Program-made: the position numbers and the translations under genes
Shown here: piece after piece, positions 1-64,000 of the stretch
Position numbering within the stretch: the stretch's first letter is position 1
Layout: the number at the start of each line of letters is the position of its first letter
Notes under the pieces: generated by a model
What the model was told of the DNA's origin: nothing
Database searches by the model: none
Seen by the model: only the letters and a program-made list of their open reading frames with translations
From: Escherichia coli
Lineage (GTDB): Bacteria; Pseudomonadota; Gammaproteobacteria; Enterobacterales; Enterobacteriaceae
Length of the DNA: 64,000 bases
Reading direction: 5' to 3' (one strand)
NCBI RefSeq assembly: GCF_003018115.1
Contig: NZ_CP027457.1

Positions 1-2
1 GC

Positions 3-1079
3 GCTGCCGCCGGGTATTATGCAACCCGCGCCGGTTTAAACGTGCTTATGACCGACGCCCATATGCCACCACATCAACACGGCAGCCACCACGGCGATAC
101 GCGATTAATTCGCCATGCTTATGGTGAAGGCGAAAAGTATGTCCCGCTGGTCCTCCGCGCGCAAACGCTGTGGGATGAGCTCTCCCGCCACAACGAAGAT
201 GATCCTATTTTTGTACGCTCTGGTGTCATTAACCTTGGCCCGGCTGACTCCGCATTTCTCGCCAACGTCGCCCACAGCGCCGAACAGTGGCAACTCAACG
301 TTGAAAAGCTCGATGCGCAAGGGATTATGGCCCGCTGGCCAGAAATACTCGTCCCGGACAACTACATCGGCTTATTTGAGACTGATTCCGGTTTTTTGCG
401 CAGCGAACTGGCGATTAAAACCTGGATCCAACTGGCGAAGGAAGCGGGCTGTGCGCAACTGTTCAACTGCCCGGTCACCGCAATTCGTCATGACGATGAT
501 GGCGTAACTATTGAAACGGCTGACGGTGAGTATCAGGCGAAAAAAGCGATTGTCTGCGCGGGAACATGGGTAAAAGACCTGCTCCCGGAGCTGCCTGTCC
601 AGCCCGTACGTAAAGTATTTGCCTGGTATCAGGCCGATGGCCGCTATAGCGTGAAGAATAAATTCCCGGCGTTTACCGGTGAACTGCCCAATGGCGATCA
701 ATATTATGGTTTTCCGGCAGAAAACGACGCGTTGAAGATTGGTAAACATAACGGAGGCCAGGTTATCCATTCAGCGGATGAACGTGTTCCGTTTGCGGAA
801 GTGGCCAGTGATGGGTCAGAAGCCTTCCCGTTCTTGCGCAATGTATTGCCGGGTATCGGTTGCTGCCTGTACGGCGCTGCCTGCACCTATGATAATTCGC
901 CTGACGAAGATTTTATTATCGATACCCTACCCGGCCACGATAATACACTGCTCATTACCGGCCTGAGTGGGCACGGTTTTAAATTTGCGTCAGTTTTAGG
1001 GGAAATAGCTGCCGATTTTGCGCAAGACAAAAAAAGCGATTTTGATTTGACGCCATTCAGGCTTTCCCGCTTCCAATAA
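3..1079 (+). CDS. solA: N-methyl-L-tryptophan oxidase, 5' end outside window
   Basis: Frame open from window start to stop at 1079; translation [27 protein letters not shown]... is FAD-oxidase-like; conserved neighbourhood yceO-yceJ-yceI. Confidence 0.88.
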
Positions 1080-1088
1080 TCATCATTA

Positions 1089-1114
1089 CGGCCTCCAGAA
1101 TGAGGCCGTTTTTA
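1089..1114 (+). terminator. Rho-independent terminator after solA
   Basis: Stem cggcctc / gaggccg with 6-nt loop followed by ttttt. Confidence 0.6.
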
Positions 1115-1126
1115 CAGGAGTATTTA

Positions 1127-1240
1127 ATGCGTCGGCTGTTGCACTATCTCATCAATAATATTCGCGAGCATCTGATGCTTTATCTTTTTCTCTGGGGATT
1201 GTTGGCAATTATGGATCTGATCTATGTGTTTTATTTTTAG
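1127..1240 (+). CDS. yceO: small membrane protein YceO (37 aa)
   Basis: ATG 1127 to TAG 1238-1240 encodes [37 protein letters not shown]; too short for the ORF track; expected position between solA and yceJ. Confidence 0.7.
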
Positions 1241-1500
1241 TTTTCCGCACTGACATAAACTGACAAATATTTAATCTCCCTTTCATTTAGCGTGAAAAAT
1301 TGAATGAGATTATTCCTGCTTCTACAGCACTCACCAGACATCTCTGATGCTGAACCCACTAAACTTATGAAGATTCTTTCATTATTAATTCAAAATTATT
1401 GAAATAAAAATAAATATCATTCAATTTGTTATTTTTGTGTTGCAATTCATTCTCCGACACGCCATTTTCTTTCTCTCGCAAATTCGTTTTGGATGCACTT

Positions 1501-2067
1501 ATGTCATTCACAAATACCCCTGAACGCTATGGTGTTATATCTGCGGCCTTCCATTGGCTAAGCGCAATTATTGTCTACGGCATGTTTGCTTTAGGTCTGT
1601 GGATGGTCACGCTCAGTTATTACGATGGCTGGTATCACAAAGCACCCGAACTGCATAAAAGCATCGGTATTTTGTTAATGATGGGGCTGGTTATTCGCGT
1701 TCTGTGGCGTGTCATATCTCCACCGCCGGGTCCGCTGCCGAGTTATTCGCCCATGACTCGTCTTGCCGCAAAAGCTGGACATCTCGCATTGTACCTATTG
1801 CTGTTCGCCATCGGCATCAGCGGCTATCTGATCTCAACTGCCGATGGTAAACCGATCAGCGTTTTTGGCTGGTTTGACGTCCCCGCGACCCTTGCCGACG
1901 CTGGCGCACAGGCAGACTTTGCCGGTGCCCTGCATTTTTGGCTCGCGTGGAGCGTCGTAGTACTGTCCGTTATGCACGGATTTATGGCCCTGAAGCATCA
2001 TTTCATCGATAAAGACGACACTCTGAAGCGCATGCTGGGAAAGTCGTCATCTGACTATGGAGTATAA
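1501..2067 (+). CDS. yceJ: cytochrome b561 family protein
   Basis: 188 aa from ATG 1501 (MSFTNTPERYGV...), multiple hydrophobic helices; track ORF 1426-2067 has a 25-aa upstream extension that I do not accept. Confidence 0.85.
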   Translation: MSFTNTPERYGVISAAFHWLSAIIVYGMFALGLWMVTLSYYDGWYHKAPELHKSIGILLMMGLVIRVLWRVISPPPGPLPSYSPMTRLAAKAGHLALYLLLFAIGISGYLISTADGKPISVFGWFDVPATLADAGAQADFAGALHFWLAWSVVVLSVMHGFMALKHHFIDKDDTLKRMLGKSSSDYGV

Positions 2068-2070
2068 AAA

Positions 2071-2646
2071 ATGAAAAAAAGCCTGCTTGGTTTAACCTTC
2101 GCGTCCCTGATGTTCTCTGCCGGTTCAGCGGTTGCCGCCGATTACAAAATTGACAAAGAAGGTCAGCACGCCTTTGTTAACTTCCGCATCCAGCATCTTG
2201 GCTATAGCTGGTTATATGGCACCTTTAAAGATTTCGACGGTACTTTTACCTTTGATGAAAAAAATCCAGCTGCCGATAAAGTGAATGTGACAATTAACAC
2301 CACCAGCGTCGATACTAATCACGCCGAACGTGATAAACATCTTCGCAGTGCAGATTTCCTCAATACCGCAAAATATCCACAGGCAACATTCACCTCCACC
2401 AGCGTGAAGAAAGACGGTGACGAACTGGATATTACCGGCGATCTGACGCTGAATGGCGTAACCAAACCCGTCACGCTGGAAGCGAAATTAATTGGTCAGG
2501 GCGACGACCCGTGGGGTGGTAAACGAGCAGGCTTTGAGGCCGAAGGCAAAATTAAGCTCAAGGACTTCAATATCAAGACAGATTTAGGTCCAGCTTCTCA
2601 GGAAGTGGATCTGATTATTTCAGTGGAAGGCGTACAGCAGAAGTAA
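2071..2646 (+). CDS. yceI: periplasmic YceI-family protein
   Basis: 191 aa with N-terminal signal peptide [22 protein letters not shown]; 3 nt after yceJ stop. Confidence 0.9.
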
Positions 2647-2657
2647 GAGTGAAATGT

Positions 2658-2680
2658 TGCCGGATGGCACGCATCCGGCA
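2658..2680. terminator. hairpin between convergent yceI and trhO, likely bidirectional terminator
   Basis: tgccggatg / catccggca inverted repeat with 5-nt loop. Confidence 0.45.
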
Positions 2681-2687
2681 ATGATAT

Positions 2688-3740
2688 TTATTCTGTTGGA
2701 TCAGGAATGCCCAGTGTTGTATTCAGACGTCCACGAGACTTATTAAAGATCTTATTGCCATTTTCACGTCCTGCCCGACGGCGTCGCTGTTCTTCTGGCG
2801 GTAACGCGCTTTCTTCGCAGCAAATCTCACTACAACAACCTTTGTATTTTTCCGCACATACTGGACACTGAATAAACAGCAGGTGGCAGCCATCATTTTT
2901 ACAGTTGGTATGGCTGTCGCACGGCGCACCGCACTGGTGGCAATGCGCAATAATCTCATCAGTTATACGTTCGCCCATCCGCTCGTCAAAAACAAAATTT
3001 TTGCCAATAAAACGCACCGGCAAGCCCTGCTCGCGCGCCCTACGGGCGTATTCAATAATTCCGCCCTCGATATGCCAGACTTTATTGAATCCGTTATGTT
3101 TCATCCAGGCACTGGCCTTTTCACAACGAATGCCGCCGGTGCAGTACATGACGATTTTTTTATCTTTATGTGCCTGCATCATCTCGACTGCTTTTGGCAG
3201 CTGCTCACGGAAGGTATCTGCTGGAATTTCCAGCGCGTTTTCAAAGTGCCCCACTTCATACTCATAGTGGTTACGCATGTCGATAAACAGTGCATCGGGA
3301 TCGTCAAGCATGGCGTTCACTTCCGCCGCTTGCAGATACTCACCAACATTGCTGGCATCAAAGTGAGGATCGTCAATACCGTCGGCAACGATACGATCGC
3401 GGACCTTCATGCGCAGTACCCAGAAGGATTTCCCGTCATCATCCAACGCGATATTCAGGCGTAAGCCATCTAAAGCCGAGTCGAAGGCATAGAGCTGCGC
3501 GCGAAATGTTTCAACATTGCTCGCAGGTACGCTGATTTGCGCGTTAATGCCCTCATGCGCCAGATACACTCGCCCAAAAACATTCAGCGCGGTAAACAGC
3601 TGATATAAAGCGTCACGGGTCGCCTTAGGATCGGCGATGTGGAAATACTTATAAAACGAAATGGTGGTTCGCGGTTCGCTCTCAGCCAACATTTTGGCTT
3701 TTAACGCGTCGTTGGAAATGCGGTTGTGTAACACTGGCAT
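2688..3740 (-). CDS. trhO: rhodanese-domain tRNA uridine(34) hydroxylase
   Basis: 350 aa from ATG at 3740 ([16 protein letters not shown]...), rhodanese motif [10 protein letters not shown] and C-terminal Cys-rich tail; track ORF extends 18 aa further upstream. Confidence 0.88.
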
Positions 3741-3964
3741 GGTGTACGATTCCTGCGAGATGGGAAAGTAAAAATCCGCGGCATGATATAGCAATTATCG
3801 ATAATTAACATCCACATATTTTACGCTACATTTGCGCATTAAAAATTATTTGTTATTTACAAGCGCGGCAATTTCGCCCAGTCTTCAGCCACAAATTTTG
3901 GTTGCGGGCGAAAAAATGCGACAATACATACAATTGCCCGAATAGGTTGAAAAACAGGATTGAT

Positions 3965-4885
3965 ATGACGAATCTACCCAAGTTCTCCACCGCACTGCTT
4001 CATCCGCGTTATTGGTTAACCTGGTTGGGTATTGGCGTACTTTGGTTAGTCGTGCAATTGCCCTACCCGGTTATCTACCGCCTCGGTTGTGGATTAGGAA
4101 AACTGGCGTTACGTTTTATGAAACGACGCGCAAAAATTGTGCATCGCAACCTGGAACTGTGCTTCCCGGAAATGAGCGAACAAGAACGCCGTAAAATGGC
4201 GGTGAAGAATTTCGAATCCGTTGGCATGGGACTGATGGAAACTGGCATGGCGTGGTTCTGGCCGGACCGCCGAATCGCCCGCTGGACGGAAGTGATCGGC
4301 ATGGAACACATTCGTGACGTGCAGGCGCAAAAACGCGGCATCCTGTTAGTTGGCATCCATTTTCTTACACTGGAGCTGGGTGCGCGGCAGTTTGGTATGC
4401 AGGAACCGGGGATTGGCGTTTACCGCCCGAACGATAATCCACTGATTGACTGGCTACAAACCTGGGGCCGTTTGCGCTCAAATAAATCGATGCTCGACCG
4501 CAAAGATTTAAAAGGCATGATTAAAGCCCTGAAAAAAGGCGAAGTGGTCTGGTACGCACCGGATCATGATTACGGCCCGCGCTCAAGCGTTTTCGTCCCG
4601 TTGTTTGCCGTTGAGCAGGCTGCGACCACGACCGGAACCTGGATGCTGGCACGGATGTCCGGCGCATGTCTGGTGCCCTTCGTTCCACGCCGTAAGCCAG
4701 ATGGCAAAGGGTATCAATTGATTATGCTGCCGCCAGAGTGTTCTCCGCCGCTGGATGATGCCGAAACTACCGCCGCGTGGATGAACAAAGTGGTCGAAAA
4801 ATGCATCATGATGGCACCAGAGCAGTATATGTGGTTACACCGTCGCTTTAAAACACGCCCGGAAGGCGTTCCTTCACGCTATTAA
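3965..4885 (+). CDS. lpxL: lipid A lauroyl acyltransferase
   Basis: 306 aa from ATG 3965 ([20 protein letters not shown]...); track ORF starts 21 codons upstream. Confidence 0.93.
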
Positions 4886-4892
4886 ATCTCCC

Positions 4893-4923
4893 ATGCCGGA
4901 TGCTTCAGAATGGCATCCGGCAT
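4893..4923 (+). terminator. hairpin after lpxL, terminator-like or REP-like
   Basis: atgccggatgc / gcatccggcat 11-bp inverted repeat; no clear U-run, so weak as an intrinsic terminator. Confidence 0.35.
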
Positions 4924-5056
4924 TACCACAGCAAATCCCCCTGATTTAGCGATAAAAGCTCTCTGGATTGCGCCCCCTGGAAGTCGGGCGCATAATTAGT
5001 GTGCTTATCTTTTCTTCTTATGTTCACCGCGCCTGGCGCACCAACAGCGGATTGCT

Positions 5057-6283
5057 ATGTCACCCTGTGAAAATGACACCCCTATAAACTGGAAACGAAA
5101 CCTGATCGTCGCCTGGCTAGGCTGTTTTCTTACCGGGGCCGCCTTCAGTCTGGTAATGCCCTTCTTACCCCTCTACGTTGAGCAGCTTGGCGTTACCGGC
5201 CACTCCGCCTTGAATATGTGGTCCGGTATTGTCTTCAGCATTACATTTTTATTTTCGGCCATCGCCTCACCGTTTTGGGGTGGACTCGCCGACCGTAAAG
5301 GCCGAAAACTCATGCTATTACGTTCTGCTCTCGGCATGGGCATCGTGATGGTGTTGATGGGACTGGCACAAAATATCTGGCAGTTTTTGATCCTGCGGGC
5401 GCTTCTTGGTTTACTTGGCGGATTTGTCCCCAACGCTAATGCTCTTATCGCCACACAAGTACCGCGTAATAAAAGCGGCTGGGCGCTGGGTACGCTCTCC
5501 ACAGGCGGCGTTAGTGGTGCGTTGCTCGGCCCAATGGCTGGCGGCCTGCTCGCCGATAGCTACGGCTTACGTCCGGTATTCTTTATTACCGCCAGTGTGC
5601 TCATACTCTGCTTTTCCGTCACCCTGTTCTGCATCAGAGAAAAATTCCAGCCGGTCAGCAAAAAAGAGATGCTGCACATGCGGGAAGTGGTGACATCACT
5701 TAAAAACCCGAAACTGGTACTCAGCCTGTTTGTCACCACGTTAATCATCCAGGTAGCGACGGGCTCAATTGCCCCCATTCTGACGCTGTATGTCCGCGAA
5801 CTGGCGGGTAACGTCAGTAACGTCGCCTTTATCAGTGGCATGATCGCCTCGGTGCCAGGCGTGGCGGCTCTGCTGAGTGCACCACGACTCGGCAAACTTG
5901 GCGATCGAATCGGCCCCGAAAAGATCCTGATTACGGCGCTGATCTTTTCTGTACTGCTGTTGATCCCAATGTCATACGTTCAGACGCCATTACAACTTGG
6001 GATTTTACGTTTTTTGCTCGGTGCCGCCGATGGTGCACTACTCCCCGCCGTACAGACCCTGTTGGTTTACAACTCGAGCAACCAAATCGCCGGACGTATC
6101 TTCAGCTATAACCAATCGTTTCGTGATATTGGCAACGTTACCGGACCATTGATGGGAGCAGCGATTTCAGCGAACTACGGTTTCAGAGCGGTATTTCTCG
6201 TCACCGCTGGCGTAGTGTTATTCAACGCAGTCTATTCATGGAACAGTCTACGTCGTCGTCGAATACCCCAGGTATCGAACTGA
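5057..6283 (+). CDS. mdtG: MFS multidrug efflux transporter
   Basis: 408 aa polytopic membrane protein in conserved position after lpxL. Confidence 0.9.
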
Positions 6284-6365
6284 TTTTTCGCCTTTCATAC
6301 TTGCAAAAGCGGAGAATCAGCTATCCTTTTCCCTGAAACCTCATCAACTCAAAGGGAGAATCGTG

Positions 6366-6740
6366 ATGACCATGTACGCAACGCTTGAAGAAGCCATTGA
6401 CGCTGCACGCGAAGAATTTCTTGCAGACAACCCCGGCATTGACGCCGAAGACGCGAATGTGCAACAGTTCAATGCCCAAAAATACGTTTTGCAGGACGGC
6501 GACATCATGTGGCAAGTTGAGTTTTTTGCCGACGAAGGGGAAGAAGGTGAATGTTTACCTATGCTTAGCGGTGAAGCCGCGCAAAGTGTTTTTGATGGCG
6601 ACTATGATGAGATAGAGATCCGCCAGGAGTGGCAGGAAGAGAATACATTACATGAATGGGACGAGGGGGAATTTCAGCTTGAGCCACCGCTGGATACCGA
6701 GGAAGGACGCGCAGCAGCTGATGAGTGGGATGAACGTTAA
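6366..6740 (+). CDS. msyB: acidic protein MsyB
   Basis: 124 aa, extremely acidic (MTMYATLEEAIDAAREEF...DEWDER); ATG at 6366 one codon inside track ORF. Confidence 0.9.
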   Translation: MTMYATLEEAIDAAREEFLADNPGIDAEDANVQQFNAQKYVLQDGDIMWQVEFFADEGEEGECLPMLSGEAAQSVFDGDYDEIEIRQEWQEENTLHEWDEGEFQLEPPLDTEEGRAAADEWDER

Positions 6741-6968
6741 TCACTCATACGGGCCATGATGAATGTCGATCGGCAGCAGTAAAGTATCAAAAACCAGGGA
6801 GAATGGCAGATCAAGGATTGTGACATAACGCCAGGCGGAGTCACGCACATCCCATTGCACACCGGGATAATATTGGTTGCCATGCCCCTGCCCCGGTATA
6901 GTGCGGCTAATGATGCTGCCACAGCCACTCAGCAAGGTCACCATGATGCTCACCACAATTAAACGCAT
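6741..6968 (-). CDS. yceK: lipoprotein YceK
   Basis: 75 aa with lipobox MRLIVVSIMVTLLSGC. Confidence 0.8.
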   Translation of the reverse strand: MRLIVVSIMVTLLSGCGSIISRTIPGQGHGNQYYPGVQWDVRDSAWRYVTILDLPFSLVFDTLLLPIDIHHGPYE

Positions 6969-7030
6969 TTGATACCTCTTCCGTAAAAAAATACCGGCAT
7001 AACGCCGGTATTTTTATTGGCTCGTTGTTT

Positions 7031-7131
7031 TTGCCAGATGCGACGTGAACGCCTTACCCAACCTACAAAATCTTGCAAAATCAATAAATTGCAGGAACGA
7101 TGTAGGCCTGATAAGCGTAGCGCATCAGGCA
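7031..7131. repeat. REP (repetitive extragenic palindromic) elements
   Basis: tgccagatgcgacgtgaacgccttacc and gtaggcctgataagcgtagcgcatcaggc resemble the E. coli REP consensus. Confidence 0.6.
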
Positions 7132-7140
7132 ACTACGTTT

Positions 7141-11323
<4,183 letters not shown>

Positions 11324-11604
11324 TCAGCACGCTGGCTCATGGATTAAGCACCTGATTGCAACCGTTTTCACTTTCCGTGCTTCTCCTAAAGACAGAAGCA
11401 TCGACTTCGTGTAGGGTTTGCCAGCAAATTTATTTATCAACCGTCTTACAGACGCTTCCATTCTGGTTAGTGGTAGCGGTGATGCTATGCATAAAAACTT
11501 GAAGCCTGCGCCTGGCGCGGTCAGGTCGGTGTCGCTATGGCAACAAGCCTAAAGGCATAACCCGACAGGGATAAGACGAAAAATCCGAGATTAGTTAACC
11601 ATAT

Positions 11605-12762
11605 ATGAATCCAGTACCCGCGCAACGTGAATATTTCCTCGACTCCATCCGCGCCTGGCTGATGTTGTTAGGGATCCCTTTTCATATTTCTTTAATCTAT
11701 TCGAGCCATACATGGCATGTGAATAGCGCCGAACCGTCATTGTGGCTGACCCTTTTTAATGACTTCATCCACTCGTTCCGCATGCAGGTATTTTTCGTTA
11801 TATCCGGCTACTTTTCCTACATGCTTTTTTTACGCTATCCCTTGAAAAAATGGTGGAAAGTACGTGTCGAACGTGTAGGTATCCCGATGTTAACAGCCAT
11901 CCCCCTACTGACATTGCCGCAATTTATTATGCTGCAATACGTCAAAGGGAAAGCGGAAAGTTGGCCTGGACTGTCATTGTATGACAAATATAATACGTTG
12001 GCCTGGGAATTAATATCGCACCTGTGGTTTTTATTGGTGTTAGTGGTCATGACGACGCTGTGCGTCTGGATATTCAAACGCATCAGAAATAATTTAGAAA
12101 ATTCTGATAAAACGAATAAAAAATTCTCGATGGTAAAACTATCGGTGATTTTTTTGTGCCTCGGCATCGGCTATGCGGTAATAAGAAGAACGATTTTTAT
12201 TGTGTATCCGCCCATTCTGAGTAACGGCATGTTCAATTTTATTGTCATGCAAACGCTATTTTATTTGCCGTTCTTTATCCTCGGCGCACTGGCTTTCATT
12301 TTCCCTCATCTTAAAGCCTTGTTTACCACGCCGTCTCGTGGCTGTACCCTCGCAGCAGCATTGGCATTTGTCGCTTACTTACTCAACCAGCGCTATGGCA
12401 GTGGCGATGCCTGGATGTACGAAACCGAGTCTGTGATCACCATGGTCCTCGGTCTGTGGATGGTGAATGTGGTCTTCTCCTTCGGCCACCGTTTGCTTAA
12501 CTTCCAGTCAGCGCGGGTGACTTACTTTGTTAACGCATCGCTATTTATCTATCTGGTTCACCACCCGTTAACGCTGTTTTTCGGCGCGTACATTACACCG
12601 CACATCACCTCCAACTGGCTTGGTTTTCTCTGTGGCCTGATATTCGTAGTAGGGATTGCGATAATTCTGTATGAAATTCATTTACGCATCCCATTACTGA
12701 AGTTTTTGTTCTCTGGTAAACCGGTTGTTAAGCGTGAGAACGATAAAGCACCAGCCCGTTAA
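11605..12762 (+). CDS. opgC: glucan succinyltransferase (acyltransferase family membrane protein)
   Basis: 385 aa multi-TM protein divergent from opgGH. Confidence 0.88.
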
Positions 12763-12769
12763 GCCGCGT

Positions 12770-14200
12770 TTACAATAACCATTCCACGGGCAATATCGAC
12801 GCCAGTCTGACCATAACCCGCTTCCAGAAACTGGTGGCGGGTTCTTTTTTGAGAACAATCTCTTTCTTTGCATGACGATCAACCCAGTTGATCCGTCCCC
12901 ACCTGTCCAGACGGAGCTGCCAGGCCGCATCATACTGGCTCTGAATAAAGCGTTTATCAATTAACTGTGCCAGCGTTTCGCTCTCTATCACGAAGCCCAT
13001 TTCAGTATTGAGCAATGTTGAACGCGGATCGAAATTGAAAGAGCCGATAAACACCGTTTTACCATCGATGCTAAAGGTTTTAGCATGCAGGCTGGCACCG
13101 GAATTACCTGTTATGCCGCGATCGTGTAACGTACTACTTTGTTCACACGTCGGCTTGAGTTCATATAATTCCACGCCATAACGGAGCAATTTTTTGCGCC
13201 AGCGCGCGTATCCGGCATGGACGACAGCAACATCGTTAGCGGCAAGAGAATTGGTTAGGATCGCAATCTTTACCCCTTTTCTCACCATCCGTAAGAGTTG
13301 CGCCACACCTGCGCGTGTCGGTACAAAATAGGAAGAGATAATATCGATGCGTTCACTGGGTGAGCCCATGATATCGAACAGGCGCTGCGGTAACAGTGAA
13401 TGCCGTTTTGCCTTGCCCTCCCCTTTCGCCGGATCATCACTTAATAAACGTGTCTTCGCCCAGATAAGCGGCAACGTTCCATCAACCAGATGATTTATAA
13501 ACGGACTGGATTCCATTTTGCGTAAATAACGATGCGTCATGGCATCGTTATGCCAGGAGGCGGGTAACTCGATGCGATCCGCCATTTCACCTTCCGGGAC
13601 ATCCAGCACCTGCTGTAAGGGTGAAACCGATTTGCAATACCAGTAGCGGGCGAAATCATCGGCAACGTCCTCTACTACGGGTCCTATTGCCATGACATCT
13701 AAATCCGAAAAAAGTGGCTCTTCCCCTGCCCCAAAATAGGCATCACCAATATTTCGCCCCCCTACCAGCGTCACCACGCCATCGACAGTGAAACTTTTAT
13801 TGTGCATACGGCGATTGAGGCGGGAAAAGTCGGTGATATAACCAAGCGGACGCAGCAAGCGAAACGAGAAAGGATTAAAAAGCCGGACTTCAATGCGGGG
13901 ATGGCTGTCAAGCAAGCGTAAAATGTCGTCAAGTCCGGGCGTATTGTTGTCGTCCAGCAACAAACGGACGCGAACGCCACGCTTTGCTGCGGCTAACAGG
14001 GCGGAAAACAGTAACCGACCCGACATATCGTCCTGCCAGATGTAATACTGAACATCCAGCGTATGCTCTGCCATTTCGGCCAGACGATACCGGGCGGCAA
14101 ACGCATCCAAACTTTTCTCCAGAGGGAAAAGACCACACTGACCGGGATGTTGCGAACACAGTGGCAGCACCGCGCTCGCCAGCCGGGGCAAATCATTCAT
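12770..14200 (-). CDS. clsC: cardiolipin synthase C (phospholipase D family)
   Basis: Start taken at ATG 14200 ([11 protein letters not shown]...) overlapping ymdB stop by 1 nt; two HxK PLD motifs ([23 protein letters not shown]); track ORF extends 50 codons upstream across ymdB. Confidence 0.85.
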
Positions 14201-14726
14201 CTCCTTGTTGGGTAAGGAGTCTTTCGTAGAGGTGGGCGTTTTCTTCATCATAACAGACAAAGTATACCTGTTCGGGTAAAGCGTGACGGGTAATAAATTC
14301 TGAAACGGTTTTAACTGCGATTTCAGCCGCTGCCGCACGAGGGTAACCATAAACCCCAGTACTGATTGCAGGAAAAGCCACTGACGTATAGCTGTTTGCC
14401 GCCACCAGTCGCAGGCTATTCAGATAGGCATCCTGCAAAAGCTGGTCTTCGTTTTGTTCACCACCACGCCAGACTGGCCCGACGGTGTGTACTACGGCTT
14501 TAGCGGGAAGATCGCCTGCAAGCGTAATAACGGCATGCCCCGTAGGGCAATCGCCCTGCTGTTGCCTGACTTTTAAACAGGCATCCAGCAGGGCCGGACC
14601 CGCTGCGCGATGAATGGCCCCATCGACGCCGCCGCCTCCCATTAATGACGGATTAGCCGCATTCACAATCACATCAACGGCCAGTTTGGTAATATCACCC
14701 TGCACAACATGAATACGCGTTTTCAT
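14193..14726 (-). CDS. ymdB: macrodomain O-acetyl-ADP-ribose deacetylase
   Basis: 177 aa macrodomain ([23 protein letters not shown]). Confidence 0.9.
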
Positions 14727-14820
14727 AACGCCTCCTTACACCTTCTTGTTTCTTAAGTGTACAGCAGGCTTTTTGGTTAAATCGCATTTTTCTGCTCAGC
14801 AACGTGCGTTGTTCAGAAAC

Positions 14821-15585
<765 letters not shown>

Positions 15586-15643
15586 ATTCTTCTCCCGAAA
15601 AAAAACAGGGCTTGCGCCCTGTTTCTGTAATACAAATGATGTA

Positions 15644-16099
15644 TTAGTACTGATGAGCGGTCGCGTTGTTACCAAAGCCAACCTGAGTCACGTTGACGGA
15701 GGAATTAGATGCAGTCTGGTCAACTGCAGCACCGTTGCCACCACCGAACTGTTTAACAGTCATTTCAGAATTTTTGCCGTTCCACTGATCAAGAGTGGCG
15801 CTGTTACCGAAGCCACGTTGGGTCAGATCGATTGAGCTGTCATCTGAGCCCTGACCAACATCTGCACCATTACCACCGCCATGCTGGGTAATAGTCAAGT
15901 CAGAGTTACGGGCATCAGTTTGCAGAGCAAGTGCAGAGTTACCGCCACCGTACTGGTAAATGTTCAGCTCTGAATTTGGGCCGCTATTATTACCGCCACC
16001 ACCGTGGTTACCGCCGCCGCCGTACTGAGGAACAACACCTGCCAGAGCGCTACCGGAGAATACGATTGCTGCAATTGCTGCTACTTTTAAAAGTTTCAT
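15644..16099 (-). CDS. csgA: major curlin subunit
   Basis: 151 aa with Gly/Asn/Gln-rich curlin repeats. Confidence 0.95.
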   Translation of the reverse strand: MKLLKVAAIAAIVFSGSALAGVVPQYGGGGNHGGGGNNSGPNSELNIYQYGGGNSALALQTDARNSDLTITQHGGGNGADVGQGSDDSSIDLTQRGFGNSATLDQWNGKNSEMTVKQFGGGNGAAVDQTASNSSVNVTQVGFGNNATAHQY

Positions 16100-16139
16100 G
16101 TAAAACCCCCATCGGATTGATTTAAAAGTCGAATGGAAA

Positions 16140-16595
16140 TTAACGTTGTGTCACGCGAATAGCCATTTGCGACTGTCTCTGCACTACAATTGCCGTTTTT
16201 TGAGTACCATACTGTGTAATATTTGCTTTATTACCAGAACCTTTCTGGATAATCATCGCAGTATTACCATAAGCACCTTGCGAAATACTGGCATCGTTGG
16301 CACTGCCCGCCTGATCAATATATGCAAGGTTATAATCTCCTGTCTGGTCAATCTTTGCCCGGTTGCTACTACCTTCTTGCGCAACAACCGCCAAAAGTTT
16401 TGAGCCTCCCTGCCGTAACTGAGCACTATTATTAGTCCCAGCTTGACCAATTATGGCTGCCTGATTAAATGAAGACTTACTCAATTCATTTACCGCGAAG
16501 TTATATTCTGAATTAGCTAAATCATAACCTGCTGCGGCTGCAATCCCAGGCGCACCCAGTATTGTTAACATCATAAATAACAATTTGTTTTTCAT
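16140..16595 (-). CDS. csgB: minor curlin nucleator subunit
   Basis: 151 aa from ATG 16595 (MKNKLLFMMLTILGAPGIAAA...). Confidence 0.92.
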   Translation of the reverse strand: MKNKLLFMMLTILGAPGIAAAAGYDLANSEYNFAVNELSKSSFNQAAIIGQAGTNNSAQLRQGGSKLLAVVAQEGSSNRAKIDQTGDYNLAYIDQAGSANDASISQGAYGNTAMIIQKGSGNKANITQYGTQKTAIVVQRQSQMAIRVTQR

Positions 16596-17348
16596 GTTGT
16601 CACCCTGGACCTGGTCGTACATTTAAGAAATTAAATCATTTCAACTTGGTTGTTAACGCAACCTGTATTTTGTTAACGCTGCGTTACGATGGAAAGTATG
16701 TCTGCGGAAATATTTTTAATAACTCACCCGCGCGTTGTATTTTTCTTTTTTTGTTCATACCAAAGTATTAAAACCCACGTAAATACGCTGTTATCTACGC
16801 AAAAAATATTTTGTTTTCTTTTAAATCTCCGTTTTCCGCTAGCAAAAAACACCAGACAGTCATTCTTCTTGCCCGTCGCTGATTGCTGCGATATGTCTTG
16901 CGCACAAGCCGTGACAAACCTCGTCTTTTTGCAGTAAAAAATTGTCCACGGAGGTGTGGAGAAAAAACAAGAACGTTTTACATGACGAAAGGACTACACC
17001 GAAATATTTTTTATATGCATTATTAGTAAGTTATCACCATTTGTATGATTTTTTAAAATTGTGCAATAAAAACCAAATGTACAACTTTTCTATCATTTCT
17101 AAACTTAATAAAACCTTAAGGTTAACATTTTAATATAACGAGTTACATTTAGTTACATGTTTAACACTTGATTTAAGATTTGTAATGGCTAGATTGAAAT
17201 CAGATGTAATCCATTAGTTTTATATTTTACCCATTTAGGGTTGATTTATTACTACACACAGCAGTGCAACATCTGTCAGTACTTCTGGTGCTTCTATTTT
17301 AGAGGCAGCTGTCAGGTGTGCGATCAATAAAAAAAGCGGGGTTTCATC
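16596..17348. promoter_or_regulatory. csgBAC / csgDEFG divergent intergenic control region
   Basis: 753-bp AT-rich non-coding region between divergent csgB and csgD starts; individual sites not mapped here. Confidence 0.7.
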
Positions 17349-17999
<651 letters not shown>

Positions 18000-18003
18000 A
18001 GCC

Positions 18004-18393
18004 ATGAAACGTTATTTACGCTGGATTGTGGCGGCAGAATTTCTGTTCGCCGCAGGGAATCTTCACGCCGTTGAGGTAGAAGTCCCGGGATTGTTAACTG
18101 ACCATACTGTTTCATCTATTGGCCATGATTTTTACCGAGCCTTTAGTGATAAATGGGAAAGTGACTATACGGGTAACTTAACGATTAATGAAAGGCCCAG
18201 TGCACGATGGGGAAGTTGGATCACTATAACGGTGAATCAGGACGTTATTTTCCAGACTTTTTTATTCCCGTTGAAAAGAGACTTCGAAAAAACTGTCGTC
18301 TTTGCACTGATTCAAACTGAAGAAGCACTAAATCGTCGCCAGATAAATCAGGCGTTATTAAGTACGGGCGATTTGGCGCATGATGAATTCTAA
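18004..18393 (+). CDS. csgE: curli secretion specificity factor
   Basis: 129 aa, 5 nt after csgD. Confidence 0.9.
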
Positions 18394-18417
18394 ATAAAAA
18401 ATTGTTCGGAGGCTGCA

Positions 18418-18834
18418 ATGCGTGTCAAACATGCAGTAGTTCTACTCATGCTTATTTCGCCATTAAGTTGGGCTGGAACCATGACTTTCCAGTTCCGTAA
18501 TCCAAACTTTGGTGGTAACCCAAATAATGGCGCTTTTTTATTAAATAGCGCTCAGGCCCAAAACTCTTATAAAGATCCGAGCTATAACGATGACTTTGGT
18601 ATTGAAACACCCTCAGCGTTAGATAACTTTACTCAGGCCATCCAGTCACAAATTTTAGGTGGGCTACTGTCGAATATTAATACCGGTAAACCGGGCCGCA
18701 TGGTGACCAACGATTATATTGTTGATATTGCTAACCGCGATGGTCAATTGCAGTTGAACGTGACAGATCGTAAAACCGGACAAACCTCGACCATCCAGGT
18801 TTCGGGTTTACAAAATAACTCAACCGATTTTTAA
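18418..18834 (+). CDS. csgF: curli assembly component
   Basis: 138 aa with signal peptide. Confidence 0.9.
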
Positions 18835-18860
18835 GCCCCAGCTTCATAAGGAAAATAATC

Positions 18861-19694
18861 ATGCAGCGCTTATTTCTTTTGGTTGCCGTCATGTTACTGA
18901 GCGGATGCTTAACCGCCCCGCCTAAAGAAGCCGCCAGACCGACATTAATGCCTCGTGCTCAGAGCTACAAAGATTTGACCCATCTGCCAGCGCCGACGGG
19001 TAAGATCTTTGTTTCGGTATACAACATTCAGGACGAAACCGGGCAATTTAAACCCTACCCGGCAAGTAACTTCTCCACTGCTGTTCCGCAAAGCGCCACG
19101 GCGATGCTGGTCACGGCATTGAAAGATTCTCGCTGGTTTATACCGCTGGAGCGCCAGGGCTTACAAAACCTGCTTAACGAGCGCAAGATTATTCGTGCTG
19201 CACAAGAAAACGGCACGGTTGCCATTAATAACCGAATCCCGCTGCAATCTTTAACGGCGGCAAATATCATGGTTGAAGGTTCGATTATCGGTTATGAAAG
19301 CAACGTCAAATCGGGCGGGGTTGGGGCAAGATATTTTGGGATCGGTGCCGACACGCAATACCAGCTCGATCAGATTGCCGTGAACCTGCGCGTCGTCAAT
19401 GTGAGTACCGGTGAGATCCTCTCCTCGGTGAACACCAGTAAGACGATACTTTCCTATGAAGTTCAGGCCGGGGTTTTCCGCTTTATTGACTACCAGCGCT
19501 TGCTGGAAGGGGAAGTGGGTTACACCTCGAACGAACCCGTTATGCTGTGCCTGATGTCGGCTATCGAAACAGGGGTCATTTTCCTGATTAATGATGGTAT
19601 TGACCGTGGTCTGTGGGATTTGCAGAACAAAGCAGAACGGCAGAATGACATTCTGGTGAAATACCGCCATATGTCGGTTCCACCGGAATCCTGA
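18861..19694 (+). CDS. csgG: curli secretion channel lipoprotein
   Basis: 277 aa, lipobox LLSGC. Confidence 0.95.
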   Translation: MQRLFLLVAVMLLSGCLTAPPKEAARPTLMPRAQSYKDLTHLPAPTGKIFVSVYNIQDETGQFKPYPASNFSTAVPQSATAMLVTALKDSRWFIPLERQGLQNLLNERKIIRAAQENGTVAINNRIPLQSLTAANIMVEGSIIGYESNVKSGGVGARYFGIGADTQYQLDQIAVNLRVVNVSTGEILSSVNTSKTILSYEVQAGVFRFIDYQRLLEGEVGYTSNEPVMLCLMSAIETGVIFLINDGIDRGLWDLQNKAERQNDILVKYRHMSVPPES

Positions 19695-19741
19695 CAGATA
19701 AAAATGCCAGAATTAATAATCCGGCATTTACTGTTTAAGCG

Positions 19742-19773
19742 AAAGCGTGAGTGCCCCTCACGCTTTATTTTTG
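19742..19773 (+). terminator. Rho-independent terminator after csgG
   Basis: aaagcgtgag / ctcacgcttt 10-bp stem followed by atttttg; overlaps ycdZ stop. Confidence 0.5.
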
Positions 19774-20249
19774 ATTTCCTGCTCACGGTGAGCCGTCTTT
19801 GCACTACGCGCCGCCAGCCACAGGCCGCTGTTTTTCATTGCGTAACCAAATACCAGCCCAAGCGCCAGCGAAGGTAACACCAGTTTCCAGTCACCCTGCC
19901 CGGCAAACGTCGCGCATGCGCCTATAAACGTCCCCGGAACAAATGAAAGCAGCAGCTGTTTGGCCTGAATACACATCAGAAACGCGACAATACCGGTTAT
20001 GACATAACCGAGAATTTCCAGATGTGGCGTCAGTGCACTACCGTAAATAATGACCATCGCCCACACCACGCCACTAAGCAGGGTTGCAGCGGAGATCGCC
20101 AGCCCTTTCAGCCCACCTTGCGGGCAAGCAAAGTAGGCCGTACAGCCCAGGAAGCCCGCCCAGCTTAGTAAGCCCAGGGAAACAGCCACCCATCCCCAGA
20201 TACCGGAGAGAATGCCTGTTGTGATTGCAATAGAGAGAAGTATGTTCAT
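19758..20249 (-). CDS. ycdZ: inner membrane protein YcdZ
   Basis: 163 aa from ATG 20249 (MNILLSIAITTGILSG...). Confidence 0.8.
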   Translation of the reverse strand: MNILLSIAITTGILSGIWGWVAVSLGLLSWAGFLGCTAYFACPQGGLKGLAISAATLLSGVVWAMVIIYGSALTPHLEILGYVITGIVAFLMCIQAKQLLLSFVPGTFIGACATFAGQGDWKLVLPSLALGLVFGYAMKNSGLWLAARSAKTAHREQEIKNKA

Positions 20250-20350
20250 GCCGCGCATGATAGCAGAAAACGCGGCCATGAATGAGATCGAGCACACATT
20301 TTATGCAACAACAAATTATCAGTTGCAGTTATGAGTGACGTAGATCACAT

Positions 20351-20905
20351 TTACTCTTCAGAATCCTCTTCCAGCTCGTCCCACATTGCACTAATGGCAT
20401 CACGGGTTAGCGGTGCCATGGTGCGCCAGAAAGGCGTGGTTGCATGGGCCTCCACTTTGCCAAGGAACGCGCCACACCAGGGTACCAGATACTCACTGAA
20501 CAGTGTTTCCAGTGCTTCGCTCTCATCTTCCGTTGACTGATCTTCCAGCCAGGAAGCCGCGAGCAGCAATGTGCCGATGTGATCGGCTGGCGTATCTGCT
20601 AATGGCATCCCTCGCTCAGAAAGAAAAGCGCGCACTTCCGCTTCCGTTGCGTCCTCAACCCATGCGCTACGATATGGCGGCACGGCACATTCATCGCCGA
20701 TAAACAACGCATTGTAATCGGCAGAGACTTGCGTCATATCACAGCTTTTCTGCAAACGTGTCAGCAACTCATCCTGCTCCAGTGGCCAGTTCGCAGCCAG
20801 TTTCCCCTCACGAATCAGGGTAAACAGCGGCACCAGTAAAGGATCTTGCGGTTGGCGGTAATAGAGCGAACCCAGCACACGACAGAGGATAGAAAACTCG
20901 TTCAT
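20351..20905 (-). CDS. ycdY: TorD-family redox enzyme maturation chaperone
   Basis: 184 aa. Confidence 0.85.
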   Translation of the reverse strand: MNEFSILCRVLGSLYYRQPQDPLLVPLFTLIREGKLAANWPLEQDELLTRLQKSCDMTQVSADYNALFIGDECAVPPYRSAWVEDATEAEVRAFLSERGMPLADTPADHIGTLLLAASWLEDQSTEDESEALETLFSEYLVPWCGAFLGKVEAHATTPFWRTMAPLTRDAISAMWDELEEDSEE

Positions 20906-20928
20906 TAATATATTTCCATTACTAGTAA

Positions 20929-21666
20929 TTAAAGGTCTGCAAATTCCGCAATCGGTGCCATACCGCGAGATTCAAGGAAGTTCAGTAAGCGGCGCGGAGA
21001 AACATTCAAAATGCGCTCTGGCGGAAAATCTACCGCGTCGAGGATTTTAAGACACTCTTCAAATTCCCCCAGGGTAAACGCGGTGTGAGAATCCGAGCCT
21101 AATGCAACCCAACCTCCAGCATCACGTACCGCTGCGGCTACCGCACGACAGTTGTCTTCACTGCCCTTACGTGAGTGTAAAAATGAGGAATTATTGATTT
21201 CCAGCGCCACCTGATGTTTCGCGGCTGCTTCAGCAACGGCTTTAACATCTATTTCATATTTCGGATTTCCGGGATGGCTTATTATATGCACATTGCCGCT
21301 GGCGATAGTGGCGATCATCGCTTGTGTATTGGTCGCTTTGTCATGTGGTGCAAAAACCGGCTCATGAAAACCGGCAATAATCAGATCCAGCGAGTCAAAC
21401 ATTTTACCGCTGCAATCAATTTCACCATCAACATTTTTAATGTTAGCTTCGATGCCGCGCAGGATCCCTACCCCATCAACCACTCGCGGCCAGATACGCA
21501 TGTTAATGAAGTGCCAGTGATGCGGCGCATCTTCCATATCCGGGCCATGATCGGTGATCGCAAAAAGTTTAATGCCCTTTTGTTTGGCCTGGGCAATGTA
21601 ATCACTCAATGTGCTATATGCATGTGTGCTGGCAACGGTATGCATATGAAGGTCGACGGGATACAT
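20929..21666 (-). CDS. ycdX: PHP-family zinc phosphatase
   Basis: 245 aa, PHP His motifs ([13 protein letters not shown]...). Confidence 0.9.
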
Positions 21667-21720
21667 AACTCTCTCCTGTATTCAATTCCCGCCAAGGATA
21701 GCAGGAATCCTGATGCTTTA

Positions 21721-22698
<978 letters not shown>

Positions 22699-22892
22699 TT
22701 ATCGTTATGATCTACAAAGGCCACCAGCATAACAAATCCGTGGTCGGTGGCAAAAAAAGCAGATTTCGCTTATTAAAACCACACATTGATTGAAGTTTGA
22801 ATAAACGCGCGATTTTTTAAAAAAGTTTGTTGACCTCAGGTCATGATTTCCCTAAATTAGCGCCCGTTCCAGCAAGACAGGAACGACAATTT

Positions 22893-22980
22893 GGTGAGGT
22901 GTCCGAGTGGCTGAAGGAGCACGCCTGGAAAGTGTGTATACGGCAACGTATCGGGGGTTCGAATCCCCCCCTCACCGCCA
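22893..22980 (+). tRNA. serX: tRNA-Ser (anticodon GGA)
   Basis: 88-nt sequence with 7-bp acceptor stem ggtgagg / cctcacc, long variable arm, anticodon loop ctGGAaa, TPsiC ggttcgaatcc and 3' CCA. Confidence 0.93.
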
Positions 22981-22986
22981 GATTAT

Positions 22987-23026
22987 AAGCGCATGTTATT
23001 GTTTAACATGCGCTTTTTTATTTTTC
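22987..23026 (+). terminator. Rho-independent terminator of serX
   Basis: aagcgcatgtta / taacatgcgctt 12-bp stem followed by ttttatttttcc. Confidence 0.7.
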
Positions 23027-23129
23027 CTTCCAGACAGTATGCCATCGGGTATGCCATCTGAAACCGGTTTATATGCCCCGCGATCATATCTTATCGGACA
23101 ATTTCCGATCTTTGAGCATACTGGCAAAG

Positions 23130-23971
23130 CTATACTGCCAGCATGTCAGGATAGTGTTTTGCGATAATATCATTCAGTCTGTCAACCAGTTCTGGTTTTC
23201 TGAACGTGATATGCGCGGAGCCCTTCTTAAAGTATCTGATGCTGAACATCTCATCTTCATAGTCCTCTTTTCCCTGAACAGATTGGATATGGTCATCCAG
23301 ATGAATGGTGATGTTTTCCCGGTTGTCGGGGATCGGTTTGCCGCTGAACAGGTGCAGCATTCTTTCCAGATCGGCAAGTCGATCGGCCTGTTGCCCGGTG
23401 ATAAGATGCCCCCCCACCGGTCCCACCTCACCAGATTGTTGACGATAATTTTACTGCCAAATTTGCAGGGTGAATTGGTTTTGTAATTCCAGCTCAGTCC
23501 CCTGAAAACGTTGATCACCCCTCGCTCAAACACTTCATCTTTGTTCTGGTGCAGTTGTTCAAACGTGCTCAGGATATTCGCTTCGCTGATTTCCGGAAAA
23601 TTATCGTACTCCAGTGACCGGTACCATGTATCACGGGCTTGTGCATCCATTAATGACAGCATCCCTGAACGTTGCATCAGGTCACGCCAGATTTCGCGGT
23701 CAAGGTTGTGGGTGATGGCTTTCATTGCGGTTTCCGGTTTCTCCATGAGCCAGCAGCCACAGCGAAAATCCTGTTTCATGGCCCAGTCCAGTGCGGTTTT
23801 ACCTCCGATGCTTTCCGCCAGCACCGAGATTTCTGCCAGTTGCCGGATAAGCGTGTCGATTTGCAGCAGTGTACTTTTTCGTACAGCCAGAATGTGGCGG
23901 ATACTGGTTGAGCAGATAACGTCCGTATGCCCGTTGACAACTTCCAGACGAGAGGCTGTGATATCAGACAT
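23130..23971 (-). pseudogene. hypothetical island protein (possibly DUF4942-like), frameshifted
   Basis: Two overlapping minus-strand ORFs (23174-23971 and 23130-23426) in different frames joined at a 7-C run (plus strand 23409-23415); tail of the first ORF is low-complexity while the second frame continues plausibly. Confidence 0.5.
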
Positions 23972-24179
23972 AATCGATTATATGAACGCATCCCGTTTGC
24001 AAAGGCATCCATTGTTCTGACATCGACGGTAGGTTGCAGCTTTATATCCGGCTTTATTGCAGCCCGGAAGCTGCGAGCCCCTATGTAATTCGCCGACTCA
24101 CGCCTCATTTCCTCAGCGGGCTTTAGGCCCAATCGATTATCCAGGTTTAGTGAGTCACGGTCTTACCTGTCTTTGTCAT

Positions 24180-25480
24180 CACGCTGGCTGCCAGAGCAAC
24201 CTTTCTGCATTCACCCTTTTGTAAAGAGTTTATGTTTATCGGTATCAGCGATTAATCAGGCCTGATACTGACATGATTTTTGTCGTATTTACGTCCGTGA
24301 GCGGCTATTGCCCACACCGTTCGCGCCAGCTTGTTTGCCATTGCGACGATTGCCACGCTGGCCGGACGACGCTTTTTCAGTTCGGTTATCCATGGACCAG
24401 GTTCTTTGGTCAGTAATGCTGCCGCCCTTGCACCATGAATAAACAGGGTTCGCAGATATTTATCACCACGTTTGCTTATTCCCAGCAGGCGGATTTTTCC
24501 TCCTGAGCCTGTCTGTCTGGGCACCAGACCGATAAACGCGGCGAATTCCCGTCCCGACTTAAAGGCGGAGGCGTCTCCCATCGTGGCAACGGCAGCGGTG
24601 GCGATTAACGGCCCCACGCCTGGGATGTTCAGTAACCGCTGACAGGTTTCATTCTGTCTGGCTACCGCCTGCAACTGCTTCTCAATGTGGTCAAGATGTT
24701 CATCAAGTTCAGTAATTCGCTGATATTGTTCATCCAGCATGTTTATCAGGTAGAGCGGTAGCCGCTCCTTCAGACGCTCCAGGGCTTCCGGCACCTCCTT
24801 CGCCAAAGCAGCACGCCCCTTGTGCGTCGTTTCACCAAATTCCAGCAAGAGACCGTGAAGCGCGTTTATTTGTGCTGTCCTGAACTTCACCAGTTGCTGG
24901 CGCATTCGGTGTAACCCCAGCGTAGCCTGTTGCTCCTCGCTTTTAACGGCGACGGATTTTACCGGCTGCTGAACCGCCAGCCAGATGGCTCGGGCGTCCA
25001 TCACATCGTTTTTATTTCCCATCACGAATGCTTTGACGAACCGGCCTTTGAGTAATCTGACCTTATGTCCCAGTTTCTGAAGCTCACGCGCCCAGTGATG
25101 AGAACCCCCACAGGCCTCCATGCCGATAAGGCAGGGTTCACGGTTGCTGAAATATTCAAGGAATTTCTCACGCTTAACCTGCTTATCGATAATCTCTCCG
25201 GTATGTTCATCAACGAAATGCACCTGCATAAGATGTTTTGCAATATCAACCCCGACAGGGATATATTTCATGGTGTGGATCCTCCAGTCTGTTGGGAGCG
25301 AAACGCATCCCGTTGGGCACGATGATGCCGGAAATCTGCGGGGATCCACACTCATCTACTTAATCCCCGAGCGGCTCATTTCATAATGTTGGGATGCGTT
25401 CATTACATTTCCTTTTTGCAGATAAATGAAAACGCCAGCCCTGTTCAGGCTGACGTCAGTGGAATAAAGTCTGGTGAGTG
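24180..25480 (-). mobile_element. IS110-family insertion sequence, boundaries approximate
   Basis: Single DEDD-type transposase gene with about 200 bp of structured upstream non-coding DNA; no terminal inverted repeats recognised, as is usual for IS110; ends not mapped. Confidence 0.55.
24252..25271 (-). CDS. IS110-family transposase/recombinase
   Basis: 339 aa from ATG 25271 (MKYIPVGVDIAKHLMQVHFVDEHTGEI...) with GGAGG RBS 6 nt upstream; track ORF is extended 28 codons. Confidence 0.85.
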   Translation of the reverse strand: MKYIPVGVDIAKHLMQVHFVDEHTGEIIDKQVKREKFLEYFSNREPCLIGMEACGGSHHWARELQKLGHKVRLLKGRFVKAFVMGNKNDVMDARAIWLAVQQPVKSVAVKSEEQQATLGLHRMRQQLVKFRTAQINALHGLLLEFGETTHKGRAALAKEVPEALERLKERLPLYLINMLDEQYQRITELDEHLDHIEKQLQAVARQNETCQRLLNIPGVGPLIATAAVATMGDASAFKSGREFAAFIGLVPRQTGSGGKIRLLGISKRGDKYLRTLFIHGARAAALLTKEPGPWITELKKRRPASVAIVAMANKLARTVWAIAAHGRKYDKNHVSIRPD

Positions 25481-25484
25481 AGAT

Positions 25485-25682
25485 TCACCGGTTCTGGTGC
25501 AGAAGCTGCAGTTGGCGCAGGGTACGGATATCCTCCCCGGCCTGTTCAATACAGGGCAACAGTGCTGCCGAATCCGTTTTATCTTCATCGTTGTCAAAGA
25601 TAATCCCCGATTCGCAGTCGATATTGTCCTGCAGCCACGCAATCAGAATATCCAGTGCTGTTTCCGTGGTTAATGATTTCAT
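25485..25682 (-). CDS. small CP4-like island protein (DUF957-like, tentative)
   Basis: 65 aa from MKSLTTETALDILIAWLQDNIDCESG...; family name from memory. Confidence 0.45.
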   Translation of the reverse strand: MKSLTTETALDILIAWLQDNIDCESGIIFDNDEDKTDSAALLPCIEQAGEDIRTLRQLQLLHQNR

Positions 25683-25693
25683 GTTGTTCCTGG

Positions 25694-26182
25694 TTACCAG
25701 TCGAAAGTGGGTAAATCCGGCAGACATTCGGCGCTGGCATCCAGATGAATGAGACTGACGCCATAACGTCGGGTAAGTGTGACAACCAGACGGCGGAACG
25801 TTTTTGACAGCCCCAGGCGTTTAAGCCGCAGAACCGGGTATGACCACGCACCGGTACGTAACAGATATCCGCTACCTGTGAAATGAATCCATTCTGATTC
25901 GCCAGTGTCATTCGTCTGATGTGACAGCGAATACAACCAGGCGTTGTCCTTTGCCGTGATATGCGCGGTACTGCAGCGTATGCCGGTCAGGGCAGCAAAT
26001 GGTGGCGTGCGCTCTGCTGATGTCCGGTCAGATTCATCAACAACACGAAGGGAGTAGCCATTGTCGCAGGCCACGTTAATCAGTTCAGCGAGATTAACAC
26101 CATCGACGTCAACGACAATTCGTCCCATGTTCAGCGCCTGCACGTTAACGCTGTCTGCTTCCAGCGTCAGGGCCAGTTTCAT
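25694..26182 (-). CDS. yeeW: YeeW-like protein
   Basis: 162 aa immediately downstream of the cbtA-like toxin gene with ATGA overlap. Confidence 0.55.
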   Translation of the reverse strand: MKLALTLEADSVNVQALNMGRIVVDVDGVNLAELINVACDNGYSLRVVDESDRTSAERTPPFAALTGIRCSTAHITAKDNAWLYSLSHQTNDTGESEWIHFTGSGYLLRTGAWSYPVLRLKRLGLSKTFRRLVVTLTRRYGVSLIHLDASAECLPDLPTFDW

Positions 26183-26556
26183 TGTTTCGCCCCCGGATGT
26201 TTACCCAGGGTAATGTTATTTACCGTTCTGTAATTGTCGCGGGTCATCAGGCCTGTCGCCCGGCGGGCCCGGAGGATATCGATGCTGTTTATTAACTGAG
26301 AGTGGGTACAGGTGCTGAATCCCGGCTGGTCGGTACGCACCAGTGCGTATTTTTCCACGAGAAAGTTCACCGCATCGCACAGTGAAATGCCGGCCTCAAT
26401 ATGCTGCTCAATCACACGTTCATCAGCGAACGGTGTGTCATTCAGCGTAAGGCCGTAGTGCTGGTCCAGTAGTCGGGAGAGCAGTGTCTGCCAGATGGTG
26501 ACGGGAGACGGGCTGCGCGATGCCTCCCGTACGTGTGTATCGGGTAATGTTTTCAT
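26179..26556 (-). CDS. cbtA: CbtA/YeeV-family type IV toxin
   Basis: 125 aa; WQTLLSRLLDQHYGLTLNDTPFADERVIEQHIEAGISLCDAVNFLVEKYALVRTD is near-identical to CbtA-family toxins. Confidence 0.8.
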   Translation of the reverse strand: MKTLPDTHVREASRSPSPVTIWQTLLSRLLDQHYGLTLNDTPFADERVIEQHIEAGISLCDAVNFLVEKYALVRTDQPGFSTCTHSQLINSIDILRARRATGLMTRDNYRTVNNITLGKHPGAKQ

Positions 26557-26645
26557 ACTGAAGATTTTCCTGATATGAGAGATTAAATTTTGAGGAGAGT
26601 GGTGCTGTAGCGCACCGGGCCGGAGCAGACGATTATTTCGGTGGT

Positions 26646-27014
26646 TTACTTTTTCGTTTCTGGCGTCGGATAAACAGCCATATAAACGTAACCACAGCTG
26701 CCGAGGGTGTCGGCTTCGCAGGTCAGCCCTCTGGCATACAGCGTGACGGTATGCTGATGGCTGGGGCTGAGTTCACCGCTGGTGAGCATGAGTTCCAGTT
26801 GTTTCATCAGCAGCGGAAAGGCCTGGTCCAGATGGTACGCATCCGCGTCGCTGAACCGGCCTCTGATACCGGCGCGGTCTGCAAGGTAATGCAACCGGTT
26901 ACCCTCCTGCACCAGACGTGCCCCAAAACAGGGCGTCACGGTGCAGGGTAGCCCCCACCAGGGGCGGTCGTTGTTATCGTCGGGATGCGTTGTCCCGGGG
27001 AGAGTGTCTGACAC
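26646..27014 (-). CDS. cbeA: CbeA/YeeU-family type IV antitoxin
   Basis: 122 aa; MSDTLPGTTHPDDNNDRPWWGLPCTVTPCFGARLVQEGNRLHYLADRAGIRG is CbeA-like. Confidence 0.8.
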   Translation of the reverse strand: MSDTLPGTTHPDDNNDRPWWGLPCTVTPCFGARLVQEGNRLHYLADRAGIRGRFSDADAYHLDQAFPLLMKQLELMLTSGELSPSHQHTVTLYARGLTCEADTLGSCGYVYMAVYPTPETKK

Positions 27015-27093
27015 GATAAAATCCTCACAGAAAATTGGTTAAGAATGGTCCGGTGGTGGCGATAATTCTGCTCTTCTGAATGCCCTTCCAGAC

Positions 27094-27315
27094 TCAGTTC
27101 AGGGTGACGCTCATCAGCCGGACATACGGACCGAAACTGTCCTTACGGCGTTCTGCAAACACAGCCAGCACACCGGGAATATCCTGCACTTCACGGCCGG
27201 TATATGTATCCGTGCTACCGTGCCAGCGGTATTTACCGGTACAGAACGGAAAAAGACGGGATGCAGGATGCTGACGGTGAATACGCATGGCTTCACCACG
27301 GGGGATGATTTTCAT
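27094..27315 (-). CDS. yeeT: YeeT-like small protein (DUF987-like)
   Basis: 73 aa between radC-like and cbeA genes. Confidence 0.55.
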   Translation of the reverse strand: MKIIPRGEAMRIHRQHPASRLFPFCTGKYRWHGSTDTYTGREVQDIPGVLAVFAERRKDSFGPYVRLMSVTLN

Positions 27316-27401
27316 GAGAATAGTCCTCCTGAATGTGAAAGTAAGAAACAGCTGAGAAAGAGAAACTGAAGTGATATGAAGGTGATTGTGACGGTGACGG
27401 G

Positions 27402-27893
27402 TTAAAGCAGTCCGTGTTCCGCAAAGGAGAAAACCTGGCTGCCACCGACTATCAGATGGTCCGGCACCCGGATATCCACCAGAGCCAGTGCCTGTACCAG
27501 ACGTTCCGTGATAAGGCGGTCTGCCTTGCTGGGTGTGACTTCACCGGACGGGTGATTGTGCGCCAGCACCACGGCAGCGGCATTGTGATACAGGGCGCGT
27601 TTAATCACTTCCCGGGGATGGACTTCCGTGCGGTTGATGGTGCCGGTGAAGAGGGTTTCACCGGCAATCAGCTGATTCTGGTTGTTCAGATACAGCACCC
27701 GGAATTCTTCACGCTCCAGTCCCGCCATGTTAAGAATCAGCCATTCCCGTGCCGCACGGGTGGAGGTGAAGGCCACGCCGGGTTCATGAAGATGGCGGTC
27801 CAGGGTTTTCAGGGCCCGCAGAATGAGACTGCGCTCGCCGGGCGTCATCTCTCCGGGCAGAAAGGAAAGCTGCTGCATTGTTCCTGCCTCCAT
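27402..27893 (-). CDS. yeeS: RadC-like JAB/MPN domain protein
   Basis: 163 aa with JAMM motif HNHPSGEVTPSKAD. Confidence 0.8.
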   Translation of the reverse strand: MEAGTMQQLSFLPGEMTPGERSLILRALKTLDRHLHEPGVAFTSTRAAREWLILNMAGLEREEFRVLYLNNQNQLIAGETLFTGTINRTEVHPREVIKRALYHNAAAVVLAHNHPSGEVTPSKADRLITERLVQALALVDIRVPDHLIVGGSQVFSFAEHGLL

Positions 27894-28379
27894 TCAGTCG
27901 ATGATGCGCATAATGGCGCTGCATTCCGGATGCTGCAGGGCGTAATCCCGCAGCCGGTAATAATGGACCGTCATGGCATAACACTCCGTACGACAGGCAT
28001 GATGACTGTACGTCATCAGACAGGCAGCAATGCCGGCGGCTTCCGGACTCATTTCAGCGCGGTTACCGTTCATGGCATTGAACAGTACCCATTTTTCGTC
28101 ATCATCGTCATCCGGTTCAGGTGCCATAAATGCCCCGCCGTTGTTCAGGGTGTACAGATTCCAGATACCACCGCAGTAGTCTTCGCACAGACGGTCCATC
28201 CAGCCGAAAACACGGGGCTCCAGGGTCACCCACTGTGGAATGAGGCCAAAATGCTGCGGCCAGAAGCTGATGCGCTGTTCATCAGGGACTATGGTGGCAA
28301 CCAGCTGAGGCTGGTCATTCCCTGATGCAGCGGTTACGGAAACAGAAGGAGTGGTGGAATTATGCAAGACGGTTGTCAT
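27894..28379 (-). CDS. antirestriction protein (ArdB/KlcA-like, YfjX family)
   Basis: 161 aa acidic protein; ATGA overlap with downstream radC-like gene. Confidence 0.65.
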   Translation of the reverse strand: MTTVLHNSTTPSVSVTAASGNDQPQLVATIVPDEQRISFWPQHFGLIPQWVTLEPRVFGWMDRLCEDYCGGIWNLYTLNNGGAFMAPEPDDDDDEKWVLFNAMNGNRAEMSPEAAGIAACLMTYSHHACRTECYAMTVHYYRLRDYALQHPECSAIMRIID

Positions 28380-28470
28380 GAGATGATTCCTTATAAAAAG
28401 TAAATGAATGGAAGAAACCCCGGGGGAAGGGACAGACGTGAGTCAGAACTGCGCTTTCAGGGAAAAGGCA

Positions 28471-29289
28471 TCAGCACATGCTCTCCAGCAGCGTTTCAGC
28501 CATCACCCACAATGCGCGGTTGAGCTTAATATCGGTGTCGATGCTGTGAATGGCCCGGGTATGGATACGTTTTCCTCTGGCACTGCGACCGGAAATCCCG
28601 CCTTTCAGCATATTCTCCTGGATGGTCTGATAAGCACTCCACAGGTCCTTACCGTAATCCTCCCGGCGTCGTGGCGTCAGAATGTCGGCGGTGGTGACGG
28701 GCTGATGTTCGTCACCATAACGGTAAGTCAGTGCCGCCTGTGCCAGCGCCTGGCGTGCCGGTGGCGGCAGAATCAGCGACTGCATGGCATCACGTTTCTC
28801 TTCAATCCGGTCAAAAACCCCCACCACCTCGTAAGCACCTTCAATCACCCTGTCCACCACGTTTCCCCGGTGTGGCACCCGGACTTCTCCCAGCGACTGA
28901 CCGCAGACCAGGCCATTGGTGCAGATGGCACGAAAATATCCGGGTAACATCTGGTAGCTGGATGAACCGTCATGGGAGTTGAGCAGAATAATTTCAGGCA
29001 CATGCTGACCGGTTATCTGTCCGGCCCGCCGCAGACGCAGCATATGTTTGGTATATTCCCGGCGGCTCTGGTCGCGCACACGGGTCTGGCAGGCGAAGAA
29101 CGGCTGAAAGCCTTCCCGCTGCAGATTTTCCAGGACGGTGATGGTGGGAATGTACGCATACCGTTCACTGCGGGAGGTGTGCCGGTCTTCTCCAAAAATA
29201 CTCGGGACGTGGTACATCAGTTCTTCGCGTGTCAGTGGGCGCTCCCGACGGATCTGATTTACATGACCAAAACGACTGGCTAATTGCAT
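28471..29289 (-). CDS. DUF932-like protein (YfjQ/YafZ family)
   Basis: 272 aa in the conserved CP4-like gene order. Confidence 0.6.
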   Translation of the reverse strand: MQLASRFGHVNQIRRERPLTREELMYHVPSIFGEDRHTSRSERYAYIPTITVLENLQREGFQPFFACQTRVRDQSRREYTKHMLRLRRAGQITGQHVPEIILLNSHDGSSSYQMLPGYFRAICTNGLVCGQSLGEVRVPHRGNVVDRVIEGAYEVVGVFDRIEEKRDAMQSLILPPPARQALAQAALTYRYGDEHQPVTTADILTPRRREDYGKDLWSAYQTIQENMLKGGISGRSARGKRIHTRAIHSIDTDIKLNRALWVMAETLLESMC

Positions 29290-29688
29290 ACTTTGCTCCT
29301 TATGAATGAGTTAGCGGTATAAACGAAAAGGCCGCGTCTCCCGGAGAAGACGCGGCCTGATGGATGAAATGAAGACGTTTATTGCCTGAGAATTCCCTCA
29401 CTGGCGAGATACGGATTTAGCTGTTTTCCGGCATCAGATTCAAAATTCCAGCACCGCCAGCGCAACTGACCTTCAGCGTTGCGGATCACCAGACGAAAAT
29501 GCGTACCCGGGTCATCCTTGATAAACACATTGCGGTAAGCGGTTATGACAGCAACCGCCTGCCCGTATGAGAAAGATCCTTCAGCCAGGACATACTCTGT
29601 GTGTAACCCGGCATATCTGGTTTCTCCTGATAAATAGCCTCTGCCACAACGTATGGCAGAGGCTGAAGCATGAAACTGACTTCAGGGA

Positions 29689-30144
29689 TCAGTTAACATT
29701 TTTTCCGGAAACGGTAATCAGCAGTGGATGGTAGTCCTGGGGATCGAAAACCGATAACGGCAGACTGACACGATGGCCGTTACTTTCTTCAGTTGCTTTA
29801 ATGATTTCGGTTGTGGCGACATTTTCCACGCACTCCGTTTCCAGAAATGCGTCTGTGGTTCGCGTGGCATTACTGTCACCAAAGGCTTCCGTTTCCATTT
29901 TTCTGGTCACCAGCGTCTGACCATATTTGTCTTTGAGTTGCAGAGTGATGGTGAGGGGGCCAAATCCTTCATAGTTTCCGCCATTATCCAGCCGGAACTG
30001 GTAGGCACAAATATTTCCCGGGAGCCATATCGTATCTGTATTGCGTATACTGATGTAACGTTGATCCTGTGCCCGGAGTGGGGCAGACCACGTTAACCCC
30101 AGAATGAAGGCGGTAATCATGCAGGTTTTGAACAGGTGAATCAT
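29689..30144 (-). CDS. hypothetical secreted protein (YfjT-like)
   Basis: 151 aa with signal peptide MIHLFKTCMITAFILGLTWSAPLRA. Confidence 0.5.
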   Translation of the reverse strand: MIHLFKTCMITAFILGLTWSAPLRAQDQRYISIRNTDTIWLPGNICAYQFRLDNGGNYEGFGPLTITLQLKDKYGQTLVTRKMETEAFGDSNATRTTDAFLETECVENVATTEIIKATEESNGHRVSLPLSVFDPQDYHPLLITVSGKNVN

Positions 30145-30219
30145 GGTATTTACCTCTCTGAGTCATGACGATGACACTGACAAATCAGGTGATAAAACGT
30201 AAAAGGCGCAGAATAGCCG

Positions 30220-32742
30220 TTATGCCGGTAACTCCGGGGGTAATGCTTCTTCCAGTCGGTTAACCATCTTGCCGAGATGGGATACATCATATTCCATGAC
30301 GGGGCGTTGCCTGATGATACTGACCACCAGTGGTTTGATTAACATATTGGTCGCGGCCCGTTGTTGTATACCGGCGGCGAAAATGATCTCCAGAGCATTC
30401 TGATCGATAACACGGGCCAGATTCGCGTTCAGATTTTCAATCTCATGTCCGGTCAGCAGGAAACTGCCGGCAAGCCATGTCACCTGCTCCTGAATCATTG
30501 CCAGAATTTTGACGCGATCTTCTTCAACCAGCGCTCCGGCAATTTTTCCTGATACAGCGGAGGCAATCATTCCCCCCAGAACACCGCCAACCACACGTCC
30601 TGTCAGTGCACCAAATGGTCCCAGTGGACTGAACAATATCCCGCCCGCCACTGACCCGACAGCACCACCTGCCACACCGGAAGATGCCACGGCAAGATTC
30701 CTGATGAACTGCGCACCGGAGATCCGTCCCCGCAACATTTTGATCATGTCAGGGCCGGTTGTGACAGCGACCAGTGCCAGAGATGTCACCAGCGTACCCT
30801 TCATCACTTTGTTCAGGGCACTGATATTTCCTGCACCGGTCCCCTTCTGAAGCGCCTGCCGGACAGTCGGGCTGGCCGTCGAAAAATCAATATGCTTCAG
30901 CATACCCTGAACAACACTGAGCCGGTGAAGTTGCTGGGTTGTGACGTAGACAGCCAGTGTGCGGGTGAAGGTTTTTCCTGCCTGGACAGCAGCTGTCTGC
31001 AGGGCAGCATCGCGATCGCCGGTGCTGAGCCAGAAGACCGATGCCGTCAGGGCAAAACTGATCCCTCCGGCCGCCAGACTGACAACCGCCCCCTCGGCAA
31101 TATCATAAGTGACCGATTCGATGGTCCCGAACCGGGTGATATTACGGGCCTGGGTATAAGTCAGATGTCCCCGACGAATCAGCCGGGACGCTTCTGCGGG
31201 ATCGGTTACACCGGGTACTTTACCTTCGCGGATCTTATTCTTCATGGTTTCCACAGCGCCGGCATACTGATCACGGGGGACTTCCAGTTGCATGGGACCA
31301 TGATTTCCCATGTAACGATACTGTCCGTTTTGTCCGTCGAATGCCGCACCGACGCTACGGGCTGCAGTTGAACAATATTTCGTCTGGATTTCTGTTCCGC
31401 TGACCAGTCTGTCTGCTCCATTTCTGGCATTATTATCACCGAGGATCCGTGCGTTTTTCAGACGGACTCTGTCGACAATATGGTTTCCCCGTTCAGCGGC
31501 AAACCCATGTCCCTGCCCTCCGGAAGCAAACATTTTCTCATTTGTACTCCAGGTTTCCGGCAGTTTCATGAGAATCAGACCATTCGCCGTTGCATCGGAA
31601 ATAAAACCGGTGTAAGAACGTTCATAAATGTCCTGACACAGTGTTTCTGTTTCGCGACAAAGAGAGGAGCAGTACCATTCCGGATCCGGCTTATGATTTT
31701 CCGGGGCATGATGTACTTCTGTCAGCCCGCAGGAGGCACAGATACGAAGCTCATCCACGTGGTGGAATGATACAAAACGGCGGCCTTCTGAAAAGGGGTA
31801 CCAGTCACCGCCGTCCAGGCAACGATCGAGAAAATCGTCATTCGCTTCCGGTGATAAATTCAGGCGGTTCCGGAAGAGGGTTTTCAGTTCATCAGGGGTA
31901 AATGACAGGCTCTCTCTCAGCTTTTCGTTGAAACCCGCCATGTTTCTTTCATACCAGGCATTGTCCAGTAGCCAGTTTCCGTCTGCCAGTTCAAATTCCC
32001 TCAGCTCTCCCCGGGAAATCCGTTGTGAAATGAGTGTCAGCCAGATGCGCTCCGTCAGCGTTTCAGGAAGGCTGTAATCGTTTTGCAAACTGCTCAGCCA
32101 CGATTTACTGTTGAGCACCGGTTGTTCTTCCAGTGTCTGGCGGATGGCACTGGTCAGTCTTTTCAGCGCCTGGATCTGGCTGGCCGCCCATAGCAGCGTC
32201 ACTAATGCAGCCAGCCAGTACAACAACCCGCCCCACCACATCAGTGAGGGTGAAATATCGAACTGCAATGCGATCAATGGTGCGTATGCAGAACACGCCA
32301 TAAGGAAAAAAGCAGTATAAAAACAGCAGTAATACCCGTTAATTTCCTTGCTGATATCTTCAGGTGTGAGCCCGTTCTGCTGAATGGTTCTTATCTGCAC
32401 GGGAAGAGCCAGCAGACCAGCAGCGAGAGCGGTGGTCAGAATAAATTTTACAGAGTCAAAAGTATGAGCCTCCAGTGCGATATGTTTACCATCAAGTCCC
32501 CACATGAAGCTGATGATCATTCCGGCAATCGTCAGAAATACGCCTGCCAGCCAGCGAATATGGAATAACCGGGTTATGCGTTCAGTGATATAGCCAGCCA
32601 GTAAAGCCGGGCCGAACAGACACAGCAATACGAATCCTGCCAGCGCAGACGCCGTGCTGGTTAATGCTCTGAACAAAAGGCGAAGAATGGCAAATCCTGC
32701 GATCAGCAGAATCAGCGCGCCGACTATCTGTAACATAGTCAC
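30220..32742 (-). CDS. yeeR: YeeR-like inner membrane protein, full length
   Basis: 840 aa, multiple N-terminal TM helices and Gly-rich C-terminal segments; directly downstream of flu. Confidence 0.7.
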   Translation of the reverse strand: MTMLQIVGALILLIAGFAILRLLFRALTSTASALAGFVLLCLFGPALLAGYITERITRLFHIRWLAGVFLTIAGMIISFMWGLDGKHIALEAHTFDSVKFILTTALAAGLLALPVQIRTIQQNGLTPEDISKEINGYYCCFYTAFFLMACSAYAPLIALQFDISPSLMWWGGLLYWLAALVTLLWAASQIQALKRLTSAIRQTLEEQPVLNSKSWLSSLQNDYSLPETLTERIWLTLISQRISRGELREFELADGNWLLDNAWYERNMAGFNEKLRESLSFTPDELKTLFRNRLNLSPEANDDFLDRCLDGGDWYPFSEGRRFVSFHHVDELRICASCGLTEVHHAPENHKPDPEWYCSSLCRETETLCQDIYERSYTGFISDATANGLILMKLPETWSTNEKMFASGGQGHGFAAERGNHIVDRVRLKNARILGDNNARNGADRLVSGTEIQTKYCSTAARSVGAAFDGQNGQYRYMGNHGPMQLEVPRDQYAGAVETMKNKIREGKVPGVTDPAEASRLIRRGHLTYTQARNITRFGTIESVTYDIAEGAVVSLAAGGISFALTASVFWLSTGDRDAALQTAAVQAGKTFTRTLAVYVTTQQLHRLSVVQGMLKHIDFSTASPTVRQALQKGTGAGNISALNKVMKGTLVTSLALVAVTTGPDMIKMLRGRISGAQFIRNLAVASSGVAGGAVGSVAGGILFSPLGPFGALTGRVVGGVLGGMIASAVSGKIAGALVEEDRVKILAMIQEQVTWLAGSFLLTGHEIENLNANLARVIDQNALEIIFAAGIQQRAATNMLIKPLVVSIIRQRPVMEYDVSHLGKMVNRLEEALPPELPA

Positions 32743-32856
32743 TCCGTGATGAATATCATGTTATTGTGAATGCCAGTGAATGTGGCACTGAAACGTTTTC
32801 CCCCGTCCGGGTCCCGGTCATGATGACCGGGACCACAGAGAGGCAATGCAGAATTA

Positions 32857-35800
32857 TCAGAAGGTCACATTCAGCGTGGCCTGACTGCTATAACCTTCAG
32901 CGCTGCTGCCGTTGATGCTGTGGGCATAACCGGCCTGAACGCCCAGGGTGATATTTTCCCGGACACGGGCTTCCAGTCCGGCCTGCAGATCCAGTGAAGT
33001 GCCATTCTGTGAGGGAGAGAACGTCATCCCGCTGCCTGCGGTGGAGGTCCCCACACGCATATCACCCCGGGAGCTGAAGGTGCGGATAACGGAAGGCTGT
33101 ACCCACCAGTTCACCGGCAGTTCACGCACACTGTGTTTTGCACTGTCACGCAGGGGGGCACGGGATGAGGTGCCTTCACCAAAGGTCATATCGTTGTGGC
33201 TGCCCAGACGGAAACCGGCACGCACATGCTGTGCACTGCCATGCCCGAACTTCACATAACCGGCGTTGTCCTTACCGTCATCCAGCGAAAGCCCCTGCCA
33301 GGTGTACTGCAGCCGTGGCTCCAGCATCAGGTTGTCAGTGATACTGAAGGGCAGACCGGTTTCCAGTGAGCCCAGCCAGCCCCAGCCCCGTGCGCGGAAG
33401 TCGTTATTGCCCGATGACGCTTTCATACTGTGGCGGGTTCCCTGTGCCACAATGTCAGCCCACAGGCCGGAGGAGGTGTGTGCCAGGTTCATATATCCGC
33501 CCAGGCTGCCGGCATCATCCCGGACCGTGCCGGCGCGGGAGCCGTCATCATCCTTAACATCAACGGAAGAATGGCCTGCAGCACCATACACTCCTGTCGT
33601 CAGTGACATACCGGCGACCTCTGTTCTGAGCAGGTCACCCTCCAGACGGACGAAGCCATAGCTGCCGCTGCTTTCCGGCGTGGCCCCACGGGCAATACCG
33701 CCGTTGTTATCGTGACCGAGATGGCCGCCCTGAATGCTGAGACGGACGCTGTTATTTTCACCGTTTACACCGGTCTGATGGCTGCGGGAGCCTGCCAGAA
33801 TCCGGTCATAGTCCATTGCCTGTGTCAGCATGGAGGCGTACAGGGGGACTTCAGCACGATAACGTTCTTCACTGCGCAGATACCAGCTCTCATCACTGTC
33901 CCGGTTGAGGGTGTAGTTAAAGGCCCCGGCCTGCAGCATATTCCCCTGGACAAAAGCCCCTTCCTCCGTGGTGGCACCGTTAATGGCCTCAACCACCTGA
34001 ATACCCTTACCGGTGGTCGCCAGCCCCGTACCACTGTTGCCGGCGTTCACCAGATTCAGGATGGTTTTTCCGGTTGCCCTGCCACCGTCAATGACCAGTC
34101 TGTCAGCATTGTTCTGCGCCATATCCGGACGTACACGCAGGCTGATGGTGCCATTCTGCCCGTTCAGGTTTTTCACCTGCAGAGTTGTCGGAACGAACTT
34201 CCCTGTGCGGGCGGAGGTGAAATGAATCTGTCCGGCATGGCTGAGGTCATCCACCACCGACTGAACCGTGGCGTTATCGGGAATATTCCAGGTGGCACCA
34301 GAGGCGAGAGTGACATTCGTGGGGTCAATGGCACCGTTCAGCACTGTGCTGCCGGTCAGCTTCAGGGCCGTGCCGCGCTGAGCAATGACATCCGTGGTGA
34401 CGGTACTGTCGTTCAGCGTCAGCGTGCCTTCATTCAGGTTGACGGCTTTCTGGGTGAGTGTGGTGTTGCTGACAGTGAGTGTTCCACTTCCTGATTTTTC
34501 CACCCTGCCGTTACCGGTGAGAGAGCCTCCCTGCAGGAGTGCATCGCCTTCACGGATGGTCAGGGTATCGTTGTTCACCGTCTTCCCGGAAAGGGTAAGT
34601 ATGGCGCCGTTATTCAGCGTGGTGGTGCCCGCCAGTGTGCCGCCCCTGGCGGTGAACAGTCCGCCATTTACCGTGGTATCCGTGGCCGTATCACCGGCGT
34701 TCAGCGTGAATGAACTGCCTTTTTCCAGCATCAGGGCATCCGCCTGACCGCCTCCGATACGGAATGCCTTTCCGTCGCTCCGGGTACCACTGACAGCGGC
34801 ACCGGAATCGGCCAGCAGTACACCGCCATTTCCCATGGATACGGTGGTGGCGGTGCCACCGTTGCGGACATCCAGCGTTCCGCCATCATCCACGCGGGTA
34901 TTAGTGGCTGTGTGTCCGGTCAGCACATCCAGGCGTCCGCCATTTTCCAGTACGACATTATCAGCTTTACCCTCCACAACAGAGAATGCTCCCAGGCGGT
35001 TTATGCCGGTAACGGTTGCAGCCGTACTGGTAACCAGTGCGCCGCCCTGCTTCAGGGTGACATTCGTGGCTGTACCACCGGCGTCCACCTGCAGTCTGCC
35101 CTTCTGATTAACGGTGGTATTCCCGGCCACACCCCCGTTTTTGACAATCTGCCAGCCGTCACTGTTCACAACAGTGTCAGACGCTGTACCGCCGTTGTGC
35201 ACATACTGGTATCCCCCATTCAGCGTGGTATCCAGTGCGTGACCATGTACAGTCTGGTCGCCGCCGGCATAAACCACAGTGGTATTTGCCGTTCCTTCAG
35301 TTCTCACAATCTGGCGACCGTTTTTATTGATGGTTGTGCGTACGGCATCCCCGCGAACAAACTGCCCGGTATCACCGTTTTCTGCATCCGGTCCCCCTTC
35401 CGCCCCGGTATTAACAACGGTATCCGTTGCCACTGTACCGGGCTTGACGACCTGCCAGCCCTTATCATTAATGACGGTTCCTGTGGCTATCGCCCCCTCA
35501 TGCATCCACTGTTCGCCACCATTCAGCGTGGTGTTCACTGCCCGTCCCTGAAGGCTCTGTCCGCCTCCGGCACTGATAACCGTGTCTGAGACACTTCCAC
35601 CGGGGTTCACTCTCTGAAGACCACCACTGGTGACAGTCGTTTTGTTGGCTGTTCCGCTATCCTGTACCCATTGCCCGCCGGTATTGGCCTCATTGTCCGG
35701 CCCGTACTCCAGACCGGTACTGATGGTCATTCCGTTGACCGTACCGAAGACAATCTGGTTGTCATGATTTGTCAGTGTTCCGCCGTTCACGGTTTCTCCC

Positions 35801-35976
35801 GCCTGTACAACCGTGTCAGCAGCCAGTGCCGGGACTGACGTGACAGCAGCAAGAGACAGCGCAACCGCCACACCAGCGCGTTTTCCCCGTGAGCGGGCCA
35901 GTTCGGAGGCCACCACCAGGGTGCCCGTAATGTGATTCCATACCAGCCTGTAGCTGGTGTTCAGATGTCGTTTCAT
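32857..35976 (-). CDS. flu: antigen 43 self-associating autotransporter adhesin
   Basis: 1039 aa from ATG 35976 (MKRHLNTSYRLVWNHITGTLVVASELARSRGKRAG...), repeat passenger domain, C-terminal beta-barrel ending ...ATLNVTF; track ORF extended 25 codons. Confidence 0.95.
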   Translation of the reverse strand: MKRHLNTSYRLVWNHITGTLVVASELARSRGKRAGVAVALSLAAVTSVPALAADTVVQAGETVNGGTLTNHDNQIVFGTVNGMTISTGLEYGPDNEANTGGQWVQDSGTANKTTVTSGGLQRVNPGGSVSDTVISAGGGQSLQGRAVNTTLNGGEQWMHEGAIATGTVINDKGWQVVKPGTVATDTVVNTGAEGGPDAENGDTGQFVRGDAVRTTINKNGRQIVRTEGTANTTVVYAGGDQTVHGHALDTTLNGGYQYVHNGGTASDTVVNSDGWQIVKNGGVAGNTTVNQKGRLQVDAGGTATNVTLKQGGALVTSTAATVTGINRLGAFSVVEGKADNVVLENGGRLDVLTGHTATNTRVDDGGTLDVRNGGTATTVSMGNGGVLLADSGAAVSGTRSDGKAFRIGGGQADALMLEKGSSFTLNAGDTATDTTVNGGLFTARGGTLAGTTTLNNGAILTLSGKTVNNDTLTIREGDALLQGGSLTGNGRVEKSGSGTLTVSNTTLTQKAVNLNEGTLTLNDSTVTTDVIAQRGTALKLTGSTVLNGAIDPTNVTLASGATWNIPDNATVQSVVDDLSHAGQIHFTSARTGKFVPTTLQVKNLNGQNGTISLRVRPDMAQNNADRLVIDGGRATGKTILNLVNAGNSGTGLATTGKGIQVVEAINGATTEEGAFVQGNMLQAGAFNYTLNRDSDESWYLRSEERYRAEVPLYASMLTQAMDYDRILAGSRSHQTGVNGENNSVRLSIQGGHLGHDNNGGIARGATPESSGSYGFVRLEGDLLRTEVAGMSLTTGVYGAAGHSSVDVKDDDGSRAGTVRDDAGSLGGYMNLAHTSSGLWADIVAQGTRHSMKASSGNNDFRARGWGWLGSLETGLPFSITDNLMLEPRLQYTWQGLSLDDGKDNAGYVKFGHGSAQHVRAGFRLGSHNDMTFGEGTSSRAPLRDSAKHSVRELPVNWWVQPSVIRTFSSRGDMRVGTSTAGSGMTFSPSQNGTSLDLQAGLEARVRENITLGVQAGYAHSINGSSAEGYSSQATLNVTF

Positions 35977-36189
35977 CAGCTTTTCCTTACAGAGGGTGAA
36001 TAAAAAAGCCGGTACCCACAAATGTGGATACCGGCAGGTACAAAACAGCATGGTCAGATAAAGTGGTTTTTCCCGGACATAAATGCTTCCCCTCTCTCAT
36101 CCGCCAGAGAAGTATCAGTCCGTTGTGTGCAATTCCGTTCTGCATGATGAAGAGATTCAGCTGCCTTTTCGCAGGCCATTAACCACCAT

Positions 36190-36232
36190 AAACGATCGAT
36201 AGTAACGATCGATACCTGTTTTATCGATCGTT
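36190..36232 (-). promoter_or_regulatory. flu phase-variation switch (three Dam GATC sites)
   Basis: GATC at 36194-36197, 36207-36210 and 36226-36229 in aacGATCgatagtaacGATCgatacctgttttatcGATCg, upstream of flu. Confidence 0.75.
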
Positions 36233-36348
36233 TTATTCTATTGATAGCAGAGCGGTCACGCAAGAGAAACAGGAGGGGCATGAGGTGTTTGTATCATGTT
36301 TTCAGTTGGTTAACGCAATGTAATCAGGCATTTCCCCTGGCAGACTGT

Positions 36349-37221
36349 TCAGAAGAAAATCCAGTTCCATACCGCGCGGGCAACAGAGACCACCGAGTCA
36401 CGGACGGCACGCAGAACCGTGCGTGCAACAGAGGCAATACAGACGCTCTCCGCCGTGTCAAATATCCGGTCCACCGCACCGGTAAACTGTTCACGGGCCT
36501 GAGACCGGACAGATTCCGTGCGCAGCTCGTCCTGCAGGCGGGTCATCAGGGGGCTGGCGGCATGGTCGGGAAGCGCTGTCATGAGCGCACTGACCAGCGT
36601 ATCCAGTTCCCAGCCGGTGCGGGCCGATACGGCAACAACCGGATGTACGGGCCGGAACAGACGGAATACCGCCTCCGTTTTTTCGCGAATGTTCTGTGCC
36701 TGTGCGGGAGAAGGCTGAATGCCGGCCATATCCCATTCATGGCAGGGCTCCGTTTTGTCGGCCTGCGTCACCACAAACAGCACCTGCTGATGCCCCCGGT
36801 GCAGAATGTGTCGCCAGAAATACTCATCCACAGACAGGGCCCGGTCATCGGCTTTAATCAGCCACAGTACCAGGTCCAGTTCAGACAGAATGTTACGGTA
36901 CAGGGCTTCATACTCTGCATCCCTGTCACGGCTCTCGCCCACCCCGGGCAGGTCAGTGATAACCATGCTGTGACCGTGACCACTCAGACGGAAGCGCTGC
37001 ACTTCCCGGGTGCCGGCGTGAACATCACTGACCGGGGTGACCTCCCCCTGAAACAGTGCATTACAGAGTGAGGATTTACCGGCCCCGCTTTTCCCCATAA
37101 TGCCAATCACGGGTTCGTGACTGGTGAGTTTGCGCAGATGTTCCAGGATGTGACGGGAAAGTGAGTAAGGCAGGGAAGAAAGTGGTTTTTCAATTGCCTC
37201 AATGGCATCAGACGGATTCAT
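36349..37221 (-). CDS. yeeP: YeeP/YfjP-family GTPase
   Basis: 290 aa from ATG 37221 (MNPSDAIEAIEKPL...), P-loop GKSGAGKSSL and G3 motif DLPG. Confidence 0.8.
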   Translation of the reverse strand: MNPSDAIEAIEKPLSSLPYSLSRHILEHLRKLTSHEPVIGIMGKSGAGKSSLCNALFQGEVTPVSDVHAGTREVQRFRLSGHGHSMVITDLPGVGESRDRDAEYEALYRNILSELDLVLWLIKADDRALSVDEYFWRHILHRGHQQVLFVVTQADKTEPCHEWDMAGIQPSPAQAQNIREKTEAVFRLFRPVHPVVAVSARTGWELDTLVSALMTALPDHAASPLMTRLQDELRTESVRSQAREQFTGAVDRIFDTAESVCIASVARTVLRAVRDSVVSVARAVWNWIFF

Positions 37222-37384
37222 ACATGTATTCCCGGTGAAAAAAGACAAAACCCCGCGCACCGGAAAGATGGCGGGGGATTCACGGAGATAATATCTGTCT
37301 GAAATTATTTGAAATGCAGGTATATGCAGCTAATTTGTATCAGCTTATTGGTACAGTACTAAACCTCATCTGACAGTCCGCTCT

Positions 37385-37399
37385 GTGCCAGGAGCGGAC
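37385..37399 (+). repeat. 15-bp direct repeat, copy 1 (gtgccaggagcggac)
   Basis: Identical 15-mer recurs at 38896-38910; this copy lies inside the hairpin gtccgct-N10-agcggac. Confidence 0.5.
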
Positions 37400-37502
37400 A
37401 TTCCGATATTGAAAAGTAAATTGTCTTGCTGTATTTTTTCAGTCATAAAAATGAATAAGGATTCTCAGATGAGTGAGATATTTGAACTATTCAGTTCTAC
37501 TG

Positions 37503-38228
37503 TCAGTCCTTAAGTTTATTCATAGAAAGCCGCTCTTGGCGTTTAAGCTCATTTAAAGTGAAAAAAGCACATTTATTAGATAAAATATAAATAGTTCCTA
37601 CTAACCGATGTAAGCGCCTCATTTTTTCGGGCATAGAGAATTCAGCATTTTTGACAAACATTAAAGAATCAACCCCAGCAGAGAACATATATTGTAAACT
37701 TTCCATATTAAAAGCCTCTAGTGGATTTACTTCGTTAATATCAATACTATTAACAGACCTCTCTATTTCGAGGTAATCTTCACTTGTCATTGAATAGTCT
37801 ATTTTATGAGCGAATTTATTGCGGATAGAATTCAGCTTAACTAAAGAATTTGCAATTGAGAGAGGTAAACCTAAAGCAACACAGATCTCCAGTTTTGGAG
37901 TAAAATATCGTGATGGTTTAACGAACTGCTCAGTACCAGGCTTCCTAACATTGTTGATGAATACTTCCAAGAAATTCTCAATCAATAGGCTAAGTCTTAG
38001 CAAGACTGATGCTTCGTCATTTATACTTAGTAAAGGTGCAAATTTTTCTGCGTCAAGAAAGAAACCGAGGTCATTATTAATCGCTACATATCCAGTTAGA
38101 TTGTTATTTGACTTCATATTCATAAAAACCTTATCTTGTATATTAGCGGCATATTGTACCATAAATTGAATCGTGGTTTGTTCTAAGAATGGACACAAGA
38201 ACTTCCTCTCCTCACTCATAAGAGACAA
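37503..38228 (-). CDS. AT-rich hypothetical protein with HEPN-like Rx4H motif
   Basis: Track ORF of 241 aa (TTG start); likelier start ATG 38123 (MNMKSNNN..., AAGG RBS); motif LNSIRNKFAHKIDY fits the HEPN Rx4-6H signature; AT-rich codon usage. Confidence 0.45.
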   Translation of the reverse strand: MSLMSEERKFLCPFLEQTTIQFMVQYAANIQDKVFMNMKSNNNLTGYVAINNDLGFFLDAEKFAPLLSINDEASVLLRLSLLIENFLEVFINNVRKPGTEQFVKPSRYFTPKLEICVALGLPLSIANSLVKLNSIRNKFAHKIDYSMTSEDYLEIERSVNSIDINEVNPLEAFNMESLQYMFSAGVDSLMFVKNAEFSMPEKMRRLHRLVGTIYILSNKCAFFTLNELKRQERLSMNKLKD

Positions 38229-38230
38229 CC

Positions 38231-38267
38231 ATACTCAAATCTCCCACATTGCAGGAGATTTGAGTAT
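38231..38267. promoter_or_regulatory. perfect 14-bp inverted repeat in the divergent control region
   Basis: atactcaaatctcc (38231-38244) and ggagatttgagtat (38254-38267) separated by 9 bp; right arm contains the recombinase RBS (aggag) and first two bases of its ATG. Confidence 0.5.
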
Positions 38268-38868
38268 GAACACGTCACCGTGGAACAAAGACCGTATCAT
38301 CGCCCAAAAAAGACCACTTCAGATATCTCATATCTGGGAGATCCGAATCCGGCTTGAACTGGAAGGTAAAACGCGCGATTTAGCTCTGTTCAATATGGCC
38401 CAGGACAGTAAGCTTCGAGGCTGTGATCTGGTCAAACTCAAAGTATCGAATGTGGCATATGGTAGCTCGGTTTCAAGCAGAGAAACGGTGTTGCAACAAA
38501 AAACCGGTAACCTTGTGCAATTCGAGATAACCAAAGGGACAAGAGAAGCTGTTGCTGCATTGATAAAGCTTGGCAATTTGCACAGTAAAGACTTCTTGTT
38601 TCGGTCTCGGGTCGGAACTAATCGGCACATATCAACCCAGCAATACAGCCGAATTTTTCATGGGTGGGTAGAAAAGCTTGGTCTCGAAGCTTCGCTGTAC
38701 AGCACACAATCCATGAGAAGAACAAAACCTTACCTAATCTACAAGAAAACCAAGAATCTCCGGATCATCCAACTTCTGTTGGGTCATAAGAAACTGGAAA
38801 GCACGATCCGTTATCTGGGCATTGAAGTCGATGATGCGTTAGAGACCTCTGAATCGATTGAAGTCTAA
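38266..38868 (+). CDS. short (200 aa) tyrosine recombinase, FimB/FimE-like catalytic-domain-only architecture
   Basis: ATG 38266 with AGGAG RBS; Arg-I in SKLRGCDL, C-terminal LLGHKKLESTIRYLG with candidate catalytic Tyr; no N-terminal core-binding domain. Confidence 0.65.
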   Translation: MNTSPWNKDRIIAQKRPLQISHIWEIRIRLELEGKTRDLALFNMAQDSKLRGCDLVKLKVSNVAYGSSVSSRETVLQQKTGNLVQFEITKGTREAVAALIKLGNLHSKDFLFRSRVGTNRHISTQQYSRIFHGWVEKLGLEASLYSTQSMRRTKPYLIYKKTKNLRIIQLLLGHKKLESTIRYLGIEVDDALETSESIEV

Positions 38869-38895
38869 GGTTGTCAGAGCTGCAATAGCAGCCCC

Positions 38896-38910
38896 GTGCC
38901 AGGAGCGGAC
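38896..38910 (+). repeat. 15-bp direct repeat, copy 2 (gtgccaggagcggac)
   Basis: Identical to 37385-37399; the two copies bracket the HEPN-like gene and the short recombinase. Confidence 0.5.
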
Positions 38911-39026
38911 CTAACTAAGTTCATACAACATTGATTATTGAAGATTAGGTCAGAAATAAATACTTTATTTTGATAATTTAGTTACGTTAGAACACCGCAA
39001 TGTACAACGTAAAAATGAGGAATAAT

Positions 39027-40388
39027 ATGACTCGGAGTGAAATAAACGTCTGGGATGAGAGAAGAGGTACCAATAGTCATCGAGTGGAGGAGATTCGATC
39101 TGAAGCTCAGCACGACCTTTCTCGATTGATTCACTCGTCTGCTTTCAGACGATTACAATCCAAAACACAGGTTCTTGGTCTGGGTGAAAGTGATTTCTAC
39201 CGCACACGACTGACTCATTCTATGGAAGTCGCACAAATCGGTTCAGGTCTTCTTGCTAAGTTGAAAATAAAATATAAAGGTAAAGAGCAAGAGCAATTTT
39301 TACCAGATAACGCTCTTATGCAGGCAGTATGTCTCGCACATGATATTGGACATCCTCCATTTGGTCACGGCGGTGAGGTAGCTCTTAACTACTGTATGCA
39401 GGATTACGGTGGTTTTGAAGGAAACGGTCAGACGCTTCGCATTCTCTCGAAACTAGATAAGTATACCTTAGAACACGGACTCGATCCTACACGCAGACTT
39501 CTGCTAGGCATACTGAAATATCCGGTTAAATACTCGGAGCTAGTGGTTACAAAAGACAGAATCCCGGTCACTATCGGATCACCAAACTGGCTCTTTAAGT
39601 CATCTGATTTTAAACCTCCAAAATGCTATCTAGATTCAGAATGCGATGTTGTAAAATTTGCTCTCTCACCATTTACTGAACAGGATCGGAGGCTTTTTAC
39701 TTCCGTTGAAGATGGTCAAACTAAATCCGATCATAAAAAAGCTTCTTATAAAGCTCTCGATACAACTATAATGGATCTTGCCGATGAAATTTCGTATTCG
39801 CTGCACGATTTGGAGGATGCTATTTCTCTCGGAATGGTGACACGAGAAATGTGGATGGAGCATTTCAGTGAACATGAAACCCTATTTACTAACTGCCATG
39901 GAAAAATATTTTCCGAAACATGCCAATCTGTAGCGGATAGCCTTTTTGGTGAAAGTTACAAGAGAAAAGAGTGCATCGGGATGCTGGTTCACCTGATGAT
40001 TACAAGCGTTGAGCTTATTACAAAGAATCCAGCATTCGAATGTGGCATGCTCAAATATAATGCGGTCCTTCCGGAAGCGGTCGAAGCACTACGGTTGAAA
40101 ATTTTCAAACTGGTCAAAAATAAAGTAATTAAGCATGAAAATGTACAGCAGCTTGAATTCAAGGGACAAAAGTTGATTGTTGAGCTCTTCGGTGTGTTGG
40201 CGAACGATCCGTGTCGGTTTCTACCTGCCTCAACGAGGGAAATTTACGAGCGGCAGACTAGCTTAGACAAGAAGGCTGGTATGCGAGTCATTTGCGACTA
40301 TGTTTCAGGGATGACTGATGACTATGCAACAAAGCTTTATGAGAAGATCCTTATTCCACGCAAAGGGTCTATTTTTGACCATCTCTAA
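39027..40388 (+). CDS. dGTPase-family HD-domain triphosphohydrolase (accessory paralog)
   Basis: 453 aa from ATG 39027 (GAGG RBS); motifs RTRLTHSMEVAQIG, LAHDIGHPPFGHGGE, C-terminal CDYVSGMTDDYA; AT-rich, not at the core dgt locus. Confidence 0.8.
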   Translation: MTRSEINVWDERRGTNSHRVEEIRSEAQHDLSRLIHSSAFRRLQSKTQVLGLGESDFYRTRLTHSMEVAQIGSGLLAKLKIKYKGKEQEQFLPDNALMQAVCLAHDIGHPPFGHGGEVALNYCMQDYGGFEGNGQTLRILSKLDKYTLEHGLDPTRRLLLGILKYPVKYSELVVTKDRIPVTIGSPNWLFKSSDFKPPKCYLDSECDVVKFALSPFTEQDRRLFTSVEDGQTKSDHKKASYKALDTTIMDLADEISYSLHDLEDAISLGMVTREMWMEHFSEHETLFTNCHGKIFSETCQSVADSLFGESYKRKECIGMLVHLMITSVELITKNPAFECGMLKYNAVLPEAVEALRLKIFKLVKNKVIKHENVQQLEFKGQKLIVELFGVLANDPCRFLPASTREIYERQTSLDKKAGMRVICDYVSGMTDDYATKLYEKILIPRKGSIFDHL

Positions 40389-41372
40389 CACGGTAAGAAT
40401 GATACTCTGAGTTCAATTGACCTATAAACATTAACCAAGGCATCTACCAGGGGGGATATCAAATCCCCCCATTCTGAATTTGTTCATGCAGAATCGGTGA
40501 ACGTTCTCATCTGAGCGTTAAACGCCAATAATCATTGATCTACACTGATCATTAATACACCTTAATACCATTAGCGTCTTACTCCGTTATGAGAACAAAC
40601 GCGAACTTCCGCTGTTCGCTCAAAGCAGACCATTCGCTCAGTTAACGCATCAGTGTCGTGCTAGAAGTAGAAGTGGTTAACAACAATGTGAGTTAATCAA
40701 CGGAGAGCAGGTCAACTCTAACCTGTATCAAAAAACAAATGTGTCATAAAGATGCCGCATGCCTTAATTTGAGTATAATTGAGACGGAAGTAGACGGTTT
40801 ATGACTAGATATTGTTGATATATAGCTATTTGAAGAGTTGTAGCGCAAGCGCATAGCCCAAACTAATAACGCTACGCCCCTTATCAAAGAGCGGCAACGA
40901 TGCACAGCTCGCACGAGACAATATTCGCACAAGAAATCAGGTTCGGAAATAACCAGCTCTGGCATGGCGGGGAGAGTATCAATGGTCAGGCTTTCGGTAA
41001 GATGCGGCGGGATGAGGTCGGCGTGGGTTACAGCAGTACAAGGTCGCCCACAGAGGGTAAGCCACAGCGTGGAATCCTCGGTTTCTATCAGGGATTCGGC
41101 GAAGCGGGCGCAGTTGTCGACCAAGACGATGAAATCCATTGTGGCATTATAAGGGAACGAACAATAGATCGAGTAAATCGCAGTCAGGGACAAGGATTGT
41201 AGTCATAGAGAAGTCTCCTGTAACGGTTTTCAGGAGGCTAATCCCGACGCCTGATTTCGCAGGCGCGGAAAGAGAGGATACTGCGACCATTAATCCGCCA
41301 CAAGTCATTTACGTACATAAATCGCGCAGTCAGATCCGACTCCCACTGTAGTTCTTGAACTTGATACCACAT

Positions 41373-41389
41373 TTAGCTAATTTAGCTAA
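41373..41389. promoter_or_regulatory. tandem 8-bp palindrome TTAGCTAA x2, operator-like
   Basis: ttagctaa at 41373-41380 and 41382-41389, each self-complementary, about 25 bp upstream of ATG 41415. Confidence 0.4.
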
Positions 41390-41414
41390 ATTATCCAGTA
41401 TACCAGTGGTTGCC

Positions 41415-41660
41415 ATGAATATGAATGAAGATGAGATTTATCGCCATATCCGGCAGGCACTTTCCAGTGCGCCGCGTAACCAGTACACCGTCGAGCTACA
41501 CCTGCAAATGATTAAATATGCCGACGAACTGGAACACATTACGGCAAAAGCCTTTTGCGAAGGCACCGGTCTGAGCCAGAGCCTCGGTACCGAATTCAGC
41601 AAAATGCGTAACTTAACCCGTCGGTTGAAGGCCGCCGGTCTGAATACCGATCTGCTGTAA
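41415..41660 (+). CDS. small hypothetical protein upstream of hsdM, possible DNA-binding regulator
   Basis: 81 aa from ATG 41415 (MNMNEDEIYRHIRQALSS...); track ORF starts at TTG 41355; ends 40 bp before hsdM; function not recognised. Confidence 0.4.
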   Translation: MNMNEDEIYRHIRQALSSAPRNQYTVELHLQMIKYADELEHITAKAFCEGTGLSQSLGTEFSKMRNLTRRLKAAGLNTDLL

Positions 41661-41699
41661 CCGACTTACGGCAGATTATCGCGCAAAACGAGATATTTA

Positions 41700-44138
41700 A
41701 TGGCTATCAAAAAAACCGAACTCTATTCTTCCCTGTGGGCAAGCTGCGACGAACTGCGTGGCGGGATGGACGCCAGCCAGTACAAAGACTATGTACTGAC
41801 CCTGCTGTTTATGAAGTACGTTTCCGATAAGTATAAAGGCGATCCTTACGGGATGATCGTGATACCCAAAGGAGCCAGCTTTGACGATATGGTTGCGCTG
41901 AAAAATGACAAAGAGATCGGCGACAAAATCAACAAAATCATCCACAAGCTGGCGGAAGAGAACGGCCTGAAGGGCGTCATCGACGAAGCCGACTTTAACG
42001 ACGAAGATAAGCTCGGCAAAGGCAAGGAAATGATTGACCGCCTGAGCAAGCTTGTCGGTATCTTTGAAGGGTTAGATCTCTCCAGCAACCGGGCCGAAGG
42101 CGACGATCTGTTGGGCGATGCCTATGAATATCTGATGCGTCACTTCGCAACCGAATCCGGCAAGAGTAAAGGGCAGTTTTACACTCCGGCGGAGGTGTCA
42201 CGTATTCTGGCGAAGGTGATTGGTATTACTCCCGATACGCCGCGAGATGCAACGGTTTATGACCCAACCTGTGGCTCTGGTTCGCTGCTGTTGAAAGTGA
42301 ATGATGAAGCCCGGCGCGGACTATCGATTTTCGGCCAGGAGATGGATAACGCTACCAGTGCACTGGCGCGGATGAACATGATTCTGCATAACAATGCCAC
42401 CGCGAAAATCTGGCAGGGTAATACGCTGAGCGATCCGCAGTGGAAAGAGGCGAACGGCAAACTGAAAGCCTTCGATTTTGCCGTGGCGAACCCGCCTTTT
42501 TCCAATAAAAACTGGACCAACGGGTTGACGCCGAAAAAAGATCCGTTTGAACGCTTCGGCTGGGGCATTCCGCCGGAGAAAAACGGCGATTATGCTTTTT
42601 TGCTGCATATCATTAAAAGCCTGAAAAGTACCGGCAAAGGCGCGGTGATCCTGCCCCATGGCGTACTGTTTCGCGGTAACGCCGAGGCAAATATCCGTGA
42701 AAATCTAATCAAGCAGGGCTATATCAAAGGCGTTATTGGTTTGCCGGCCAACCTGTTTTACGGCACCGGCATCCCGGCGTGCATTATTGTGATTGATAAA
42801 GAGCACGCCCACAGCCGCAAAGGCATTTTTATGATCGACGCCAGTCGGGGCTTTATCAAAGATGGCAACAAGAACCGCCTGCGTAGCCGAGATATTCACC
42901 GCATTGTGGACGTGTTCAACCATCAGCGAACGGTGCCGGGCTACAGCCGGATGGTGCCCTCCAGCGAGATCGCCGGAAATGATTACAACCTGAATATTCC
43001 TCGCTATATCGAGAGCGGCGAGCCGGAAGATTTGCACGATCTGACCGCGCACTTACAGGGCGGTATTCCAGCACGCGATGTGGATGCTTTGCAGGATTAC
43101 TGGCGGGTATTCCCTGCCCTGCGCAACGTGCTGTTTGCTGACGACCGTTCCGGTTACTGTCGGGCGCAGGTGAACGCGCAGCAGGTGAAACCAACCATTC
43201 TGGCACATCAGGAGTTTAAGGATTTTGCCACCCGCAGCCTGCTACCGTTTAAAGCGTGGGTGAAAGAGGCAAGTCTGGAAGAGATTCGCAAAGGTGATAA
43301 ACCCAAAGCGCTGATCCACGATATCAGCGAGATGTTGCTTGTGCAGTACGCCAACAGTGAGTTGCTGAACAAGTACAGCGTGTACCAGATCCTGATGGAT
43401 TACTGGGCTGATGTCATGCAGGACGATGTGTATGTGATTATGCAGGATGGCTGGCAAGCCGCCGCGCAAATCCGCGAGCTTCAACCGGTGAAAGGCAAAG
43501 ATGGCAAAAACATCTGGAAAGAAACGCACGATTTCGAGTTTACCAAACAGCGCTACAAGGCCGATGTGCTACCCCGTTCACTAGTGGAAATTCGCTGCTT
43601 CCCGGAACTGCTGGATACGTTGAACCGCGCGCAGGAGCGCAGTGAAGAAGCCAGTCGTCAGCTAGCGGAACTCATCGAGGAGCAGGCAGGGGAAGAGGAT
43701 CTGCTGGCTGAGGCGAAGAACGATAAAGATAAGGTGACGCAAAAGCTGGTGAATGCCCGTCTGGCACAGTTGAAGAAAACCCCTGCCGACCCAGATGAGC
43801 TGGCAGTGCTGAACCGCTGTCTGGCGCTGATTAAGGCCGAGGCCAGTGCGAAAAAAGCGCTGAAAGCCGCACAGGAAGCGTTGGATCGAGCGGTATTTAA
43901 ACATTATCCCACGCTGGATGAAACAGCGATTAAAACGCTGGTAGTGCAGGATAAGTGGCTGGCAACGTTGCAGGCAGGAATCAAGGCGGAGATTGAGCGT
44001 ATTACCCAGCAACTGGCGTCGCGCGTAAAGGAGCTGGAAGAGCGTTATGCTGAACCGTTGCCAGCGCTTGAAGCCTCCGTTGAGGCGTTGAGCGAGAAAG
44101 TGGCCGGGCATTTGCGGGCGATGGGGCTGGAGTGGTGA
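41700..44138 (+). CDS. hsdM: type I restriction-modification N6-adenine DNA methyltransferase subunit, long form
   Basis: 812 aa; HsdM N-terminal domain, SAM motif DPTCGSGSLL, catalytic NPPF (VANPPFS); about 300-aa C-terminal coiled-coil-like extension. Confidence 0.9.
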   Translation: MAIKKTELYSSLWASCDELRGGMDASQYKDYVLTLLFMKYVSDKYKGDPYGMIVIPKGASFDDMVALKNDKEIGDKINKIIHKLAEENGLKGVIDEADFNDEDKLGKGKEMIDRLSKLVGIFEGLDLSSNRAEGDDLLGDAYEYLMRHFATESGKSKGQFYTPAEVSRILAKVIGITPDTPRDATVYDPTCGSGSLLLKVNDEARRGLSIFGQEMDNATSALARMNMILHNNATAKIWQGNTLSDPQWKEANGKLKAFDFAVANPPFSNKNWTNGLTPKKDPFERFGWGIPPEKNGDYAFLLHIIKSLKSTGKGAVILPHGVLFRGNAEANIRENLIKQGYIKGVIGLPANLFYGTGIPACIIVIDKEHAHSRKGIFMIDASRGFIKDGNKNRLRSRDIHRIVDVFNHQRTVPGYSRMVPSSEIAGNDYNLNIPRYIESGEPEDLHDLTAHLQGGIPARDVDALQDYWRVFPALRNVLFADDRSGYCRAQVNAQQVKPTILAHQEFKDFATRSLLPFKAWVKEASLEEIRKGDKPKALIHDISEMLLVQYANSELLNKYSVYQILMDYWADVMQDDVYVIMQDGWQAAAQIRELQPVKGKDGKNIWKETHDFEFTKQRYKADVLPRSLVEIRCFPELLDTLNRAQERSEEASRQLAELIEEQAGEEDLLAEAKNDKDKVTQKLVNARLAQLKKTPADPDELAVLNRCLALIKAEASAKKALKAAQEALDRAVFKHYPTLDETAIKTLVVQDKWLATLQAGIKAEIERITQQLASRVKELEERYAEPLPALEASVEALSEKVAGHLRAMGLEW

Positions 44139-45445
44139 TGGTGGATTTAATGGTGAATGAGCAACGATCAGGTACGGCGGGGAAAGATGTGCCTGCGGGG
44201 TATAAGCTGACTGAGGTGGGGGTGATTCCTGAGGATTGGGTAGTAATCTCTATTGATGACTGTACAACCAAAGTTGGTAGTGGAAAAACACCAACTGGTG
44301 GAGCATCTGTTTATATTGATAGCGGACGCCCTTTTGTCCGTAGCCAAAATGTTGATTGGGGAAGATTAGATCTCGCCGATGTCGTACATATTACAGATGA
44401 AACCCATAACACATTCTCTGGTTCTGAAATTCAGCAAGATGATGTTTTACTCAACATAACGGGAGCATCTATCGGCCGATGCGCTAAAGCTGATTTTAGG
44501 GTTATAGGTGGTAATGTTAACCAACATGTTTGCATCATCAGAACAGAGGCAAAAAAACTCTCCCCATCCTTACTGGTTGAATTAATCAATTCAAATTATG
44601 GACAAAACCAGATTGATAGTTATCAAGCCGGAGGAAACAGAGAAGGACTGAATTTTTCTCAAGTTAAAAATCTTAAGTTTGCTATTACACCAAACTCCCT
44701 TGAACAAACGGAAATTGTCAGAACATTAAATGATATTAATGCATTCACTCTCGCTCTGGAAAACTTAATTGCTAAAAAACAGGCCATAAAAGCCGCTGCT
44801 ATGCAACAACTACTCACCGGTAAAACCCGTTTGCCGCAGTTTGCGTTGCGCAAAGATGGATCTGCTAAGAGATATAAAAAGAGCAAGTTGGGGGAGACTC
44901 CAGAAGATTGGGCAGTTAATAATATTGGAGATTTATTCTCCATTACCGCAGGAGGAGATTTAAGACAGTCTGAATTCTCTAATATTCAATCTGAAAAACA
45001 TCTTTACCCTATTTATTCCAATGCAATTAGTCATTATGGTTTATATGGCTATTGCCAGAGTTATGATTATGTTGGTGACTATCTAACAATCACTGCGAGG
45101 GGAGGAATCGGCCATGCCGTGGCAAGAAAAGGAAGATTCTGTGCAATTGGACGATTATTAGTTCTTAGTCCAAAAGGAGATTCAAACGTAAAATTTTATG
45201 AAGGGTATATAAACCAATACTTATCATTTGCAAATGAGAGCACTGGAGTCCCTCAACTTACAGCTCCTCAAGTTGCAAAATATCCGGTTGTTTCCCCATG
45301 CATTGAAGAACAAACCGCCATCGCCACCATCCTCTCCGATATGGACAAGGAAATTCAGACCCTGCAACAACGTCTGGACAAAACCCGTCAGCTTAAACAG
45401 GGGATGATGCAGGAGCTGTTAACCGGGAAAACACGCTTAATATAA
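44132..45445 (+). CDS. hsdS: type I R-M specificity subunit
   Basis: 437 aa from GTG overlapping hsdM stop by 7 nt; two target-recognition domains separated by conserved repeats (LLTGKTRL twice). Confidence 0.9.
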
Positions 45446-45456
45446 AAGGGAAACCT

Positions 45457-46103
45457 ATGACTACAGCGCCAGCCTCAATCCGCAAAAAGCCCTGATCTGG
45501 CGTATCGTCCATCGGGACAATATCCCGTGGATTCTGGACAATGGTCTGCACTGCGGCAACAGCCCGGTGCAGGCTGCTAACTGGATCAATATCGGCAACC
45601 CGGAGCTTATCGGCAAGCACGCCGGACATCCGGTACCTGTCGGGACGGGCGGGACACTGCGTGACTATGTGCCATTTTATTTTACCCCCTTCTCGCCAAT
45701 GCTGATGAACATCCACAGCGGACGTGGCGGCATTAAGCAACGCCCCAATGAAGAGATCGTTATTCTGGTCAGCAGCCTGCGGCACGTGGCAGCACACGAC
45801 GTGCCCTTCGTGTTTACCGACAGCCATGCTTACTATAACTGGACCAACTACTACACCAGTCTGGATAGTCTGGACCAGATCGACTGGCCCATTTTGCAGG
45901 CACGGGACTTTCGCCGCGATCCAGACGATCCGGCTAAATTTGAACGCTATCAGGCAGAGGCGCTAATCTGGCAACACTGCCCGATCTCGCTGCTGGATGG
46001 GATAATTTGTTACAGCGAAGAGGTCAGGTTACAATTAGAACAATGGTTGTTTCAGCGTAATCTAACAATGTCCGTTCACACACGGGCTGGATTGGTACTT
46101 CTC
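45457..46103 (+). pseudogene. darT: DarT-like (DUF4433) ssDNA ADP-ribosyltransferase, N-terminus disrupted by frameshift
   Basis: ATG 45457 with AAGGG RBS reads [12 protein letters not shown] then stop; one extra A in the A5 run 45484-45488 would give [34 protein letters not shown]... continuous with track ORF 45567; candidate catalytic Glu in [10 protein letters not shown]. Confidence 0.6.
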
Positions 46104-47171
46104 ATGATCACATATACACAAGGCAATTTACTGGACGCACCGGTGGAAGCTCTGGTGAATACGGTTAATACCGTCGGTGTCATGGGGAAAGGCATCGCGT
46201 TGATGTTTAAAGAGCGCTTCCACGAAAATATGAAAGCCTATGCCCTCGCCTGCAAACAAAAGCAGGTGATCACCGGCAAAATGTTCATTACCGAAACCGG
46301 GGAACTGATGGGACCGCGCTGGATTGTTAATTTTCCGACCAAACAGCACTGGCGCGCTGACTCCCGCATGGGGTGGATTGAAGATGGCTTACAAGACTTA
46401 CGTCGATTTTTGATTGAAGAGAACGTGCAATCCATCGCCATTCCACCGCTGGGCGCAGGCAACGGTGACTTGAACTGGCCGGACGTTCGGGCGCAGATTG
46501 AATCTGCCCTTGGCGACCTTCAGGACGTTGATATCCTGATTTACCAACCAACTGAAAAATACCAGAACGTTGCCAAAAGCACTGGCGTAAAAAAGCTCAC
46601 TCCCGCCAGAGCCGCCATCGCTGAACTGGTGCGTCGCTACTGGGTATTGGGGATGGAGTGCAGCCTACTGGAAATCCAGAAACTGGCCTGGCTGTTACAA
46701 CGCGCCCTTAAGCAGCATCAACAGGACGATATCCTCAAACTGCGGTTTGAAGCTCACTATTATGGCCCCTATGCGCCCAATCTGAACCATCTGCTTAATG
46801 CGCTGGACGGCACCTATCTTAAAGCCGAGAAACGCATCCCGGACAGCCAACCGCTGGATGTGATCTGGTTTAACGATCAGAAAAAAGAACACGTTAATGC
46901 GTATCTGAACAGCGAAGCCAGAGAGTGGCTACCGGCGCTGGAGCAGGTCAGCCAGTTAATTGACGGCTTTGAATCGCCGTTTGGTCTGGAGCTGCTGGCA
47001 ACCGTAGACTGGTTGCTGAGCCGTGGCGAATGTCAACCAACACTGGATTCCGTTAAGGAAGGGCTGCACCAGTGGCCTGCGGGCGAACACTGGGCCAGCC
47101 GTAAGTTGAGGCTGTTTGATAATAATAATCTGCAATTTGCCATTAACCGCGTAATGGAGTTCCATTGCTGA
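46104..47171 (+). CDS. darG: DarG-like macrodomain antitoxin
   Basis: Starts [39 protein letters not shown] with [10 protein letters not shown] macrodomain motifs plus a C-terminal domain; in this sequence in frame with the DarT-like region, no intervening stop. Confidence 0.7.
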
Positions 47172-47189
47172 GGGTTTAAGGAGCGCCTT

Positions 47190-50100
47190 TTGAGTACCGT
47201 GGGCCAGCGCGAACGCGCCACACAGCAGCGTCTGATTCAGTTTTTTGTTGAAGATTTAGGTTACCGCCATCTGAGTCACCGCACCGGGTACACCGGGAAC
47301 AGCAACATCGACACTAATATACTGAGCGCGTGGCTAAAACGGCGCGGCGTTAATGATACGTTGATCACCCGGGCGTTGCGGCAACTGGATTCCGCCGCCG
47401 CTCTGGGCGAAGGCAAAAAACTCTATTACGCCAATAAAGAGGTCTATCGCCTGCTACGTTACGGCGTGAAAGACAAAGAAGGCGCAGGCGAGCAGAACCA
47501 AACCGTGTGGCTGATTGACTGGGCCAACCCACAAGCCAATGATTTCGCCATCGCCGATGAGGTGACGGTCAAAGGCGAGTACTGCAAGCGCCCGGATCTG
47601 GTGCTGTACGTTAACGGCATTGCGCTGGGCGTGATTGAACTTAAGCGTTCGTCAGTGCACGTCAGCGAAGGCATCCGGCAGAATCTCGATAATCAAAAGA
47701 AAACCTTTATCCGCGATTTCTTCACCACTATGCAGTTAGTGATGGCGGGCAACGATACGCAGGGCCTGCGCTACGGCACCATCGAAACCCCGGAAAAATA
47801 CTATCTGGAGTGGAAAGAAGATAATCCAGGCGACTATACACATAAACTCGACTTTCATTTAAGTCGTCTGTGTAGCAAATCCAGGCTGTTGGATATCGTC
47901 CATAATTACATTGCCTTTGATGTCGGAGTGAAAAAACTCTGCCGCCATAATCAGTTCTTCGGCGTCGAGGCGGCTAAACAACATATTGCCCGTCGTGAAG
48001 GCGGTATTATCTGGCACACACAGGGATCGGGTAAAAGCCTGACGATGGTCTGGCTGGCGAAGTGGATCCGTGAAAATGTGCCAAACTCCCGCGTGTTGAT
48101 TGTGACTGACCGCACCGAACTGGATGAACAGATCGAAAGCGTGTTTATGGGCGTGAATGAAGATATTTATCGCACCTCCAGCGGCAACGATCTTATCGCA
48201 ACGCTCAATCATCCTAACCCGTGGCTCATTTGCTCGCTGGTGCATAAATTTGGTCGTCGCAGCGAAGCTGAAGACAATGCGGCTACCGACGCCTTTATCA
48301 CCGAATTACAGCAGTCCCTGACGAAAACATTCCGCGCCAAAGGCGATCTGTTTGTTTTTGTGGACGAGTGCCACCGCACACAATCCGGCAAGCTGCATAA
48401 CGCCATGACTGCCATTCTGCCGGACGCCCTGTTTATCGGTTTTACCGGCACACCGCTGATGAAGAAAGATAAGAAGAAGTCGGTTGAGGTGTTCGGCCCT
48501 TATATCCATACCTATAAATTTGATGAAGCGGTGGCCGACGGTGTGGTGCTGGATCTGCGCTACGAGGCACGCGATATTGACCAGTATCTGACATCAGAGA
48601 AAAAGGTCGATGACTGGTTTGAAGCCAAGACTCGCGGTTTGTCGAATTTAGCCAGGACCCAGCTTAAGCAAAAGTGGGGATCAATGCAGAAGCTGCTCTC
48701 CAGCAAGTCGAGGCTGGAGCAGATCGTTAACGACATTTTGCTGGATATGGATACCCGTCCACGCCTGATGGACGGGCGCGGCAACGCCATGCTGGTATGC
48801 AGCAGTATCTATCAAGCCTGCAAGGTTTACGAGATGTTCAGCCAGACCGAGCTGGCAGGAAAAGTAGCGATTGTGACCAGCTATCGCCCCGATGCCGCCA
48901 GCATCAAAGGCGAAGAAACGGGCGAAGGGTTAACGGAGAAACTCTCTAAACACGCCACCTATCGTAAAATGTTGGCTGACTATTTTGAACAAAGTGAAGA
49001 GAAGGCCGCCGCACGCATTACCGAGTTCGAGCGGGAAGTGAAACAGCGTTTTATTGAAGAGCCGGGGCAAATGCGCCTGCTTATCGTGGTGGATAAGCTG
49101 CTGACTGGCTTTGACGCGCCGTCCGCCACCTATCTCTACATTGATAAAACCATGACCGACCATACGCTGTTTCAGGCGATTTGTCGGGTGAACCGGCTGG
49201 ACGGTGAGGATAAAGAGTATGGCTATATTATCGATTATAAAGATCTGTTCCGTTCGCTGGATAAAGCGATTACCGATTACACCACGGGCGCGTTTGATGA
49301 TTACGATCGGGACGATGTGGCCGGGTTGCTGAAAGACAGGCTGGAGCAGGCGCAACTGGATCTCGACAGCGCGCTGGAGATGGTTCGCAGCTTATGTGAA
49401 CCCGTCAAAACCCCGCGCAGCCTGCAGGACTATCAGCACTATTTTTGCGGTGAATCAGGAGAGAATCAGACTTCGTTAAACGAAAAAGAGGCGCTGCGCC
49501 TGACATTTTACCAGTGCGTCGCCCGTCTGCTACGCGCTTATGCCAGCATCGCCAATGAAATGCCGGAAGCAGGCTACACTGCCGAAGAGGTAGAGAGCAT
49601 TCGCGCCGAAGTCGCTGAATTCGAAAAACTGCGCTATGAGATTAAGCTGACCAGCGGCGATCTTCTGGATATGAAGCGCTTTGAACCCGCTATGCGTCAT
49701 TTACTGGATATGTATGTTCGCGCCGATGATAGCGAAGTGCTGATGGATTTTGAAGAGTTAAGTCTGATTGAACTGATTGTCGAGAAAGGCTTGGCGGCGA
49801 CCGTCGCCCTGCCGGATGATATCCGTAATAATCAGGATGCGATGGCGGAAACCATCGAAAACAACGTGCGCAAAACCATCGTGGATGAAAACCCGGTTAA
49901 CCCAAAATACTATGGACGCATGTCGCAGCTGCTGGATGAACTGATTACCCTTCGCCGACAAAATGCGCTCAATTATCAGCAGTATCTGGAACGTATCCGC
50001 GATTTGTGTAAACAAGTCATCCGCCCGGAGCAAACCGCCGGAGCGTGCTACCCTGCCACCATGGATACACAAGCAAAGCGCGCCTTCTATGATAACTTCG

Positions 50101-50285
50101 GCCACGACGAGGTACTGGCGACCCGCATAGATACGACGATTCGCTATACCAAAAGGGCAGAGTGGATTGGCGATCGTTTTAAAGAACGGGAAATTGCCAA
50201 CGCATTACGTGAAGAGACCGCCAGCTATAATATTGATATTGATGAGGTGATAGCGCTTGCCCGTCAGCAGAAGGAATATCACTGA
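47190..50285 (+). CDS. hsdR: type I R-M restriction endonuclease/translocase subunit
   Basis: 1031 aa from TTG 47190 with AAGGAG RBS; PD-(D/E)xK region then SF2 helicase motifs (TQGSGKS, DECHRTQ). Confidence 0.9.
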   Translation: MSTVGQRERATQQRLIQFFVEDLGYRHLSHRTGYTGNSNIDTNILSAWLKRRGVNDTLITRALRQLDSAAALGEGKKLYYANKEVYRLLRYGVKDKEGAGEQNQTVWLIDWANPQANDFAIADEVTVKGEYCKRPDLVLYVNGIALGVIELKRSSVHVSEGIRQNLDNQKKTFIRDFFTTMQLVMAGNDTQGLRYGTIETPEKYYLEWKEDNPGDYTHKLDFHLSRLCSKSRLLDIVHNYIAFDVGVKKLCRHNQFFGVEAAKQHIARREGGIIWHTQGSGKSLTMVWLAKWIRENVPNSRVLIVTDRTELDEQIESVFMGVNEDIYRTSSGNDLIATLNHPNPWLICSLVHKFGRRSEAEDNAATDAFITELQQSLTKTFRAKGDLFVFVDECHRTQSGKLHNAMTAILPDALFIGFTGTPLMKKDKKKSVEVFGPYIHTYKFDEAVADGVVLDLRYEARDIDQYLTSEKKVDDWFEAKTRGLSNLARTQLKQKWGSMQKLLSSKSRLEQIVNDILLDMDTRPRLMDGRGNAMLVCSSIYQACKVYEMFSQTELAGKVAIVTSYRPDAASIKGEETGEGLTEKLSKHATYRKMLADYFEQSEEKAAARITEFEREVKQRFIEEPGQMRLLIVVDKLLTGFDAPSATYLYIDKTMTDHTLFQAICRVNRLDGEDKEYGYIIDYKDLFRSLDKAITDYTTGAFDDYDRDDVAGLLKDRLEQAQLDLDSALEMVRSLCEPVKTPRSLQDYQHYFCGESGENQTSLNEKEALRLTFYQCVARLLRAYASIANEMPEAGYTAEEVESIRAEVAEFEKLRYEIKLTSGDLLDMKRFEPAMRHLLDMYVRADDSEVLMDFEELSLIELIVEKGLAATVALPDDIRNNQDAMAETIENNVRKTIVDENPVNPKYYGRMSQLLDELITLRRQNALNYQQYLERIRDLCKQVIRPEQTAGACYPATMDTQAKRAFYDNFGHDEVLATRIDTTIRYTKRAEWIGDRFKEREIANALREETASYNIDIDEVIALARQQKEYH

Positions 50286-51001
50286 TGCCAATCATGCAAA
50301 TAGGCTCGTTACACTTGCTGGTCAACCGTAAGGCGATTAAGAATCTGCATATCAGCGTGCTGCCGCCTGATGGCAAAGTCCGCGTTTCAGCGCCGGAACA
50401 TATGACGGAGACGGCGATTCGTATGGCGGTTGCTTCACGCTTTCGCTGGATCAGAAAACAGCAGCAGGATTTCGCCAGACAGCCTCGTCAATCAGAGAGG
50501 GAAATGGTCAGCGGAGAGTGCCACTATCTTTGGGGCCGAAGATATCGCCTACTTGTGATTGAGCGTCACGGGCGTCACGAAGTAAAAGTTGCGGGAAATA
50601 ATAAGCTCCAGCTTTATGTTCAACCGGGAACCCGTGATGAAAATAAGGCATTGGCGTTAAGTGAATTTTATCGACATGAACTAAAACAGCAGGTGGCTAA
50701 GCTTCTACCTGAATGGCAGGACCGAATCGGTGTTCCCCTAACATTCTGGGGCATCAAAAAGATGAAAACCTTTTGGGGCACCTGTAACACTACAACAAAA
50801 CGAATCTGGCTCAATCTGGAGCTAATTAAGAAGCCGCCGGAGTGTCTGGAGTATATTCTGGTGCATGAACTGGTTCATCTTCTGGAACGTCACCATAATG
50901 CTCGCTTCCGGTTGCATATGGATCGGTTTATTCCTGACTGGCGTGAGCGTCGGGATTTGTTAAATAATATGCCGTTAGCGTTTGAGGCATGGGAGTATTG
51001 A
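50285..51001 (+). CDS. YgjP-like (DUF45/M48-type) zinc metallopeptidase
   Basis: 238 aa; HExxH in HELVHLLERHH; ATG overlaps hsdR stop (TGATG). Confidence 0.75.
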   Translation: MPIMQIGSLHLLVNRKAIKNLHISVLPPDGKVRVSAPEHMTETAIRMAVASRFRWIRKQQQDFARQPRQSEREMVSGECHYLWGRRYRLLVIERHGRHEVKVAGNNKLQLYVQPGTRDENKALALSEFYRHELKQQVAKLLPEWQDRIGVPLTFWGIKKMKTFWGTCNTTTKRIWLNLELIKKPPECLEYILVHELVHLLERHHNARFRLHMDRFIPDWRERRDLLNNMPLAFEAWEY

Positions 51002-51103
51002 TTGAGCCTGTAACTGTTTTTTGTCCATAAATTAACCTTCATTTGATGCTGGATTGAACATATCAAAATCAGACAATTACACAAATCTATGTACAGGCTC
51101 AAC

Positions 51104-51168
51104 TCCTGCCATGGAACGTAGTACTCACCAATAAGTAAGCATCAATACGGCGCTCCGTTAACGCTTAC
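51104..51168 (+). mobile_element. IS66-family right-end fragment
   Basis: About 65 bp near-identical to the last 65 bp of the complete IS66 copy (53833-53897), including end of tnpC coding sequence and terminal repeat, same orientation. Confidence 0.5.
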
Positions 51169-51452
51169 TAGCATGGTTATCTCCTTAAAAAATTGAGGCG
51201 ACAACTATGCTGACACAGGGGGTTACTCACCGATCTCCTTCACGGTAATACGCAGTTCTTCAGAACCCGCCTCCGATACCAGCCTGGCGGTCGCCCCGGC
51301 GCAACAGAATAAATCAACCATCGTCAGACTGCGATCATTCGTAATGTTCCGGGGACCTCATCTTCAGTAAGCGTAAACTGACCGCCGTATGTAGCCATTA
51401 AGCCAGTATTGGTAACGTAGGTGCCCACCTTTTCAACTAGTGGACACCTGTT

Positions 51453-51878
51453 ATGGAACAGAAAATATTATCCTCAGAACCCCGCAGATCATTTTCAAAT
51501 GAGTTTAAACTTCAAATGGTTAAACTGGCTTCACAACCAGGAGCCTCTGTTGCCCGTATTGCCCGGGAACACGATATCAATGATAACCTCCTGTTCAAAT
51601 GGCTCAGGCTCTGGCAGAACGAAGGGCGTATATCGCGGCGTCTTCCGGTAACAATCTCTTCTGGCGCTGGCGTTGAATTATTACCTGTTGAGATAACGCC
51701 TGATGAGCAGAAAGAGCCTATGGCGGCTCTTACTCCGCTTTTATCCACTCCTTCACAAAGCACAGTCAGTGCCAGTTCCTGTAAAGTTGAGTTCCGCCAC
51801 GGTAACATGACGCTGGAAAATCCTTCACCAGAGCTGCTCACGGTGTTGATCCGTGAACTGACCGGGAGGGGACGATGA
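51453..51878 (+). CDS. IS66 accessory protein TnpA (orf1)
   Basis: 141 aa (MEQKILSSEPRRSFSNEFKLQMVKLA...). Confidence 0.8.
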   Translation: MEQKILSSEPRRSFSNEFKLQMVKLASQPGASVARIAREHDINDNLLFKWLRLWQNEGRISRRLPVTISSGAGVELLPVEITPDEQKEPMAALTPLLSTPSQSTVSASSCKVEFRHGNMTLENPSPELLTVLIRELTGRGR

Positions 51879-52225
51879 TCTCGCTCCCATCAGGTACCCG
51901 TATCTGGCTCGTTGCCGGCGTTACCGATATGCGTAAATCCTTCAACGGACTGGGAGAACAGGTACAACATGTGCTGAATGATAATCCCTTCTCCGGTCAC
52001 CTGTTTATCTTCCGTGGCCGACGGGGTGACACCGTCAAAATTCTTTGGGCTGATGCTGATGGTCTGTGCCTGTTCACCAAACGCCTGGAGGAAGGCCAGT
52101 TTATCTGGCCTGCGGTACGTGACGGCAAGGTATCCATTACCCGCTCGCAACTGGCAATGCTCCTCGATAAGCTGGACTGGCGTCAGCCAAAAACATCCAG
52201 CCGTAACTCACTGACAATGTTGTAA
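51875..52225 (+). CDS. IS66 accessory protein TnpB (orf2)
   Basis: 116 aa, ATGA overlap with tnpA. Confidence 0.85.
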   Translation: MISLPSGTRIWLVAGVTDMRKSFNGLGEQVQHVLNDNPFSGHLFIFRGRRGDTVKILWADADGLCLFTKRLEEGQFIWPAVRDGKVSITRSQLAMLLDKLDWRQPKTSSRNSLTML

Positions 52226-52255
52226 AAAACTCCTGACCGCATTATAAAAACGGTC

Positions 52256-53869
52256 ATGAGTCAGAAATACCTCATTCGCATCGCAGAGCTGGAAAGATTG
52301 CTCTCTGAGCAGGCTGAAGCCCTCCGTCAGAAAGACCAGCAACTGAGTCTGGTTGAAGAGACGGAAGCCTTCCTGCGCTCTGCACTGACACGTGCCGAAG
52401 AAAAGATCGAAGAAGATGAACGGGAAATAGAACATCTGCGGGCTCAGATAGAAAAACTGCGCCGGATGCTGTTCGGTACCCGTTCTGAAAAACTGCGTCG
52501 TGAAGTTGAACTGGCTGAGGCTCTGCTGAAACAACGTGAACAGGACAGCGATCGTTACAGTGGGCGGGAAGACGATCCTCAGGTTCCCCGCCAGTTGCGA
52601 CAGTCGCGCCATCGTCGTCCGTTACCGGCACACCTTCCCCGTGAAATACACCGCCTGGAGCCAGAAGAAAGCTGTTGCCCGGAGTGTGGCGGTGAACTGG
52701 ATTATCTGGGGGAAGTCAGCGCTGAACAGCTGGAACTGGTGAGCAGTGCCCTGAAAGTGATCCGCACAGAACGGGTAAAAAAAGCCTGTACAAAATGTGA
52801 CTGTATTGTTGAAGCACCGGCGCCGTCCCGCCCGATAGAGCGTGGTATCGCGGGCCCCGGATTACTTGCCCGCGTGTTAACGGGAAAATACTGCGAACAT
52901 CTGCCACTGTATCGTCAGAGTGAAATCTTTGCCCGCCAGGGTGTCGAACTGAGCCGGGCCTTACTCTCCAACTGGGTTGACGCGTGCTGCCAGTTAATGA
53001 CACCGGTGAATGATACCCTGTACCGTTATGTAATGAACACCCGCAAGGTTCACACTGATGACACACCGGTAAAGGTACTGGCACCGGGTCAGAAAAAGGC
53101 GAAAACAGGGCGTATCTGGACGTATGTCCGGGATGATCGCAATGTGGGTTCGTCATCTCCTCCAGCGGTCTGGTTCGCGTACTCGCCGAACCGGCAGGGG
53201 AAACACCCGGAGCAACACCTCCGCCCCTTCCGGGGTATCCTGCAGGCGGATGCGTTCACAGGTTACGACAGGTTGTTCAGTGCAGAACGTGAAGGTGGTG
53301 CACTGACAGAAGTTGCGTGCTGGGCCCATGCCCGGCGAAAAATCCACGATGTATACATCAGCAGCAAAAGTGCGACGGCAGAAGAAGCCCTGAAGCGAAT
53401 CAGTGAACTGTACGCCATCGAGGATGAAATACGGGGATTACCGGAGTCAGAGCGTCTTGCCGTCAGGCAGCAGCGAAGCAAAGTGTTACTGACGTCGCTG
53501 CATGAATGGATGGTGGAGAAGAATGGTACGCTGTCGAAAAAATCCAGACTGGGCGAAGCGTTCAGCTATGTACTGAATCAGTGGGATGCCCTCTGTTATT
53601 ACAGTGATGACGGTCTGGCGGAGGCGGATAATAATGCTGCGGAAAGAGCGCTTCGTGCAGTCTGTCTCGGAAAGAAAAACTTTATGTTCTTTGGCAGCGA
53701 TCACGGCGGCGAGCGTGGAGCACTGTTGTACGGGCTGATCGGCACCTGCCGTCTGAACGGTATCGATCCGGAAGCGTATCTGCGCCATATCCTGAGCGTA
53801 CTGCCGGAATGGCCTTCCAACCGAGTTGATGAACTCCTGCCATGGAACGTAGTACTCACCAATAAATAA
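52256..53869 (+). CDS. IS66-family transposase TnpC
   Basis: 537 aa with N-terminal coiled coil, CxxC zinc motif (CPECGG) and DDE core. Confidence 0.9.
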   Translation: MSQKYLIRIAELERLLSEQAEALRQKDQQLSLVEETEAFLRSALTRAEEKIEEDEREIEHLRAQIEKLRRMLFGTRSEKLRREVELAEALLKQREQDSDRYSGREDDPQVPRQLRQSRHRRPLPAHLPREIHRLEPEESCCPECGGELDYLGEVSAEQLELVSSALKVIRTERVKKACTKCDCIVEAPAPSRPIERGIAGPGLLARVLTGKYCEHLPLYRQSEIFARQGVELSRALLSNWVDACCQLMTPVNDTLYRYVMNTRKVHTDDTPVKVLAPGQKKAKTGRIWTYVRDDRNVGSSSPPAVWFAYSPNRQGKHPEQHLRPFRGILQADAFTGYDRLFSAEREGGALTEVACWAHARRKIHDVYISSKSATAEEALKRISELYAIEDEIRGLPESERLAVRQQRSKVLLTSLHEWMVEKNGTLSKKSRLGEAFSYVLNQWDALCYYSDDGLAEADNNAAERALRAVCLGKKNFMFFGSDHGGERGALLYGLIGTCRLNGIDPEAYLRHILSVLPEWPSNRVDELLPWNVVLTNK

Positions 53870-53909
53870 GCGTCAATACGGTGCTCCGTTGACGCTTACA
53901 GCTTTCCCA

Positions 53910-54284
53910 CTATTTCTTGATTCCTAAACGGAACATATCAGTTGGGAATAAAGGTTGTATTATCACTTCATCATTAAAAATGAATAATTTGGGCGATAAA
54001 GCTGTTACGTCATAGATATTTTCAGCGATTAATCTTAGATTTGACCTAAAAACTGGAATACTTGCATCATCTGCAAAGACAAACATGTCATCGTTTTTTA
54101 CAGAGTTTGCACACAATAGCTCATCAAAACTCTCATAATCAGAATGCCAGATCTCTGACCAAGTAACACTTCCTTTCGCGAGAGGGTACTTATTTAAAAT
54201 GCCCAGAGCCTCCTGCTGAGCCAGCCCCTCTACTATATTAAAATCAGCACTCAGTGCTTCCCGACACTCATCAAATAAAGTCAT
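53910..54284 (-). CDS. putative immunity protein of orphan toxin module
   Basis: 124 aa acidic protein immediately downstream of the orphan CdiA-CT. Confidence 0.5.
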   Translation of the reverse strand: MTLFDECREALSADFNIVEGLAQQEALGILNKYPLAKGSVTWSEIWHSDYESFDELLCANSVKNDDMFVFADDASIPVFRSNLRLIAENIYDVTALSPKLFIFNDEVIIQPLFPTDMFRLGIKK

Positions 54285-54289
54285 TTGCT

Positions 54290-55700
54290 CTACCTGTTTA
54301 GCTGTTTCAATATTGTTTCAAAAGACTTTTCATTGCCTTCAAAAGGTATGACTTGCTTCACCGCTTTTCCAGGGCCTTTACCCTGCGAGTAATCCCATAT
54401 ATTGATGTGTGTGCCTTTTTCAGGATCATAATCAACACGCCAACCAACTTTTCCGTCGCTGGATTGCCGCCCTATGACTTTCCCATTACCAGCGCTGACT
54501 TCCAAACGTCCGATAACTGGCTTAGAGTCCGCTCCTAAATTACCTACAAGATCCAATGCCTTGTTTCGAGCAGTTTCCCAGTTTTTCTCTGGCTTGAGGA
54601 TTTGTTCAATTTTAGGCTGGGAATTCCCTTTAACCTTACTAATTCCCCCAAATGCTGACGCCGCAGCGCTCGCGACTATTCCCGCCTGAACTTCATCCAA
54701 ACCGTATTCTTCTTGGAGTGCTTCCGAGACTTTGTTGGTCGCGACAACCCCTTCAGCCTGCATTTGCTGCGCAAAAGTCGCCGTCAGATCGTAGACCATT
54801 TTGATCGGGATATCTTCACCCAGAGCACGATCTATTGCCTGCTTCACCGCCAGACTGTCAGTCAGTACATCACCGTATTTCTGCTGGCAGGTTGCCGGGC
54901 TGGCTGCACAGTCACTGATCAGTTGCTTTTGCTGTGCCGTACTCAACTCTTCGTACTTTTTGATAATACCGCCGCAGTCACCGCCTTTCGCCTGACAGGA
55001 CTTCATTTCAGCGGACCAAGCATCTATCTGCTTACTGCTCAGATAGTTATTCTCAACAGCATTCTTCCCGCTTTGTGCTCCCACTGCTGCTGATGCGGTG
55101 CTGTTTCCGGTAAGACCTCCGGCCAGCCCTGCTGACACGGTTGCCAGCGTACTTATCGTTTGCTTCTGCTCTTCACTGAGGTCTGACTGTTTCACGCCCG
55201 GATACAGCATGCCGGCAATCGCTCTGACTGCCAGCTCTCCCGTTGCTGCGCCTGCTGCACCGGCAGCAACATTATTACCCTGCATTGCCGCCACTGCGCC
55301 GCCCAAAATGGCGTGAGCAATGGCGTTTACTGCCGGGTCTTTTTCTGTTGATTTCAGCAGGTGCGCCAGTTCCGGAGCCGAAGTTCCGGCCAGAGCACCC
55401 GCTAAATTACCCCCCGCCAGCCCCTGAAGCGCGGCCTGGATACCCCGCTGAATTTCACTGCCGGTACCATACTTCGCCATTTCATCCCTGTAAGCCTGCG
55501 TGTCACGCAGTTTTGCCAGATATGCCTGCCGCTGCTCTTCCGTCGCATCCGCCGGAACAGGCCCATATTTATCCTGCGCAGCCTTCAACGCATTCAGTTC
55601 CCCCTGCGTCCGCGCAATATCAGCCACCTGACTGCCTATGTCACTGATAAGCCCCACTGTCTGCAGACGCTGCTGCTCTTTTTCCTTGTCAAAGATGGAA
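54290..55700 (-). other. orphan cdiA-CT fragment (pre-VENN region plus toxin domain), no start codon of its own
   Basis: VENN motif ([13 protein letters not shown]) about 200 aa into track ORF 54290-55657; frame open to about 55736; upstream part homologous to cdiA pre-VENN sequence. Confidence 0.65.
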
Positions 55701-55742
55701 AAGCAAAAAAACCAGCCAACTGAACTAGCTGGTAGTTAAAGT

Positions 55743-56006
55743 CTATTTGATTTTGCTTAAAATATTATTGACTATCGGTATTACAGAACTAACCAATTGC
55801 TCTTCCTCAACTGTATACAAAAGCAATTCGATCTCATTCTCCGCATTAAATAACATTGTATGGAGCCACTTTTCCTCAACAGCAACAATTTGGCTTTCCG
55901 CAGCATAAATTTCTGATTGAATACTTTGTACCGTTATTTTCCCTTCAAGAAAGTTTTTACAAGAGTGTTGTAACCTCTCGATCACCTCAGGATAAATCCA
56001 ACTCAT
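55743..56006 (-). CDS. putative immunity protein
   Basis: 87 aa; ATGA overlap with upstream toxin-like ORF. Confidence 0.45.
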   Translation of the reverse strand: MSWIYPEVIERLQHSCKNFLEGKITVQSIQSEIYAAESQIVAVEEKWLHTMLFNAENEIELLLYTVEEEQLVSSVIPIVNNILSKIK

Positions 56007-56719
56007 TGCCCACTCCTGCGAAGAATAGTAACAATAATATTACTGTTATTTTCAGTGACTACACCTACGTCACCACTCCAATAAGTCGTTCTAGTTACGC
56101 CATTAACGACACTATTTTGAGGAGTTCCTTCTTTGATAACACTTTCAACCATATTCGGCGTTATATTTCTCCCTGGGCCAACTGTGCCGGCTGGAGAACC
56201 AGATGGCTGCATTCTATCAACAGCATGTTGTGAATACAAACGATGACCTATTTGTGCATATTGTCGCCCATCTACTGTAACCTTTCGATAATTTTGCCAA
56301 GAGTCCCAAGGTAACTTTTCAGAACTATTAGGTACGTTTTCTGATGAGGTTTTCTCATTACGTTGCTCTATTGATTCATTATTCCTGGCGTTCTCCTCAT
56401 CCTGCGGCTCCCATCCCCCCGGTGTTCCAGCACCTGCGCCACCAAGCTCAGCTTTCTCCTTGTCCGTAGCGCTCGCTACGTCTTTGCCCAGATTCGGCTG
56501 TTTGTTTTCGTCTGTATTGTCGCCATTCAGCACATACCCCGGCCCCCGGGCACCATCGCGACTCGGATCACGTACAGCACACTGTTCCCGTGAGCCTTCA
56601 CAACCACCACCGGTATCCCAGCTATTATCATTCCCGGTATCCTTACTGGCATTACCTGTAGCACCAGCTATTGCTGCTGCCGTATTAGCTGCTGTTTCAG
56701 TGGCTATCACGTTCAGCAT
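56003..56719 (-). CDS. putative orphan polymorphic-toxin C-terminal module (no VENN recognised)
   Basis: 238 aa; low-complexity N-terminal half and compact C-terminal domain (VDGRQYAQIGHRLYSQHAVDRM...). Confidence 0.4.
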   Translation of the reverse strand: MLNVIATETAANTAAAIAGATGNASKDTGNDNSWDTGGGCEGSREQCAVRDPSRDGARGPGYVLNGDNTDENKQPNLGKDVASATDKEKAELGGAGAGTPGGWEPQDEENARNNESIEQRNEKTSSENVPNSSEKLPWDSWQNYRKVTVDGRQYAQIGHRLYSQHAVDRMQPSGSPAGTVGPGRNITPNMVESVIKEGTPQNSVVNGVTRTTYWSGDVGVVTENNSNIIVTILRRSGQ

Positions 56720-56736
56720 ATTGTTTTCAGCAACAA

Positions 56737-56955
56737 CTATTTACGATAGTATCTTCGCATTTGTAGATAGAGTTGTAACCAAATCCCAGCACCTCCCCAT
56801 AAGCCAACTACTGCGCCAATTATTCCGTATTTTACATACACCTCAGAAGGTATTGGTTCCCGAGCTATAAGCCAGATACTAACCACTATTCCAATAGAGC
56901 AAGTAGCTATAGATATAAGTAACAACTTAATAAGAAGTAGTAGATGTTTTTTCAT
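56737..56955 (-). CDS. small inner-membrane immunity protein
   Basis: 72 aa, two hydrophobic helices; start overlaps upstream toxin stop. Confidence 0.55.
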   Translation of the reverse strand: MKKHLLLLIKLLLISIATCSIGIVVSIWLIAREPIPSEVYVKYGIIGAVVGLWGGAGIWLQLYLQMRRYYRK

Positions 56956-57870
56956 TTTTTGTCTCCATCAACTTCTTTTTGCGTTGCGCTGCTTGCACCT
57001 TCTGATACGAATGAACCAACAAATCCACCAAATGTTCCTGGTATAGAGCTCATTTGGCCGCCTTGATACATACCGTATCCGATAGACTTTTCCGAATATT
57101 GCAGTGAATATTTACTGGCGTCCATTCCCAGTTGATTTTTGATGTATTGAGCTTCTAACTTATTAGTAATTGAAGCCCCAATGTTATAGCCAAGGCCTGT
57201 ACCAGCCATGCTACCCACTACTGATGCGGTACTGTCCTGGCCTTCAATCTGGCTGCTCATGTAAGCGCTACCGGCACCCAACAACTGATTAGCGTAATAT
57301 CCTTTCCCGGCTGTACCTACACCAGTCAAGCCTGACATCATGAAACTGAGATAATCGAACTTATCACCGATATTTCCCGTACCAATTTGTACCGCACCAT
57401 TAGCCCCATAGCTCAGCCCGGCACTGACAAATTTTTCAGTCAGCGTGGCTGATGATGTTAACAATGAACCCGCTCCGGCAACCGTACCCCAGTAATTTTC
57501 CGGTTCCCCGAAGAAAGCCAGAGCCTTATCACCTTTCGATGTGTTGTTGTTCAGATAGTTCAGGTCATAGCTGTTACTTTCAGTGACGTAGTTCTTCACG
57601 TCCTGGTTTTCCAGCGAACCATACAACCAGCCAGGCCGACCTGCCGCGCTGAGTCCGCCCTCAATATTCCATTTATCTTCCCCGGACAGAGCCGTCAGAG
57701 GATCTGTGGCCACATCAATGTGTAATTTCTGTCGGTGCTCTGCGCTTATTACAGCATATTTATTCTGAATATCGCCGCAGTCTCCACCCACTTTACGACA
57801 GGCCGTCATTTCTCTGTCAAAAGCATGCGCCTCGTCGTAGCTGAGGTAGTTATTCTCAACAACAACTCTT
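56952..57870 (-). other. orphan cdiA-CT, glycine-zipper membrane toxin (EC93-type ionophore-like)
   Basis: Frame upstream of track ORF 56952-57809 reads ...SERVVVENNYLSYDEAHAFDREMTACRK... (VENN at about 57850); C-terminal domain rich in GxxxG motifs. Confidence 0.6.
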
Positions 57871-57960
57871 TCCGACGTAAGTTGCTGCGATGAACCCTAT
57901 TTTCTCCTTGCCTTTCCGTGAATTACAACCGTTTTCCCCTGCTGTACTTCCTGCCTGCCA
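57840..57960. repeat. repeated linker (VENN-encoding segment plus upstream about 90 bp), copy A
   Basis: Near-identical to 59207-59325 (…gagttattctcaacaacaactctttccgac[g/a]taagttgctgcgatgaaccc…). Confidence 0.5.
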
Positions 57961-58173
57961 ACTTTTTGCCCCGACGCGCCTTTTTCGTCTGAACACGCTA
58001 CCGCCCCGGTGAAAAGTCCACCGAGTAAATAGCCTGCGGCTATTTAACATAACGCGCGGGAATTATGCGCAGTTCAGGAGGCCGAACCACGCATAATCAG
58101 CGTTATGTCTTGCGCCCTTCAGAAGCCTGCGATAGTGCAGGCTGACAGTCAGGAGACCCAGACGGTTAAGATA

Positions 58174-58467
58174 TTAACTGTCGGGCTCTCCTTTTTTATT
58201 ATTTTTATAATCAATCATCAAGTTATTCACCTCATTCCATAGTTGCTCATCGTTAAATTCGTATTCTTCACGATCATTATCTGGGTTGTACATATCAGCC
58301 ACACAGAAGACACTGGATAATAATTCACTTAGATTATCATTATCTTGCTTAAGTAGGTTACTATCACGCTCACCCTTCCACTTCGCCATATAAGTGTCGG
58401 TAAAATATTCAGCCGATATATTCTTAGCAAGAAAATCATCAATGTATTTTTTAAGAGACTGACTCAT
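58174..58467 (-). CDS. putative immunity protein
   Basis: 97 aa acidic protein; start overlaps upstream orphan toxin stop. Confidence 0.5.
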   Translation of the reverse strand: MSQSLKKYIDDFLAKNISAEYFTDTYMAKWKGERDSNLLKQDNDNLSELLSSVFCVADMYNPDNDREEYEFNDEQLWNEVNNLMIDYKNNKKGEPDS

Positions 58468-59237
58468 CTTAATGTCCCGTTATTTATGAAGTTTTCATAT
58501 TGCTTCGTTTGAGGATCAAGCTTCCACCCACTAACAAAATTACCAGATTTATCAATTACAACCACATTATTAGTTTGTGGATTGAAGAACACCTTTGATT
58601 CTGGAATTAATAGGTATGTCCCATGTTCATAAGTCGTCTTATTATCTAAATGTGATTTGATGGCAGCCTGATATTCTGCAATGGTATCACTATTTTTCTT
58701 AGTTGTTATTACGCCAAAATCAGAAGCATGTTTAAATTTCTTATCTAACTGTTTTGCGCTGAAAGCGACACTATCAGAGACGATTGTAGCTCCAGCATTT
58801 GGAATTTTCTTCCCTGGAAGTATAAGGCTAGCCAGTATTCCGCCAGTTGCTTCCAGCGCAGCCTGGTTCCCTCCATACGCTTGTTTCACATTCTCTGCTA
58901 CTGCTGACCAGGTTTCACTTTGCATCAGCGCTTTAACGCTGTCTGCCACTGCCTGATTTTTACCCGCCAAATCACTCAGTGCTTTATCACAATAGCTTTC
59001 GCCGGTTGCACATGAGGCGAGCGCCATTGCCGCATCACCCACATAATCGGCTGAGCCTATTGCCGTATCACCGGAGTCAGCGATGACATTAATAATGCCG
59101 TTGGCAATAGCCGATGAGGCTCCGTCTCCCAGCTTATCCCTGACCTGTGTTTTCCACCATTCAGCACTTTGTTTGACCGATTCCCTGGCCTTATCACCCG
59201 CCAGCGAGTTATTCTCAACAACAACTCTTTCCGACAT
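58464..59237 (-). CDS. orphan cdiA-CT with its own ATG just upstream of VENN
   Basis: 257 aa starting MSERVVVENNSLAG; compact C-terminal domain. Confidence 0.6.
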   Translation of the reverse strand: MSERVVVENNSLAGDKARESVKQSAEWWKTQVRDKLGDGASSAIANGIINVIADSGDTAIGSADYVGDAAMALASCATGESYCDKALSDLAGKNQAVADSVKALMQSETWSAVAENVKQAYGGNQAALEATGGILASLILPGKKIPNAGATIVSDSVAFSAKQLDKKFKHASDFGVITTKKNSDTIAEYQAAIKSHLDNKTTYEHGTYLLIPESKVFFNPQTNNVVVIDKSGNFVSGWKLDPQTKQYENFINNGTLR

Positions 59238-59325
59238 AAGTTGCTGCGATGAACCCGGATTCTCCCTGCATTTTCCGTTAGTTACAGCCGATTTTCCCTG
59301 TTGTACTTCCTGCCCGCCAACTTTT
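59207..59325. repeat. repeated linker, copy B
   Basis: See copy A at 57840-57960. Confidence 0.5.
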
Positions 59326-59438
59326 TGTGCTGTTAAGCGTTTCTGGCCCCGCAGACGCTACCGCCCCGCCGTGACGCGCCACCATCATATAAGCAAACTA
59401 CAGCACCACTTAGGATGGTGGTGTCTTGGATTTATATT

Positions 59439-59822
59439 TCAATTAAGAAGTTCCTTTGATACGTTACCAGTATCAAAAAACTCTTTTAAGATCTTTACAA
59501 TAAGTTCACAGTCTTTTGTAAGCTGAGATTCCGGCCAGTAATCACCAAGAATCACCATTTTTGTATCAGGTTTAGATGAGTCCCAGTACGTTCTTACTTG
59601 GTATTCATCTTCAAAAATTTCACCTAATGTTATCAAGTAATAACCATTCTCCGTTCTGATCTGAAGCATTTCAGCGCTATTATCGCCACTGTTCTGTATA
59701 TCAAGAGTAAGTGTTCCTTTTTTTCCCTGAATTAGTTTAAACTGATTTAATACCATGTCCCAATTTGAGATCTGTTTATTGCCACCTGTTTCGCCCAGTG
59801 TCCAACTCACTTTAAAATTCAT
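59439..59822 (-). CDS. cdiI: CdiI immunity protein cognate to the resident CdiA-CT
   Basis: 127 aa; ATG 1 nt after cdiA stop. Confidence 0.6.
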   Translation of the reverse strand: MNFKVSWTLGETGGNKQISNWDMVLNQFKLIQGKKGTLTLDIQNSGDNSAEMLQIRTENGYYLITLGEIFEDEYQVRTYWDSSKPDTKMVILGDYWPESQLTKDCELIVKILKEFFDTGNVSKELLN

Positions 59823-59823
59823 T

Positions 59824-62800
59824 TTAATCCCTAACCTTGAGAGATTTCATGCCAGGCTGCCAGTAGAGGACTGATCCTGTAGCCTCTTCATAAATTGTTA
59901 AAGATTTTAGCCCCGCTTTATCAGCCATGGCTGCTATATCACCGCGGCAATAACCACATACAGGCTCTTTAGATACACTCATTGTCATCTCACGCCCTTG
60001 AGACATACCCTTTTCAAAAGCTTGCTGTATAACACCTACTTCAGCATGAGCTGTAGCCATATTGCCGTTAGGAAGAGGCTTGTTTTGCTTATCTATTTTA
60101 GCTTGGATTCGTCCATCAATGAGTGTTGGCTTATTCACATCTGCTAAGTTGGAAGGCCTTGCACCCTGATTAGTATCAGTAAACTTAGCTCCATCAACAT
60201 TACCTTTCGCTACGACCTTAAGATTAGCATCAACGATTTTACTTAATTGTTTTGCCGCAGCAGAACCCAAAATTGGTGTCACCGAAGCCGCAATGCTCTC
60301 CAGACCCTGCTTTGTTTCGGTGTAGCTTTCTGCGGTCTGACGATCCACCCCTTTGGTGACCATGAAATAGTTAATCATGGCGTCTTTCACCTGTTGCTGA
60401 TTCTGTGCATCAACACTGGTGATATCGAGGAGATTGACCATCTGACCATACGCATCAGCGTATTGCTGGCTGTATTTCGAGTTATAAGGGCCATCTTCGT
60501 ACCCTTCTTTCGACGCAATAACTTTCAGTCTTGCGCTGGCACACGCTGAACTACCCGCATTACCATTACCGCAGGCAGCAATAACCTCCTTATCACTGGC
60601 AATATCTTTCTCACGCAGAGCATTATATTTCTGTTGCGCCTTTTCGCGCTCTGCCGGATCTTTACTATTTTTAAGCGTCTGTTTTGCTATCTCAAGCTCT
60701 GTCTTTTCAGACACGCTAAGATAGTTATTCTCAACCGCGTTCCTGCCTGCCTGTGCCCCCGTACCGGCAGACGCCGTACTGTTGCCTGCAAGCCCGCCCG
60801 CAATACCTGAGGCAATGGTGGCCAACATGCTGATTTGCTGACGTTCCTGTTCACTCAGGTTATCAGTACGACCACCATAGTAGTTATCAATGATATACCG
60901 GGCTGCAAGTTCACCGCTGAATGCCCCTGCAGCACCGGAAGCCGCATTGTTTCCGCCCAGTTGTGCGGCAAGCGCTCCCCAGACTGCGTGAGCCATCAGG
61001 TTTGCTTCCCGGTTATCGCCGGTGGCCTGTTTTATAAGCTGTGCCACTGCCGGATTCAGACCGCCAGCCAGTATCTGCCCCGGATTCCCTGCATTCAGTC
61101 CGCCCAGCACACCCGTGATGGCCTGTACCACCATCTGCGGCGTACTGCCCGTACCGTAGCCTTTCATGACCTCTCTGTATTCCGGGGTCTCCCGCAACTG
61201 TGCATCGCTCATGCCAGGATGCTCTTTCCTGGCTGCTTTCATCGCTTCAGTTTCGCCATACGTCATGACGATGTTACTCATCTGACCGCTAATCTGGCTG
61301 ATAACCTGCGCTTCCTGCAGACGCTTCTGCTCTTTCTCCCTGTCAAATATCGGTGCAATGCTGCCGTTGGCGTTTTCCGGGTCCCGGCTGAGCCCGGCAA
61401 TATCCTGCTTCTGACTCTCATTATCACGGATAATGAGATTTCCGCCGCTGATGGCGGATGACGTGGTACCTTCAGCATGTCCACTGCTGCCGGACATACC
61501 GGTAAGTGCGTTCGCCGCACCGGCTATTGCATTTGAGGCCACCATCTGGCTGGCTGACATCCCTGAGCCACCCGATAAACTGATTCCGGTATGGCTGGCT
61601 TTATAGTCTGCCTGGTTATGGATATCCGACCAGCCCAGCGTATTGGTATTGAGGCTGTTTTTGTCATCCGTTGCCGTGGACGCAATTACCGCACCATTGA
61701 GCTGAGTGTGATTCCCAACAGTGACATCAAACCCGTCTTTTCCGGCGTAGATACCACTCTGTTCCCGGACAGAATCGTAATTGCTTTTAATTTTGTCCTG
61801 ACTGATGCTGGCATAGCCGCTGCCGGACATTGAGCCAAACGTGAAGCTTCCACCTGCAGCCACGCTGTTCTGTCTGCTGTCGTAACGGTCACTGTCCTGA
61901 AGGCTCGAAATGGTCAGGTTGTTGCCGACATCTGCTGTGACTTTCTCGCCACTGACCTGAGCCCCCGACAGGGTGGTATCACGTCCGCTTGTGAGGGAGA
62001 CATTTTTACCCGCATCCAGCGTGGTTTCGGTCCAGGTCGTGCCGTTGCCTTTCTCCCTGCCCTCTGAACCATTGATACCGGCGAAGATACTGAGGCCTCC
62101 GCCATTGGTTCCACCACCAAAGCTGACGCCCACGCCGCCACCTTTGCTGCTGTTCTTCCCGGTTGTCTGTCGGGTGTCAGCGGCGGCAGCCAGCAGAATA
62201 TCGTTCTGTGCATTCAGGCTGGTGTCATTGCCGGACTTAATCTGGCTCCCGGTAATGAGAATATCGCCGCTGTTGTTATGGTCCTTATTTTTCCCCGTGG
62301 CAGTGACAGAGACATTGTTACCGGCGCTGAGGGTTGAGCCGGAGACGATATCGTGCTGATATTTCGTCTCAGACTTCGACTGCTGATGGTTGAGCGAAAT
62401 GCTCACGCCGATACCATTATTCGGGTCAGCACTCTGTTGCTGCAGTCCGTGGTTAACACCGGCCTGTACACCAGACAGAACCGCCTGTGTTCCTTTCAGT
62501 GCCGCCAGACGGCTGTCGCTGGTTTCTTTCGCCTCCCGGGCCATGGTGGCAGCATTATTGATGGCACTGCCCACTGTGCCGGAAAGGGCAACCGTCAGCC
62601 CGCTTTTCTTCTGCTCAAATTTTTCGTCCACAGTACGACGGTCATGCCCCGGGTCAACCACCACACTGTCACCGGTAATGCTGATATCCCGGTTCGCAAT
62701 CACATCCGAACCGCTGATATGAGCCTGTTTGCCCGCGGTAATACTGACATTACCAGCAGTGGAGCCGATGGTGCTGGCACTCTGACTCTGCGTTGTCCCG

Positions 62801-64000
62801 GCCTCGCGGCGGTCGTGCGTTGTCTTACTGCTGCCAGTGGTGAAACCAATACCGCCGGTACCCGTCAGACCGGATTTCTTCGTTTCCTTAAAGCGCCAGG
62901 ACGTATCTGTACTGGTGGCAGCAAGAACATCAACATGGTTATCCGCCGCCAGTGACACATCCCAGTCAGCCACCACATCCGAACCCTGTACCGTCAGGTT
63001 ATTACCGGCGTTAACGGTCACGCGGTTTCCCGACAGCAGGGAGCCCTTCTCACGGGTGACGCTGTCTTCCGTGATGGTCCGGGTGGTCTGATGGCTGAGG
63101 AGACGGTTACGGGTTTCCCCTGATTCACTGTAGTGATAATCACTTTCCGTGGCAGTACCCAGTACGATGTCATGACCGGCATTCACACGGATATCGCCCT
63201 TTGCCGTTACAGCGGTCGCAACTGAGGTGATATCCCGTCCGGCAGTAACCGTAATGTCACCGCCACTGGTCATGTCTGTTCCCTGCTGCCGGACCGAATC
63301 ATGAACCGTCTTCATGCTGAAAGTGCTGTCGTGGTCACCTGCGCCTGTGGACTCCGCAGCCATGTTCACATCCCGTCCGGCGCGGATAGCCATACTGTTT
63401 TCAGCCGTAATACCGGCAGCCTGGCTGTTCACATCACGACCGGCGGAAAGCATCAGACTGTTCCCGGCAGTGACCGTGGGGGCCACGGCATGAGTTTCAT
63501 ACCACCCGGACCCGCCATAGCGACGACGTTCTCCGGCCTGTATCGCGTTCATGTTCAGGTCATTACCGGCGGACAGTAACACGCTGTCACCGGCAGAAAC
63601 GGCGGCACCGGTGATACTGATATCCCCGGCTGCGCCCATAAACAGTGAGTCCGTTGCCCTGACAGCAGCCAGCGGACCGGTATCCGTTCCGCTGAAATGG
63701 TTATATCCGTTGTTCATCGCCCACTGTTCTGTCCGGGTGAGGTTACTGATGTTTCCGGTGGCGCTTTCCAGGGATACGGTTTTACCGCTGATGACTGAGC
63801 TGATATTGCCGATATCCCCGATGGCCTTCAGGTTCAGTGCACCACCGGCGTTTATCAGTCCGGCATTCAGGTTGTCGATACTACCTGTGCTGTCGAGCAG
63901 GAGGTCATTCTGTGCGTTGATGCTGCCGCCGCTGTTGGTGATATTGCCACCCGCAAGCTGCACGTTGTTCCCGCTGATAACGCTGCCATTATGAAGGGTG
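59824..64000 (-). CDS. cdiA: contact-dependent inhibition toxin CdiA, 3' portion (N-terminus outside window)
   Basis: Frame open from window end to stop at 59824; filamentous-haemagglutinin-type repeats, pre-VENN region, VENN ([12 protein letters not shown], plus strand 60724-60735) and about 300-aa C-terminal toxin domain. Confidence 0.88.

Follow-up and report, generated by a model that had tools for sequence, protein, structure and literature searches.

The short interval between solA and yceJ in Escherichia coli raises the question of whether it is purely regulatory DNA or whether it also holds a protein-coding gene too small to appear in a routine ORF listing, and, if there is such a gene, where it begins, how it comes to be expressed and what its product may do. 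It was studied here as part of a window of 64,000 nucleotides, that is, the whole stretch of DNA analysed (contig NZ_CP027457.1 of RefSeq assembly GCF_003018115.1), to which positions given below refer unless another record or locus is named. The original prediction, that a 37-codon gene, yceO, encoding a short conserved membrane peptide is to be found here, was made so that the interval should not be mistaken for purely regulatory DNA, and the results described below show this caution to have been well placed.

Identity of the reading frame and coding constraint

An intact plus-strand ORF (ATG CGT CGG ... TTT TAG) comprising 37 codons and a stop lies exactly where yceO had been placed, between the end of solA and the ATG of yceJ (Table 1). 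The same frame is also open from a further ATG 9 codons (27 nt) upstream, which yields a longer version of 46 aa (1100..1240). At either 37 or 46 aa the gene falls below the default cut-off of 60 aa used for the ORF listing, just as had been suggested to account for its absence from the ORF track. The size of such a frame is in itself no evidence of anything, since the first 3 kb of the window contain 49 ORFs of at least 20 aa; what raises yceO above chance is the combination of its match to DUF2770, its retention as an ORF by 79 of the 80 enterobacterial genomes compared and purifying selection that is specific to the frame.

Comparison with the annotated gene, which had been proposed as a check, gives a clear result as to identity and a divided one as to length. 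Positions 1000-1520 are 100% identical to E. coli K-12 MG1655, and of 5426 complete E. coli genomes all but two (5424) contain this stretch. The RefSeq/PGAP CDS WP_001253418.1 (“YceO family protein”, 114 nt) has exactly the coordinates of the 37-codon ORF, while the curated K-12 record (yceO, b1058, NP_415576.1; NC_000913.3 1119307-1119447) is of 141 nt and 46 aa. In that record the gene lies on the minus strand, the ATG of the 46-aa form being at 1119447 and that of the 37-aa form at 1119420. Residues 1-36 of the shorter product match the Pfam model DUF2770 (PF10968) over its entire length (model positions 1-36 of 36), with a score of 79.9 bits against a cut-off of 25 and an E value of 1.3e-22; NCBIfam has no model matching either the 37-aa or the 46-aa form. 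The window thus carries the gene of the YceO/DUF2770 family (PF10968; b1058), the DNA, the peptide and the position between solA and yceJ all being identical, and the curated K-12 record differs in its start model only, giving 46 aa where the present evidence, PGAP and Pfam give 37. This is a known gene: it is annotated and has a Pfam family of its own, and published studies have tagged it, deleted it and detected its product. Taking gene identity and the 37-codon start jointly, it can be said with considerable confidence that this ORF encodes YceO, a protein of 37 residues belonging to the DUF2770/YceO family of Enterobacteriaceae.

Table 1 Features in the first part of the window, in order of position.
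Feature	Position	Strand	Basis
solA (N-methyl-L-tryptophan oxidase), 3' 1079 nt; 5' end outside window	1..1079	+	ORF 42..1079; RefSeq and K-12 annotation
solA intrinsic terminator: stem ACGGCCUC/GAGGCCGU, 8 bp, 6 G-C pairs; loop CAGAAU, 6 nt; U-run	1088..1113	+	
Upstream ATG in the same frame, start of the 46-aa model in the curated K-12 record; native use improbable	1100..1102	+	
Shine-Dalgarno AGGAG, 6 nt before ATG 1127	1116..1120	+	Read from sequence
yceO CDS, 37 codons and TAG	1127..1240	+	PGAP CDS, DUF2770, homology start, dN/dS, AlphaFold2
Direct repeat TGACA-N5-TGACA, CTGACATAAACTGACA, 10-bp period	1251..1265	+	17-genus spacer alignment
Probable yceJ promoter: TTGCAA, 17-nt spacer, CATTTT, within CGCCATTTT	1440..1468	+	Conserved blocks, 17-genus alignment
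yceJ (cytochrome b561 homologue)	1501..2067	+	ORF; RefSeq and K-12 annotation
yceI	2071..2646		ORF in first 3 kb
trhO, convergent	2688..3794	-	ORF in first 3 kb

An exhaustive HMMER search of 1.84 billion representative proteins returned just 38 relatives at E ≤ 1e-3, with identities of 50-100%. A scan using one genome per species, in which loci were retrieved with the pattern NN[IV]REH[FL]M, gave 80 loci from about 25 enterobacterial genera, all of them from Enterobacteriaceae except for one from Yersinia. In 79 of these the ORF is preserved at a length of 36-39 codons, the exception being Salmonella enterica subsp. arizonae (2501-2569 of that locus), where the frame is cut short by a stop at codon 23. 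Variability among the 80 loci follows the codon pattern, entropy being highest at position 3 and lowest at position 2 (0.78, 0.26 and 1.30 bits for positions 1, 2 and 3, respectively). Pairwise dN/dS has a median of 0.137, synonymous sites being close to saturation, and the pooled pN/pS ratio is 0.29 in frame as against 0.84 and 2.6 in the shifted-frame controls. These results show yceO to be a genuine protein-coding gene on which purifying selection acts. A lack of the peptide in related genomes had been named in advance as the outcome that would speak against the gene; in the event the homologue search, the 79 intact loci and the evidence of selection all show it to be conserved.

At the level of individual residues, there is no variation at N10, N11, R13 and D30, and conservation reaches at least 90% at E14, H15, M17, Y19 and W23. 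Within the 80 loci the retrieval pattern itself accounts in part for the invariance of N10, N11, R13, E14, H15 and M17, although the independent HMMER matches agree with it; D30 and W23 lie outside the pattern. YceO has the length of about 37 residues and the conserved core MRR..NNxREH..W..D of the family.

Frameshifted or C-terminally altered alleles of yceO are seen in some E. coli and Salmonella-like entries (P0086, P0091, P0097, P0098 and P0105), and these, together with the premature stop in S. enterica subsp. arizonae, suggest that the gene is dispensable in some lineages. An apparent fusion of SolA to YceO (P0116, P0121) was considered and rejected: P0116 derives from a JGI metagenome contig (Ga0486023_0099, 1072-2264; locus L083) showing an apparent in-frame SolA-YceO read-through, in which not only solA but also trhO and lpxL are in fragments, and which was therefore put down to an assembly or indel artefact.

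The start codon and the solA terminator

Gene models for yceO disagree between databases, curated K-12 and UniProt-style entries giving 46 aa and those named “YceO family protein” by PGAP 37 aa. (In one probiogenomics paper YceO is said to be “exclusive” to one member of a pair of E. coli strains, probably through inconsistent annotation.) The computed average masses of the two forms are 4719 Da (37 aa) and 5897 Da (46 aa), or 4747 and 5925 Da, respectively, when formylated.

The conserved extent of the gene, as read from the alignments, begins at ATG 1127. The DUF2770 model starts at the Met of the 37-aa form, leaving the 9 extra codons outside it, and when distant homologues are aligned the similarity begins at this same Met in every lineage; such N-terminal extensions as gene callers have added show no mutual relationship. 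Within the set of 80 loci, the -9 codon is ATG only in E. coli and three further Escherichia loci, while three other Escherichia loci (that is, three of the six that are not E. coli) have TTG there, and elsewhere the codon is either absent or blocked by a stop, many loci and genera having in-frame stops 1-8 codons upstream of the conserved ATG. The two codons also differ in the calculated duplex with the anti-Shine-Dalgarno sequence, which is worth -6.9 kcal/mol for ATG 1127 as compared with at best -1.7 kcal/mol for ATG 1100, and an SD-like purine tract accompanies the conserved ATG across the 80 loci (median -4.55 kcal/mol against a background of -2.0). ATG 1100, for its part, lies within the loop and 3' arm of the hairpin of the solA terminator.

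This hairpin (1088-1109) has a calculated RNA folding energy of -16.3 kcal/mol and a z score of -2.7. A custom scan found a hairpin with a T-run at the same position in 64 of the 80 loci, made up from 50 distinct stem sequences; a simple consensus terminator scan missed the solA hairpin, probably because the first U was counted as part of the stem. That the hairpin is kept while its stem is spelled in so many ways implies that the 27 nt upstream of ATG 1127 are conserved as RNA structure rather than as codons.

The competing proposal is that the native E. coli product is the 46-aa protein initiated at ATG 1100, whether alone or alongside the 37-aa form. The frame is indeed open from 1100, NC_000913.3 annotates 141 nt, work from the Storz laboratory uses the 46-aa form, many genomes of E. 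coli and Shigella have 46-aa entries, and expression of the 46-aa ORF from a plasmid gave a detectable 11-residue N-terminal tryptic peptide (PMC12529367). However, the plasmid construct (in pBAD24) used the ribosome-binding site of the vector, so that the N-terminal peptide is silent as to the native start. Beyond this, ATG 1100 has no SD sequence of its own and is buried in a terminator hairpin of some -16 kcal/mol, the 9 extra codons have no counterpart in other genera or in the Pfam model, half of the non-coli Escherichia loci have TTG in place of the ATG, and such conservation as the 27 nt do show is explained by the terminator, the stem of which varies by compensatory changes across genera. 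The supplement to the Stringer preprint, consulted for start-site evidence, has no entry for yceO. Considering these points together, a native 46-aa product seems improbable, and ATG 1127 is very probably the native start, the model beginning at ATG 1100 being an annotation artefact; an Escherichia-specific ATG that happens to fall inside the solA terminator hairpin would then have given rise to the 46-aa annotation. The figure of 37 codons in the original prediction is in this respect better supported than the 46-codon version adopted by K-12 curation and UniProt. Two practical consequences are that the curated K-12 record probably places the start 9 codons too far upstream, and that targeted mass spectrometry assays based on the 11-residue N-terminal peptide, like constructs made with the 46-aa ORF, may misrepresent a native protein of 37 aa.

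The terminator also bears on how yceO is transcribed. In 79 of the 80 loci solA lies upstream of yceO on the same strand, at a median distance of 57 nt, and the end of the terminator stem is separated from the yceO ATG by a median of 22 nt. A consensus scan of 900-1600 found no promoter-like site on the plus strand, and the Adams 2021 tables contain only a site internal to solA, far from the solA-yceO junction. A sigma-70 promoter for yceO in the 3' end of solA or in the hairpin was also sought by eye and rejected; the loop is the only place available for a -10 element, and its sequence, CAGAAT, has no matching -35 element and is not conserved in other genera. With a start codon some 14-22 nt beyond the terminator and no visible conserved promoter in between, it appears reasonably likely that yceO is transcribed mainly from solA transcripts that read through the solA terminator, and this would explain the very low level of the protein: the product of a chromosomal YceO-SPA fusion can be seen by western blotting, at least 10,000-fold below the level obtained from an induced plasmid (PMC12529367, where the chromosomal strain is credited to Hemm et al. 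2008). In having a canonical hairpin and U-run between solA and yceO, with the yceO SD sequence and ATG directly after it in an order that is conserved across genera, the arrangement resembles those operons in which an internal intrinsic terminator sets the ratio of upstream to downstream expression, the proposed read-through being here deduced from the anatomy.

Predicted structure and possible function

The description of YceO as a membrane peptide agrees with both of the structural predictions made. Residues 1-15 have a mean Kyte-Doolittle hydropathy of -0.63 and a net charge of +2, and are amphipathic with a hydrophobic moment of 1.94, while residues 16-37 have a mean hydropathy of +2.05. 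AlphaFold2, using an alignment of 35 sequences, returned a single continuous helix for residues 2-36 with a mean pLDDT of 95; a profile search of the PDB found no solved relative. On these predictions YceO is likely to be a single α-helix in which the basic, amphipathic segment 1-15, containing NNxREH, is cytoplasmic or lies on the membrane surface, while the hydrophobic segment 16-37, containing W23 and D30, spans the inner membrane, the N-in, C-out orientation following from the positive-inside rule. In that case the NNxREH motif would be situated at the interface with the cytoplasm, and Asp30 would lie in the outer leaflet.

MgrB, MgtS, AcrZ and CydX are small, single-pass inner-membrane regulators of enterobacteria, and provide a comparison. 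With them YceO shares a length of no more than 50 aa, one predicted transmembrane helix (the hydrophobic stretch 16-37 and the AlphaFold2 helix being of membrane-spanning length), low abundance, a stress phenotype and a tendency to be missed by ORF cut-offs; it differs in having neither a sequence relationship to any of them nor a known partner or mechanism, so that the comparison is to be taken as a working analogy and not as family membership. Proteins of this type are named among the small proteins detected in the study in which native YceO was itself detected by top-down mass spectrometry (PMC12529367). As regards phenotype, PMC12997748 includes yceO among the acid-stress small proteins, citing Hobbs et al. 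2010 for this, and a study of 2',3'-cNMPs found it to be up-regulated together with acid-resistance genes (PMC8765455).

By extension of the analogy, YceO might bind to and modulate a larger membrane protein, and so contribute to the acid-shock tolerance reported for the deletion mutant; this can be put forward tentatively, as a possibility that is itself rather less likely than otherwise. Synteny does not suggest a partner, the product of solA being a soluble flavoprotein and yceJ being absent from 14 of the 80 loci. A more specific version would have YceO made only by read-through of the solA terminator, its dose thereby tied to that of solA, and working with SolA itself (for instance by tethering it to the membrane or modulating it) and not with the products of the downstream neighbours. 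What recommends this is that the order of solA stop, terminator, about 22 nt and yceO start is kept in 64-79 of the 80 species, even where yceJ and yceI are missing; it is nonetheless a doubtful proposal. Were it true, the surface of interaction would be made up of the invariant juxtamembrane motif NNxREH together with Asp30 within the membrane.

The yceO-yceJ spacer and its neighbours

Two elements of the spacer between yceO and yceJ stand out in an alignment covering 17 genera. The first is the direct repeat TGACA-N5-TGACA, which begins 11 nt after the yceO stop codon and is near-invariant across the 17 genera in a spacer that has otherwise diverged; the motif has three matches in the window where 0.47 would be expected. 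It looks like a pair of candidate tandem half-sites for a response regulator of the OmpR/PhoB type, or alternatively like tandem -35-like boxes. The second is the pair of conserved blocks TTGCAA and CATTTT, separated by 17 nt and lying roughly 35-60 nt upstream of the yceJ ATG. The consensus scan made no call at this position; the blocks probably represent an activator-dependent promoter for yceJ, a reading that is put forward as inference.

The second of these elements bears on the suggestion that yceO is a leader ORF, the translation of which regulates yceJ and yceI, and not a gene for a functional protein in its own right. Such a role might be thought plausible in that no terminator is called between yceO and yceJ, that 66 of the 80 loci have yceJ next, on the same strand, and that the length of the spacer is conserved (207-298 nt). 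However, the obligate linkage to yceJ-yceI that one would look for in a leader or uORF is not seen, yceO being kept beside solA without these genes in Klebsiella, Raoultella, Kluyvera, Buttiauxella, Pluralibacter and E. albertii. Purifying selection acts strongly on the amino acids along the whole length of the peptide, which would be unusual for a leader, the gap of 260 nt carries an apparently separate promoter for yceJ, and tagged YceO accumulates as a protein (PMC12529367). Among papers mentioning yceJ/yceI or yceO, a search for co-regulation turned up a large deletion list and a weak entry for yceJ-yceI in a Cpx array, with nothing on yceO. A role purely as a leader is accordingly judged highly improbable.

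More improbable still is that YceO is a hydrophobic peptide akin to a type I toxin and held in check by an antisense RNA, despite the fact that it is small, hydrophobic and helical and has a very low native level. An Rfam search of 900-1600 gave no significant match (the sole one, to a lncRNA, scored 16.5 bits against a cut-off of 60 bits), and the only promoter-like site on the minus strand, at 1424-1395, lies about 150 nt beyond the 3' end of yceO. The gene is single-copy, syntenic and part of the core genome, unlike typical toxin loci, which are mobile and multicopy, and its arabinose-induced overexpression was carried out as a matter of routine, with toxicity not reported (PMC12529367). 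By this indirect test, neither of the hallmarks of a type I toxin-antitoxin system, an antisense sRNA and toxicity on overexpression, is in evidence.

Finally, that the ORF is simply an open frame that has arisen by chance in regulatory or terminator-flanking DNA and has no functional product, as might be argued from the abundance of short chance ORFs, the frameshifted alleles in some E. coli and the premature stop in arizonae, and the extremely low abundance of the native protein (PMC12529367), is effectively already refuted by a Pfam E value of 1e-22, an ORF intact in 79 of 80 species, a dN/dS of 0.14 with saturated synonymous sites and the detection of the protein both by western blotting and by top-down mass spectrometry (PMC12529367).

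Some minor points concerning the downstream region may be added. Across the loci scanned (L003-L082) the spacer between yceO and yceJ, which in the window occupies 1241-1500, has a median length of 261 nt within its range of 207-298 nt, and most of its sequence has diverged. At the loci from Klebsiella and the other taxa named above in which yceJ and yceI are absent (L028, L058, L061-L063, L067, L069, L071-L073, L075, L080 and L004), yceO and trhO converge with no gene in between; the longest ORF for trhO in K. pneumoniae, ending at 2600 of that locus, overlaps the 3' end of yceO at about 2614.

Follow-up and report, generated by a model that had tools for sequence, protein, structure and literature searches.

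Gene content from serX to the end of the window

The window, a stretch of 64,000 nucleotides from Escherichia coli (NZ_CP027457.1), contains one tRNA gene found by ARAGORN, a tRNA-Ser(GGA) on the + strand preceded by csgDEFG-ycdZ-ycdY-ycdX-ghrA, which marks the serX locus. Of 5426 complete E. coli genomes, 2063 have ycdU immediately next to serX, which makes the whole of 22981-64000 accessory DNA (Table 1). It begins directly after the intact gene, at the tRNA-Ser(GGA) 3' end as in other serX/serW islands, and the attL copy of the 14-bp repeat TGGCGGTGAGGGGG (the same as CCCCCTCACCGCCA) forms the final 14 nt of serX.

Table 1. Features from serX to the end of the 64,000-nt window
Feature	Position	Strand	Evidence
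serX, tRNA-Ser(GGA), intact	22893-22980	+	ARAGORN; Rfam tRNA
attL core/direct repeat CCCCCTCACCGCCA	22967-22980		14-mer position search
Island-borne replacement terminator for serX (12-bp stem hairpin, then T run)	22987-23025	+	terminator scan
DUF4942 gene, frameshifted pseudogene, last gene of CP4-44-like arm	23130-23971	-	PGAP of 99.4%-identical genome
IS110-family element, 1429 bp (transposase about 24252-25271)	23979-25407	-	NCBIfam transpos_IS110, 340.9 bits
CP4-44-like distal arm, conserved	25408-37375	-	annotation of collinear genomes
CbtA toxin	26179-26556	-	annotation of collinear genomes
CbeA/YeeU antitoxin	26646-27014	-	annotation of collinear genomes
840-aa membrane protein	30220-32742	-	annotation of collinear genomes
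Ag43 autotransporter	32857-35976	-	annotation of collinear genomes
YeeP-like GTPase	36349-37221	-	annotation of collinear genomes
Low-GC cassette block with 24-bp dyad sites at its borders and inside it	37376-40630	+	site scans, Pfam
Site A, GTCCGCTC TGTGCCAG GAGCGGAC	37376-37399		site scan
HEPN-like gene	37503-38219	-	Pfam
B-type site	38203-38226		site scan
200-aa tyrosine recombinase	38266-38868	+	Pfam
Site A'	38887-38910		site scan
Anti-phage dGTPase	39027-40388	+	NCBIfam, PADLOC
Degenerate B-type site Z	40607-40630		site scan
Type I R-M operon with embedded DarTG and M48 peptidase	41421-51001	+	PADLOC, NCBIfam
HTH-like gene	41421-41660	+	
hsdM	41700-44138	+	PADLOC MTase_I
hsdS	44138-45445	+	PADLOC Specificity_I
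darT pseudogene	about 45492-46107	+	PADLOC DarT, NCBIfam
darG	46104-47171	+	PADLOC DarG, NCBIfam
hsdR	47190-50285	+	PADLOC REase_I
M48 peptidase	50285-51001	+	
IS66-family element (tnpA 51453-51878, tnpB 51875-52225, tnpC 52256-53869)	51363-53899	+	NCBIfam transpos_IS66, 450 bits
Contact-dependent inhibition (CDI) locus, distal part	53910-64000	-	PGAP of 99.2%-identical 2014C-4135 stretch
Immunity gene of VENN-CT fragment	53910-54284	-	
VENN-CT fragment	54290-55657	-	
87-aa partner of DUF4258 protein	55743-56006	-	
DUF4258 protein	56003-56719	-	
285-aa ORF	56952-57809	-	
Immunity gene of colicin-D-domain toxin	58174-58467	-	
Colicin-D-domain toxin	58464-59237	-	
cdiI	59439-59822	-	
cdiA 3' portion	59824 to beyond 64000	-	

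An earlier sequence-only reading had let core synteny run on through the serX terminator. The hairpin beside serX (22987-23015), however, belongs to the island: the serW-borne island of strain 1303 has an identical hairpin, and in all relatives aligned the native terminator of serX lies at attR, at the far end by ycdU. Other parts of that reading held. The gene next to the tRNA is indeed a frameshifted CP4-like gene rather than an integrase, with a 1-nt deletion (one gap) relative to the intact DUF4942 gene of E. coli 1303 that leaves two ORFs (23174-23971 and 23130-23426), and it is labelled 'frameshifted' in the annotation of the nearest genome. Domain searches of the window found no full-length integrase and, as claimed, a single recombinase-like gene, the 200-aa Phage_integrase-domain ORF starting at 38266. 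The reported absence of a second serX 3' end in the window is likewise borne out, since the final 27 nt do not recur at up to three mismatches and the final 14 nt have only one further match, with two mismatches, against 0.40 expected by chance. Domain searches and annotation also bear out the IS110, defence, IS66 and CDI modules listed there, and gene order and families support its assignment of CP4-44-like content to the DNA after serX.

The IS110-family element has 13-bp inverted ends (ATGAACGCATCCC/GGGATGCGTTCAT), is inserted 7 bp before the start codon of the DUF4942 gene and is absent from the otherwise collinear island of strain 1303. Beyond it, the CP4-44-like arm runs through DUF957, DUF5983, CbtA, CbeA/YeeU, DUF987, RadC, an antirestriction protein, DUF932, DUF905, IrmA, the 840-aa membrane protein, Ag43 and the YeeP-like GTPase; the ag43 leader (35995-36231) gives an Rfam match to IS102 RNA. 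The CP4-44 cryptic prophage of K-12 has the order yeeP-flu-yeeR-yeeS-yeeT-cbeA-cbtA-yeeW, and the window resembles it in gene order and families. The K-12 copy, however, stands alone as a remnant, with neither integrase nor att sites. The arm seen here adjoins serX in many genomes, O55:H7 strains among them, and we rejected a CP4-44-type remnant because the same string is the conserved tRNA-proximal arm of an integrase-bearing island in every complete relative examined.

Within the type I R-M operon, darG scores 441.5 bits (NCBIfam cut-off 250), but an intact DarTG toxin-antitoxin or defence system was rejected because darT is inactivated: compared with the intact gene of WCHEC025943, an 8-bp deletion removes its start codon and 1 nt is inserted near its 3' end. 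Together with the frameshifted DUF4942 gene and the insertion sequence between that gene and its operon, the inactivated darT is a sign of decay. Aligning the window with 2014C-4135 gave the boundaries of the IS66-family element, of which that genome has three copies at this locus and the window one, while CFIAFB20180511 has a complex nest. Synteny with the 1303 island stops at 51225, where this element lies. The last orphan pair of the CDI array matches the primary CdiA-CT/CdiI of strain 1303 at 99.8% identity; only one complete genome has exactly the array of the window.

A cassette block around a 200-aa recombinase

The region from 37.4 to 40.6 kb has a GC content of 40%, compared with 49-54% elsewhere, and homology to other genomes is interrupted at 37405, 38909/38910 and 40590/40608. 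In WCHEC025943, ParA and two other genes stand in its place. The dGTPase qualifies as an anti-phage dGTPase, with 560.4 bits to NCBIfam NF041026 (cut-off 400) and E = 9e-145 to the PADLOC dGTPase model. In the recombinase, PF00589 covers residues 34-184 only, that is, the catalytic domain alone, and none of the curated NCBIfam tyrosine-recombinase models reaches its cut-off, the best matches all falling far below. Its family is highly conserved and uniformly about 200 aa across genera; in E. coli, 959 genomes contain the gene, on plasmids as well as at numerous unrelated loci. Family members are set among defence cassettes, mostly of one gene each, with 24-bp dyad sites as their borders; these sites are conserved, unrelated to the tRNA core and, where best conserved, in direct orientation. 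The cassettes are promoter-poor, many of them anti-phage, and occur in either orientation both before and after the recombinase gene, which is itself flanked by dyad sites. Site-specific insertion is supported by a pair of alleles, one empty and one occupied.

The block recalls an integron by functional analogy only, in that a tyrosine recombinase stands by a cassette array with short imperfect palindromes between the cassettes. Classification as an integron was rejected: IntI is a protein of ~320 aa with an IntI-specific insertion, accompanied by attI and attC, whereas the protein here has 200 aa and PF00589 only, its sites are 24-bp dyads instead of 57-141-bp attC hairpins, and its gene is site-bounded with cassettes on either side. 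A FimB/FimE-type invertase, similar in size, was rejected as well (19.7 bits to NCBIfam PRK09871, cut-off 222); the sites are direct rather than inverted, and the allele pair points to insertion/deletion rather than inversion. We found no description of this recombinase and 24-bp-dyad cassette system in the papers searched, and the small recombinase-plus-cassette module nested in this island, with its anti-phage genes, is apparently undescribed.

The far end of the island in related genomes

The island is found as a single unit of 58-71 kb in three complete genomes that are near-identical: 2014C-4135 and CFIAFB20180511 at serX, and E. coli 1303 at serW. The closest, 2014C-4135 (NZ_CP027310.1), is collinear with the window over 1-64000 at 99.2-99.4% identity. 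Its island measures 71,221 bp between the two copies of CCCCCTCACCGCCA, continues for ~25 kb past the point matching 64000, and ends in an intact 405-aa P4-type integrase (Arm-DNA-bind_3, Phage_int_M, Phage_integrase), followed, 160 bp away, by the 14-bp serX 3'-end direct repeat, after which come the native terminator of serX and ycdU. This island additionally carries lactate-utilisation genes. The backbone and cargo of the window recur in the other two genomes, in CFIAFB20180511 with the integrase adjoining ycdU and in 1303 over 58,006 bp in the order clpA-int...DUF4942-serW-infA. An intact P4-type integrase closes the far end in all three, and that of 2014C-4135 is 97% identical to that of 1303. 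The repeat forms a single pair without an internal copy in 2014C-4135 and 1303, the two measured; its distal copy occurs once, in the right orientation, in each of these and in two other family members, and neither the window nor the island loci retrieved from the relatives showed an internal copy. The attR arm and its repeat-to-integrase spacing (160-161 bp) are kept in four genomes, including O157-type and CFT073-type islands, and the ycdU-repeat-integrase junction is found in 471 complete genomes.

Among known islands, OI-43/OI-48 (TAI, SpLE1) of E. coli O157:H7 are alike in serW/serX integration, in the 14-bp repeat CCCCCTCACCGCCA (at both ends of OI-43/48, and as the attL copy in the window), in a P4-family integrase at the clpA/ycdU side (PMC3064760), to which the integrase of the window's relatives is 98% identical (compared with the OI-48 copy adjoining ycdU), in the integrase-proximal genes, and in the distal arm by the tRNA, from Ag43/Cah and the GTPase to DUF4942. 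The island here differs in lacking ter, ure and iha and in carrying the dGTPase, type I R-M/DarTG and a CDI locus with orphans. OI-43/48 have integrase and repeat in common with SRL-PAI, their excision frequency is about 1e-3 to 1e-4 per cell, and all three have been published with the integrase at the end away from the intact tRNA (PMC3064760). The SRL-PAI integrase is reported to be 99% identical in nucleotides to that of OI-48, its 14-bp repeats are the same, it targets serX with serW as the alternative, and integrase-dependent precise excision is reported for it as for OI-43/48 (PMC3064760, PMC7545054). Its likeness to the island here in integrase, repeats and target is indirect, via O157, and it differs in carrying a multidrug-resistance locus and the fec operon. 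PAI-CFT073-serX and PAI-UTI89-serX of ExPEC share the integrase family, the attR arm and repeat by dgcT/ycdU and an internal Ag43; they differ in cargo (S fimbriae and salmochelin) and span 62-113 kb. The cargo variant of the window has no individual characterisation in the papers searched.

A probable single integrative island and its alternatives

We consider it probable, at roughly 85%, that 22981-64000 forms the ~41 kb nearest the tRNA in a single site-specific integrative island, an ordinary representative of the well-known serX/serW family of E. coli and Shigella (SRL-PAI, OI-43/OI-48, PAI-CFT073-serX). Since the layout in the relatives is that published for SRL-PAI and OI-43/OI-48, the missing integrase would be an effect of the window edge. 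Against this, the window ends inside cdiA, and the integrase, attR and ycdU of the source strain fall outside it; we infer that its far end resembles that of the relatives. The sequence-only reading was right in seeing a mosaic anchored at serX, rearranged by insertion sequences, with its far boundary beyond 64000. Its picture of integrase-less serial accretion, with the boundary perhaps lost, does not fit the relatives, which have one unit with an intact integrase and, in the two measured, one repeat pair. It had named as evidence against itself the same content at serX in a single element with an intact integrase, and this is essentially what 2014C-4135 and CFIAFB20180511 contain.

That the source strain instead holds an immobile remnant, its integrase and attR deleted or rearranged by insertion sequences, seems unlikely. 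The window does lack an integrase and a second repeat, the IS66-family copy numbers point to activity at this locus, and OI-48 is known to have undergone deletions mediated by insertion sequences, both internal ones and ones reaching the flanking core (PMC3064760); yet collinearity with 2014C-4135 persists right to 64000, and the close relatives have the integrase intact in every case and the perfect repeat in the two where it was confirmed. We give still less credence to a tandem array built by several independent tRNA-targeting elements integrating serially at serX. Such accretion would suit the uneven composition, with its low-GC block, and the differing distribution of modules across genomes, but the complete relatives have one P4-type integrase each, with one tRNA-derived repeat pair (2014C-4135, 1303) and no internal stub, the whole assemblage is present as a unit at another tRNA gene, serW, in strain 1303, and the uneven parts can be put down to insertion sequences and to cassette exchange at 24-bp sites that bear no relation to the tRNA. 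It is hardly credible that the 200-aa recombinase is the island's integrase, truncated or not: although no other protein in the window has a Phage_integrase domain, its similarity to the serX-family integrase is undetectable, the uniform length of its family argues against truncation, and its many unrelated loci and its flanking dyads likewise speak against such a role.

For a single integrative island, the junctions suggest that the P4-type tyrosine integrase would recombine the 14-bp island core with the final 14 nt of tRNA-Ser(GGA). The product at attL would be an intact serX fused to the island-supplied terminator, and attR, by ycdU, would be left with the displaced stub of 14 bp, the native terminator and the integrase gene; in the source strain, attR is predicted about 25 kb past the window end. 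The conserved scaffold comprises an integrase-proximal module (int, HTH, DUF3987, Gp2-like) and the CP4-44-like distal module from the GTPase through DUF4942, with the dGTPase, type I R-M with DarTG, and CDI as exchangeable cargo between them. The mosaic is real, and its diversity arises from IS110-family and IS66 insertion, from displacement of CDI toxin/immunity tips (orphan turnover), and from exchange of small cassettes at the 24-bp dyads associated with the separate 200-aa recombinase.

With neither conjugation nor packaging genes present, transfer between cells lacks an explanation. Any remaining ability to excise is suggested by analogy with the published islands, and the occurrence of the same island at serX and serW in different strains gives indirect support for integrase-dependent excision. 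The nearest genome differs from the window by 0.6-0.8% and in the number of IS66 copies, and the source strain may have a far-end truncation of its own.

Integrase and attachment sites of the serX island

The tRNA-Ser(GGA) gene, the sole tRNA gene in the window, is serX because it follows solA...csgDEFG-ycdZ-ycdY-ycdX-ghrA, as annotated in the nearest annotated genome. When the serX side of the window was joined to the ycdU side of a relative as an artificial empty site, we found an end-to-end match in 2063 of 5426 complete E. coli genomes, so the DNA between serX and ycdU is accessory and is anchored at serX, as the sequence-only reading had proposed. Its other observations held as well: the DUF4942 gene adjoining the tRNA is frameshifted, as it lacks 1 nt that an intact copy has, no full-length integrase lies within 22981-64000, the window has no further match to the final 27 or 14 nt of serX beyond chance even with mismatches allowed, and all of the modules that it listed are there. 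Its interpretation is partly supported, in that the island is mosaic and IS-rearranged.

Throughout its length, the window is collinear with strain 2014C-4135 (NZ_CP027310.1), which has its island at serX, at 99.2-99.4% identity; the sole structural difference is the number of IS66-family copies (one versus three). Past the point matching 64000, the 2014C-4135 island continues with the rest of cdiA, cdiB and a lactate-utilisation cluster, followed by Gp2-like, DUF3987 and HTH genes and then an intact 405-aa tyrosine recombinase adjoining ycdU, with the P4-type architecture (Arm-DNA-bind_3, Phage_int_M and Phage_integrase). This integrase is 98% identical to the O157:H7 Z1768 integrase beside ycdU (WP_000279869.1) and 97% identical to that of strain 1303. 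It is separated from ycdU by a stretch that includes TGGCGGTGAGGGGG, which is the 3'-terminal 14 nt of serX in reverse complement; in window orientation, a hairpin terminator comes after this repeat. Repeat to repeat, the 2014C-4135 island measures 71,221 bp; if the source strain is collinear, its own island would be about 65.9 kb long, with the far attachment site (attR) about 24.9 kb past the window end. There we would expect cdiB, the Gp2-like, DUF3987 and HTH genes, a 400-405-aa integrase, about 160 bp, CCCCCTCACCGCCA, the hairpin AGAGCCCGTACGAAAGTACGGGCTTTTTTTT and ycdU.

The junction of ycdU, repeat and integrase is present in 471 complete genomes. The spacing from repeat to integrase (160-161 bp) is kept in 2014C-4135, 1303, an O157-type and a CFT073-type serX island, and so is the island arm beside the distal repeat. 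The native terminator, seen after the distal repeat in 2014C-4135, stands directly 3' of serX in empty-site genomes; since the native serX terminator is thus the one beside ycdU, the hairpin that now follows serX is island DNA. Besides the tRNA, Rfam found nothing over the island except an IS102 RNA match (74.8 bits) upstream of the Ag43 gene, in its leader.

This arrangement is that of a known family. At each end, OI-43 and OI-48 have a perfect 14-bp repeat, TGGCGGTGAGGGGG, which corresponds to the 3'-terminal 14 bp of serW/serX and is identical to the repeats of the Shigella SRL-PAI; they carry a P4-family integrase on the clpA/ycdU side, with 99% nucleotide identity to that of SRL-PAI, have a cryptic tRNA stub on the same side, and excise at 1.8e-3 and 2.0e-4 per cell (Bielaszewska et al., PMC3064760). 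Islands at serX occur in CFT073, UTI89 and others, and serX and serW are the SRL-PAI sites (review, PMC7545054). With the OI-43/OI-48 integrase on the clpA/ycdU side, a tRNA without a neighbouring integrase is the normal geometry of the family and not the anomaly for which it had been taken. A single serX element with an intact integrase is in fact found in 2014C-4135 and CFIAFB20180511, the latter with its integrase adjoining ycdU. By comparison with these relatives, the island is a cargo variant of the known family, ordinary for a specialist. We found no paper on this cargo variant, and the main text of the 1303 genome paper does not discuss it. The island itself thus offers little new beyond a methodological lesson: serX/serW islands have their integrase at the end that lies away from the intact tRNA, so a missing integrase at the tRNA is no sign of a remnant.

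Movement, mosaicism and cargo

In strain 1303, the backbone of the island in the window and most of its cargo recur in an island of 58,006 bp between clpA and serW, with the integrase adjoining clpA and one repeat at each end. The shared parts are the stretch from DUF4942 through CbtA/CbeA to Cah/Ag43-GTPase, the HEPN-like gene, a 200-aa recombinase and the dGTPase; 1303 also has the type I R-M genes, among which darT is broken in the same way, together with the M48 peptidase, an IS66-family element and cdiBAI. An island found at serX in some strains and at serW in another has therefore moved as a unit. An internal copy of the repeat is absent from the window and from the fetched island loci of the relatives, which argues against tandem accretion of tRNA-targeting elements; the serial accretion of the earlier interpretation is not supported.

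Rearrangement within the island is evident. The otherwise collinear island of 1303 lacks the IS110-family element, which in the window sits 7 bp upstream of the start codon of DUF4942; the module near DUF4942 may be a preferred target. Related insertions of ISSfl8 (IS110-like) interrupt the same module in TOE17 and AST198. The IS66-family element sits exactly at the synteny break with 1303, and its copy number differs among the relatives. The arm from RadC through Ag43 is 92.6% identical to that of 1303, against 98-99.5% on either side, which suggests that homologous recombination has replaced the allele within the arm.

Features of the window and their positions
Feature	Position	Strand	Remark
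tRNA-Ser(GGA), serX	22893-22980	+	
Hairpin terminator	22987-23015		after serX
IS110-family element	23979-25407		1429 bp; 13-bp inverted ends
RadC-Ag43 arm	27051-34028		
IS102 RNA match	35995-36231	-	
Site A	37376-37399		24-bp dyad
HEPN-like gene	37503-38219	-	238-241 aa
Site B	38203-38226		24-bp dyad
15-bp palindrome	38230-38268		CATACTCAAATCTCC...GGAGATTTGAGTATG
200-aa recombinase gene	38266-38868	+	
Site A'	38887-38910		24-bp dyad
dGTPase gene			between A' and Z
Site Z	40607-40630		24-bp dyad
Conserved stretch	40631-41420		between Z and HTH-like gene
darT	45447-46110		broken
IS66-family element	51363-53899		
Orphan VENN-CT/immunity	53910-55657		outermost module

The cargo, which combines anti-phage defence, interbacterial competition and adhesion (Ag43), is of practical interest. 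Its CDI part includes four orphan modules, and only one complete genome shares the whole orphan array. The outermost orphan matches the primary CdiA tip and CdiI of 1303 (46884-48054 of the fetched locus L006) at 99.8% identity, a direct illustration of a CDI tip that was displaced and has persisted as an orphan. Because NCBIfam gave no match for nine ORFs of the CDI region, their names are those assigned by PGAP in a 99%-identical genome. Among the defence genes, the dGTPase passes a curated anti-phage model, hsdM, hsdS and hsdR are full-length, and darG is intact. In darT, an 8-bp deletion removes the start codon (ATG) and a 1-nt insertion near the 3' end puts that end in frame with darG; 1303 has the two lesions as well, darT is annotated as frameshifted in 2014C-4135 and CFIAFB20180511, and it is intact in WCHEC025943. 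As judged from these lesions, the type I R-M operon is left with darG as an orphan antitoxin. The HEPN-like gene, divergent from the small recombinase gene, matches RiboL-PSP-HEPN weakly (E = 8e-4) and has no PADLOC or NCBIfam match; we regard it as a candidate defence cassette gene.

The small recombinase and its 24-bp sites

The 200-aa protein is a tyrosine recombinase that consists of the catalytic domain only. It might have been a truncated island integrase, but it has no similarity to that integrase, its homologues are uniformly about 200 aa long (72-93% identical in Proteus, Providencia, Pantoea, Sodalis, Idiomarina, Pseudoalteromonas and Cycloclasticus), and the gene lies at many loci, plasmids included, in 959 of 5426 complete E. 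coli genomes. A FimB-like invertase was also considered and rejected. A search of 36-42 kb for the inverted repeats of an invertible switch yielded just a 15-bp palindrome and short pairs that are likely due to chance, and a PDB sequence search with the recombinase gave no match.

The full site is a 24-bp dyad, GTCCGCTC-TGTGCCAG-GAGCGGAC, repeated at the borders of the neighbouring genes; its general form is GTCCGCTC-N8-GAGCGGAC, with the spacer TGTGCCAG or, inverted, TGAGCGAG. A site ...CAGCCC-TGTGCCAnnAGCGGAC invariably follows about 20 bp past the recombinase stop codon, and conservation upstream of the gene starts at an inverted site variant. Randomly shuffled copies of the window gave 0-2 site hits per 64 kb (mean 0.4), and island DNA without the recombinase gene had zero sites with matching spacer. 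The site is low-copy, at 1-5 places in 3339 genomes, and does not belong to the REP-like repeats. Within arrays, its orientation follows no simple pattern.

The sites coincide with breakpoints. Against WCHEC025943, homology ends 5 bp after A and returns 16 bp before Z, with ParA and two further genes in between instead; in hundreds of genomes, it ends at 38909/38910 and returns at 40590 or 40608. Where EC958 (ST131) has one 24-bp site, PAR holds an array of 4,268 bp, with HEC-08, the recombinase and two further genes, between two direct copies; the overlap of the two alignment pieces is precisely these 24 bp, and the arms fit a reciprocal crossover. This empty/occupied pair is, at the level of aligned genomes, the strongest evidence for site-specific cassette insertion. 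A second such pair was sought in the Qin prophage, where the K-12-type locus (L022) lacks the small recombinase and has A-type and B-type sites (5004-5027 and 5995-6018) flanking flxA, beside relBE, and AMA1167 has PD-T7-1 and the recombinase at the same position; it is not a clean pair, as both are occupied by different site-bounded genes. Recombinase or cassette features are also borne by other fetched loci (L019 6472-10763, L020 1972-1995, L017, L008 and L009).

Cassette exchange as a possible reading of 37376-40630

The recombinase gene is bounded by 24-bp sites and lies amid mostly single-gene cassettes with the same sites. The cargo at other loci includes PD-T7-1, PD-T7-5, HEC-08, PDC-S51, an LmuB-like ATPase and a ThsB-like TIR protein, and the dGTPase is among the cassettes in the loci examined. 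From this we infer that the recombinase moves cassettes: it would insert, delete and swap them at docking sites that occur in few copies on islands, prophages, ICEs and plasmids. That 37376-40630 is an instance of a widespread, undescribed cassette-exchange platform, and not a random defence cluster, is a tentative reading to which we give a probability of roughly 0.4. Functionally, the proposed platform resembles an integron, but its parts differ. Keyword searches of the literature covered here found no description of a small-recombinase cassette system, which is weak evidence of absence. Pan-genome surveys have reported "integrase-only" defence islands with no known mobilisation mechanism (Hochhauser et al., PMC10121019). 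If real and undescribed, the system would explain the movement of some defence genes between hotspots, and the 24-bp sites together with the 200-aa recombinase would be a simple sequence signature for mining new single-gene defence systems; nested as it is, it could matter more than the island itself.

The copy in the window may be decayed and inactive: its HxxR box has H148Q, private substitutions set it apart at 8 positions that do not vary among the other 12 aligned family members, and its A' site has a variant spacer, CGTGCCAG. The perfect 15-bp palindrome over the recombinase RBS and ATG is kept with compensating changes in Proteus loci and partly in a marine locus, and may serve as an operator or as a hairpin for translational control. 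Beyond site Z, about 790 bp precede the HTH-like gene; none of the relatives has a gene annotated there, yet the stretch is conserved at 93-96% in many genomes, O157:H7 among them.

Follow-up and report, generated by a model that had tools for sequence, protein, structure and literature searches.

The three GATC sites upstream of agn43 (flu) in the stretch of Escherichia coli DNA analysed here (64,000 nucleotides; hereafter the window) are best explained as part of a functional copy of the agn43-family Dam/OxyR epigenetic switch, controlling an intact Ag43 gene on the minus strand. The probability of this explanation was estimated at about 0.85. The strandless sites were located at 36226..36229 (GATC-I), 36207..36210 (GATC-II), and 36194..36197 (GATC-III), with start-to-start distances of 13 and 19 bp on the plus strand. 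Since flu lies on the minus strand, GATC-I comes first in gene order, GATC-II starts 19 bp after it, and GATC-III starts another 13 bp downstream. The sequence-only reading that preceded this work had proposed three GATCs at these spacings in the flu leader, arranged as in the Dam/OxyR switch of Ag43 and forming an intact switch of an island copy. These proposals were all borne out. The sites occupied approximately the first 36 nt of an IsrC/IS102-type leader (Rfam RF00124, 36231..35995), abutting the -10 hexamer, and the 19/13 spacing, the -10, and the OxyR half-sites stood in the K-12 register. The -10, GATCs, half-sites, leader terminator, ribosome-binding site, and Ag43 gene were all in place, the elements were conserved, and the gene lay within an island at tRNA-Ser serX. 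For the window copy, OxyR binding, differential methylation, and switching are presumed, and phase variation of the serX-island copy is very likely. The system is already known, and the allele present here is a very common one; the finding, although correct, is ordinary.

Two OxyR dimer half-sites were predicted on the minus strand from sequence and conservation. Half-site 1, ATAGAATAAAACGAT (36227..36241), overlapped the -10 hexamer and GATC-I, while half-site 2, ATCGTTACTATCGAT (36195..36209), carried GATC-II and GATC-III, 13 bp apart, at its two ends. Each matched ATAGnTnnnAnCTAT at 8/10 positions. They were separated by a 17-nt spacer, CGATAAAACAGGTATCG (36210..36226, minus strand), and their centres were 32 bp apart, the canonical distance for reduced OxyR (PMC4856963). 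The paired half-sites with this spacer scored 16/20, the unique best match among ~64,000 positions of the window (runner-up 14). The same 16/20 arrangement was found in K-12, both agn43a and agn43b of CFT073, UTI89, O157 cah, strain 1303 cah, Citrobacter braakii, and C. amalonaticus. A compact 37-bp OxyR consensus was also tried and was rejected as non-discriminating, because it matched 13/20 here and 14/20 in K-12 and reached at least 13 at 16 places in the window; it was replaced by the two half-sites with the 17-nt spacer.

Half-site conservation was investigated in a 12-sequence alignment across three genera. Half-site 1 did not vary among the eight E. coli-type sequences compared, and allele differences in half-site 2 were limited to the unspecified positions 7-9. 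Half-site variation in the alignment fell on consensus-open positions, except at two half-site 1 positions in the copies from C. werkmanii and Raoultella. Variation was free in the spacer and flanks. A 13-nt gap placed in the switch by a MAFFT alignment of the window and K-12 was spurious; ungapped anchoring gave the true register.

The spacer of K-12, CAATATCTATTTTATCG, differs from that of the window, where the CTAT at the centre of the K-12 type is missing. In the compact 37-bp register, the window copy matched at 10/20 positions by hand count, compared with 14/20 in K-12. The poorer match suggests that OxyR affinity or switching rate could differ from K-12. A stronger form of this idea is that the variant binds OxyR too weakly or in another mode, so that the gene is biased or locked ON with its GATCs always methylated, or switches at rates far from those of K-12. 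The missing CTAT and the compact-register count speak for it. However, neither strong half-site is disrupted, their 32-bp spacing, which is canonical for reduced OxyR, is kept, and the variant occurs in thousands of genomes with the three GATCs in register in the aligned full-length copies, as expected under selection for the switch. Such a defect in binding is therefore considered unlikely.

The distribution of the two spacer types was determined in 5426 complete E. coli genomes. The 60-nt core of the window type was found in 3216 of them (4612 places) and that of the K-12 type in 1203, so the textbook K-12 operator is the minority form and the majority form differs from it in the spacer between the OxyR half-sites. 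Of 3218 matching records, just 2 fell short of 80% coverage of the 60-nt core, and the three GATCs were in register in every full-length copy aligned. UTI89 carried the window type, and both CFT073 copies carried the K-12 type. The 501 bp around the switch were 100% identical in strain 2014C-4135.

In K-12, OxyR bound to the unmethylated GATC region represses transcription, and Dam methylation of the three sites stops binding and allows full transcription. The ON and OFF states are heritable, with switching at ~10^-3 to 10^-2 per cell generation, and expression is intermediate when both Dam and OxyR are lacking (PMC3764049, PMC4872104, PMC13337833). Binding of OxyR to unmethylated but not to Dam-methylated DNA was shown for K-12 agn43 and gtr (PMC4872104, PMC13337833, PMC2909390). 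Switching is unaffected by OxyR's oxidation state, and reduced OxyR was reported to be enough for switching of agn43, gtr, and opvAB (PMC2909390, PMC4856963). In CFT073, SMRT sequencing detected a run of three adjacent GATCs that were unmethylated upstream of each of the two Ag43 genes (PMC4752239). The two CFT073 copies with this methylome evidence have the K-12 spacer type, unlike the window copy, and no experiments on the window (cah/UTI89-type) spacer variant were found in the accessible literature.

Carried over from K-12, the mechanism at the window copy would be as follows. An OxyR tetramer on the two half-sites, 32 bp apart, would cover the -10, the start site, and all three GATCs. Bound OxyR would block RNA polymerase and shield the GATCs from Dam, keeping the gene OFF with its sites unmethylated. 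If Dam methylated the GATCs first after replication, OxyR could not bind and the promoter would fire, turning the gene ON. Both states would be inherited and would rarely switch. Transcripts would then have to read through the IsrC-type leader terminator to reach agn43. The dam and oxyR genes were absent from the 64-kb window; E. coli carries both.

The promoter elements were read on the minus strand. The -10 hexamer TAGAAT (36235..36240) was separated from GATC-I by AAAAC and was invariant in every compared sequence downstream of a YeeP-like GTPase gene, including K-12. A -35-like hexamer, TTGCGT (36258..36263), was read from the sequence 17 nt upstream of the -10; it matched the consensus at 3/6 positions, and its TTG was conserved among the aligned E. 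coli alleles. A strict sigma-70 promoter scan called no promoter at the switch because the -35 matches at only 3/6 positions, and the promoter was assigned by homology to K-12 instead. The G of GATC-I aligned with the annotated 5' end of K-12 isrC and is thus the likely transcription start; the annotated 3' end of isrC is the T-run of the hairpin just before the flu ribosome-binding site.

The agn43 leader RNA (35995..36231, minus strand) was a divergent variant of the IsrC/IS102 type. It matched RF00124 over the full model length (positions 1-206) with 74.8 bits against a gathering score of 46; the match began 2 nt before GATC-I and ended at the leader terminator. The scores of K-12 isrC (252.6 bits) and CFT073 (237 bits) were much higher, and the Rfam IS102/IsrC model appears to reflect K-12-type leaders. 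The intrinsic terminator (36002..36035, minus strand) consisted of a 12-bp GC-rich stem (hairpin 36035..36008) followed by a T-run and ended 13 nt before the ribosome-binding site AAGGA (35984..35988, minus strand; read from the sequence). The terminator hairpin, AAGGA, and ATG were conserved with K-12. Antitermination at IsrC is reportedly needed for flu expression (PMC5389530). The leader also contained a 41-codon ORF (36054-36179, minus strand) with its ATG at 36179 just after GGTGG. Its counterpart in a related contig (L021) lacks that stop and extends to 136 codons, so the ORF probably does not represent a conserved leader peptide.

A weak -35 and a strong leader terminator might together keep the copy effectively silent, preventing meaningful agn43 expression whatever the methylation state. 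The 3/6 match of the -35, the empty promoter scan, and the 12-bp GC-rich hairpin with its T-run just before the ribosome-binding site would fit such silence. K-12, however, has a similarly weak -35 (TTGTCC) and the same terminator and expresses Ag43, and the window coding sequence is intact across 1039 codons. A silent copy is very unlikely on these grounds, and a functional switch remains the preferred explanation.

The window contained 223 GATCs, an ordinary number (246.6 ± 14.3 in shuffled sequences). Some GATC triple spanning at most 32 bp arose in 71% of random placements of 223 sites in 64 kb, and a tighter triple was present elsewhere in the window (10222-10240). The exact 13/19 architecture occurred once in the window, with a chance probability of ~0.005. 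The switch sites were the only GATCs over 4.9 kb, from 32989 to 37883. That the cluster is a chance by-product of the short ATCGATCG repeat with no regulatory role is scarcely credible: some tight triple is indeed expected in 64 kb (P = 0.71), and GATC-II and GATC-III lie within an imperfect 13-bp direct repeat, but the exact architecture is improbable by chance, its position is homologous to the characterised K-12 switch, and the cluster is kept across divergent alleles and Citrobacter while the flanks diverge, so the comparative data already contradict this view.

GATC was depleted in the coding sequence downstream of the switch. The window agn43 coding sequence had 1 GATC compared with 8.4 ± 2.1 in synonymous-codon shuffles (0/500 as low). 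The agn43/cah coding sequences of K-12, CFT073 (both copies), UTI89, O157, and strain 1303 had 0-2 GATCs compared with an expected 6-11 (loci L002 5540-8659, L029 45611-48730, L030 21815-24937, L003 4267-7113, and L004 4266-7115). As a consequence of the depletion in agn43, the switch is the sole GATC cluster in 4.9 kb (window 32857-37883). Among the 27 long ORFs of the window that were tested, the only other strong outlier was the ORF at 59824-63717 (minus strand). Because of this second outlier, GATC depletion may not be specific to the switch.

A more speculative reading combines the spacer with the depleted region. The extended (reduced-form) mode might be the only one in which the CTAT-less spacer variant binds OxyR, so that switching frequencies differ from K-12 or the switch shifts towards ON under oxidative stress, and the 4.9-kb GATC-free zone might insulate the switch from the activity of Dam, SeqA, or MutH at sites nearby. 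This combined proposal is regarded as rather doubtful.

The agn43/flu coding sequence (32857..35976, minus strand) encoded 1039 amino acids without an internal stop. The Ag43 protein was 96% identical to K-12 Flu in a gap-free alignment and did not differ from the annotated agn43 product of strain 2014C-4135 (NZ_CP027310). It scored 1860 bits with NCBIfam NF033177 auto_Ag43 (Ag43/Cah equivalog), for which the cut-off is 1200. No second flu copy was present in the 64-kb window. Upstream, the switch had a conserved neighbour, the YeeP-like GTPase gene (36349..37221, minus strand).

The core chromosome and the island meet at the tRNA-Ser(GGA) gene serX (22893..22980, plus strand), which adjoins ghrA. 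Positions 1-22.7 kb of the window were core E. coli chromosome, with solA, lpxL, mdoGH, csg genes, and ghrA; these flanking core genes (solA, csg, mdo, ghrA) were 98.9% identical to an E. coli chromosome. Two Rfam sRNA matches lay in the core part, ES056 (17202-17293, plus strand, 117.6 bits) and ES036/CssrF (7067-7109, plus strand, 47.9 bits). To the right of the tRNA, the island carried IS110, conserved yeeS/T/U/V-like genes, IrmA, a hypothetical gene of 2.5 kb, and agn43 with the GTPase gene. It also held an integrase fragment and a dGTPase, a type I restriction-modification system that enclosed DarTG, copies of IS66, and fragments of CDI toxins. Compared with strain 2014C-4135, the window showed 99.92% identity across the island and 98.9% across the backbone.

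The dGTPase, of the anti-phage type, the restriction-modification system, and DarTG, located between hsdS and hsdR, made up a defence cluster at ~38.3-53.9 kb, a position mapped from L001 and L009. In the near-identical strain 2014C-4135, darT was frameshifted. Several IS66-family copies and orphan CDI toxin/immunity fragments were found downstream of this cluster.

Two natural variants of the switch were observed in other E. coli strains. Upstream of cah in strain OkiPb01715 (L006 ~4001-4039), a 13-bp deletion had taken out a single unit of the ATCGATCGTTTAT tandem repeat present in the O157-type switch. The deletion removes one GATC and destroys OxyR half-site 2, and it looks like a route to a locked state. 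Short core matches of this kind were rare; of the two records below 80% of the 60-nt core, this was the one inspected. The allele of strain GF4 (L007 ~4001-6680) is an example of a decayed copy: its GATCs are spaced 18/13, an IS66-family element has inserted into the leader, and agn43 is a pseudogene interrupted by an internal stop.

A cross-species pattern scan gave 18 matches. Thirteen of them had no recognisable switch context and looked like chance, mostly in GC-rich DNA of unrelated genomes. The same switch, with ATAGAAT, 19/13 GATCs, and the 16/20 OxyR match, was found in Citrobacter braakii (L018 5109-5145, minus strand) and C. amalonaticus (L023 941-977, plus strand), in both cases downstream of a YeeP-like GTPase gene. 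In C. braakii, two small ORFs with signal peptides (154 and 157 aa) came after the switch in place of Ag43. These ORFs had no Pfam match and were not homologues of IrmA. The results suggest a portable switch module whose cargo can be exchanged.

The three-GATC 19/13 module was also found with OxyR-like half-sites in a different promoter context in Citrobacter werkmanii (L011 7176-7212, minus strand) and Raoultella ornithinolytica (L020 5097-5133, plus strand). It lay upstream of unknown membrane proteins of 191 and 256 aa, respectively. Next in C. werkmanii came a SLATT-like gene, whose Pfam match was weak and below the cut-off, and a SMODS gene (9.7e-34). Raoultella had ORFs of matching sizes with N-termini similar to those of the C. 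werkmanii SLATT-like/SMODS pair. This could be a phase-variable locus beside a CBASS-like defence pair.

Beyond annotation, the finding is of little import. Very probably, only some of the cells express the Ag43 adhesin of the serX island. Such expression bears on aggregation, biofilm, or expression data obtained from single colonies, a pitfall described in PMC3764049.

Compared with the agn43/flu locus of K-12 (isrC-flu), the window copy had the same -10 TAGAAT, the same GATC-I at the annotated RNA 5' end, and the same 19/13 spacing, which with its register is shared by CFT073 as well. Half-site 1 was identical to that of K-12, and half-site 2 differed at unspecified positions only. The last 66 bp, containing the terminator and ribosome-binding site, were ~94% identical, and a YeeP-like GTPase gene lay upstream in both. 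Outside the ~55-bp switch core and these last 66 bp, the two intergenic regions were unrelated; this applies to the -35/upstream region and to ~150 nt in the middle of the leader. The leader was 222 nt long in K-12 and ~253 nt in the window. The K-12 gene lies in the CP4-44 prophage, whereas the window copy lies in the serX island.

The cah systems were near-identical to the window in their regulatory region, whose 501 bp were 99.6% identical in strain 1303 and 98.6% identical in many O157:H7 genomes. The cah loci of O157:H7 and strain 1303 shared the spacer type, leader, and GTPase neighbour with the window, but their downstream gene was different: Cah (~949 aa, calcium-binding) compared with the K-12-like 1039-aa Ag43. 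Regulatory identity with differing downstream genes points to recombination near the gene start. Since near-identical regulatory regions (35900-36400) precede either Cah or Ag43, the switch and the structural gene appear to recombine as separate mosaic modules.

The window copy also resembles other OxyR-dependent switches. In Salmonella gtr (P22, LT2), GATC pairs 13 bp apart lie inside one OxyR dimer half-site, as in half-site 2 here, and methylation abolishes OxyR binding (PMC2909390). The half-site spacing in gtr and opvAB likewise fits reduced OxyR, with 32 bp from centre to centre in opvAB (PMC2909390, PMC4856963). However, gtr and opvAB carry three or four alternatively occupied half-sites upstream of the promoter, and OxyR is able to activate as well. 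Unlike these systems, the agn43 switch described here has a single operator of two half-sites spanning the -10 and the start site, at which OxyR would act as a repressor only.

Follow-up and report, generated by a model that had tools for sequence, protein, structure and literature searches.

A probable three-module site-specific recombination array with a 200-aa tyrosine recombinase in an Escherichia coli island

Introduction

Defense systems cluster in prophage, satellite, and island hotspots, where turnover is fast, and the precise exchange of cargo between unrelated elements is largely unexplained. In the 64-kb stretch of Escherichia coli DNA analyzed here (the window), one exact 15-mer, GTGCCAGGAGCGGAC, occurs twice, both times on the + strand (37385-37399 and 38896-38910). 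Between the two copies are two ORFs: one on the minus strand at 37503-38228, for a HEPN-like protein, and one on the plus strand, from an ATG at 38266 to 38868, for a 200-aa tyrosine recombinase. A preliminary description of this DNA took the pair for a small defense cassette mobilized by the recombinase, or else for a recombinase-controlled switch. The question raised by the locus is what the repeats are, and what they delimit. The answer favored here is that they are portions of longer sites, and that 37376-40630 is probably an array of three modules belonging to a site-specific recombination system.

Results

The 15-bp repeats and their sites

No further match to the 15-mer is found in the 64 kb, even with two mismatches; shuffled sequence gave a mean of 0.08 matches, and in no shuffle were there two. 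Each copy is the spacer and outer arm of a 24-bp site of the T1 class (8-bp arm, 8-bp spacer, 8-bp arm). The arms of these sites are inverted, GTCCGCTY ... RAGCGGAC, around an asymmetric 8-bp spacer, which falls into one of two classes: T1 (TGTGCCAG) and T2 (TGAGCGAG), with six of eight positions in common and always in opposite orientation. The T2 spacer also serves as target for an IS110 element, so these sites attract other elements.

A PWM scan found four sites in the window (A, B, C, and S4; Table 1), none elsewhere in the 64 kb, and 0 in 20 shuffles. A candidate at 54527 was dismissed, as coding sequence with no palindrome. Site A, which holds the first 15-mer, is the point at which the conserved backbone of the island stops, upstream of a YeeP-like GTPase gene: in thousands of E. 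coli islands, and in locus L089 (see below), backbone homology runs out at 37399-37405. It acts as the left docking site of a cargo bay; the right one is S4, at which the backbone takes up again. The second 15-mer is inside site C, whose inner arm is divergent. Site B is degenerate, with TTCCTCTC CTCACTCA TAAGAGAC on the + strand vs. GTCCGCTC CTCGCTCA TAAGGGAC in its relatives. The recombinase-proximal arms of both B and C match the arm consensus poorly (4-5 of 8). Site A is identical to the left arm of B joined to the right part of C, and was therefore at first read as an empty attB target for an inserted recombinase module; this model was rejected, since the B and C spacers differ and are inverted, and solo sites exist in both classes.

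Table 1. Sites, genes, and predicted leader structure of the array, in order along the window.
Feature	Position	Strand	Details
Site A, T1	37376..37399	+	GTCCGCTC TGTGCCAG GAGCGGAC, perfect 8-8-8 palindrome; PWM 38.6 bits, 0 in 20 shuffles
HEPN-like gene, about 206 aa, module 1	37503..38123	-	Homologs start at the Met encoded at 38123
Site B, T2, left end of recombinase module	38203..38226	-	PWM 15 bits here vs. 19-29 in relatives
Predicted hairpin over recombinase Shine-Dalgarno and AUG	38230..38268	+	CATACTCAAATCTCC / loop / GGAGATTTGAGTATG; -21.3 kcal/mol, z=-7.1
Tyrosine recombinase, 200 aa, catalytic domain only, module 2	38266..38868	+	Pfam PF00589
Site C, T1, right end of recombinase module	38887..38910	+	AGCAGCCC CGTGCCAG GAGCGGAC; PWM 24 bits
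Anti-phage dGTPase gene, in module 3 (38911-40606)	39027..40388	+	NCBIfam NF041026, PADLOC
Site S4, T2	40607..40630	-	GTCTGCTT TGAGCGAA CAGCGGAA on - strand; PWM 32.5 bits

The four sites delimit three modules, one each for the HEPN-like protein, the 200-aa recombinase, and an anti-phage dGTPase. The unit had been thought to end at 38910, but the array spans 37376 to 40630, with the dGTPase module included. The AT-rich block reported for the two-gene region is real to its left, at 32-35% GC for 37400-38200 vs. 55-62% farther leftward; it does not end at the second 15-mer, since low GC (39-45%) extends across the recombinase and dGTPase genes to about 40.8 kb.

Genes of the three modules

The HEPN-like ORF is open up to a TTG at 38228. 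Its Rx4H motif (RNKFAH), pointed out in the preliminary description, was confirmed, and is invariant in 14 homologs. The protein has a weak Pfam match (HEPN_RiboL-PSP, E=8e-4) and matches phrog_5712 (E=6.6e-46), a family of unassigned function; 21 protein clusters of this kind are known, and no more. There was no match to it in PADLOC or, by tblastn, in phage records.

For the 200-aa protein, the described tyrosine-recombinase hallmarks and the absence of a core-binding domain were borne out: Phage_integrase (PF00589) matches residues 34-184 (E=1.7e-14), and there is no space for such a domain. A profile search matched XerD, XerC-like, XerA, and XerH proteins. The AlphaFold model (pLDDT 84) has as its best folds XerA, XerH, Cre, and lambda Int, at probability 1.0, with the IntI4 structure in 37th rank; a phmmer search of the PDB with the single sequence found nothing. 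Assignment to the FimB/FimE family did not survive: the match to NCBIfam model PRK09871 is confined to residues 105-184 and reaches 19.7 bits, where the cut-off is 222. The best NCBIfam matches are Xer models, far under their cut-offs, and no named family was found, the results being none in PADLOC, sub-cut-off Xer-type and invertase models in NCBIfam, and generic integrase in PHROGs. There are more than 7900 clusters of homologs.

By alignment with XerD, the catalytic set of the family is R51, K79, H148, R151, H174, and Y183. The complete R-K-H-R-H/W-Y set is present in the family and missing in the window copy, where H148 is replaced by Q (box II reads QSMRR) at a position that is H in 25 of 25 aligned relatives; there are five more changes at family-invariant positions. 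Copies that keep H148 include WP_023147793, of the L087 prophage, and WP_001305361, of ATCC 25922, both in intact arrays. With H148Q and a degenerate B site, the window copy is probably a fossil, for which any movement would need recombinase in trans, and the locus may be inert.

The predicted hairpin over the start of the recombinase gene (Table 1) recurs in kind: in 19 of 20 diverse family members, each folded separately, the Shine-Dalgarno sequence is paired in a hairpin, of differing sequence. RNAalifold gave no consensus structure for the leader, from an alignment that was out of register.

The third gene is well above threshold for the anti-phage dGTPase family NF041026 (560.5 bits, cut-off 400) and matches PADLOC dGTPase (5.8e-144). 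Two Rac-like prophages, L004 and L005, carry its module at 97% identity. There too a T1 site stands ahead of the module, and after it come a further T1 site, one more module, a B site, and a recombinase remnant. Homology with these prophages begins inside site C. Despite the 97% module identity, the arm adjoining the module differs between window and Rac at 2 of 8 bases, an imperfect fit with a crossover inside the spacer.

Distribution and orientation of modules and sites

The HEPN-like and recombinase genes are not the conserved pair they had seemed to be. They are found together in five of 5426 E. coli genomes, all five identical, colinear, and in the same orientation at this locus, vs. 895 for the recombinase module alone, with unrelated neighbors. 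It is this module, of ~710 bp, that is the conserved unit, in those 895 E. coli genomes and in many genera with differing neighbors. Across 14 loci, in E. coli and 11 other Gammaproteobacteria (mainly Enterobacterales), it is 86-96% identical, with homology bounded exactly by the outer edges of B and C (38910) and unrelated DNA outside. The linkage of recombinase and sites, with co-varying site sequences, is kept from Enterobacterales to Pseudomonas and Burkholderiales, and distant recombinase clades (Halomonas-type, Pseudomonas, xanthomonads) have arm and spacer variants of their own, common to nearby solo sites.

Orientation was surveyed at 21 loci, totaling 394 kb, for sites of at least 20 bits. 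This yielded 81 sites, 80 of them typed, and the rule is strict: the T1 sites (43) share the strand of the recombinase without exception, and the T2 sites (37) are confined to the other. Successions of sites were T1-to-T2 in 29 cases, T2-to-T1 in 16, and same-type in 14. Alternation is mostly kept, but not absolute; there are some T1-T1 and T2-T2 neighbors, and some T2-to-T1 intervals that contain genes. Site starts are 40-42 bp apart in seven T2-T1 junctions; in four loci the recombinase is inside a junction of 684-685-bp spacing. In L004, the spacers of two sites are reciprocal hybrids.

Bays are found on CP4-type islands (here between the YeeP-like GTPase gene and type I R-M genes), at the DUF977-hokD hotspot of lambdoid prophages, and on plasmids, many of them without a recombinase gene in cis. 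At the DUF977-hokD hotspot the same sites flank the cargo: in sampled prophages without recombinase, T1(+) is ahead of it in 10 of 11, and T2(-) after it in 6 of 11. Modules are often whole operons, up to about 5.7 kb, and their genes, which are in either orientation, appear to own their upstream regions. The contents are defense genes plus other accessory genes. Something of the defense-cassette idea is therefore retained, in that the neighboring cargo is largely defense-related, but the HEPN-like gene and recombinase form no conserved cassette. The early concern that the 15-mer might be a common repeat was also partly right: it is common, but as part of a functional-looking site family confined to the cargo bays of mobile elements, not as a generic genomic repeat.

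Natural recombinants

Near-identical genomes differ by precise exchanges, one of which replaced everything from A to S4 in the same island. Loci L006 and L007 are 99.9% identical except for a 2.6-kb indel, and the single L007 site is a composite of L006 sites 1607 (left arm) and 4203 (right arm) around the spacer that they share. L089 is the same island as in the window, with flanks 91-96% identical; homology ends at the end of A, and resumes at 40616, in the S4 spacer. Its bay holds one module, 99.3% identical to a module of L087, an array in a lambdoid prophage. The two L089 sites are hybrids, each with an island-type outer arm and a prophage-type spacer end and inner arm, so both crossovers were within the 8-bp spacers.

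Of the two readings first proposed, that of a recombinase-mobilized segment holds to the extent that the repeats are recombinase-linked site material and that direct-repeat segments are precisely gained or lost (L006 vs. L007); it fails for the two-gene HEPN/recombinase unit, for which related genomes showed neither an empty site nor another location of the pair. The recombinase-controlled switch fared worse. No inversion polymorphism was seen among the 80 typed sites at 21 loci, and the fixed strands of T1 and T2 leave a FimB-like switch unsupported.

Discussion

Proposed mechanism

A mechanism for this array must accommodate a family of sites with a strict orientation rule, their linkage to the recombinase, and crossovers inside the spacers. 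We infer that the catalyst is the 200-aa recombinase, and that the pathway runs through cointegrates or circles. The recombinase would bind the arms and exchange strands within the spacer, with its gene housed in one T2...T1 junction and modules lying between T1 and inverted T2. Recombination between T1 sites in direct repeat would excise or integrate circles carrying a module and a junction, and one T1xT1 plus one T2xT2 crossover between two DNAs, by cointegrate formation and resolution, would swap the content of a bay. A single module would not simply drop out, since the T1 and T2 spacers differ and are inverted. T1 and T2 are presumably incompatible, judging by these spacer differences and by the absence of hybrids.

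Alternative explanations

The sites might instead be acted on by another enzyme (host Xer-type or other), or be exchanged by some other route, with the 200-aa recombinase as a selfish passenger in the junction. Most bays have no recombinase in cis, modules of the Acinetobacter pdif/xrs type rely on host XerCD (PMC11705084), and IS110 also targets the T2 spacer. We nevertheless consider this unlikely, in view of the linkage of gene and co-varying sites from Enterobacterales to Pseudomonas and Burkholderiales, an 8-8-8 geometry that fits a catalytic-domain-only recombinase, and sites that by eye are unlike the 11-6-11 dif layout. A discrete two-gene mobile defense cassette, in which the HEPN-like gene and recombinase move together via the 15-bp direct repeats, is less likely again. 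A and C are indeed directly repeated T1 sites, T1xT1 indels are known at other loci, and the HEPN motif is conserved; but a T2 site lies between the two genes, the pair is limited to five of the 5426 genomes at an identical locus while the recombinase module has other neighbors in 895, searches found no empty site or second location, and the HEPN protein is without match in phage records or PADLOC.

A phase-variation switch of the FimB/FimE kind, with a segment inverted between inverted repeats to turn neighboring genes on or off, would account for a 200-aa protein without core-binding domain, for T1 and T2 being mutually inverted with spacers alike at 6 of 8 positions, and for the reciprocal hybrid spacers at the two L004 sites. 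It is very improbable, given the lack of orientation polymorphism in the survey, the invertase family match far under cut-off, the one orientation in all five genomes with the locus, and module genes that lie in both orientations, apparently with their own upstream regions. We give even less credence to an MpsA/TcpM-like atypical relaxase that nicks hairpin oriT sites for conjugative mobilization of the island. Tyrosine-recombinase-related relaxases are known in SGI1 (PMC6414798), and the sites here are GC-rich inverted repeats adjoining the gene; however, the catalytic tyrosine of MpsA is at residue 319, so that MpsA must be well over 300 aa, and it requires MpsB, a partner with no counterpart here. 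There are also many sites per locus, in prophages too, and the reciprocal hybrid junctions are typical of conservative site-specific recombination. SGI1 MpsA, Gamma-Mobile-Trio elements, and P2/P4 hotspots were all set aside as different from the T1/T2 system.

Significance

The preferred reading of 37376-40630 remains that of three modules arrayed within a site-specific recombination system. Opinion is evenly balanced on a broader proposal: that an undescribed integron- or pdif-like platform, with a 200-aa recombinase lacking a core-binding domain and with incompatible inverted T1 and T2 sites, is a general mechanism for swapping anti-phage and accessory modules among lambdoid-prophage hotspots, CP4-type islands, and plasmids, across Gamma- and Betaproteobacteria, its docking sites being the DUF977-hokD hotspot and the bay that lies upstream of the YeeP-like GTPase gene. 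The limits of exchanged cargo fall at a specific site pair linked to a specific small recombinase, which could explain cargo exchange at hotspots. If the proposal is correct, it would supply a concrete and testable mechanism of hotspot turnover; the T1...T2 signature would delimit cargo and could serve in mining for new defense genes; and a natural recombinase this small, paired with two orthogonal 24-bp sites, might be of use in cassette-exchange engineering.

Comparison with known systems

No description of a T1/T2-recombinase system was found in the literature searched, including by sequence string, although coverage was incomplete and one may exist. FimB and FimE are similar in size (about 200 aa), in consisting of a catalytic domain only, and in having short inverted repeats as substrate. 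Sequence similarity to them is negligible by the PRK09871 score given above, and no invertible promoter element or orientation polymorphism was found here, the products seen being exchanges and indels.

The closest analogs are integrons and the Acinetobacter Xer/pdif modules. The pdif/xrs modules, which are XerCD-dependent (PMC11705084), are likewise accessory modules between short core-type tyrosine-recombinase sites that alternate in orientation. As proposed for T1/T2, there is no simple excision of single modules, exchange is thought to go via cointegrates, and the central region governs site compatibility; modules of both kinds are found on several replicons. The T1/T2 sites differ in having an 8-8-8 layout in place of 11-6-11, do not look like dif when judged by eye, and fall into two dedicated spacer classes. 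A junction-embedded 200-aa recombinase without core-binding domain replaces host XerC/XerD, and the setting is the islands, lambdoid prophages, and plasmids of many Proteobacteria, with cargo rich in anti-phage genes.

Integrons share with this system a tyrosine recombinase and arrays of exchangeable cassettes whose junctions are composite and imperfectly palindromic; the 66-bp junction here (T2, linker, T1) is similar in layout to R''-L''...L'-R', cassettes can leave as circles by direct-repeat recombination, and the arrays store defense genes. DNA folding of the 66-bp junction shows no distinct attC-like single-strand hairpin: two small hairpins or one long one are predicted at similar energies, with no preference for the long hairpin. 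The recombinase here is 200 aa, vs. about 320 aa for IntI with its IntI-specific insertion; module genes are in both orientations, unlike integron cassettes; crossovers are inside the 8-bp spacer, as in classical double-strand sites; and bays are delimited by two presumably incompatible site classes. In this last respect the arrangement resembles engineered exchange with Cre and heterospecific lox sites, where a cassette flanked by two incompatible sites is swapped by two crossovers, except that the T1/T2 arrangement is natural, and its sites are inverted.

Sites and modules in the window

The array lies in a CP4-44-like island adjoining tRNA-Ser; strains 1303 and 2014C-4135 are 100% identical to the window over the query compared. 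The annotated gene order is: a CbtA/YeeU module, an Ag43/Cah autotransporter, a YeeP-like GTPase, a hypothetical protein, a "tyrosine-type recombinase/integrase", an anti-phage dGTPase, an HTH-like gene, and a type I R-M system with DarTG. This toxin-antitoxin pair, with DarT frameshifted, is downstream of the array (23293-24972 in the compared locus L001).

The preliminary description had read a HEPN-like gene and a FimB-like recombinase as an AT-rich cassette between 15-bp direct repeats. Its observations are confirmed: the 15-mer GTGCCAGGAGCGGAC occurs only at 37385-37399 and 38896-38910, with no other copy at two or fewer mismatches (shuffle mean 0.08), and the two ORFs between are as described. 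The interpretation is supported only in part. GC content is indeed 32-35% over the HEPN-like gene, against 55-62% on the left, but ~39-45% persists to ~40.8 kb, and, in place of a two-gene cassette, the region holds an array of three modules that belongs to a widespread recombinase-and-site system.

The left 15-mer is part of a perfect palindrome, GTCCGCTC TGTGCCAG GAGCGGAC (37376-37399). A scan of the flanks of compared loci yielded many solo copies of two site classes, both with inverted 8-bp arms and an 8-bp spacer: TGTGCCAG in class T1, and TGAGCGAG, as read on the other strand, in class T2. A weight matrix made from 24 T1/T2-type sites finds exactly four sites within the window (A, B, C, and S4) and none in 20 shuffles.

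Positions of the array features and neighboring genes in the window
Feature	Position	Strand	Remarks
YeeP-like GTPase	36349-37260	minus	annotation
Site A	37376-37399	+	T1, 38.6 bits
HEPN-like ORF	37503-38228	minus	open from TTG at 38228; all homologues begin at the Met corresponding to 38123
Site B	38203-38226	-	T2, 15 bits; degenerate
Hairpin	38230-38268		15-bp stem over Shine-Dalgarno and AUG of recombinase
Recombinase	38266-38868	+	200 aa
Site C	38887-38910	+	T1, 24 bits
dGTPase module	38911-40606		
Site S4	40607-40630	-	T2, 32.5 bits
DarT/DarG	~45490-47170		between hsdS and hsdR

Two other features of such sites were observed. Two sites in a Rac-like prophage (L004/L005 12853, minus; L004 19781, plus) have spacers, TGTGCGAT and TGAGCCAG, that are reciprocal hybrids of T1 and T2; they may have been left by a rare T1xT2 event, or be mere mutations. 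At L006 12925-14411, an IS110-family element (NCBIfam NF033542, 182 bits) sits exactly inside a T2 spacer, whose intact counterpart is at L007 10712-10735; this resembles the use of attC or REP sequences as targets by IS1111/IS110 elements.

The recombinase

The protein has a Phage_integrase catalytic domain alone: the core-binding domain is absent, with only a conserved N-terminal stretch of ~30 residues. In profile alignment residues 33-183 match the XerD catalytic domain, with the catalytic set R51, K79, H148, R151, H174, and Y183, and an AlphaFold model (pLDDT 84) resembles the catalytic domains of XerA, XerH, Cre, and Int. There are matches to >7900 90%-identity clusters, nearly all of 200-203 aa, and identity stays at 57-93% across Enterobacterales, Pseudomonas, Halomonas-type bacteria, xanthomonads, and Burkholderiales; none of the curated families claims the protein. 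Small tyrosine recombinases ~30% identical are also found mid-genome in Gram-positive temperate phages (for example, Streptococcus phage Javan290 12975-13448; Bacillus phage phi105 25208-25720), away from the expected place of the main integrase.

The hairpin masking the Shine-Dalgarno sequence and start codon (-21.3 kcal/mol, z=-7.1) has an equivalent in 19 of 20 diverse members, its structure kept and its sequence different, and suggests tight translational control of the kind found in many transposases.

The window copy has six changes at positions invariant in 25 aligned relatives (H148Q, in the catalytic box II His; G13A; D62N; P83L; R125Q; V181I), where other members have 0-2, and is probably a decaying allele. 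Because of H148Q, the five further changes, and the degenerate B site, the window array is probably a fossil, mobile only with recombinase supplied in trans.

Module architecture and cargo

The recombinase sits in a ~710-bp module carried by 895 of 5426 complete E. coli genomes and by plasmids of Klebsiella, Pantoea, Enterobacter, Kosakonia, and others, at ≥90% identity in most matching records and with neighbors on either side that differ between records. In 14 loci (E. coli and 11 other Gammaproteobacteria, mostly Enterobacterales), homology starts and stops exactly at two 24-bp elements, GTCCGCTC CTCGCTCA TAAGGGAC on the left and AGCAGCCC TGTGCCAG GAGCGGAC on the right. Matches were also seen in 565 Klebsiella plasmid records, mostly non-mobilizable; many of these seem to carry truncated copies, because only 99 plasmid records overall cover ≥80% of the module.

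Sites of ≥20 bits number 81 across 21 loci (394 kb), with T1 on the recombinase strand (43/43) and T2 on the opposite strand (37/37). The usual succession, with exceptions, is T1, module, T2, next T1, with modules of 0.55 to 5.7 kb and one of 11.5 kb. At seven T2-T1 junctions the site starts lie 40-42 bp apart, forming a 66-bp composite; at four others, the distance is 684-685 bp and the junction is the recombinase module.

Genes occur in both orientations within modules. Besides the window's HEPN-like gene and dGTPase, cargo includes Lamassu LmuA/LmuB; a LysR regulator and hydrolase; a restriction endonuclease and HNH endonuclease; DUF6530; a cation-diffusion transporter and cytochrome b; a TonB/ABC iron-uptake operon; and an ETEC_3214 family protein. 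The HEPN-like gene belongs to a very small, unannotated family (21 clusters); its RNKFAH motif is invariant in 14 homologues, but the HEPN Pfam match is only borderline.

In lambdoid prophages (L087, L090-L100), a known variable region with very diverse defense-like cargo lies between the DUF977 gene and hokD. Even without a recombinase gene, it usually opens with a T1 70-100 bp past the DUF977 gene, and an inverted T2 often closes the cargo ahead of hokD. Among 11 sampled loci lacking the recombinase gene, T1(+) precedes the cargo in 10 and T2(-) follows it in six; the backbone-side arm is constant (GTCYGCTT in 7/10) and the cargo-side arm variable. Cargo at this hotspot includes AbiH, SIR2 with adenosine deaminase, an ABC-three-component system, SMEK, AIPR, DUF4209, and NUDIX with HAD, among others. 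Junction-like 76-mers have ≥80% query coverage in 793 genomes.

Evidence for recombination at the sites

A 2.6-kb segment distinguishes L006 (Enterobacter) from L007 (Hafnia), which otherwise are 99.8-100% identical. In the sole L007 site, GGCCGTTC TGTGCCAG AAGCGGAT, the left arm is that of L006 site 1607 and the right arm that of L006 site 4203, with the join in the common spacer.

The window's island is also present in E. coli SW071611 (L089), but homology stops at 37399, where A ends, and restarts at 40616, in the S4 spacer. Between its own T1 and T2, L089 carries one module, 99.3% identical to one of those in the lambdoid-prophage array L087. Both sites are hybrids: T1 combines the island arm GTCCGCTC with prophage-type TGTGCCAA GAGCGGAC, and T2 the island arm GTCTGCTT plus TG with prophage-type AGCGAG GAACGGAC. 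The difference is a two-crossover replacement of the content of the bay between docking sites, each crossover within an 8-bp spacer, an outcome that homologous recombination between unrelated backbones cannot give.

The dGTPase module is 97% identical to copies in Rac-like prophages, where it comes after a T1-like site; beyond it stand a perfect T1, one further gene, a B site, and a remnant of the recombinase, 99 bp long.

Possible mechanism and relation to known systems

Recombinase monomers would bind the 8-bp arms, with strand exchange within the spacer. Directly repeated T1 sites could recombine with each other to take out or put in circles of module plus junction, while paired T1xT1 and T2xT2 crossovers between two replicons would exchange bay content; the unlike, inverted spacers would stop excision of a single module.

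The recombinase might instead be a selfish passenger, with another catalyst acting on the sites, but this has a low probability. Distant recombinase clades keep the layout, each having inverted terminal sites with a sequence of its own, which solo copies in the vicinity match (for example, GACTGCTA TCGGCCAA GAGCAGTC in Vreelandella; CCGGCCAR-type spacers in Pseudomonas and xanthomonads); enzyme and site co-vary. A FimB-like switch, in keeping with the FimB/FimE likeness first proposed, is unlikely: the FimB/FimE-type invertase model scores only 19.7 bits against a cut-off of 222. Little weight is likewise given to the original pairing of HEPN-like gene and recombinase as a cassette, or to an MpsA-like relaxase (MpsA: PMC6414798).

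Full-text literature and sequence-string searches, of incomplete literature coverage, found no description of this widespread recombinase-and-site system, which appears to be undescribed so far. Because of that coverage we do not rate it categorically new, and count it among tyrosine-recombinase cassette platforms, a kind already known. Its closest parallels are integrons and the Xer/pdif modules of Acinetobacter, in which cointegration rather than excision is found and site sequence sets compatibility (Blanchais et al., PMC11705084).

What the first reader, a model, noticed from the sequence alone, without database searches (positions are those of the whole stretch)
38231..38267. Perfect 14-bp inverted repeat overlapping the recombinase RBS and start codon
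atactcaaatctcc and ggagatttgagtat (9-bp spacer) form a perfect palindrome in the short divergent region between the HEPN-like gene and the recombinase; the right arm contains the recombinase Shine-Dalgarno and the first bases of its ATG. This could be an operator for a dimeric regulator, a recombinase binding site, or an RNA hairpin occluding translation initiation.
Basis: seen in the sequence. Interest (0 to 1): 0.55.

Follow-up and report, generated by a model that had tools for sequence, protein, structure and literature searches.

The report
Hairpin hiding a recombinase start codon
The palindrome is real and most likely folds the messenger RNA of a small mobile recombinase so that its ribosome-binding site and start codon are hidden; the recombinase belongs to what looks like an undescribed cut-and-swap system moving anti-phage genes between prophages, genomic islands and plasmids.

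Summary
The arms are 15 nt, not 14 (38230-38244 and 38254-38268), around a 9-nt loop. The right arm holds the GGAG ribosome-binding site and the whole ATG.

The hairpin is tied to the translation start. In 81 homologues from Gamma- and Betaproteobacteria the arm sequences differ, but the ribosome-binding site is paired in 93%, against 58% of control genes.

It is not a recombination site. The real candidate sites are 24-bp inverted-arm sites of two spacer types, here called A and B:
- A sites: 37376-37399 and 38887-38910.
- B sites: 38203-38226 and 40607-40630.

These sites bound the conserved recombinase block and the neighbouring cargo modules (HEPN-like gene, anti-phage dGTPase). The dGTPase module recurs in another E. 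coli prophage, and its homology ends exactly at these sites.

Best explanation: an RNA fold-back lock on recombinase translation, as in IS200 and IS10. This is inferred, not shown. No promoter was found, and wobble-pair analysis does not favour either strand.

The window's own recombinase copy looks decayed (H148Q in the catalytic HxxR box). I found no description of the module system in the literature I searched.

The parts
38230..38244 (+). Left (5') arm of the palindrome, CATACTCAAATCTCC. It carries the anti-ribosome-binding-site element CTCC and CAT, the complement of the start codon.
38245..38253 (+). 9-nt loop CACATTGCA. It is found in the flipped orientation (TGCAATGTG) in a decayed copy present in 43 E. 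coli records.
38254..38268 (+). Right (3') arm, GGAGATTTGAGTATG: ribosome-binding site GGAG, an 8-nt gap, and the ATG of the recombinase.
38266..38868 (+). Recombinase gene (200 aa). The protein is essentially only the catalytic domain of a tyrosine recombinase (Pfam PF00589, residues 34-184). The window's copy has H148Q in the HxxR box and eight other changes at nearly invariant positions.
38203..38226 (+). Site B1, the left end of the conserved recombinase block: TTCCTCTC-CTCACTCA-TAAGAGAC. The enterobacterial consensus is GTCCGCTC-CTCGCTCA-TGAGGGAC. It ends 3 bp before the palindrome.
38887..38910 (+). Site A2, the right end of the recombinase block: TAGCAGCC-CGTGCCAG-GAGCGGAC. Its degenerate inner arm lies inside a terminator-like stem-loop, GCTGC-aata-GCAGC (38879-38892).
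37376..37399 (+). Site A1, a full site: GTCCGCTC-TGTGCCAG-GAGCGGAC. It is a direct repeat of A2. It is also the point where thousands of E. coli islands of the CP4-44 prophage type stop being alike after the yeeP GTPase gene.
   Evidence: (I12, D4)
40607..40630 (-). Site B2, with a type-B spacer. Read on the - strand it is TCTGCT-TTGAGCGAAC-AGCGGA. It closes the dGTPase module.
37503..38123 (-). Cargo gene between A1 and B1: a HEPN-like protein with the motif RNKFAH. The conserved start is M33 of the annotated ORF.
39027..40388 (+). Cargo gene between A2 and B2: an anti-phage dGTPase.

Best explanation
The palindrome is the DNA image of an RNA hairpin in the 5' leader of the recombinase mRNA. 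Any transcript that contains both arms folds into a 15-bp stem that buries the ribosome-binding site GGAG and the AUG, so ribosomes cannot start.

The gene is the only gene of a 708-bp mobile block (38203-38910) that sits between variable, often strongly expressed cargo genes. The hairpin therefore keeps the recombinase switched off, or at a trickle, whatever transcription enters from outside. This is the same logic as the stem-loop in the 5' UTR of IS200 tnpA that sequesters the ribosome-binding site, and as IS10 fold-back inhibition.

What is shown: the structure, its position on the translation start, and its conservation by position and pairing rather than by sequence across the family.

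What is inferred: that it acts as RNA on the + strand, that it lowers translation, and how (or whether) the block is ever relieved.
For: 1. A perfect 15-bp stem covers the ribosome-binding site and the ATG, at -24 to -28 kcal/mol, z = -5.4 to -7.2.

2. In 81 homologues (57-93% aa identity; Enterobacterales, Alteromonadales, Pseudomonas, Xanthomonadales, Burkholderiales, Nitrospira) the ribosome-binding-site window is paired in the minimum-energy fold in 93%. The figure for 168 control genes with a ribosome-binding site from the same loci is 58% (Fisher p = 5e-9). The core motif is fully paired as the 3' arm in 52% against 14% (p = 5e-10).

3. The arm sequences differ between lineages: CATACTCAAATCTCC/GGAGATTTGAGTATG; GTCCTCC/GGAGGAC; TGAATTCCTT/AAGGAATTCA; TGATGATC/GATCATCA. 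The pairing is kept, the sequence is not.

4. Without any positional constraint, the best inverted repeat in -100..+40 has its 3' arm on the ribosome-binding site in 39 of 73 unique leaders. There is a sharp peak at -10..0: 32 of 73, against 10 or fewer in every other 10-nt bin.

5. An outer CAU/AUG helix that pairs the start codon is invariant in 13 enterobacterial and alteromonad leaders. Two inner pairs show compensatory changes.

6. The hairpin keeps its distance to the start codon, but not to the B site, which lies 63-174 nt upstream.

7. The enterobacterial gene copies are under purifying selection (dN/dS 0.04-0.09). The protein is therefore used, and the hairpin is a lock rather than a tombstone.

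8. There is a documented precedent in IS200, where mutating the stem raises 30S ribosomal subunit binding, expression and transposition (PMC4513863).
Against: No expression data exist.

No sigma-70-like promoter was found between the B site and the ATG. The only + strand candidate (38108-38137) lies in variable DNA and would transcribe both arms. An IS10-style escape transcript is therefore unsupported, and it is unclear how a -24 kcal/mol lock is ever opened.

The strand test does not favour the + strand. The reverse complement folds better in 53 of 78 leaders (Wilcoxon p = 0.001). A.C mismatches, which would be G.U pairs on the - strand, outnumber G.U pairs 79 to 60. The all-wobble pattern is partly a by-product of how RNAalifold chooses pairs.

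58% of control genes also have a 'paired' ribosome-binding site by the loose measure.

The covariance model built from the enterobacterial and alteromonad leaders does not reach the other lineages. Family-wide covariation therefore rests on per-sequence folds, not on one alignment.
Confidence: 0.6

Rival explanations
1. The element works on the - strand or on both strands. The same hairpin, read leftwards, would terminate or stabilise a transcript. One possibility is an antisense RNA to the recombinase start, like art200 of IS200 or RNA-OUT of IS10. Another is an insulator that stops transcription leaving the recombinase block towards the cargo.
For: The terminator scan scores the - strand palindrome followed by TTGTCTCTTA as terminator-like. 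Family-wide, the - strand folds are slightly more stable and carry more G.U pairs. IS200 has such an antisense RNA opposite its 5' UTR. Remnants that have lost the recombinase keep the B site and the palindrome.
Against: No - strand promoter-like site was found in 37300-39100. The T-rich tail is weak and is absent in other lineages, for example Pseudomonas. This reading does not explain why the element is locked to the ribosome-binding site and AUG. The remnants may simply be young.
Confidence: 0.13
2. The palindrome is a DNA operator. A dimeric protein, either a regulator or the recombinase itself, binds it and represses the recombinase and the divergent promoters.
For: It has perfect dyad symmetry and lies in a divergent intergenic region. 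It is as well conserved among Enterobacterales as the coding sequence, with pairwise identity 0.89-0.96.
Against: The conserved block encodes only the recombinase, and the neighbours vary. The arms change completely between lineages, although the recombinase stays 57-60% identical and its flanking site motif AGCGGAC is retained. At 39 bp, with 15-bp arms and a 9-bp centre, it is long for a dimer operator. No promoter overlaps it.
Confidence: 0.1
3. The palindrome is a recombination site or accessory site of the recombinase, either a lox-like core or a folded single-strand site like integron attC.
For: It has lox-like geometry (inverted arms around a short centre) and lies 3 bp from site B1. 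The loop is flipped in one lineage, as would follow from an inversion within the palindrome.
Against: - The spacer is 9 nt, not 6-8.
- The arms are unrelated to the A/B arms.
- There is no second copy in the window or elsewhere in the loci.
- Homology between loci passes through it and breaks at B1.
- Module boundaries map to the A and B sites.
- The distance to the B site is variable.
- The sequence is not conserved together with the protein.
- The flip is confined to one decayed copy in 43 records, out of 838 records with a match.
Confidence: 0.07
4. The palindrome has no function: it is a chance or hitch-hiking palindrome.
For: No direct functional data exist. Within E. coli the whole block is young and uniformly conserved.
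Against: About 0.002 such repeats are expected by chance in the window. An equivalent hairpin sits at the same place in distant lineages with different sequences.
Confidence: 0.05

Closest known systems
Stem-loop in the 5' UTR of IS200 tnpA that sequesters the ribosome-binding site (PMC4513863)
   Same: An inverted repeat just inside the end of a mobile element pairs an anti-ribosome-binding-site segment with the site of the element's only gene. In IS200 this strongly limits translation and mobility.
   Different: IS200 encodes a Y1 HUH transposase, not a tyrosine recombinase. Its stem is long and imperfect, and it works together with an antisense RNA and a separate terminator hairpin. Here there is a single perfect 15-bp stem that also pairs the AUG, and no antisense RNA or terminator has been shown.
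IS10/Tn10 fold-back inhibition and the analogous IS50 mechanism (recalled from my own knowledge: Davis, Simons and Kleckner 1985; not read here)
   Same: Transcripts entering from outside contain a segment complementary to the translation start and are not translated. This protects the element from activation by neighbouring promoters.
   Different: In IS10 the element's own promoter lies downstream of the 5' arm, so its own mRNA escapes. No such promoter could be identified here.
Integrons (IntI, attI, attC cassettes)
   Same: A tyrosine recombinase gene sits next to an array of promoter-poor cargo units bounded by short recombination sites. The cargo is rich in anti-phage genes.
   Different: The recombinase is 200 aa and matches integron/Xer models only weakly, below their cut-offs. 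The sites are 24-bp double-strand-type sites with 8-bp arms and two spacer types, not folded attC hairpins. The recombinase gene is itself bounded by the sites, and cargo lies on both sides of it.
Acinetobacter pdif modules
   Same: Modules are bounded by inversely oriented tyrosine-recombinase sites. The same module occurs in different replicons, with breakpoints at the sites.
   Different: pdif modules rely on the host XerC/XerD and have no recombinase of their own. The sites are unrelated in sequence (11-6-11 dif-like). Here a dedicated mini-recombinase travels as one of the modules.
Cre/lox recombinase-mediated cassette exchange with heterospecific spacers (an engineering practice)
   Same: Two site types share their arms but differ at 2 spacer positions (CTCGCTCA against CTGGCACA, read on the same strand). 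They flank each unit in inverted orientation. This arrangement favours exchange over excision or inversion.
   Different: This is a natural system. The incompatibility of the A and B spacers is inferred from sequence only.
FimB/FimE-type small tyrosine recombinases
   Same: About 200 aa, with little more than the catalytic domain.
   Different: Sequence similarity is only marginal (NF007371, E = 5e-4, 20 bits against a cut-off of 222). FimB/FimE invert one promoter segment and do not sit in cargo arrays.

Membership tests
Leader hairpin that sequesters the ribosome-binding site and start codon of a mobile-element gene (IS200/IS10 type) | A segment upstream in the same transcript is complementary to the ribosome-binding site and/or the AUG | tested here: met
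   The 15-bp perfect stem includes GGAG and ATG.
Leader hairpin that sequesters the ribosome-binding site and start codon of a mobile-element gene (IS200/IS10 type) | The pairing is maintained in homologues although the sequence changes | tested here: met
   93% of 81 homologues against 58% of controls. Different arm sequences. Positional peak at -10..0. Compensatory pairs in the enterobacterial and alteromonad subset.
Leader hairpin that sequesters the ribosome-binding site and start codon of a mobile-element gene (IS200/IS10 type) | The structure acts as RNA of the coding strand (wobble pairs tolerated on that strand only) | tested here: inconclusive
   G.U 60 against A.C 79. The - strand folds are slightly more stable.
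Leader hairpin that sequesters the ribosome-binding site and start codon of a mobile-element gene (IS200/IS10 type) | The element's own promoter lies downstream of the 5' arm, so that only read-through transcripts are blocked (IS10 variant) | tested here: inconclusive
   No sigma-70-like site lies between B1 and the ATG. The simple consensus scan may miss weak promoters or those of other types.
Leader hairpin that sequesters the ribosome-binding site and start codon of a mobile-element gene (IS200/IS10 type) | Breaking the stem raises ribosome binding and translation | not testable with these tools
   Needs reporter fusions or toeprinting.
Core recombination site of a tyrosine recombinase (lox/FRT/dif type) | Two inverted binding arms around a 6-8 bp crossover region | tested here: not met
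   The spacer is 9 nt and the arms are 15 nt.
Core recombination site of a tyrosine recombinase (lox/FRT/dif type) | Partner copies exist, and rearrangement breakpoints map to the site | tested here: not met
   No second copy. Breakpoints map to the A/B sites instead.
Core recombination site of a tyrosine recombinase (lox/FRT/dif type) | The arm sequence is conserved together with the recombinase | tested here: not met
   The arms differ between lineages. The AGCGGAC arm of the A/B sites is found within 90 nt after the stop in 35 of 83 loci, against 10.7% of random windows.
Operator of a dimeric transcription regulator | A cognate regulator is encoded in linkage, and the operator overlaps a promoter | tested here: not met
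   The block encodes only the recombinase, the neighbours vary, and no promoter-like site overlaps it.
Intrinsic transcription terminator | A G+C-rich stem followed by a U tract | tested here: inconclusive
   + strand: no T tract. - strand: scored terminator-like, with 7 of 19 G-C pairs and the tail TTGTCTCTTA. The tail is not conserved in other lineages.
Site-bounded gene-module system (pdif-module or integron-like); this is the context of the palindrome, not the palindrome itself | Units are bounded by short recombination-type sites in a regular orientation | tested here: met
   The window reads A1-cargo-B1-recombinase-A2-cargo-B2. The same pattern and closely spaced B-A double sites occur in L002-L008, L020, L084 and L088-L090.
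Site-bounded gene-module system (pdif-module or integron-like); this is the context of the palindrome, not the palindrome itself | The same unit occurs in different contexts, with homology ending at the sites | tested here: met
   The dGTPase module 38896-40607 is 97% identical to L088 148-1858. Its edges lie in the A spacer and at the B arm. The recombinase block has different neighbours in L002 and L003.
Site-bounded gene-module system (pdif-module or integron-like); this is the context of the palindrome, not the palindrome itself | The recombinase catalyses recombination at these sites | not testable with these tools
   Needs recombination assays. The window's copy carries H148Q.

The most novel reading that the evidence does not exclude
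The hairpin is the off-switch of a self-encoded module-exchange system that has not been described.

The system would work as follows. A 200-aa tyrosine recombinase made of little more than the catalytic domain travels as its own 708-bp module. It acts on two heterospecific 24-bp site types, A and B, which share their arms and differ at 2 spacer positions. Through them it swaps cargo modules, mostly anti-phage genes, between P2-like phages, lambdoid prophages, CP4-44-type islands and plasmids across Proteobacteria.

Because the recombinase module can land next to any promoter, a hairpin over the ribosome-binding site and AUG is kept in every lineage to hold it silent. It may be relieved only in a particular configuration or condition.
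Probability: 0.4. Interest if true: 0.8.

Novelty: new variant of a known kind. Interest (0 to 1): 0.6.

Why it matters
How defence genes move between the known hot spots of prophages, satellites, islands and plasmids is an open question.

This locus gives a concrete, testable candidate:
- a tiny recombinase present in 960 of 5426 complete E. coli genomes, with more than 7900 relatives;
- two defined site types that mark module edges;
- a built-in translational lock.

If the lock and the sites behave as inferred, the sites could be used to find module boundaries, and therefore new defence cargo, directly from sequence. The recombinase with its heterospecific sites would also be a compact natural cassette-exchange tool.

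If only the hairpin part holds, it is one more example of a mobile element protecting itself from outside transcription. That would be useful, but it would not be surprising.

Tried and rejected
- Partner copies of the palindrome. Only chance-level near matches were found in the window and none in the loci, so the lox-like reading was dropped.
- The - strand ATG in the B1 spacer, or the mini-ORF MVVSYE (ATG 38232-38230), as a shared translation start for cargo genes. Only the window has a long ORF there, and that start is an annotation over-extension.
- G.U wobble as proof of a + strand RNA. It looked good in the RNAalifold subset but failed family-wide.
- A covariance model to align all lineages. 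It recovers only Enterobacterales and Alteromonadales.
- A promoter inside or next to the hairpin. None reached the scan's threshold. By eye, CATACT and CACATT are poor -10 candidates and lack a -35 element.
- Rfam: no family matched.
- PADLOC: the recombinase and the HEPN-like protein are not in it.
- Whether the HEPN-like cargo is site-bounded elsewhere. A 70%-identical homologue sits in a lambdoid phage with no room for A/B sites beside it.
- Literature. Six searches, including the site sequences as strings, found no description of the recombinase family, the sites or the module system. The library is incomplete, so this is not proof of novelty.

Full report
**Where the window comes from.** The window is 100% identical to E. 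coli 2014C-4135 (NZ_CP027310), in an island of the CP4-44 prophage type. The gene order is Ag43, the YeeP-like GTPase, a hypothetical HEPN-like gene (- strand), a 200-aa tyrosine recombinase (38266-38868, + strand), an anti-phage dGTPase, and then a type I restriction-modification operon with darTG embedded in it.

**The observation.** The inverted repeat is real. The arms are 38230-38244 and 38254-38268, 15 nt each and perfectly complementary, around a 9-nt loop.
- The right arm is GGAG, then 8 nt, then the whole ATG of the recombinase.
- It is the longest perfect close inverted repeat in the window. I estimate about 0.002 such repeats by chance.
- As RNA it forms a 15-bp stem (-28.2 kcal/mol for 38200-38300, z = -5.4).
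- No Rfam family matches.

**The gene.** The protein is essentially only a catalytic domain (Pfam PF00589, residues 34-184).
- It has the R, K, HxxR, H and Y catalytic positions in the family alignment.
- It matches Xer and integron-integrase models only far below their cut-offs. The closest solved structure is XerD, at 26 bits.
- The family is large: more than 7900 proteins at E < 1e-10. It is unusually conserved, at 57-93% identity across Gamma- and Betaproteobacteria.
- Enterobacterial copies evolve under purifying selection (dN/dS 0.04-0.09).
- The window's copy is an outlier (dN/dS 0.10-0.28). It has changes at nine nearly invariant positions, including H148Q in the HxxR box, and may be inactive.

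**The block and its ends.** In other E. coli the recombinase has different neighbours on both sides. In N779 it lies inside a Qin-type prophage. In CUVET23 it lies next to a dynamin-like gene.
- Alignments show a conserved block from -58 to +645 relative to the ATG, with sharp edges.
- The edges are 24-bp sites with palindromic 8-bp arms (GTCCGCTC ... GAGCGGAC) around 8-bp spacers of two kinds. Type A has the spacer TGTGCCAG. Type B, read on the other strand, has TGAGCGAG.
- Read on one strand, the two spacers differ at 2 of 8 positions.
- The window reads: A1 (37376-37399), HEPN-like gene, B1 (38203-38226), palindrome and recombinase, A2 (38887-38910), dGTPase, B2 (40607-40630).
- The same plan is visible in Pseudomonas, Xanthomonadales and Burkholderiales: a G+C-rich stem-loop followed by ...GGCCAAnAGCGGAC after the stop, and the inverted counterpart upstream. 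The AGCGGAC arm is found within 90 nt after the stop in 35 of 83 loci, against 10.7% of random windows.

**Evidence that the sites are real module borders.**
- The dGTPase unit 38896-40607 recurs at 97% identity in a Qin-like prophage of E. coli E1. Homology begins inside the A spacer and stops at the B arm.
- Thousands of E. coli islands share the sequence from yeeP up to A1 and diverge right after it.
- A P2-like Yersinia phage carries an A site, one cargo gene, and a B site with the palindrome, between its tail fibre assembly and tail sheath (gpFI) genes.
- Cargo annotated next to these sites includes dGTPase, SMODS plus SLATT, GIY-YIG, DUF2971, DUF4365, dynamin-like and MBL-fold genes.
- The block is in 960 of 5426 complete E. 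coli genomes and on plasmids.

**What the palindrome is not.**
- It has no partner copy.
- Homology between loci runs through it and breaks at B1, 27 bp to its left.
- Its arms are unrelated to the A/B arms, and its spacer is 9 nt.
- Its sequence is not conserved between lineages, although the protein and the site arm are.
- Its distance to the B site varies from 63 to 174 nt.

A recombination-site role is therefore unlikely. An operator is unlikely too. Nothing but the recombinase is encoded in the conserved block, and no promoter-like site overlaps it.

**What it most likely is.** In 81 homologues I folded -55..+12.
- The ribosome-binding-site window is paired in 93%, against 58% of 168 control genes from the same loci (p = 5e-9). 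The core motif is fully paired as a 3' arm in 52% against 14% (p = 5e-10).
- The arms differ widely between lineages.
- With no positional constraint, the best inverted repeat in -100..+40 puts its 3' arm on the ribosome-binding site in 39 of 73 leaders, with a sharp peak at -10..0.
- In 13 enterobacterial and alteromonad leaders, RNAalifold predicts an invariant CAU/AUG helix and a 7-bp helix on the ribosome-binding site, with two compensatory pairs.

The constant feature is thus pairing of the translation start, which points to control of translation. The E. coli version is an unusually long and perfect member. The documented analogue is the IS200 tnpA leader, where a stem-loop that sequesters the ribosome-binding site limits 30S ribosomal subunit binding and transposition (PMC4513863). 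IS10 fold-back inhibition follows the same logic (recalled from my own knowledge). For a recombinase module that can sit beside any cargo promoter, such a lock makes sense.

**Caveats.**
- I could not find the recombinase's promoter. I therefore cannot say whether its own mRNA escapes the lock or how a -24 kcal/mol stem is opened.
- The wobble test does not support the + strand. Reverse complements fold slightly better (53 against 24 of 78), and A.C mismatches outnumber G.U pairs.
- A role on the - strand remains possible, as a weak terminator-like signal or as the end of an antisense RNA.
- Remnants that have lost the recombinase but keep B1 plus the palindrome occur in Klebsiella plasmids (most of the 565 Klebsiella records matched), in P2-like phages and in E. 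coli prophages. They may be young debris, or they may hint at a second function.
- In one such remnant, present in 43 E. coli records, the 9-nt loop is flipped.

The HEPN-like ORF is annotated to start at 38219, inside the B1 spacer. Its homologues start 32 codons later. The weak Pfam hit (HEPN_RiboL-PSP, E = 1e-3) and the RNKFAH motif fit a HEPN protein. The - strand mini-ORF created by the symmetry of the palindrome is not conserved.

**Novelty.** As a hairpin that hides a translation start in a mobile element, this is a known kind of device in a new family. The surrounding system is a mini-recombinase module with two heterospecific site types that bound defence-rich cargo in phages, islands and plasmids. 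It resembles pdif modules, integrons and engineered cassette exchange, but it is identical to none of them. I found no description of it, and the searched library is incomplete.

Noticed in passing
window 37376-37399, 38203-38226, 38887-38910, 40607-40630; also L002-L008, L020, L084, L088-L090: 24-bp sites with arms GTCCGCTC/GAGCGGAC and two spacer types (A: TGTGCCAG; B: TGAGCGAG on the other strand) bound the recombinase block and the neighbouring cargo modules. Closely spaced B-A double sites, about 17 bp apart, mark module junctions that have no recombinase.
   Followed up: partly
window 38896-40607 compared with L088 148-1858: The dGTPase module is 97% identical in a different context (a Qin-like prophage of E. 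coli E1). Homology starts in the A spacer and ends at the B arm.
   Followed up: yes
L086 3001-3234 (E. coli AR435) and 42 further E. coli records: In a decayed copy with an internal deletion of the recombinase, the 9-nt loop of the palindrome is reversed (TGCAATGTG instead of CACATTGCA) while both arms are unchanged. This is a flip of the centre of a perfect palindrome, and its mechanism is unknown.
   Followed up: partly
L084 3501-3574 (Yersinia phage vB_YpM_22), L085 4001-4087 (Klebsiella plasmid pL22-1), L087, L088: Remnants consist of the B site, the palindrome and the first 20-55 nt of the recombinase gene, without the rest. In two unrelated contexts the remnant ends at the same base (...CACCGTGGAA). 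Remnants of this q3-89 type make up most of the 565 Klebsiella plasmid records matched.
   Followed up: partly
window 38266-38868: The window's recombinase copy has substitutions at nine nearly invariant positions, including H148Q in the catalytic HxxR box. Its dN/dS is raised (0.10-0.28 against 0.04-0.09), so it is probably an inactive or decaying copy. Only 5 genomes carry this variant.
   Followed up: partly
window 38124-38219: The RefSeq start of the HEPN-like ORF (38219) lies inside the B1 spacer. Homologues start at the residue encoded at 38123-38121, so the first 32 codons are probably not translated.
   Followed up: yes
window 38423-38442: A stretch inside the recombinase ORF (GTGATCTGGTCAAACTCAAA) is 80% complementary to 38259-38278, which covers the right arm and start codon. 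It repeats ACTCAAA from the left arm and could be an alternative pairing partner. It may equally be a by-product of the conserved KLK codons.
   Followed up: no
window 36190-36233: Nested perfect inverted repeats containing GATC (AAACGATCGATA / TATCGATCGTTT) lie upstream of the Ag43 gene. This is presumably the known Dam/OxyR phase-variation region of agn43.
   Followed up: no
window about 45492-47171 (L001 20293-21972): A darT (frameshifted) and darG pair is inserted between the S and R subunit genes of the type I restriction-modification operon.
   Followed up: no
L091-L094: A 70%-identical homologue of the HEPN-like cargo protein sits in a lambdoid phage between replication genes and the small terminase. 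This suggests a phage origin for this cargo.
   Followed up: no

Follow-up and report, generated by a model that had tools for sequence, protein, structure and literature searches.

A gene in a genomic island of Escherichia coli very probably encodes, judging from its sequence and its relatives, a stand-alone defense dGTPase of the Sp-dGTPase/E. coli G177 family that is carried on a mobile cassette. The gene occupies positions 39027..40388 (+ strand) of the window, by which we mean the entire 64-kb stretch of DNA analyzed here. It belongs to this family, retains an intact active site, stands alone as a single-gene unit, and has an accessory, mobile distribution among neighboring defense genes. 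As far as the gene is concerned, the finding is already known: it is a RefSeq-named member of a validated defense family. The gene itself adds little beyond confirming a rare accessory member of a validated nucleotide-depletion defense family and documenting that it is mobile, with copies in a prophage and in a genomic island. The element that bounds its cassette, described further below, could matter more than the gene.

The coding sequence lies in an uninterrupted open reading frame (39000..40388, + strand), with a GAGGAA ribosome-binding site just 5' of the ATG at 39027, which is also the start in RefSeq and in close homologs. Its translation of 453 aa carries the Pfam HD and HD_assoc domains. 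The original prediction had described an HD-domain dGTPase-like protein with intact metal and substrate motifs, and all three motifs that it named (RTRLTHSMEVAQIG, HDIGHPPFGH, and CDYVSGMTDDYA) are present verbatim. Alignment to the housekeeping E. coli Dgt, for which PDB 4x9e served as the reference sequence, bears out this description. The predicted metal ligands are H64, H105, D106, and D253, and the predicted catalytic dyad is H114/E117. The residues aligned to Dgt Q53, V54, R66, H69, H117, D118, H126, E129, N186, D268, Y272, D276, and E400 are all conserved, and D106 is the equivalent of D101 in Sp-dGTPase. The dGTPase profile matches reached E-values of 1e-144 to 1e-168, so that a family match by chance is ruled out. 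The gene is AT-rich, as had been noted, with a GC content of 42.2% and a GC3 of 38.1% compared to 49.8% GC for the whole window. A sigma-70 promoter scan of the 131-bp leader 5' of the gene gave no match on the + strand. On the other side, a terminator-like hairpin (GGGGGG-ATATCAAAT-CCCCCC, then a T-rich tail; 40450..40483, + strand) starts 62 nt past the stop codon. This hairpin was read directly from the sequence and was not listed by a simple terminator scan; inspection of the Serratia and Cronobacter dGTPase cassettes revealed a hairpin and T-rich tail at the equivalent position.

Profile and structure searches consistently assigned the protein to the defense family. It scored 560.5 bits against NCBIfam NF041026, “anti-phage deoxyguanosine triphosphatase” (cut-off 400), 558.6 bits against NF003701 (cut-off 383), and 478 bits against the PADLOC dGTPase profile, and it matches the phage protein family phrog_21998 over its full length. 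The housekeeping Dgt equivalog model (NF003429/PRK04926) gave 149.3 bits, far below its cut-off of 405. The term “divergent”, which had been applied to the protein, is apt relative to core Dgt but not relative to the defense family. Among PDB entries, the best match was 9p8w (E 1.4e-152, 512 bits), with E. coli Dgt (4x9e) far behind at E 4e-28.

Sequence identities and phylogeny led to the same assignment. BLASTP gave 56% identity to Sp-dGTPase over residues 10-453 (57% over MAFFT columns); the identity is 42% to 7lwz and, counted over aligned columns, ~32% to E. coli Dgt. P0032 served as a stand-in for the validated G177 dGTPase of E. coli, of which 133 residues were available; the two differ at one position across those residues, and the identity of our protein to P0032 is 67%. 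In a neighbor-joining tree, the protein falls in an Enterobacterales clade adjoining the G177 clade, both within the Sp-dGTPase-containing family, with 7lwz and Dgt as long outgroup branches. Clustering with housekeeping Dgt orthologs, the outcome that would have spoken against a defense role, was therefore not seen, and the protein groups with validated defense dGTPases. Its identity of 56-57% to Sp-dGTPase also places it in the defense-adjacent subset of homologs, delimited by at least 45% identity over at least 90% of the length. Of the homologs with at least 45% identity to Sp-dGTPase, 53% adjoin defense systems, compared to 10% of more distant ones (bioRxiv 10.1101/2021.04.26.441389). These comparisons support the gene being an intact, genuine member of the described anti-phage dGTPase family.

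The genomic setting was examined next to these family relationships. The window covers an E. coli genomic island at the tRNA-Ser gene adjoining ghrA. Positions 19027-53899 are 99.4% identical to the chromosome of E. coli 2014C-4135, in which the dGTPase gene is 100% identical. Along the island, the genes for Ag43, CbtA/YeeU, an antirestriction protein, and a YeeP-like GTPase are followed by a gene at 37503..38219 (- strand), a 200-aa tyrosine recombinase (38266..38868, + strand; Pfam Phage_integrase, phrog_216), the dGTPase, an IS-derived HTH fragment, and a type I restriction-modification (R-M) operon. This operon (41700..51001, + strand; PADLOC and annotation) comprises hsdM, hsdS, a damaged darT, darG, hsdR, and an M48 peptidase gene, and lies outside the dGTPase cassette. 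The damage to the neighboring DarT shows that parts of the island are decaying. To speak of a defense cluster is fair, with the dGTPase beside a type I R-M operon that has an embedded DarTG. The gene had, more precisely, been placed between an Abi-like gene and a type I R-M system. The R-M side of this description stands, but the direct upstream neighbor is the recombinase gene, and the Abi-like label for the hypothetical protein at 37503..38219 is weakly supported: its HEPN_RiboL-PSP match is marginal (i-E 8e-4), it matches phrog_5712 (157 bits), and the PADLOC and NCBIfam profiles gave no match.

The gene is rare within the species. It was detected in 16 of 5,426 complete E. coli genomes (0.3%), in all of which it is annotated as “anti-phage deoxyguanosine triphosphatase”, and it occupies two unrelated places, the tRNA-Ser island and the Rac prophage. 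Five genomes share the island arrangement, and 11 carry an allele of 97.6% identity; the Rac placement of this allele is that of strain S40, one of the 11 carriers, in which it sits inside the Rac prophage downstream of replication genes. A further copy, 93.8% identical, is found on a Klebsiella lambdoid fragment that was deposited as a plasmid. The suggestion that the gene is accessory was hence correct, and it is also mobile. Orthologs with 74-86% identity reside among defense genes in other genera, adjoining a Bub ubiquitin-like system in Serratia, a retron RT with a PRTase effector in Cronobacter, and TA/Dpd-like genes in Brenneria. Genes of the G177 type reside on IncY/P1-like plasmids and in one phage of 95 kb. 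Together, the family scores, the tree, the accessory and mobile distribution, and the defense neighborhoods argue for the proposed role as a defense dGTPase.

All E. coli genomes are expected to carry dgt, and a synteny look-up found the dgt region rearranged relative to K-12 in the matching strain. We considered whether the gene might encode an enzyme akin to core Dgt that serves dNTP-pool housekeeping or mutation avoidance, hitch-hikes on mobile DNA, and has no anti-phage role. We regard this as improbable: the gene is present in 0.3% of complete genomes at two unrelated loci rather than at a fixed core locus, the copies examined are always on prophage or island DNA beside defense genes, the Dgt equivalog model failed (149 versus 405), and the protein falls in the clade of at least 45% identity that is enriched beside defense systems. 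These observations have to be set against a fold and catalytic residues that are the same as in Dgt, a family whose enzymes are constitutively active in vitro (PMC12265719), and the possibility that more distant homologs are housekeeping enzymes (bioRxiv 10.1101/2021.04.26.441389).

A second alternative, to which we assign a similarly low probability, is that the gene serves its carrier prophage, either through superinfection exclusion for Rac, lambdoid, or P1-like elements or by tuning dNTPs during prophage replication. Most copies are indeed in prophages or phage-plasmids, at moron positions, and the protein belongs to a PHROG family (phrog_21998). However, such a service would be mechanistically the same dGTP-depletion defense, viewed from the prophage, and in the window the gene sits in a non-phage island adjoining an R-M operon. 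A Clover-type CloA, that is, a dGTPase restrained by the signal of a partner nucleotidyltransferase and activated by dTTP, is very improbable, since the CloA structures (9p8s-v) scored only ~79-86 bits in the PDB search versus 512 for Sp-dGTPase (9p8w), despite a fold and active site common to both, and no CloB-like NTase was found in or beside the cassette in the six contexts examined.

Our preferred reading remains a stand-alone defense dGTPase on a mobile cassette, and homology suggests how it may act. The HD-domain protein would form a hexamer with a divalent metal at H64, H105, D106, and D253, and the H114/E117 dyad, together with the metal, would convert dGTP to deoxyguanosine and triphosphate. 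The dGTP pool would thereby be emptied, leaving incoming phage DNA without replication, and no partner protein would be required. The gene would move alone, in a cassette of 1.7 kb that also supplies its 5' leader and terminator; at least three contexts in E. coli and Klebsiella apparently received it: the tRNA-Ser island, the Rac prophage, and the lambdoid prophage fragment.

Work on the homologs provides the basis for this model. Sp-dGTPase from Shewanella putrefaciens (PDB 9P8W) is a hexamer that is alone sufficient for rapid dGTP hydrolysis, and enzymes of this type are constitutively active in vitro (PMC12265719). Four of the six dGTPases cloned by Tal et al. protect E. coli, the D101A substitution in the HD motif of Sp-dGTPase abolishes defense, and in expressing cells dGTP is gone and deoxyguanosine is elevated; T7 escapes through mutations in genes 5.7/5.5 and 0.7 (bioRxiv 10.1101/2021.04.26.441389). 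These escape mutations point to phage shut-off of the host RNA polymerase. By analogy, the protein studied here would share the enzymatic activity, the hexameric state, the protection against phages, and any coupling to the shut-off of host transcription by phages. Its closest homolog among those cloned by Tal et al. is from Enterobacter sp. ODB01 (91% identity, with 133 residues available), which is outside the protective four (bioRxiv 10.1101/2021.04.26.441389). The ODB01 sequence that was synthesized starts at the counterpart of residue 98, which leaves it without H64 and R61; this truncation, and the loss of H64 in particular, probably explains its negative result.

We then characterized the cassette itself. 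The interval 38896..40607 (+ strand) is the sole DNA common to the island and the Rac copy (97.1% identity), and it is also present at full length, with 93.8% identity, in the Klebsiella lambdoid fragment. No second gene was found within this shared 1.7-kb cassette. Its edges coincide with an unannotated element of ~96 nt that consists of two inverted 24-nt lox/sfx-like sites, GTCCGCTC-TGTGCCAG-GAGCGGAC. At the left edge, the right half of the element is present (38884..38940, + strand), and its core GTGCCAGGAGCGGAC at 38896-38910 marks both the start of the cassette and the end of the adjoining recombinase module to its left. At the right edge lies a full but degenerate copy (40608..40703, + strand), with the right-site core GTGCTAGAAGTAGAA at ~40655. 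A third copy (37360..37409, + strand) has an intact hairpin-like site of the same composition at 37376-37399 and bounds a module with the HEPN-like gene and the recombinase. The 15-mer GTGCCAGGAGCGGAC occurs exactly twice in the 64-kb window (38896 and 37385), compared to 0.08 occurrences expected. In five of the six independent contexts, the dGTPase is flanked on both sides by copies of the element.

The recombinase gene lies between two sites of the element, a degenerate one on the left (38199-38226) and one on the right (38887-38910). More than 1,600 E. coli genomes have this module, which ends at 38909/38910 with the final bases of the 15-mer, and the cargo downstream of it varies. In CFT073, for example, it is followed by a different cargo. 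We also considered phase-variable control of the dGTPase by this upstream recombinase, which is of the size of FimB, and rejected it, as no inverted repeats bracketing a promoter-sized segment were found 5' of the gene. The similarity of the 200-aa recombinase to FimB reflects a generic relation only (25% over 75 aa).

Iterative nhmmer searches, which yielded 324 matches in 1.4 Mb of fetched loci, provided a consensus of ~96 nt for the element: TCCGCTCCTGGCACAGAGCGGAC - 18 nt - GTCCGCTTTGTGCCAGGAGCGGAC - GTTACTAAC...TTAATCAATGG. It comprises a pair of 24-nt units in inverted orientation with 18 nt between them; within each unit, as in lox or FRT, inverted arms of 8 bp enclose an asymmetric spacer of 8 bp. 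Compensatory substitutions are almost absent from the hairpin arms, and invariance is highest in the spacer, with positions G51, G53, C54, and A56 ~99% invariant. An Rfam scan of the three copies in the window gave no match. The scarcity of compensatory changes, the invariant spacer, and the Rfam result favor a site on DNA over a folded RNA, and on these grounds we rejected a structured RNA.

The element is widespread. It was found in at least 1,134 of the 5,426 E. coli genomes, with a median of one place per genome among carriers, and it is annotated in none. The exact 24-mer, with a chance expectation of ~0.01, was found across Enterobacterales genera and in Idiomarina, and the 15-mer GTGCCAGGAGCGGAC, with conserved flanks around it, was present in at least 120 IMG/VR contig stretches. 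Some genera have arrays of five copies, 0.6-3.6 kb apart, namely Citrobacter koseri (spacing ~0.7-1.2 kb), Erwinia persicina, and Pantoea. In C. koseri and E. persicina, each interval of the array contains at least one co-oriented ORF (GNAT, MFS, oxidoreductase); no recombinase was found among the three ORFs checked upstream of the C. koseri array. In phage 899 the element occupies the P2 Z/fun position, and it was also found at one end of an e14/Mu-like prophage, adjoining a RES-domain gene. An association of the element with the 200-aa recombinase was rejected, given that the recombinase is present at only 3-4 of the 120 viral loci listed and at one of 38 genome loci.

Comparing the element's surroundings across 109 distinct contexts revealed where sequences part. 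Pairs with one flank in common but not the other part close to the 15-mer, within a few bases: 13 of 24 such pairs diverge at the first base past it, and the converse pairs do so at -1 to -12. We infer that the overlap between flanks is too short for ordinary RecA-mediated recombination. The cargo downstream is extremely diverse, with 78 ORFs falling into 59 clusters. At least eight of 20 sampled cargo genes match defense models, and ~60% of the sample is without known defense annotation. The matches include full-length PD-T4-3 (456 bits), PD-T7-1 (527 bits), and PDC-S32 (115 bits), the last being the neighbor of the dGTPase in Rac, as well as a DarT fusion, a TIR protein, and an HNH protein; further cargo comprises GNAT and MFS genes. 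Overall, the element brackets very diverse cargo, often defense genes, in prophages, islands, and chromosomal arrays of Enterobacterales.

The element may be a REPIN-like repeat or may serve site-specific recombination. With a REPIN or REP doublet it shares two inverted short palindromic repeats with a short spacer between them. REPINs also come in many dispersed copies per genome, with a cognate RAYT transposase; for our element the median is one place per E. coli carrier genome, with arrays of five in some genera. With the shufflon sfx site it shares an asymmetric layout in which the left arm varies and the 7-bp core and the right arm are conserved: the left arms vary among contexts, GTGCCAG+GAGCGGAC is retained, and the core GTGCCAG matches the sfx core GTGCCAA at six of seven positions. 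The right arms, however, are unrelated (TCCGGTACGTGG in sfx versus GAGCGGAC... here), and shufflon sites flank invertible pilV segments whereas the sites described here bound cassettes. The definition of sfx, a core GTGCCAA with the right arm TCCGGTNNNTGG and a neighboring Rci recombinase, does not extend to our element; Rci was rejected as the recombinase for the sfx-like site, the nested 200-aa recombinase having no significant similarity to R64 Rci. An integron attC site was rejected because the tail GTTACTA does not fit the R''/R' core GTTRRRY, and an integron array has IntI at its head, whereas the three ORFs checked upstream of the Citrobacter array include no recombinase. ERIC was rejected as well, with ERIC primer sequences essentially absent at element-bearing loci. 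No match to the 15-mer GTGCCAGGAGCGGAC was found in the papers searched. Sites of this kind at P2 variable loci may be the subject of Nilsson et al. 2004 (Mol Biol Evol 21:1), judging by its title.

We tentatively raise the possibility, which we consider somewhat doubtful, that single-gene cassettes, the dGTPase among them, are exchanged at the 24-nt site GTCCGCTC-TGTGCCAG-GAGCGGAC, which mostly comes as an inverted pair of ~96 nt, by an integron-like site-specific system that has not been properly described before. The partners in such an exchange are proposed to be prophages (P2-like, lambdoid, and e14/Mu-like), P4/CP4-type islands, and chromosomal arrays of Enterobacterales, and the 200-aa tyrosine recombinase nested in the element at 38199-38910 is a candidate for the enzyme involved. 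If the element is a true recombination site, it would offer a mechanism for shuffling single-gene defense systems between prophage “hotspots” and Enterobacterales defense islands. It would also serve as a sequence handle for new cargo genes, being useful for such discovery because ~60% of the sampled cargo lacks a known defense annotation.

The dGTPase can be compared with several known systems. Human SAMHD1 is likewise an HD-domain dNTP triphosphohydrolase and restricts viruses through dNTP depletion, but it has a broad dNTP specificity and is an allosterically regulated tetramer; no alignable sequence similarity has been reported (bioRxiv 10.1101/2021.04.26.441389). The Clover system CloA/CloB is closer in role, as CloA is a defense dGTPase of the same fold, but CloA assembles as an octamer, requires dTTP for activation, and is kept in check by p3diT, which CloB makes (PMC12265719). 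In comparison, the gene studied here is without CloB, and its product has low sequence similarity to CloA. The housekeeping E. coli Dgt (PDB 4X9E/6OIY) shares the HD-domain dGTP triphosphohydrolase fold, the metal ligands, and the H/E dyad; it differs in its length of 505 aa with extra insertions, in being encoded by a core gene that is not defense-associated, and in its residues R433 and R442, which are not conserved in the 453-aa protein. Sp-dGTPase (Shewanella putrefaciens CN-32; Tal et al. 2022; PDB 9P8W) matches the same family model, has identical catalytic and substrate residues, and is also a single-gene system of similar length (462 aa versus 453 aa here). It differs in host and context, and the oligomeric state and phage range of the protein studied here are those suggested by its homologs. 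Finally, the E. coli G177 dGTPase comes from the same species, has the same stand-alone architecture on mobile DNA, and shares 67% identity (via P0032), but it forms a separate clade. The G177 type is found mainly on IncY/P1-like phage-plasmids, whereas the type studied here is carried by Rac/lambdoid prophages and the tRNA-Ser island.

The segment carrying the dGTPase gene is delimited by an unannotated boundary element of ~96 nt, comprising two mutually inverted 24-nt sites resembling lox and sfx sites, each reading GTCCGCTC-TGTGCCAG-GAGCGGAC. Copies of this element lie at 37360-37409, 38884-38940, and 40608-40703 in the window, and further copies were detected at other loci, among them L002 (the Rac prophage of strain S40), L004, L007, L128, L129, L148, and L157. 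Across Enterobacterales, in prophages, islands, and chromosomal arrays, the element delimits cassettes that each carry a single cargo gene, and homology between contexts ends at most a few bases from its 15-nt core.

The same slot holds different cargo in E. coli BA22372 (L006). The island there otherwise matches the window, with the gene for the YeeP-like GTPase on one side of the slot and, on the other, the type I restriction-modification (R-M) operon that is also present in the window. Instead of the HEPN-like gene, the recombinase, and the dGTPase, it contains a ParA-family gene and two hypothetical genes (L006 6267-9068), likewise bounded by copies of the element's motif. In the Rac prophage of strain S40, the next cassette after the dGTPase carries a gene (L002 13773-14666) with a full-length PADLOC match to the candidate system PDC-S32 (115 bits). 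Just past it, 112 nt from the 5' region of the recombinase survive (L002 14723-14834) and are 90% identical to window positions 38204-38315.

The recombinase in the window is a 200-aa tyrosine recombinase nested in a module (38199-38910) between two sites of the element, the left one degenerate and the right one intact. We found the residues R51, K79, R150/151, H174, and Y183, with a glutamine in place of the first histidine. More than 1,600 E. coli genomes carry the module, with variable downstream cargo; in CFT073, for example, the cargo 3' of the module belongs to the ETEC_3214 family. The recombinase start codon is itself overlapped by a perfect 15-nt palindrome (38230-38244/38254-38268).

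The neighboring gene at 37503-38219 (minus strand) was labeled "Abi-like" in the original prediction; it has only a marginal match to Pfam HEPN_RiboL-PSP (i-E 8e-4) and none among PADLOC and NCBIfam models. Its product matches the phage family phrog_5712 (157 bits), which has no annotated function, and the gene might encode an unrecognized HEPN-type effector. Between the cassette and hsdM, Rfam matches at positions 41205-41279 (minus strand) fell below threshold for isrK (39 bits, threshold 50) and for the c4 antisense-RNA targets a1/b1 (38 bits, threshold 46.7), and homologous sequence is annotated as "ash family protein" in other E. coli genomes. This stretch is probably left over from an immunity region of the P1/P4 type.

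Within the R-M operon, darT (45445-47171) is damaged relative to BA22372, where it is intact: an 8-nt deletion directly 3' of hsdS removed its start codon, and an additional T at 46092 joined the DarT frame to DarG, producing a 534-aa ORF from a GTG at 45567. DarG looks intact. At its distal end (51000-55700 and 59824-63963) the island is decaying. Here IS66-family copies, one fewer than in strain 2014C-4135, come after the operon, and past them are a gene for CDI immunity and a truncated gene for a VENN-motif pre-toxin.

Among previously assayed dGTPases, the Enterobacter sp. ODB01 construct starts MQAVCLAHD... (Supplementary Table S5, bioRxiv 10.1101/2021.04.26.441389), equivalent to residue 98 of the window dGTPase, and therefore lacks the first metal-binding histidine. 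This truncation may explain why ODB01 is absent from the four clones shown to protect E. coli.
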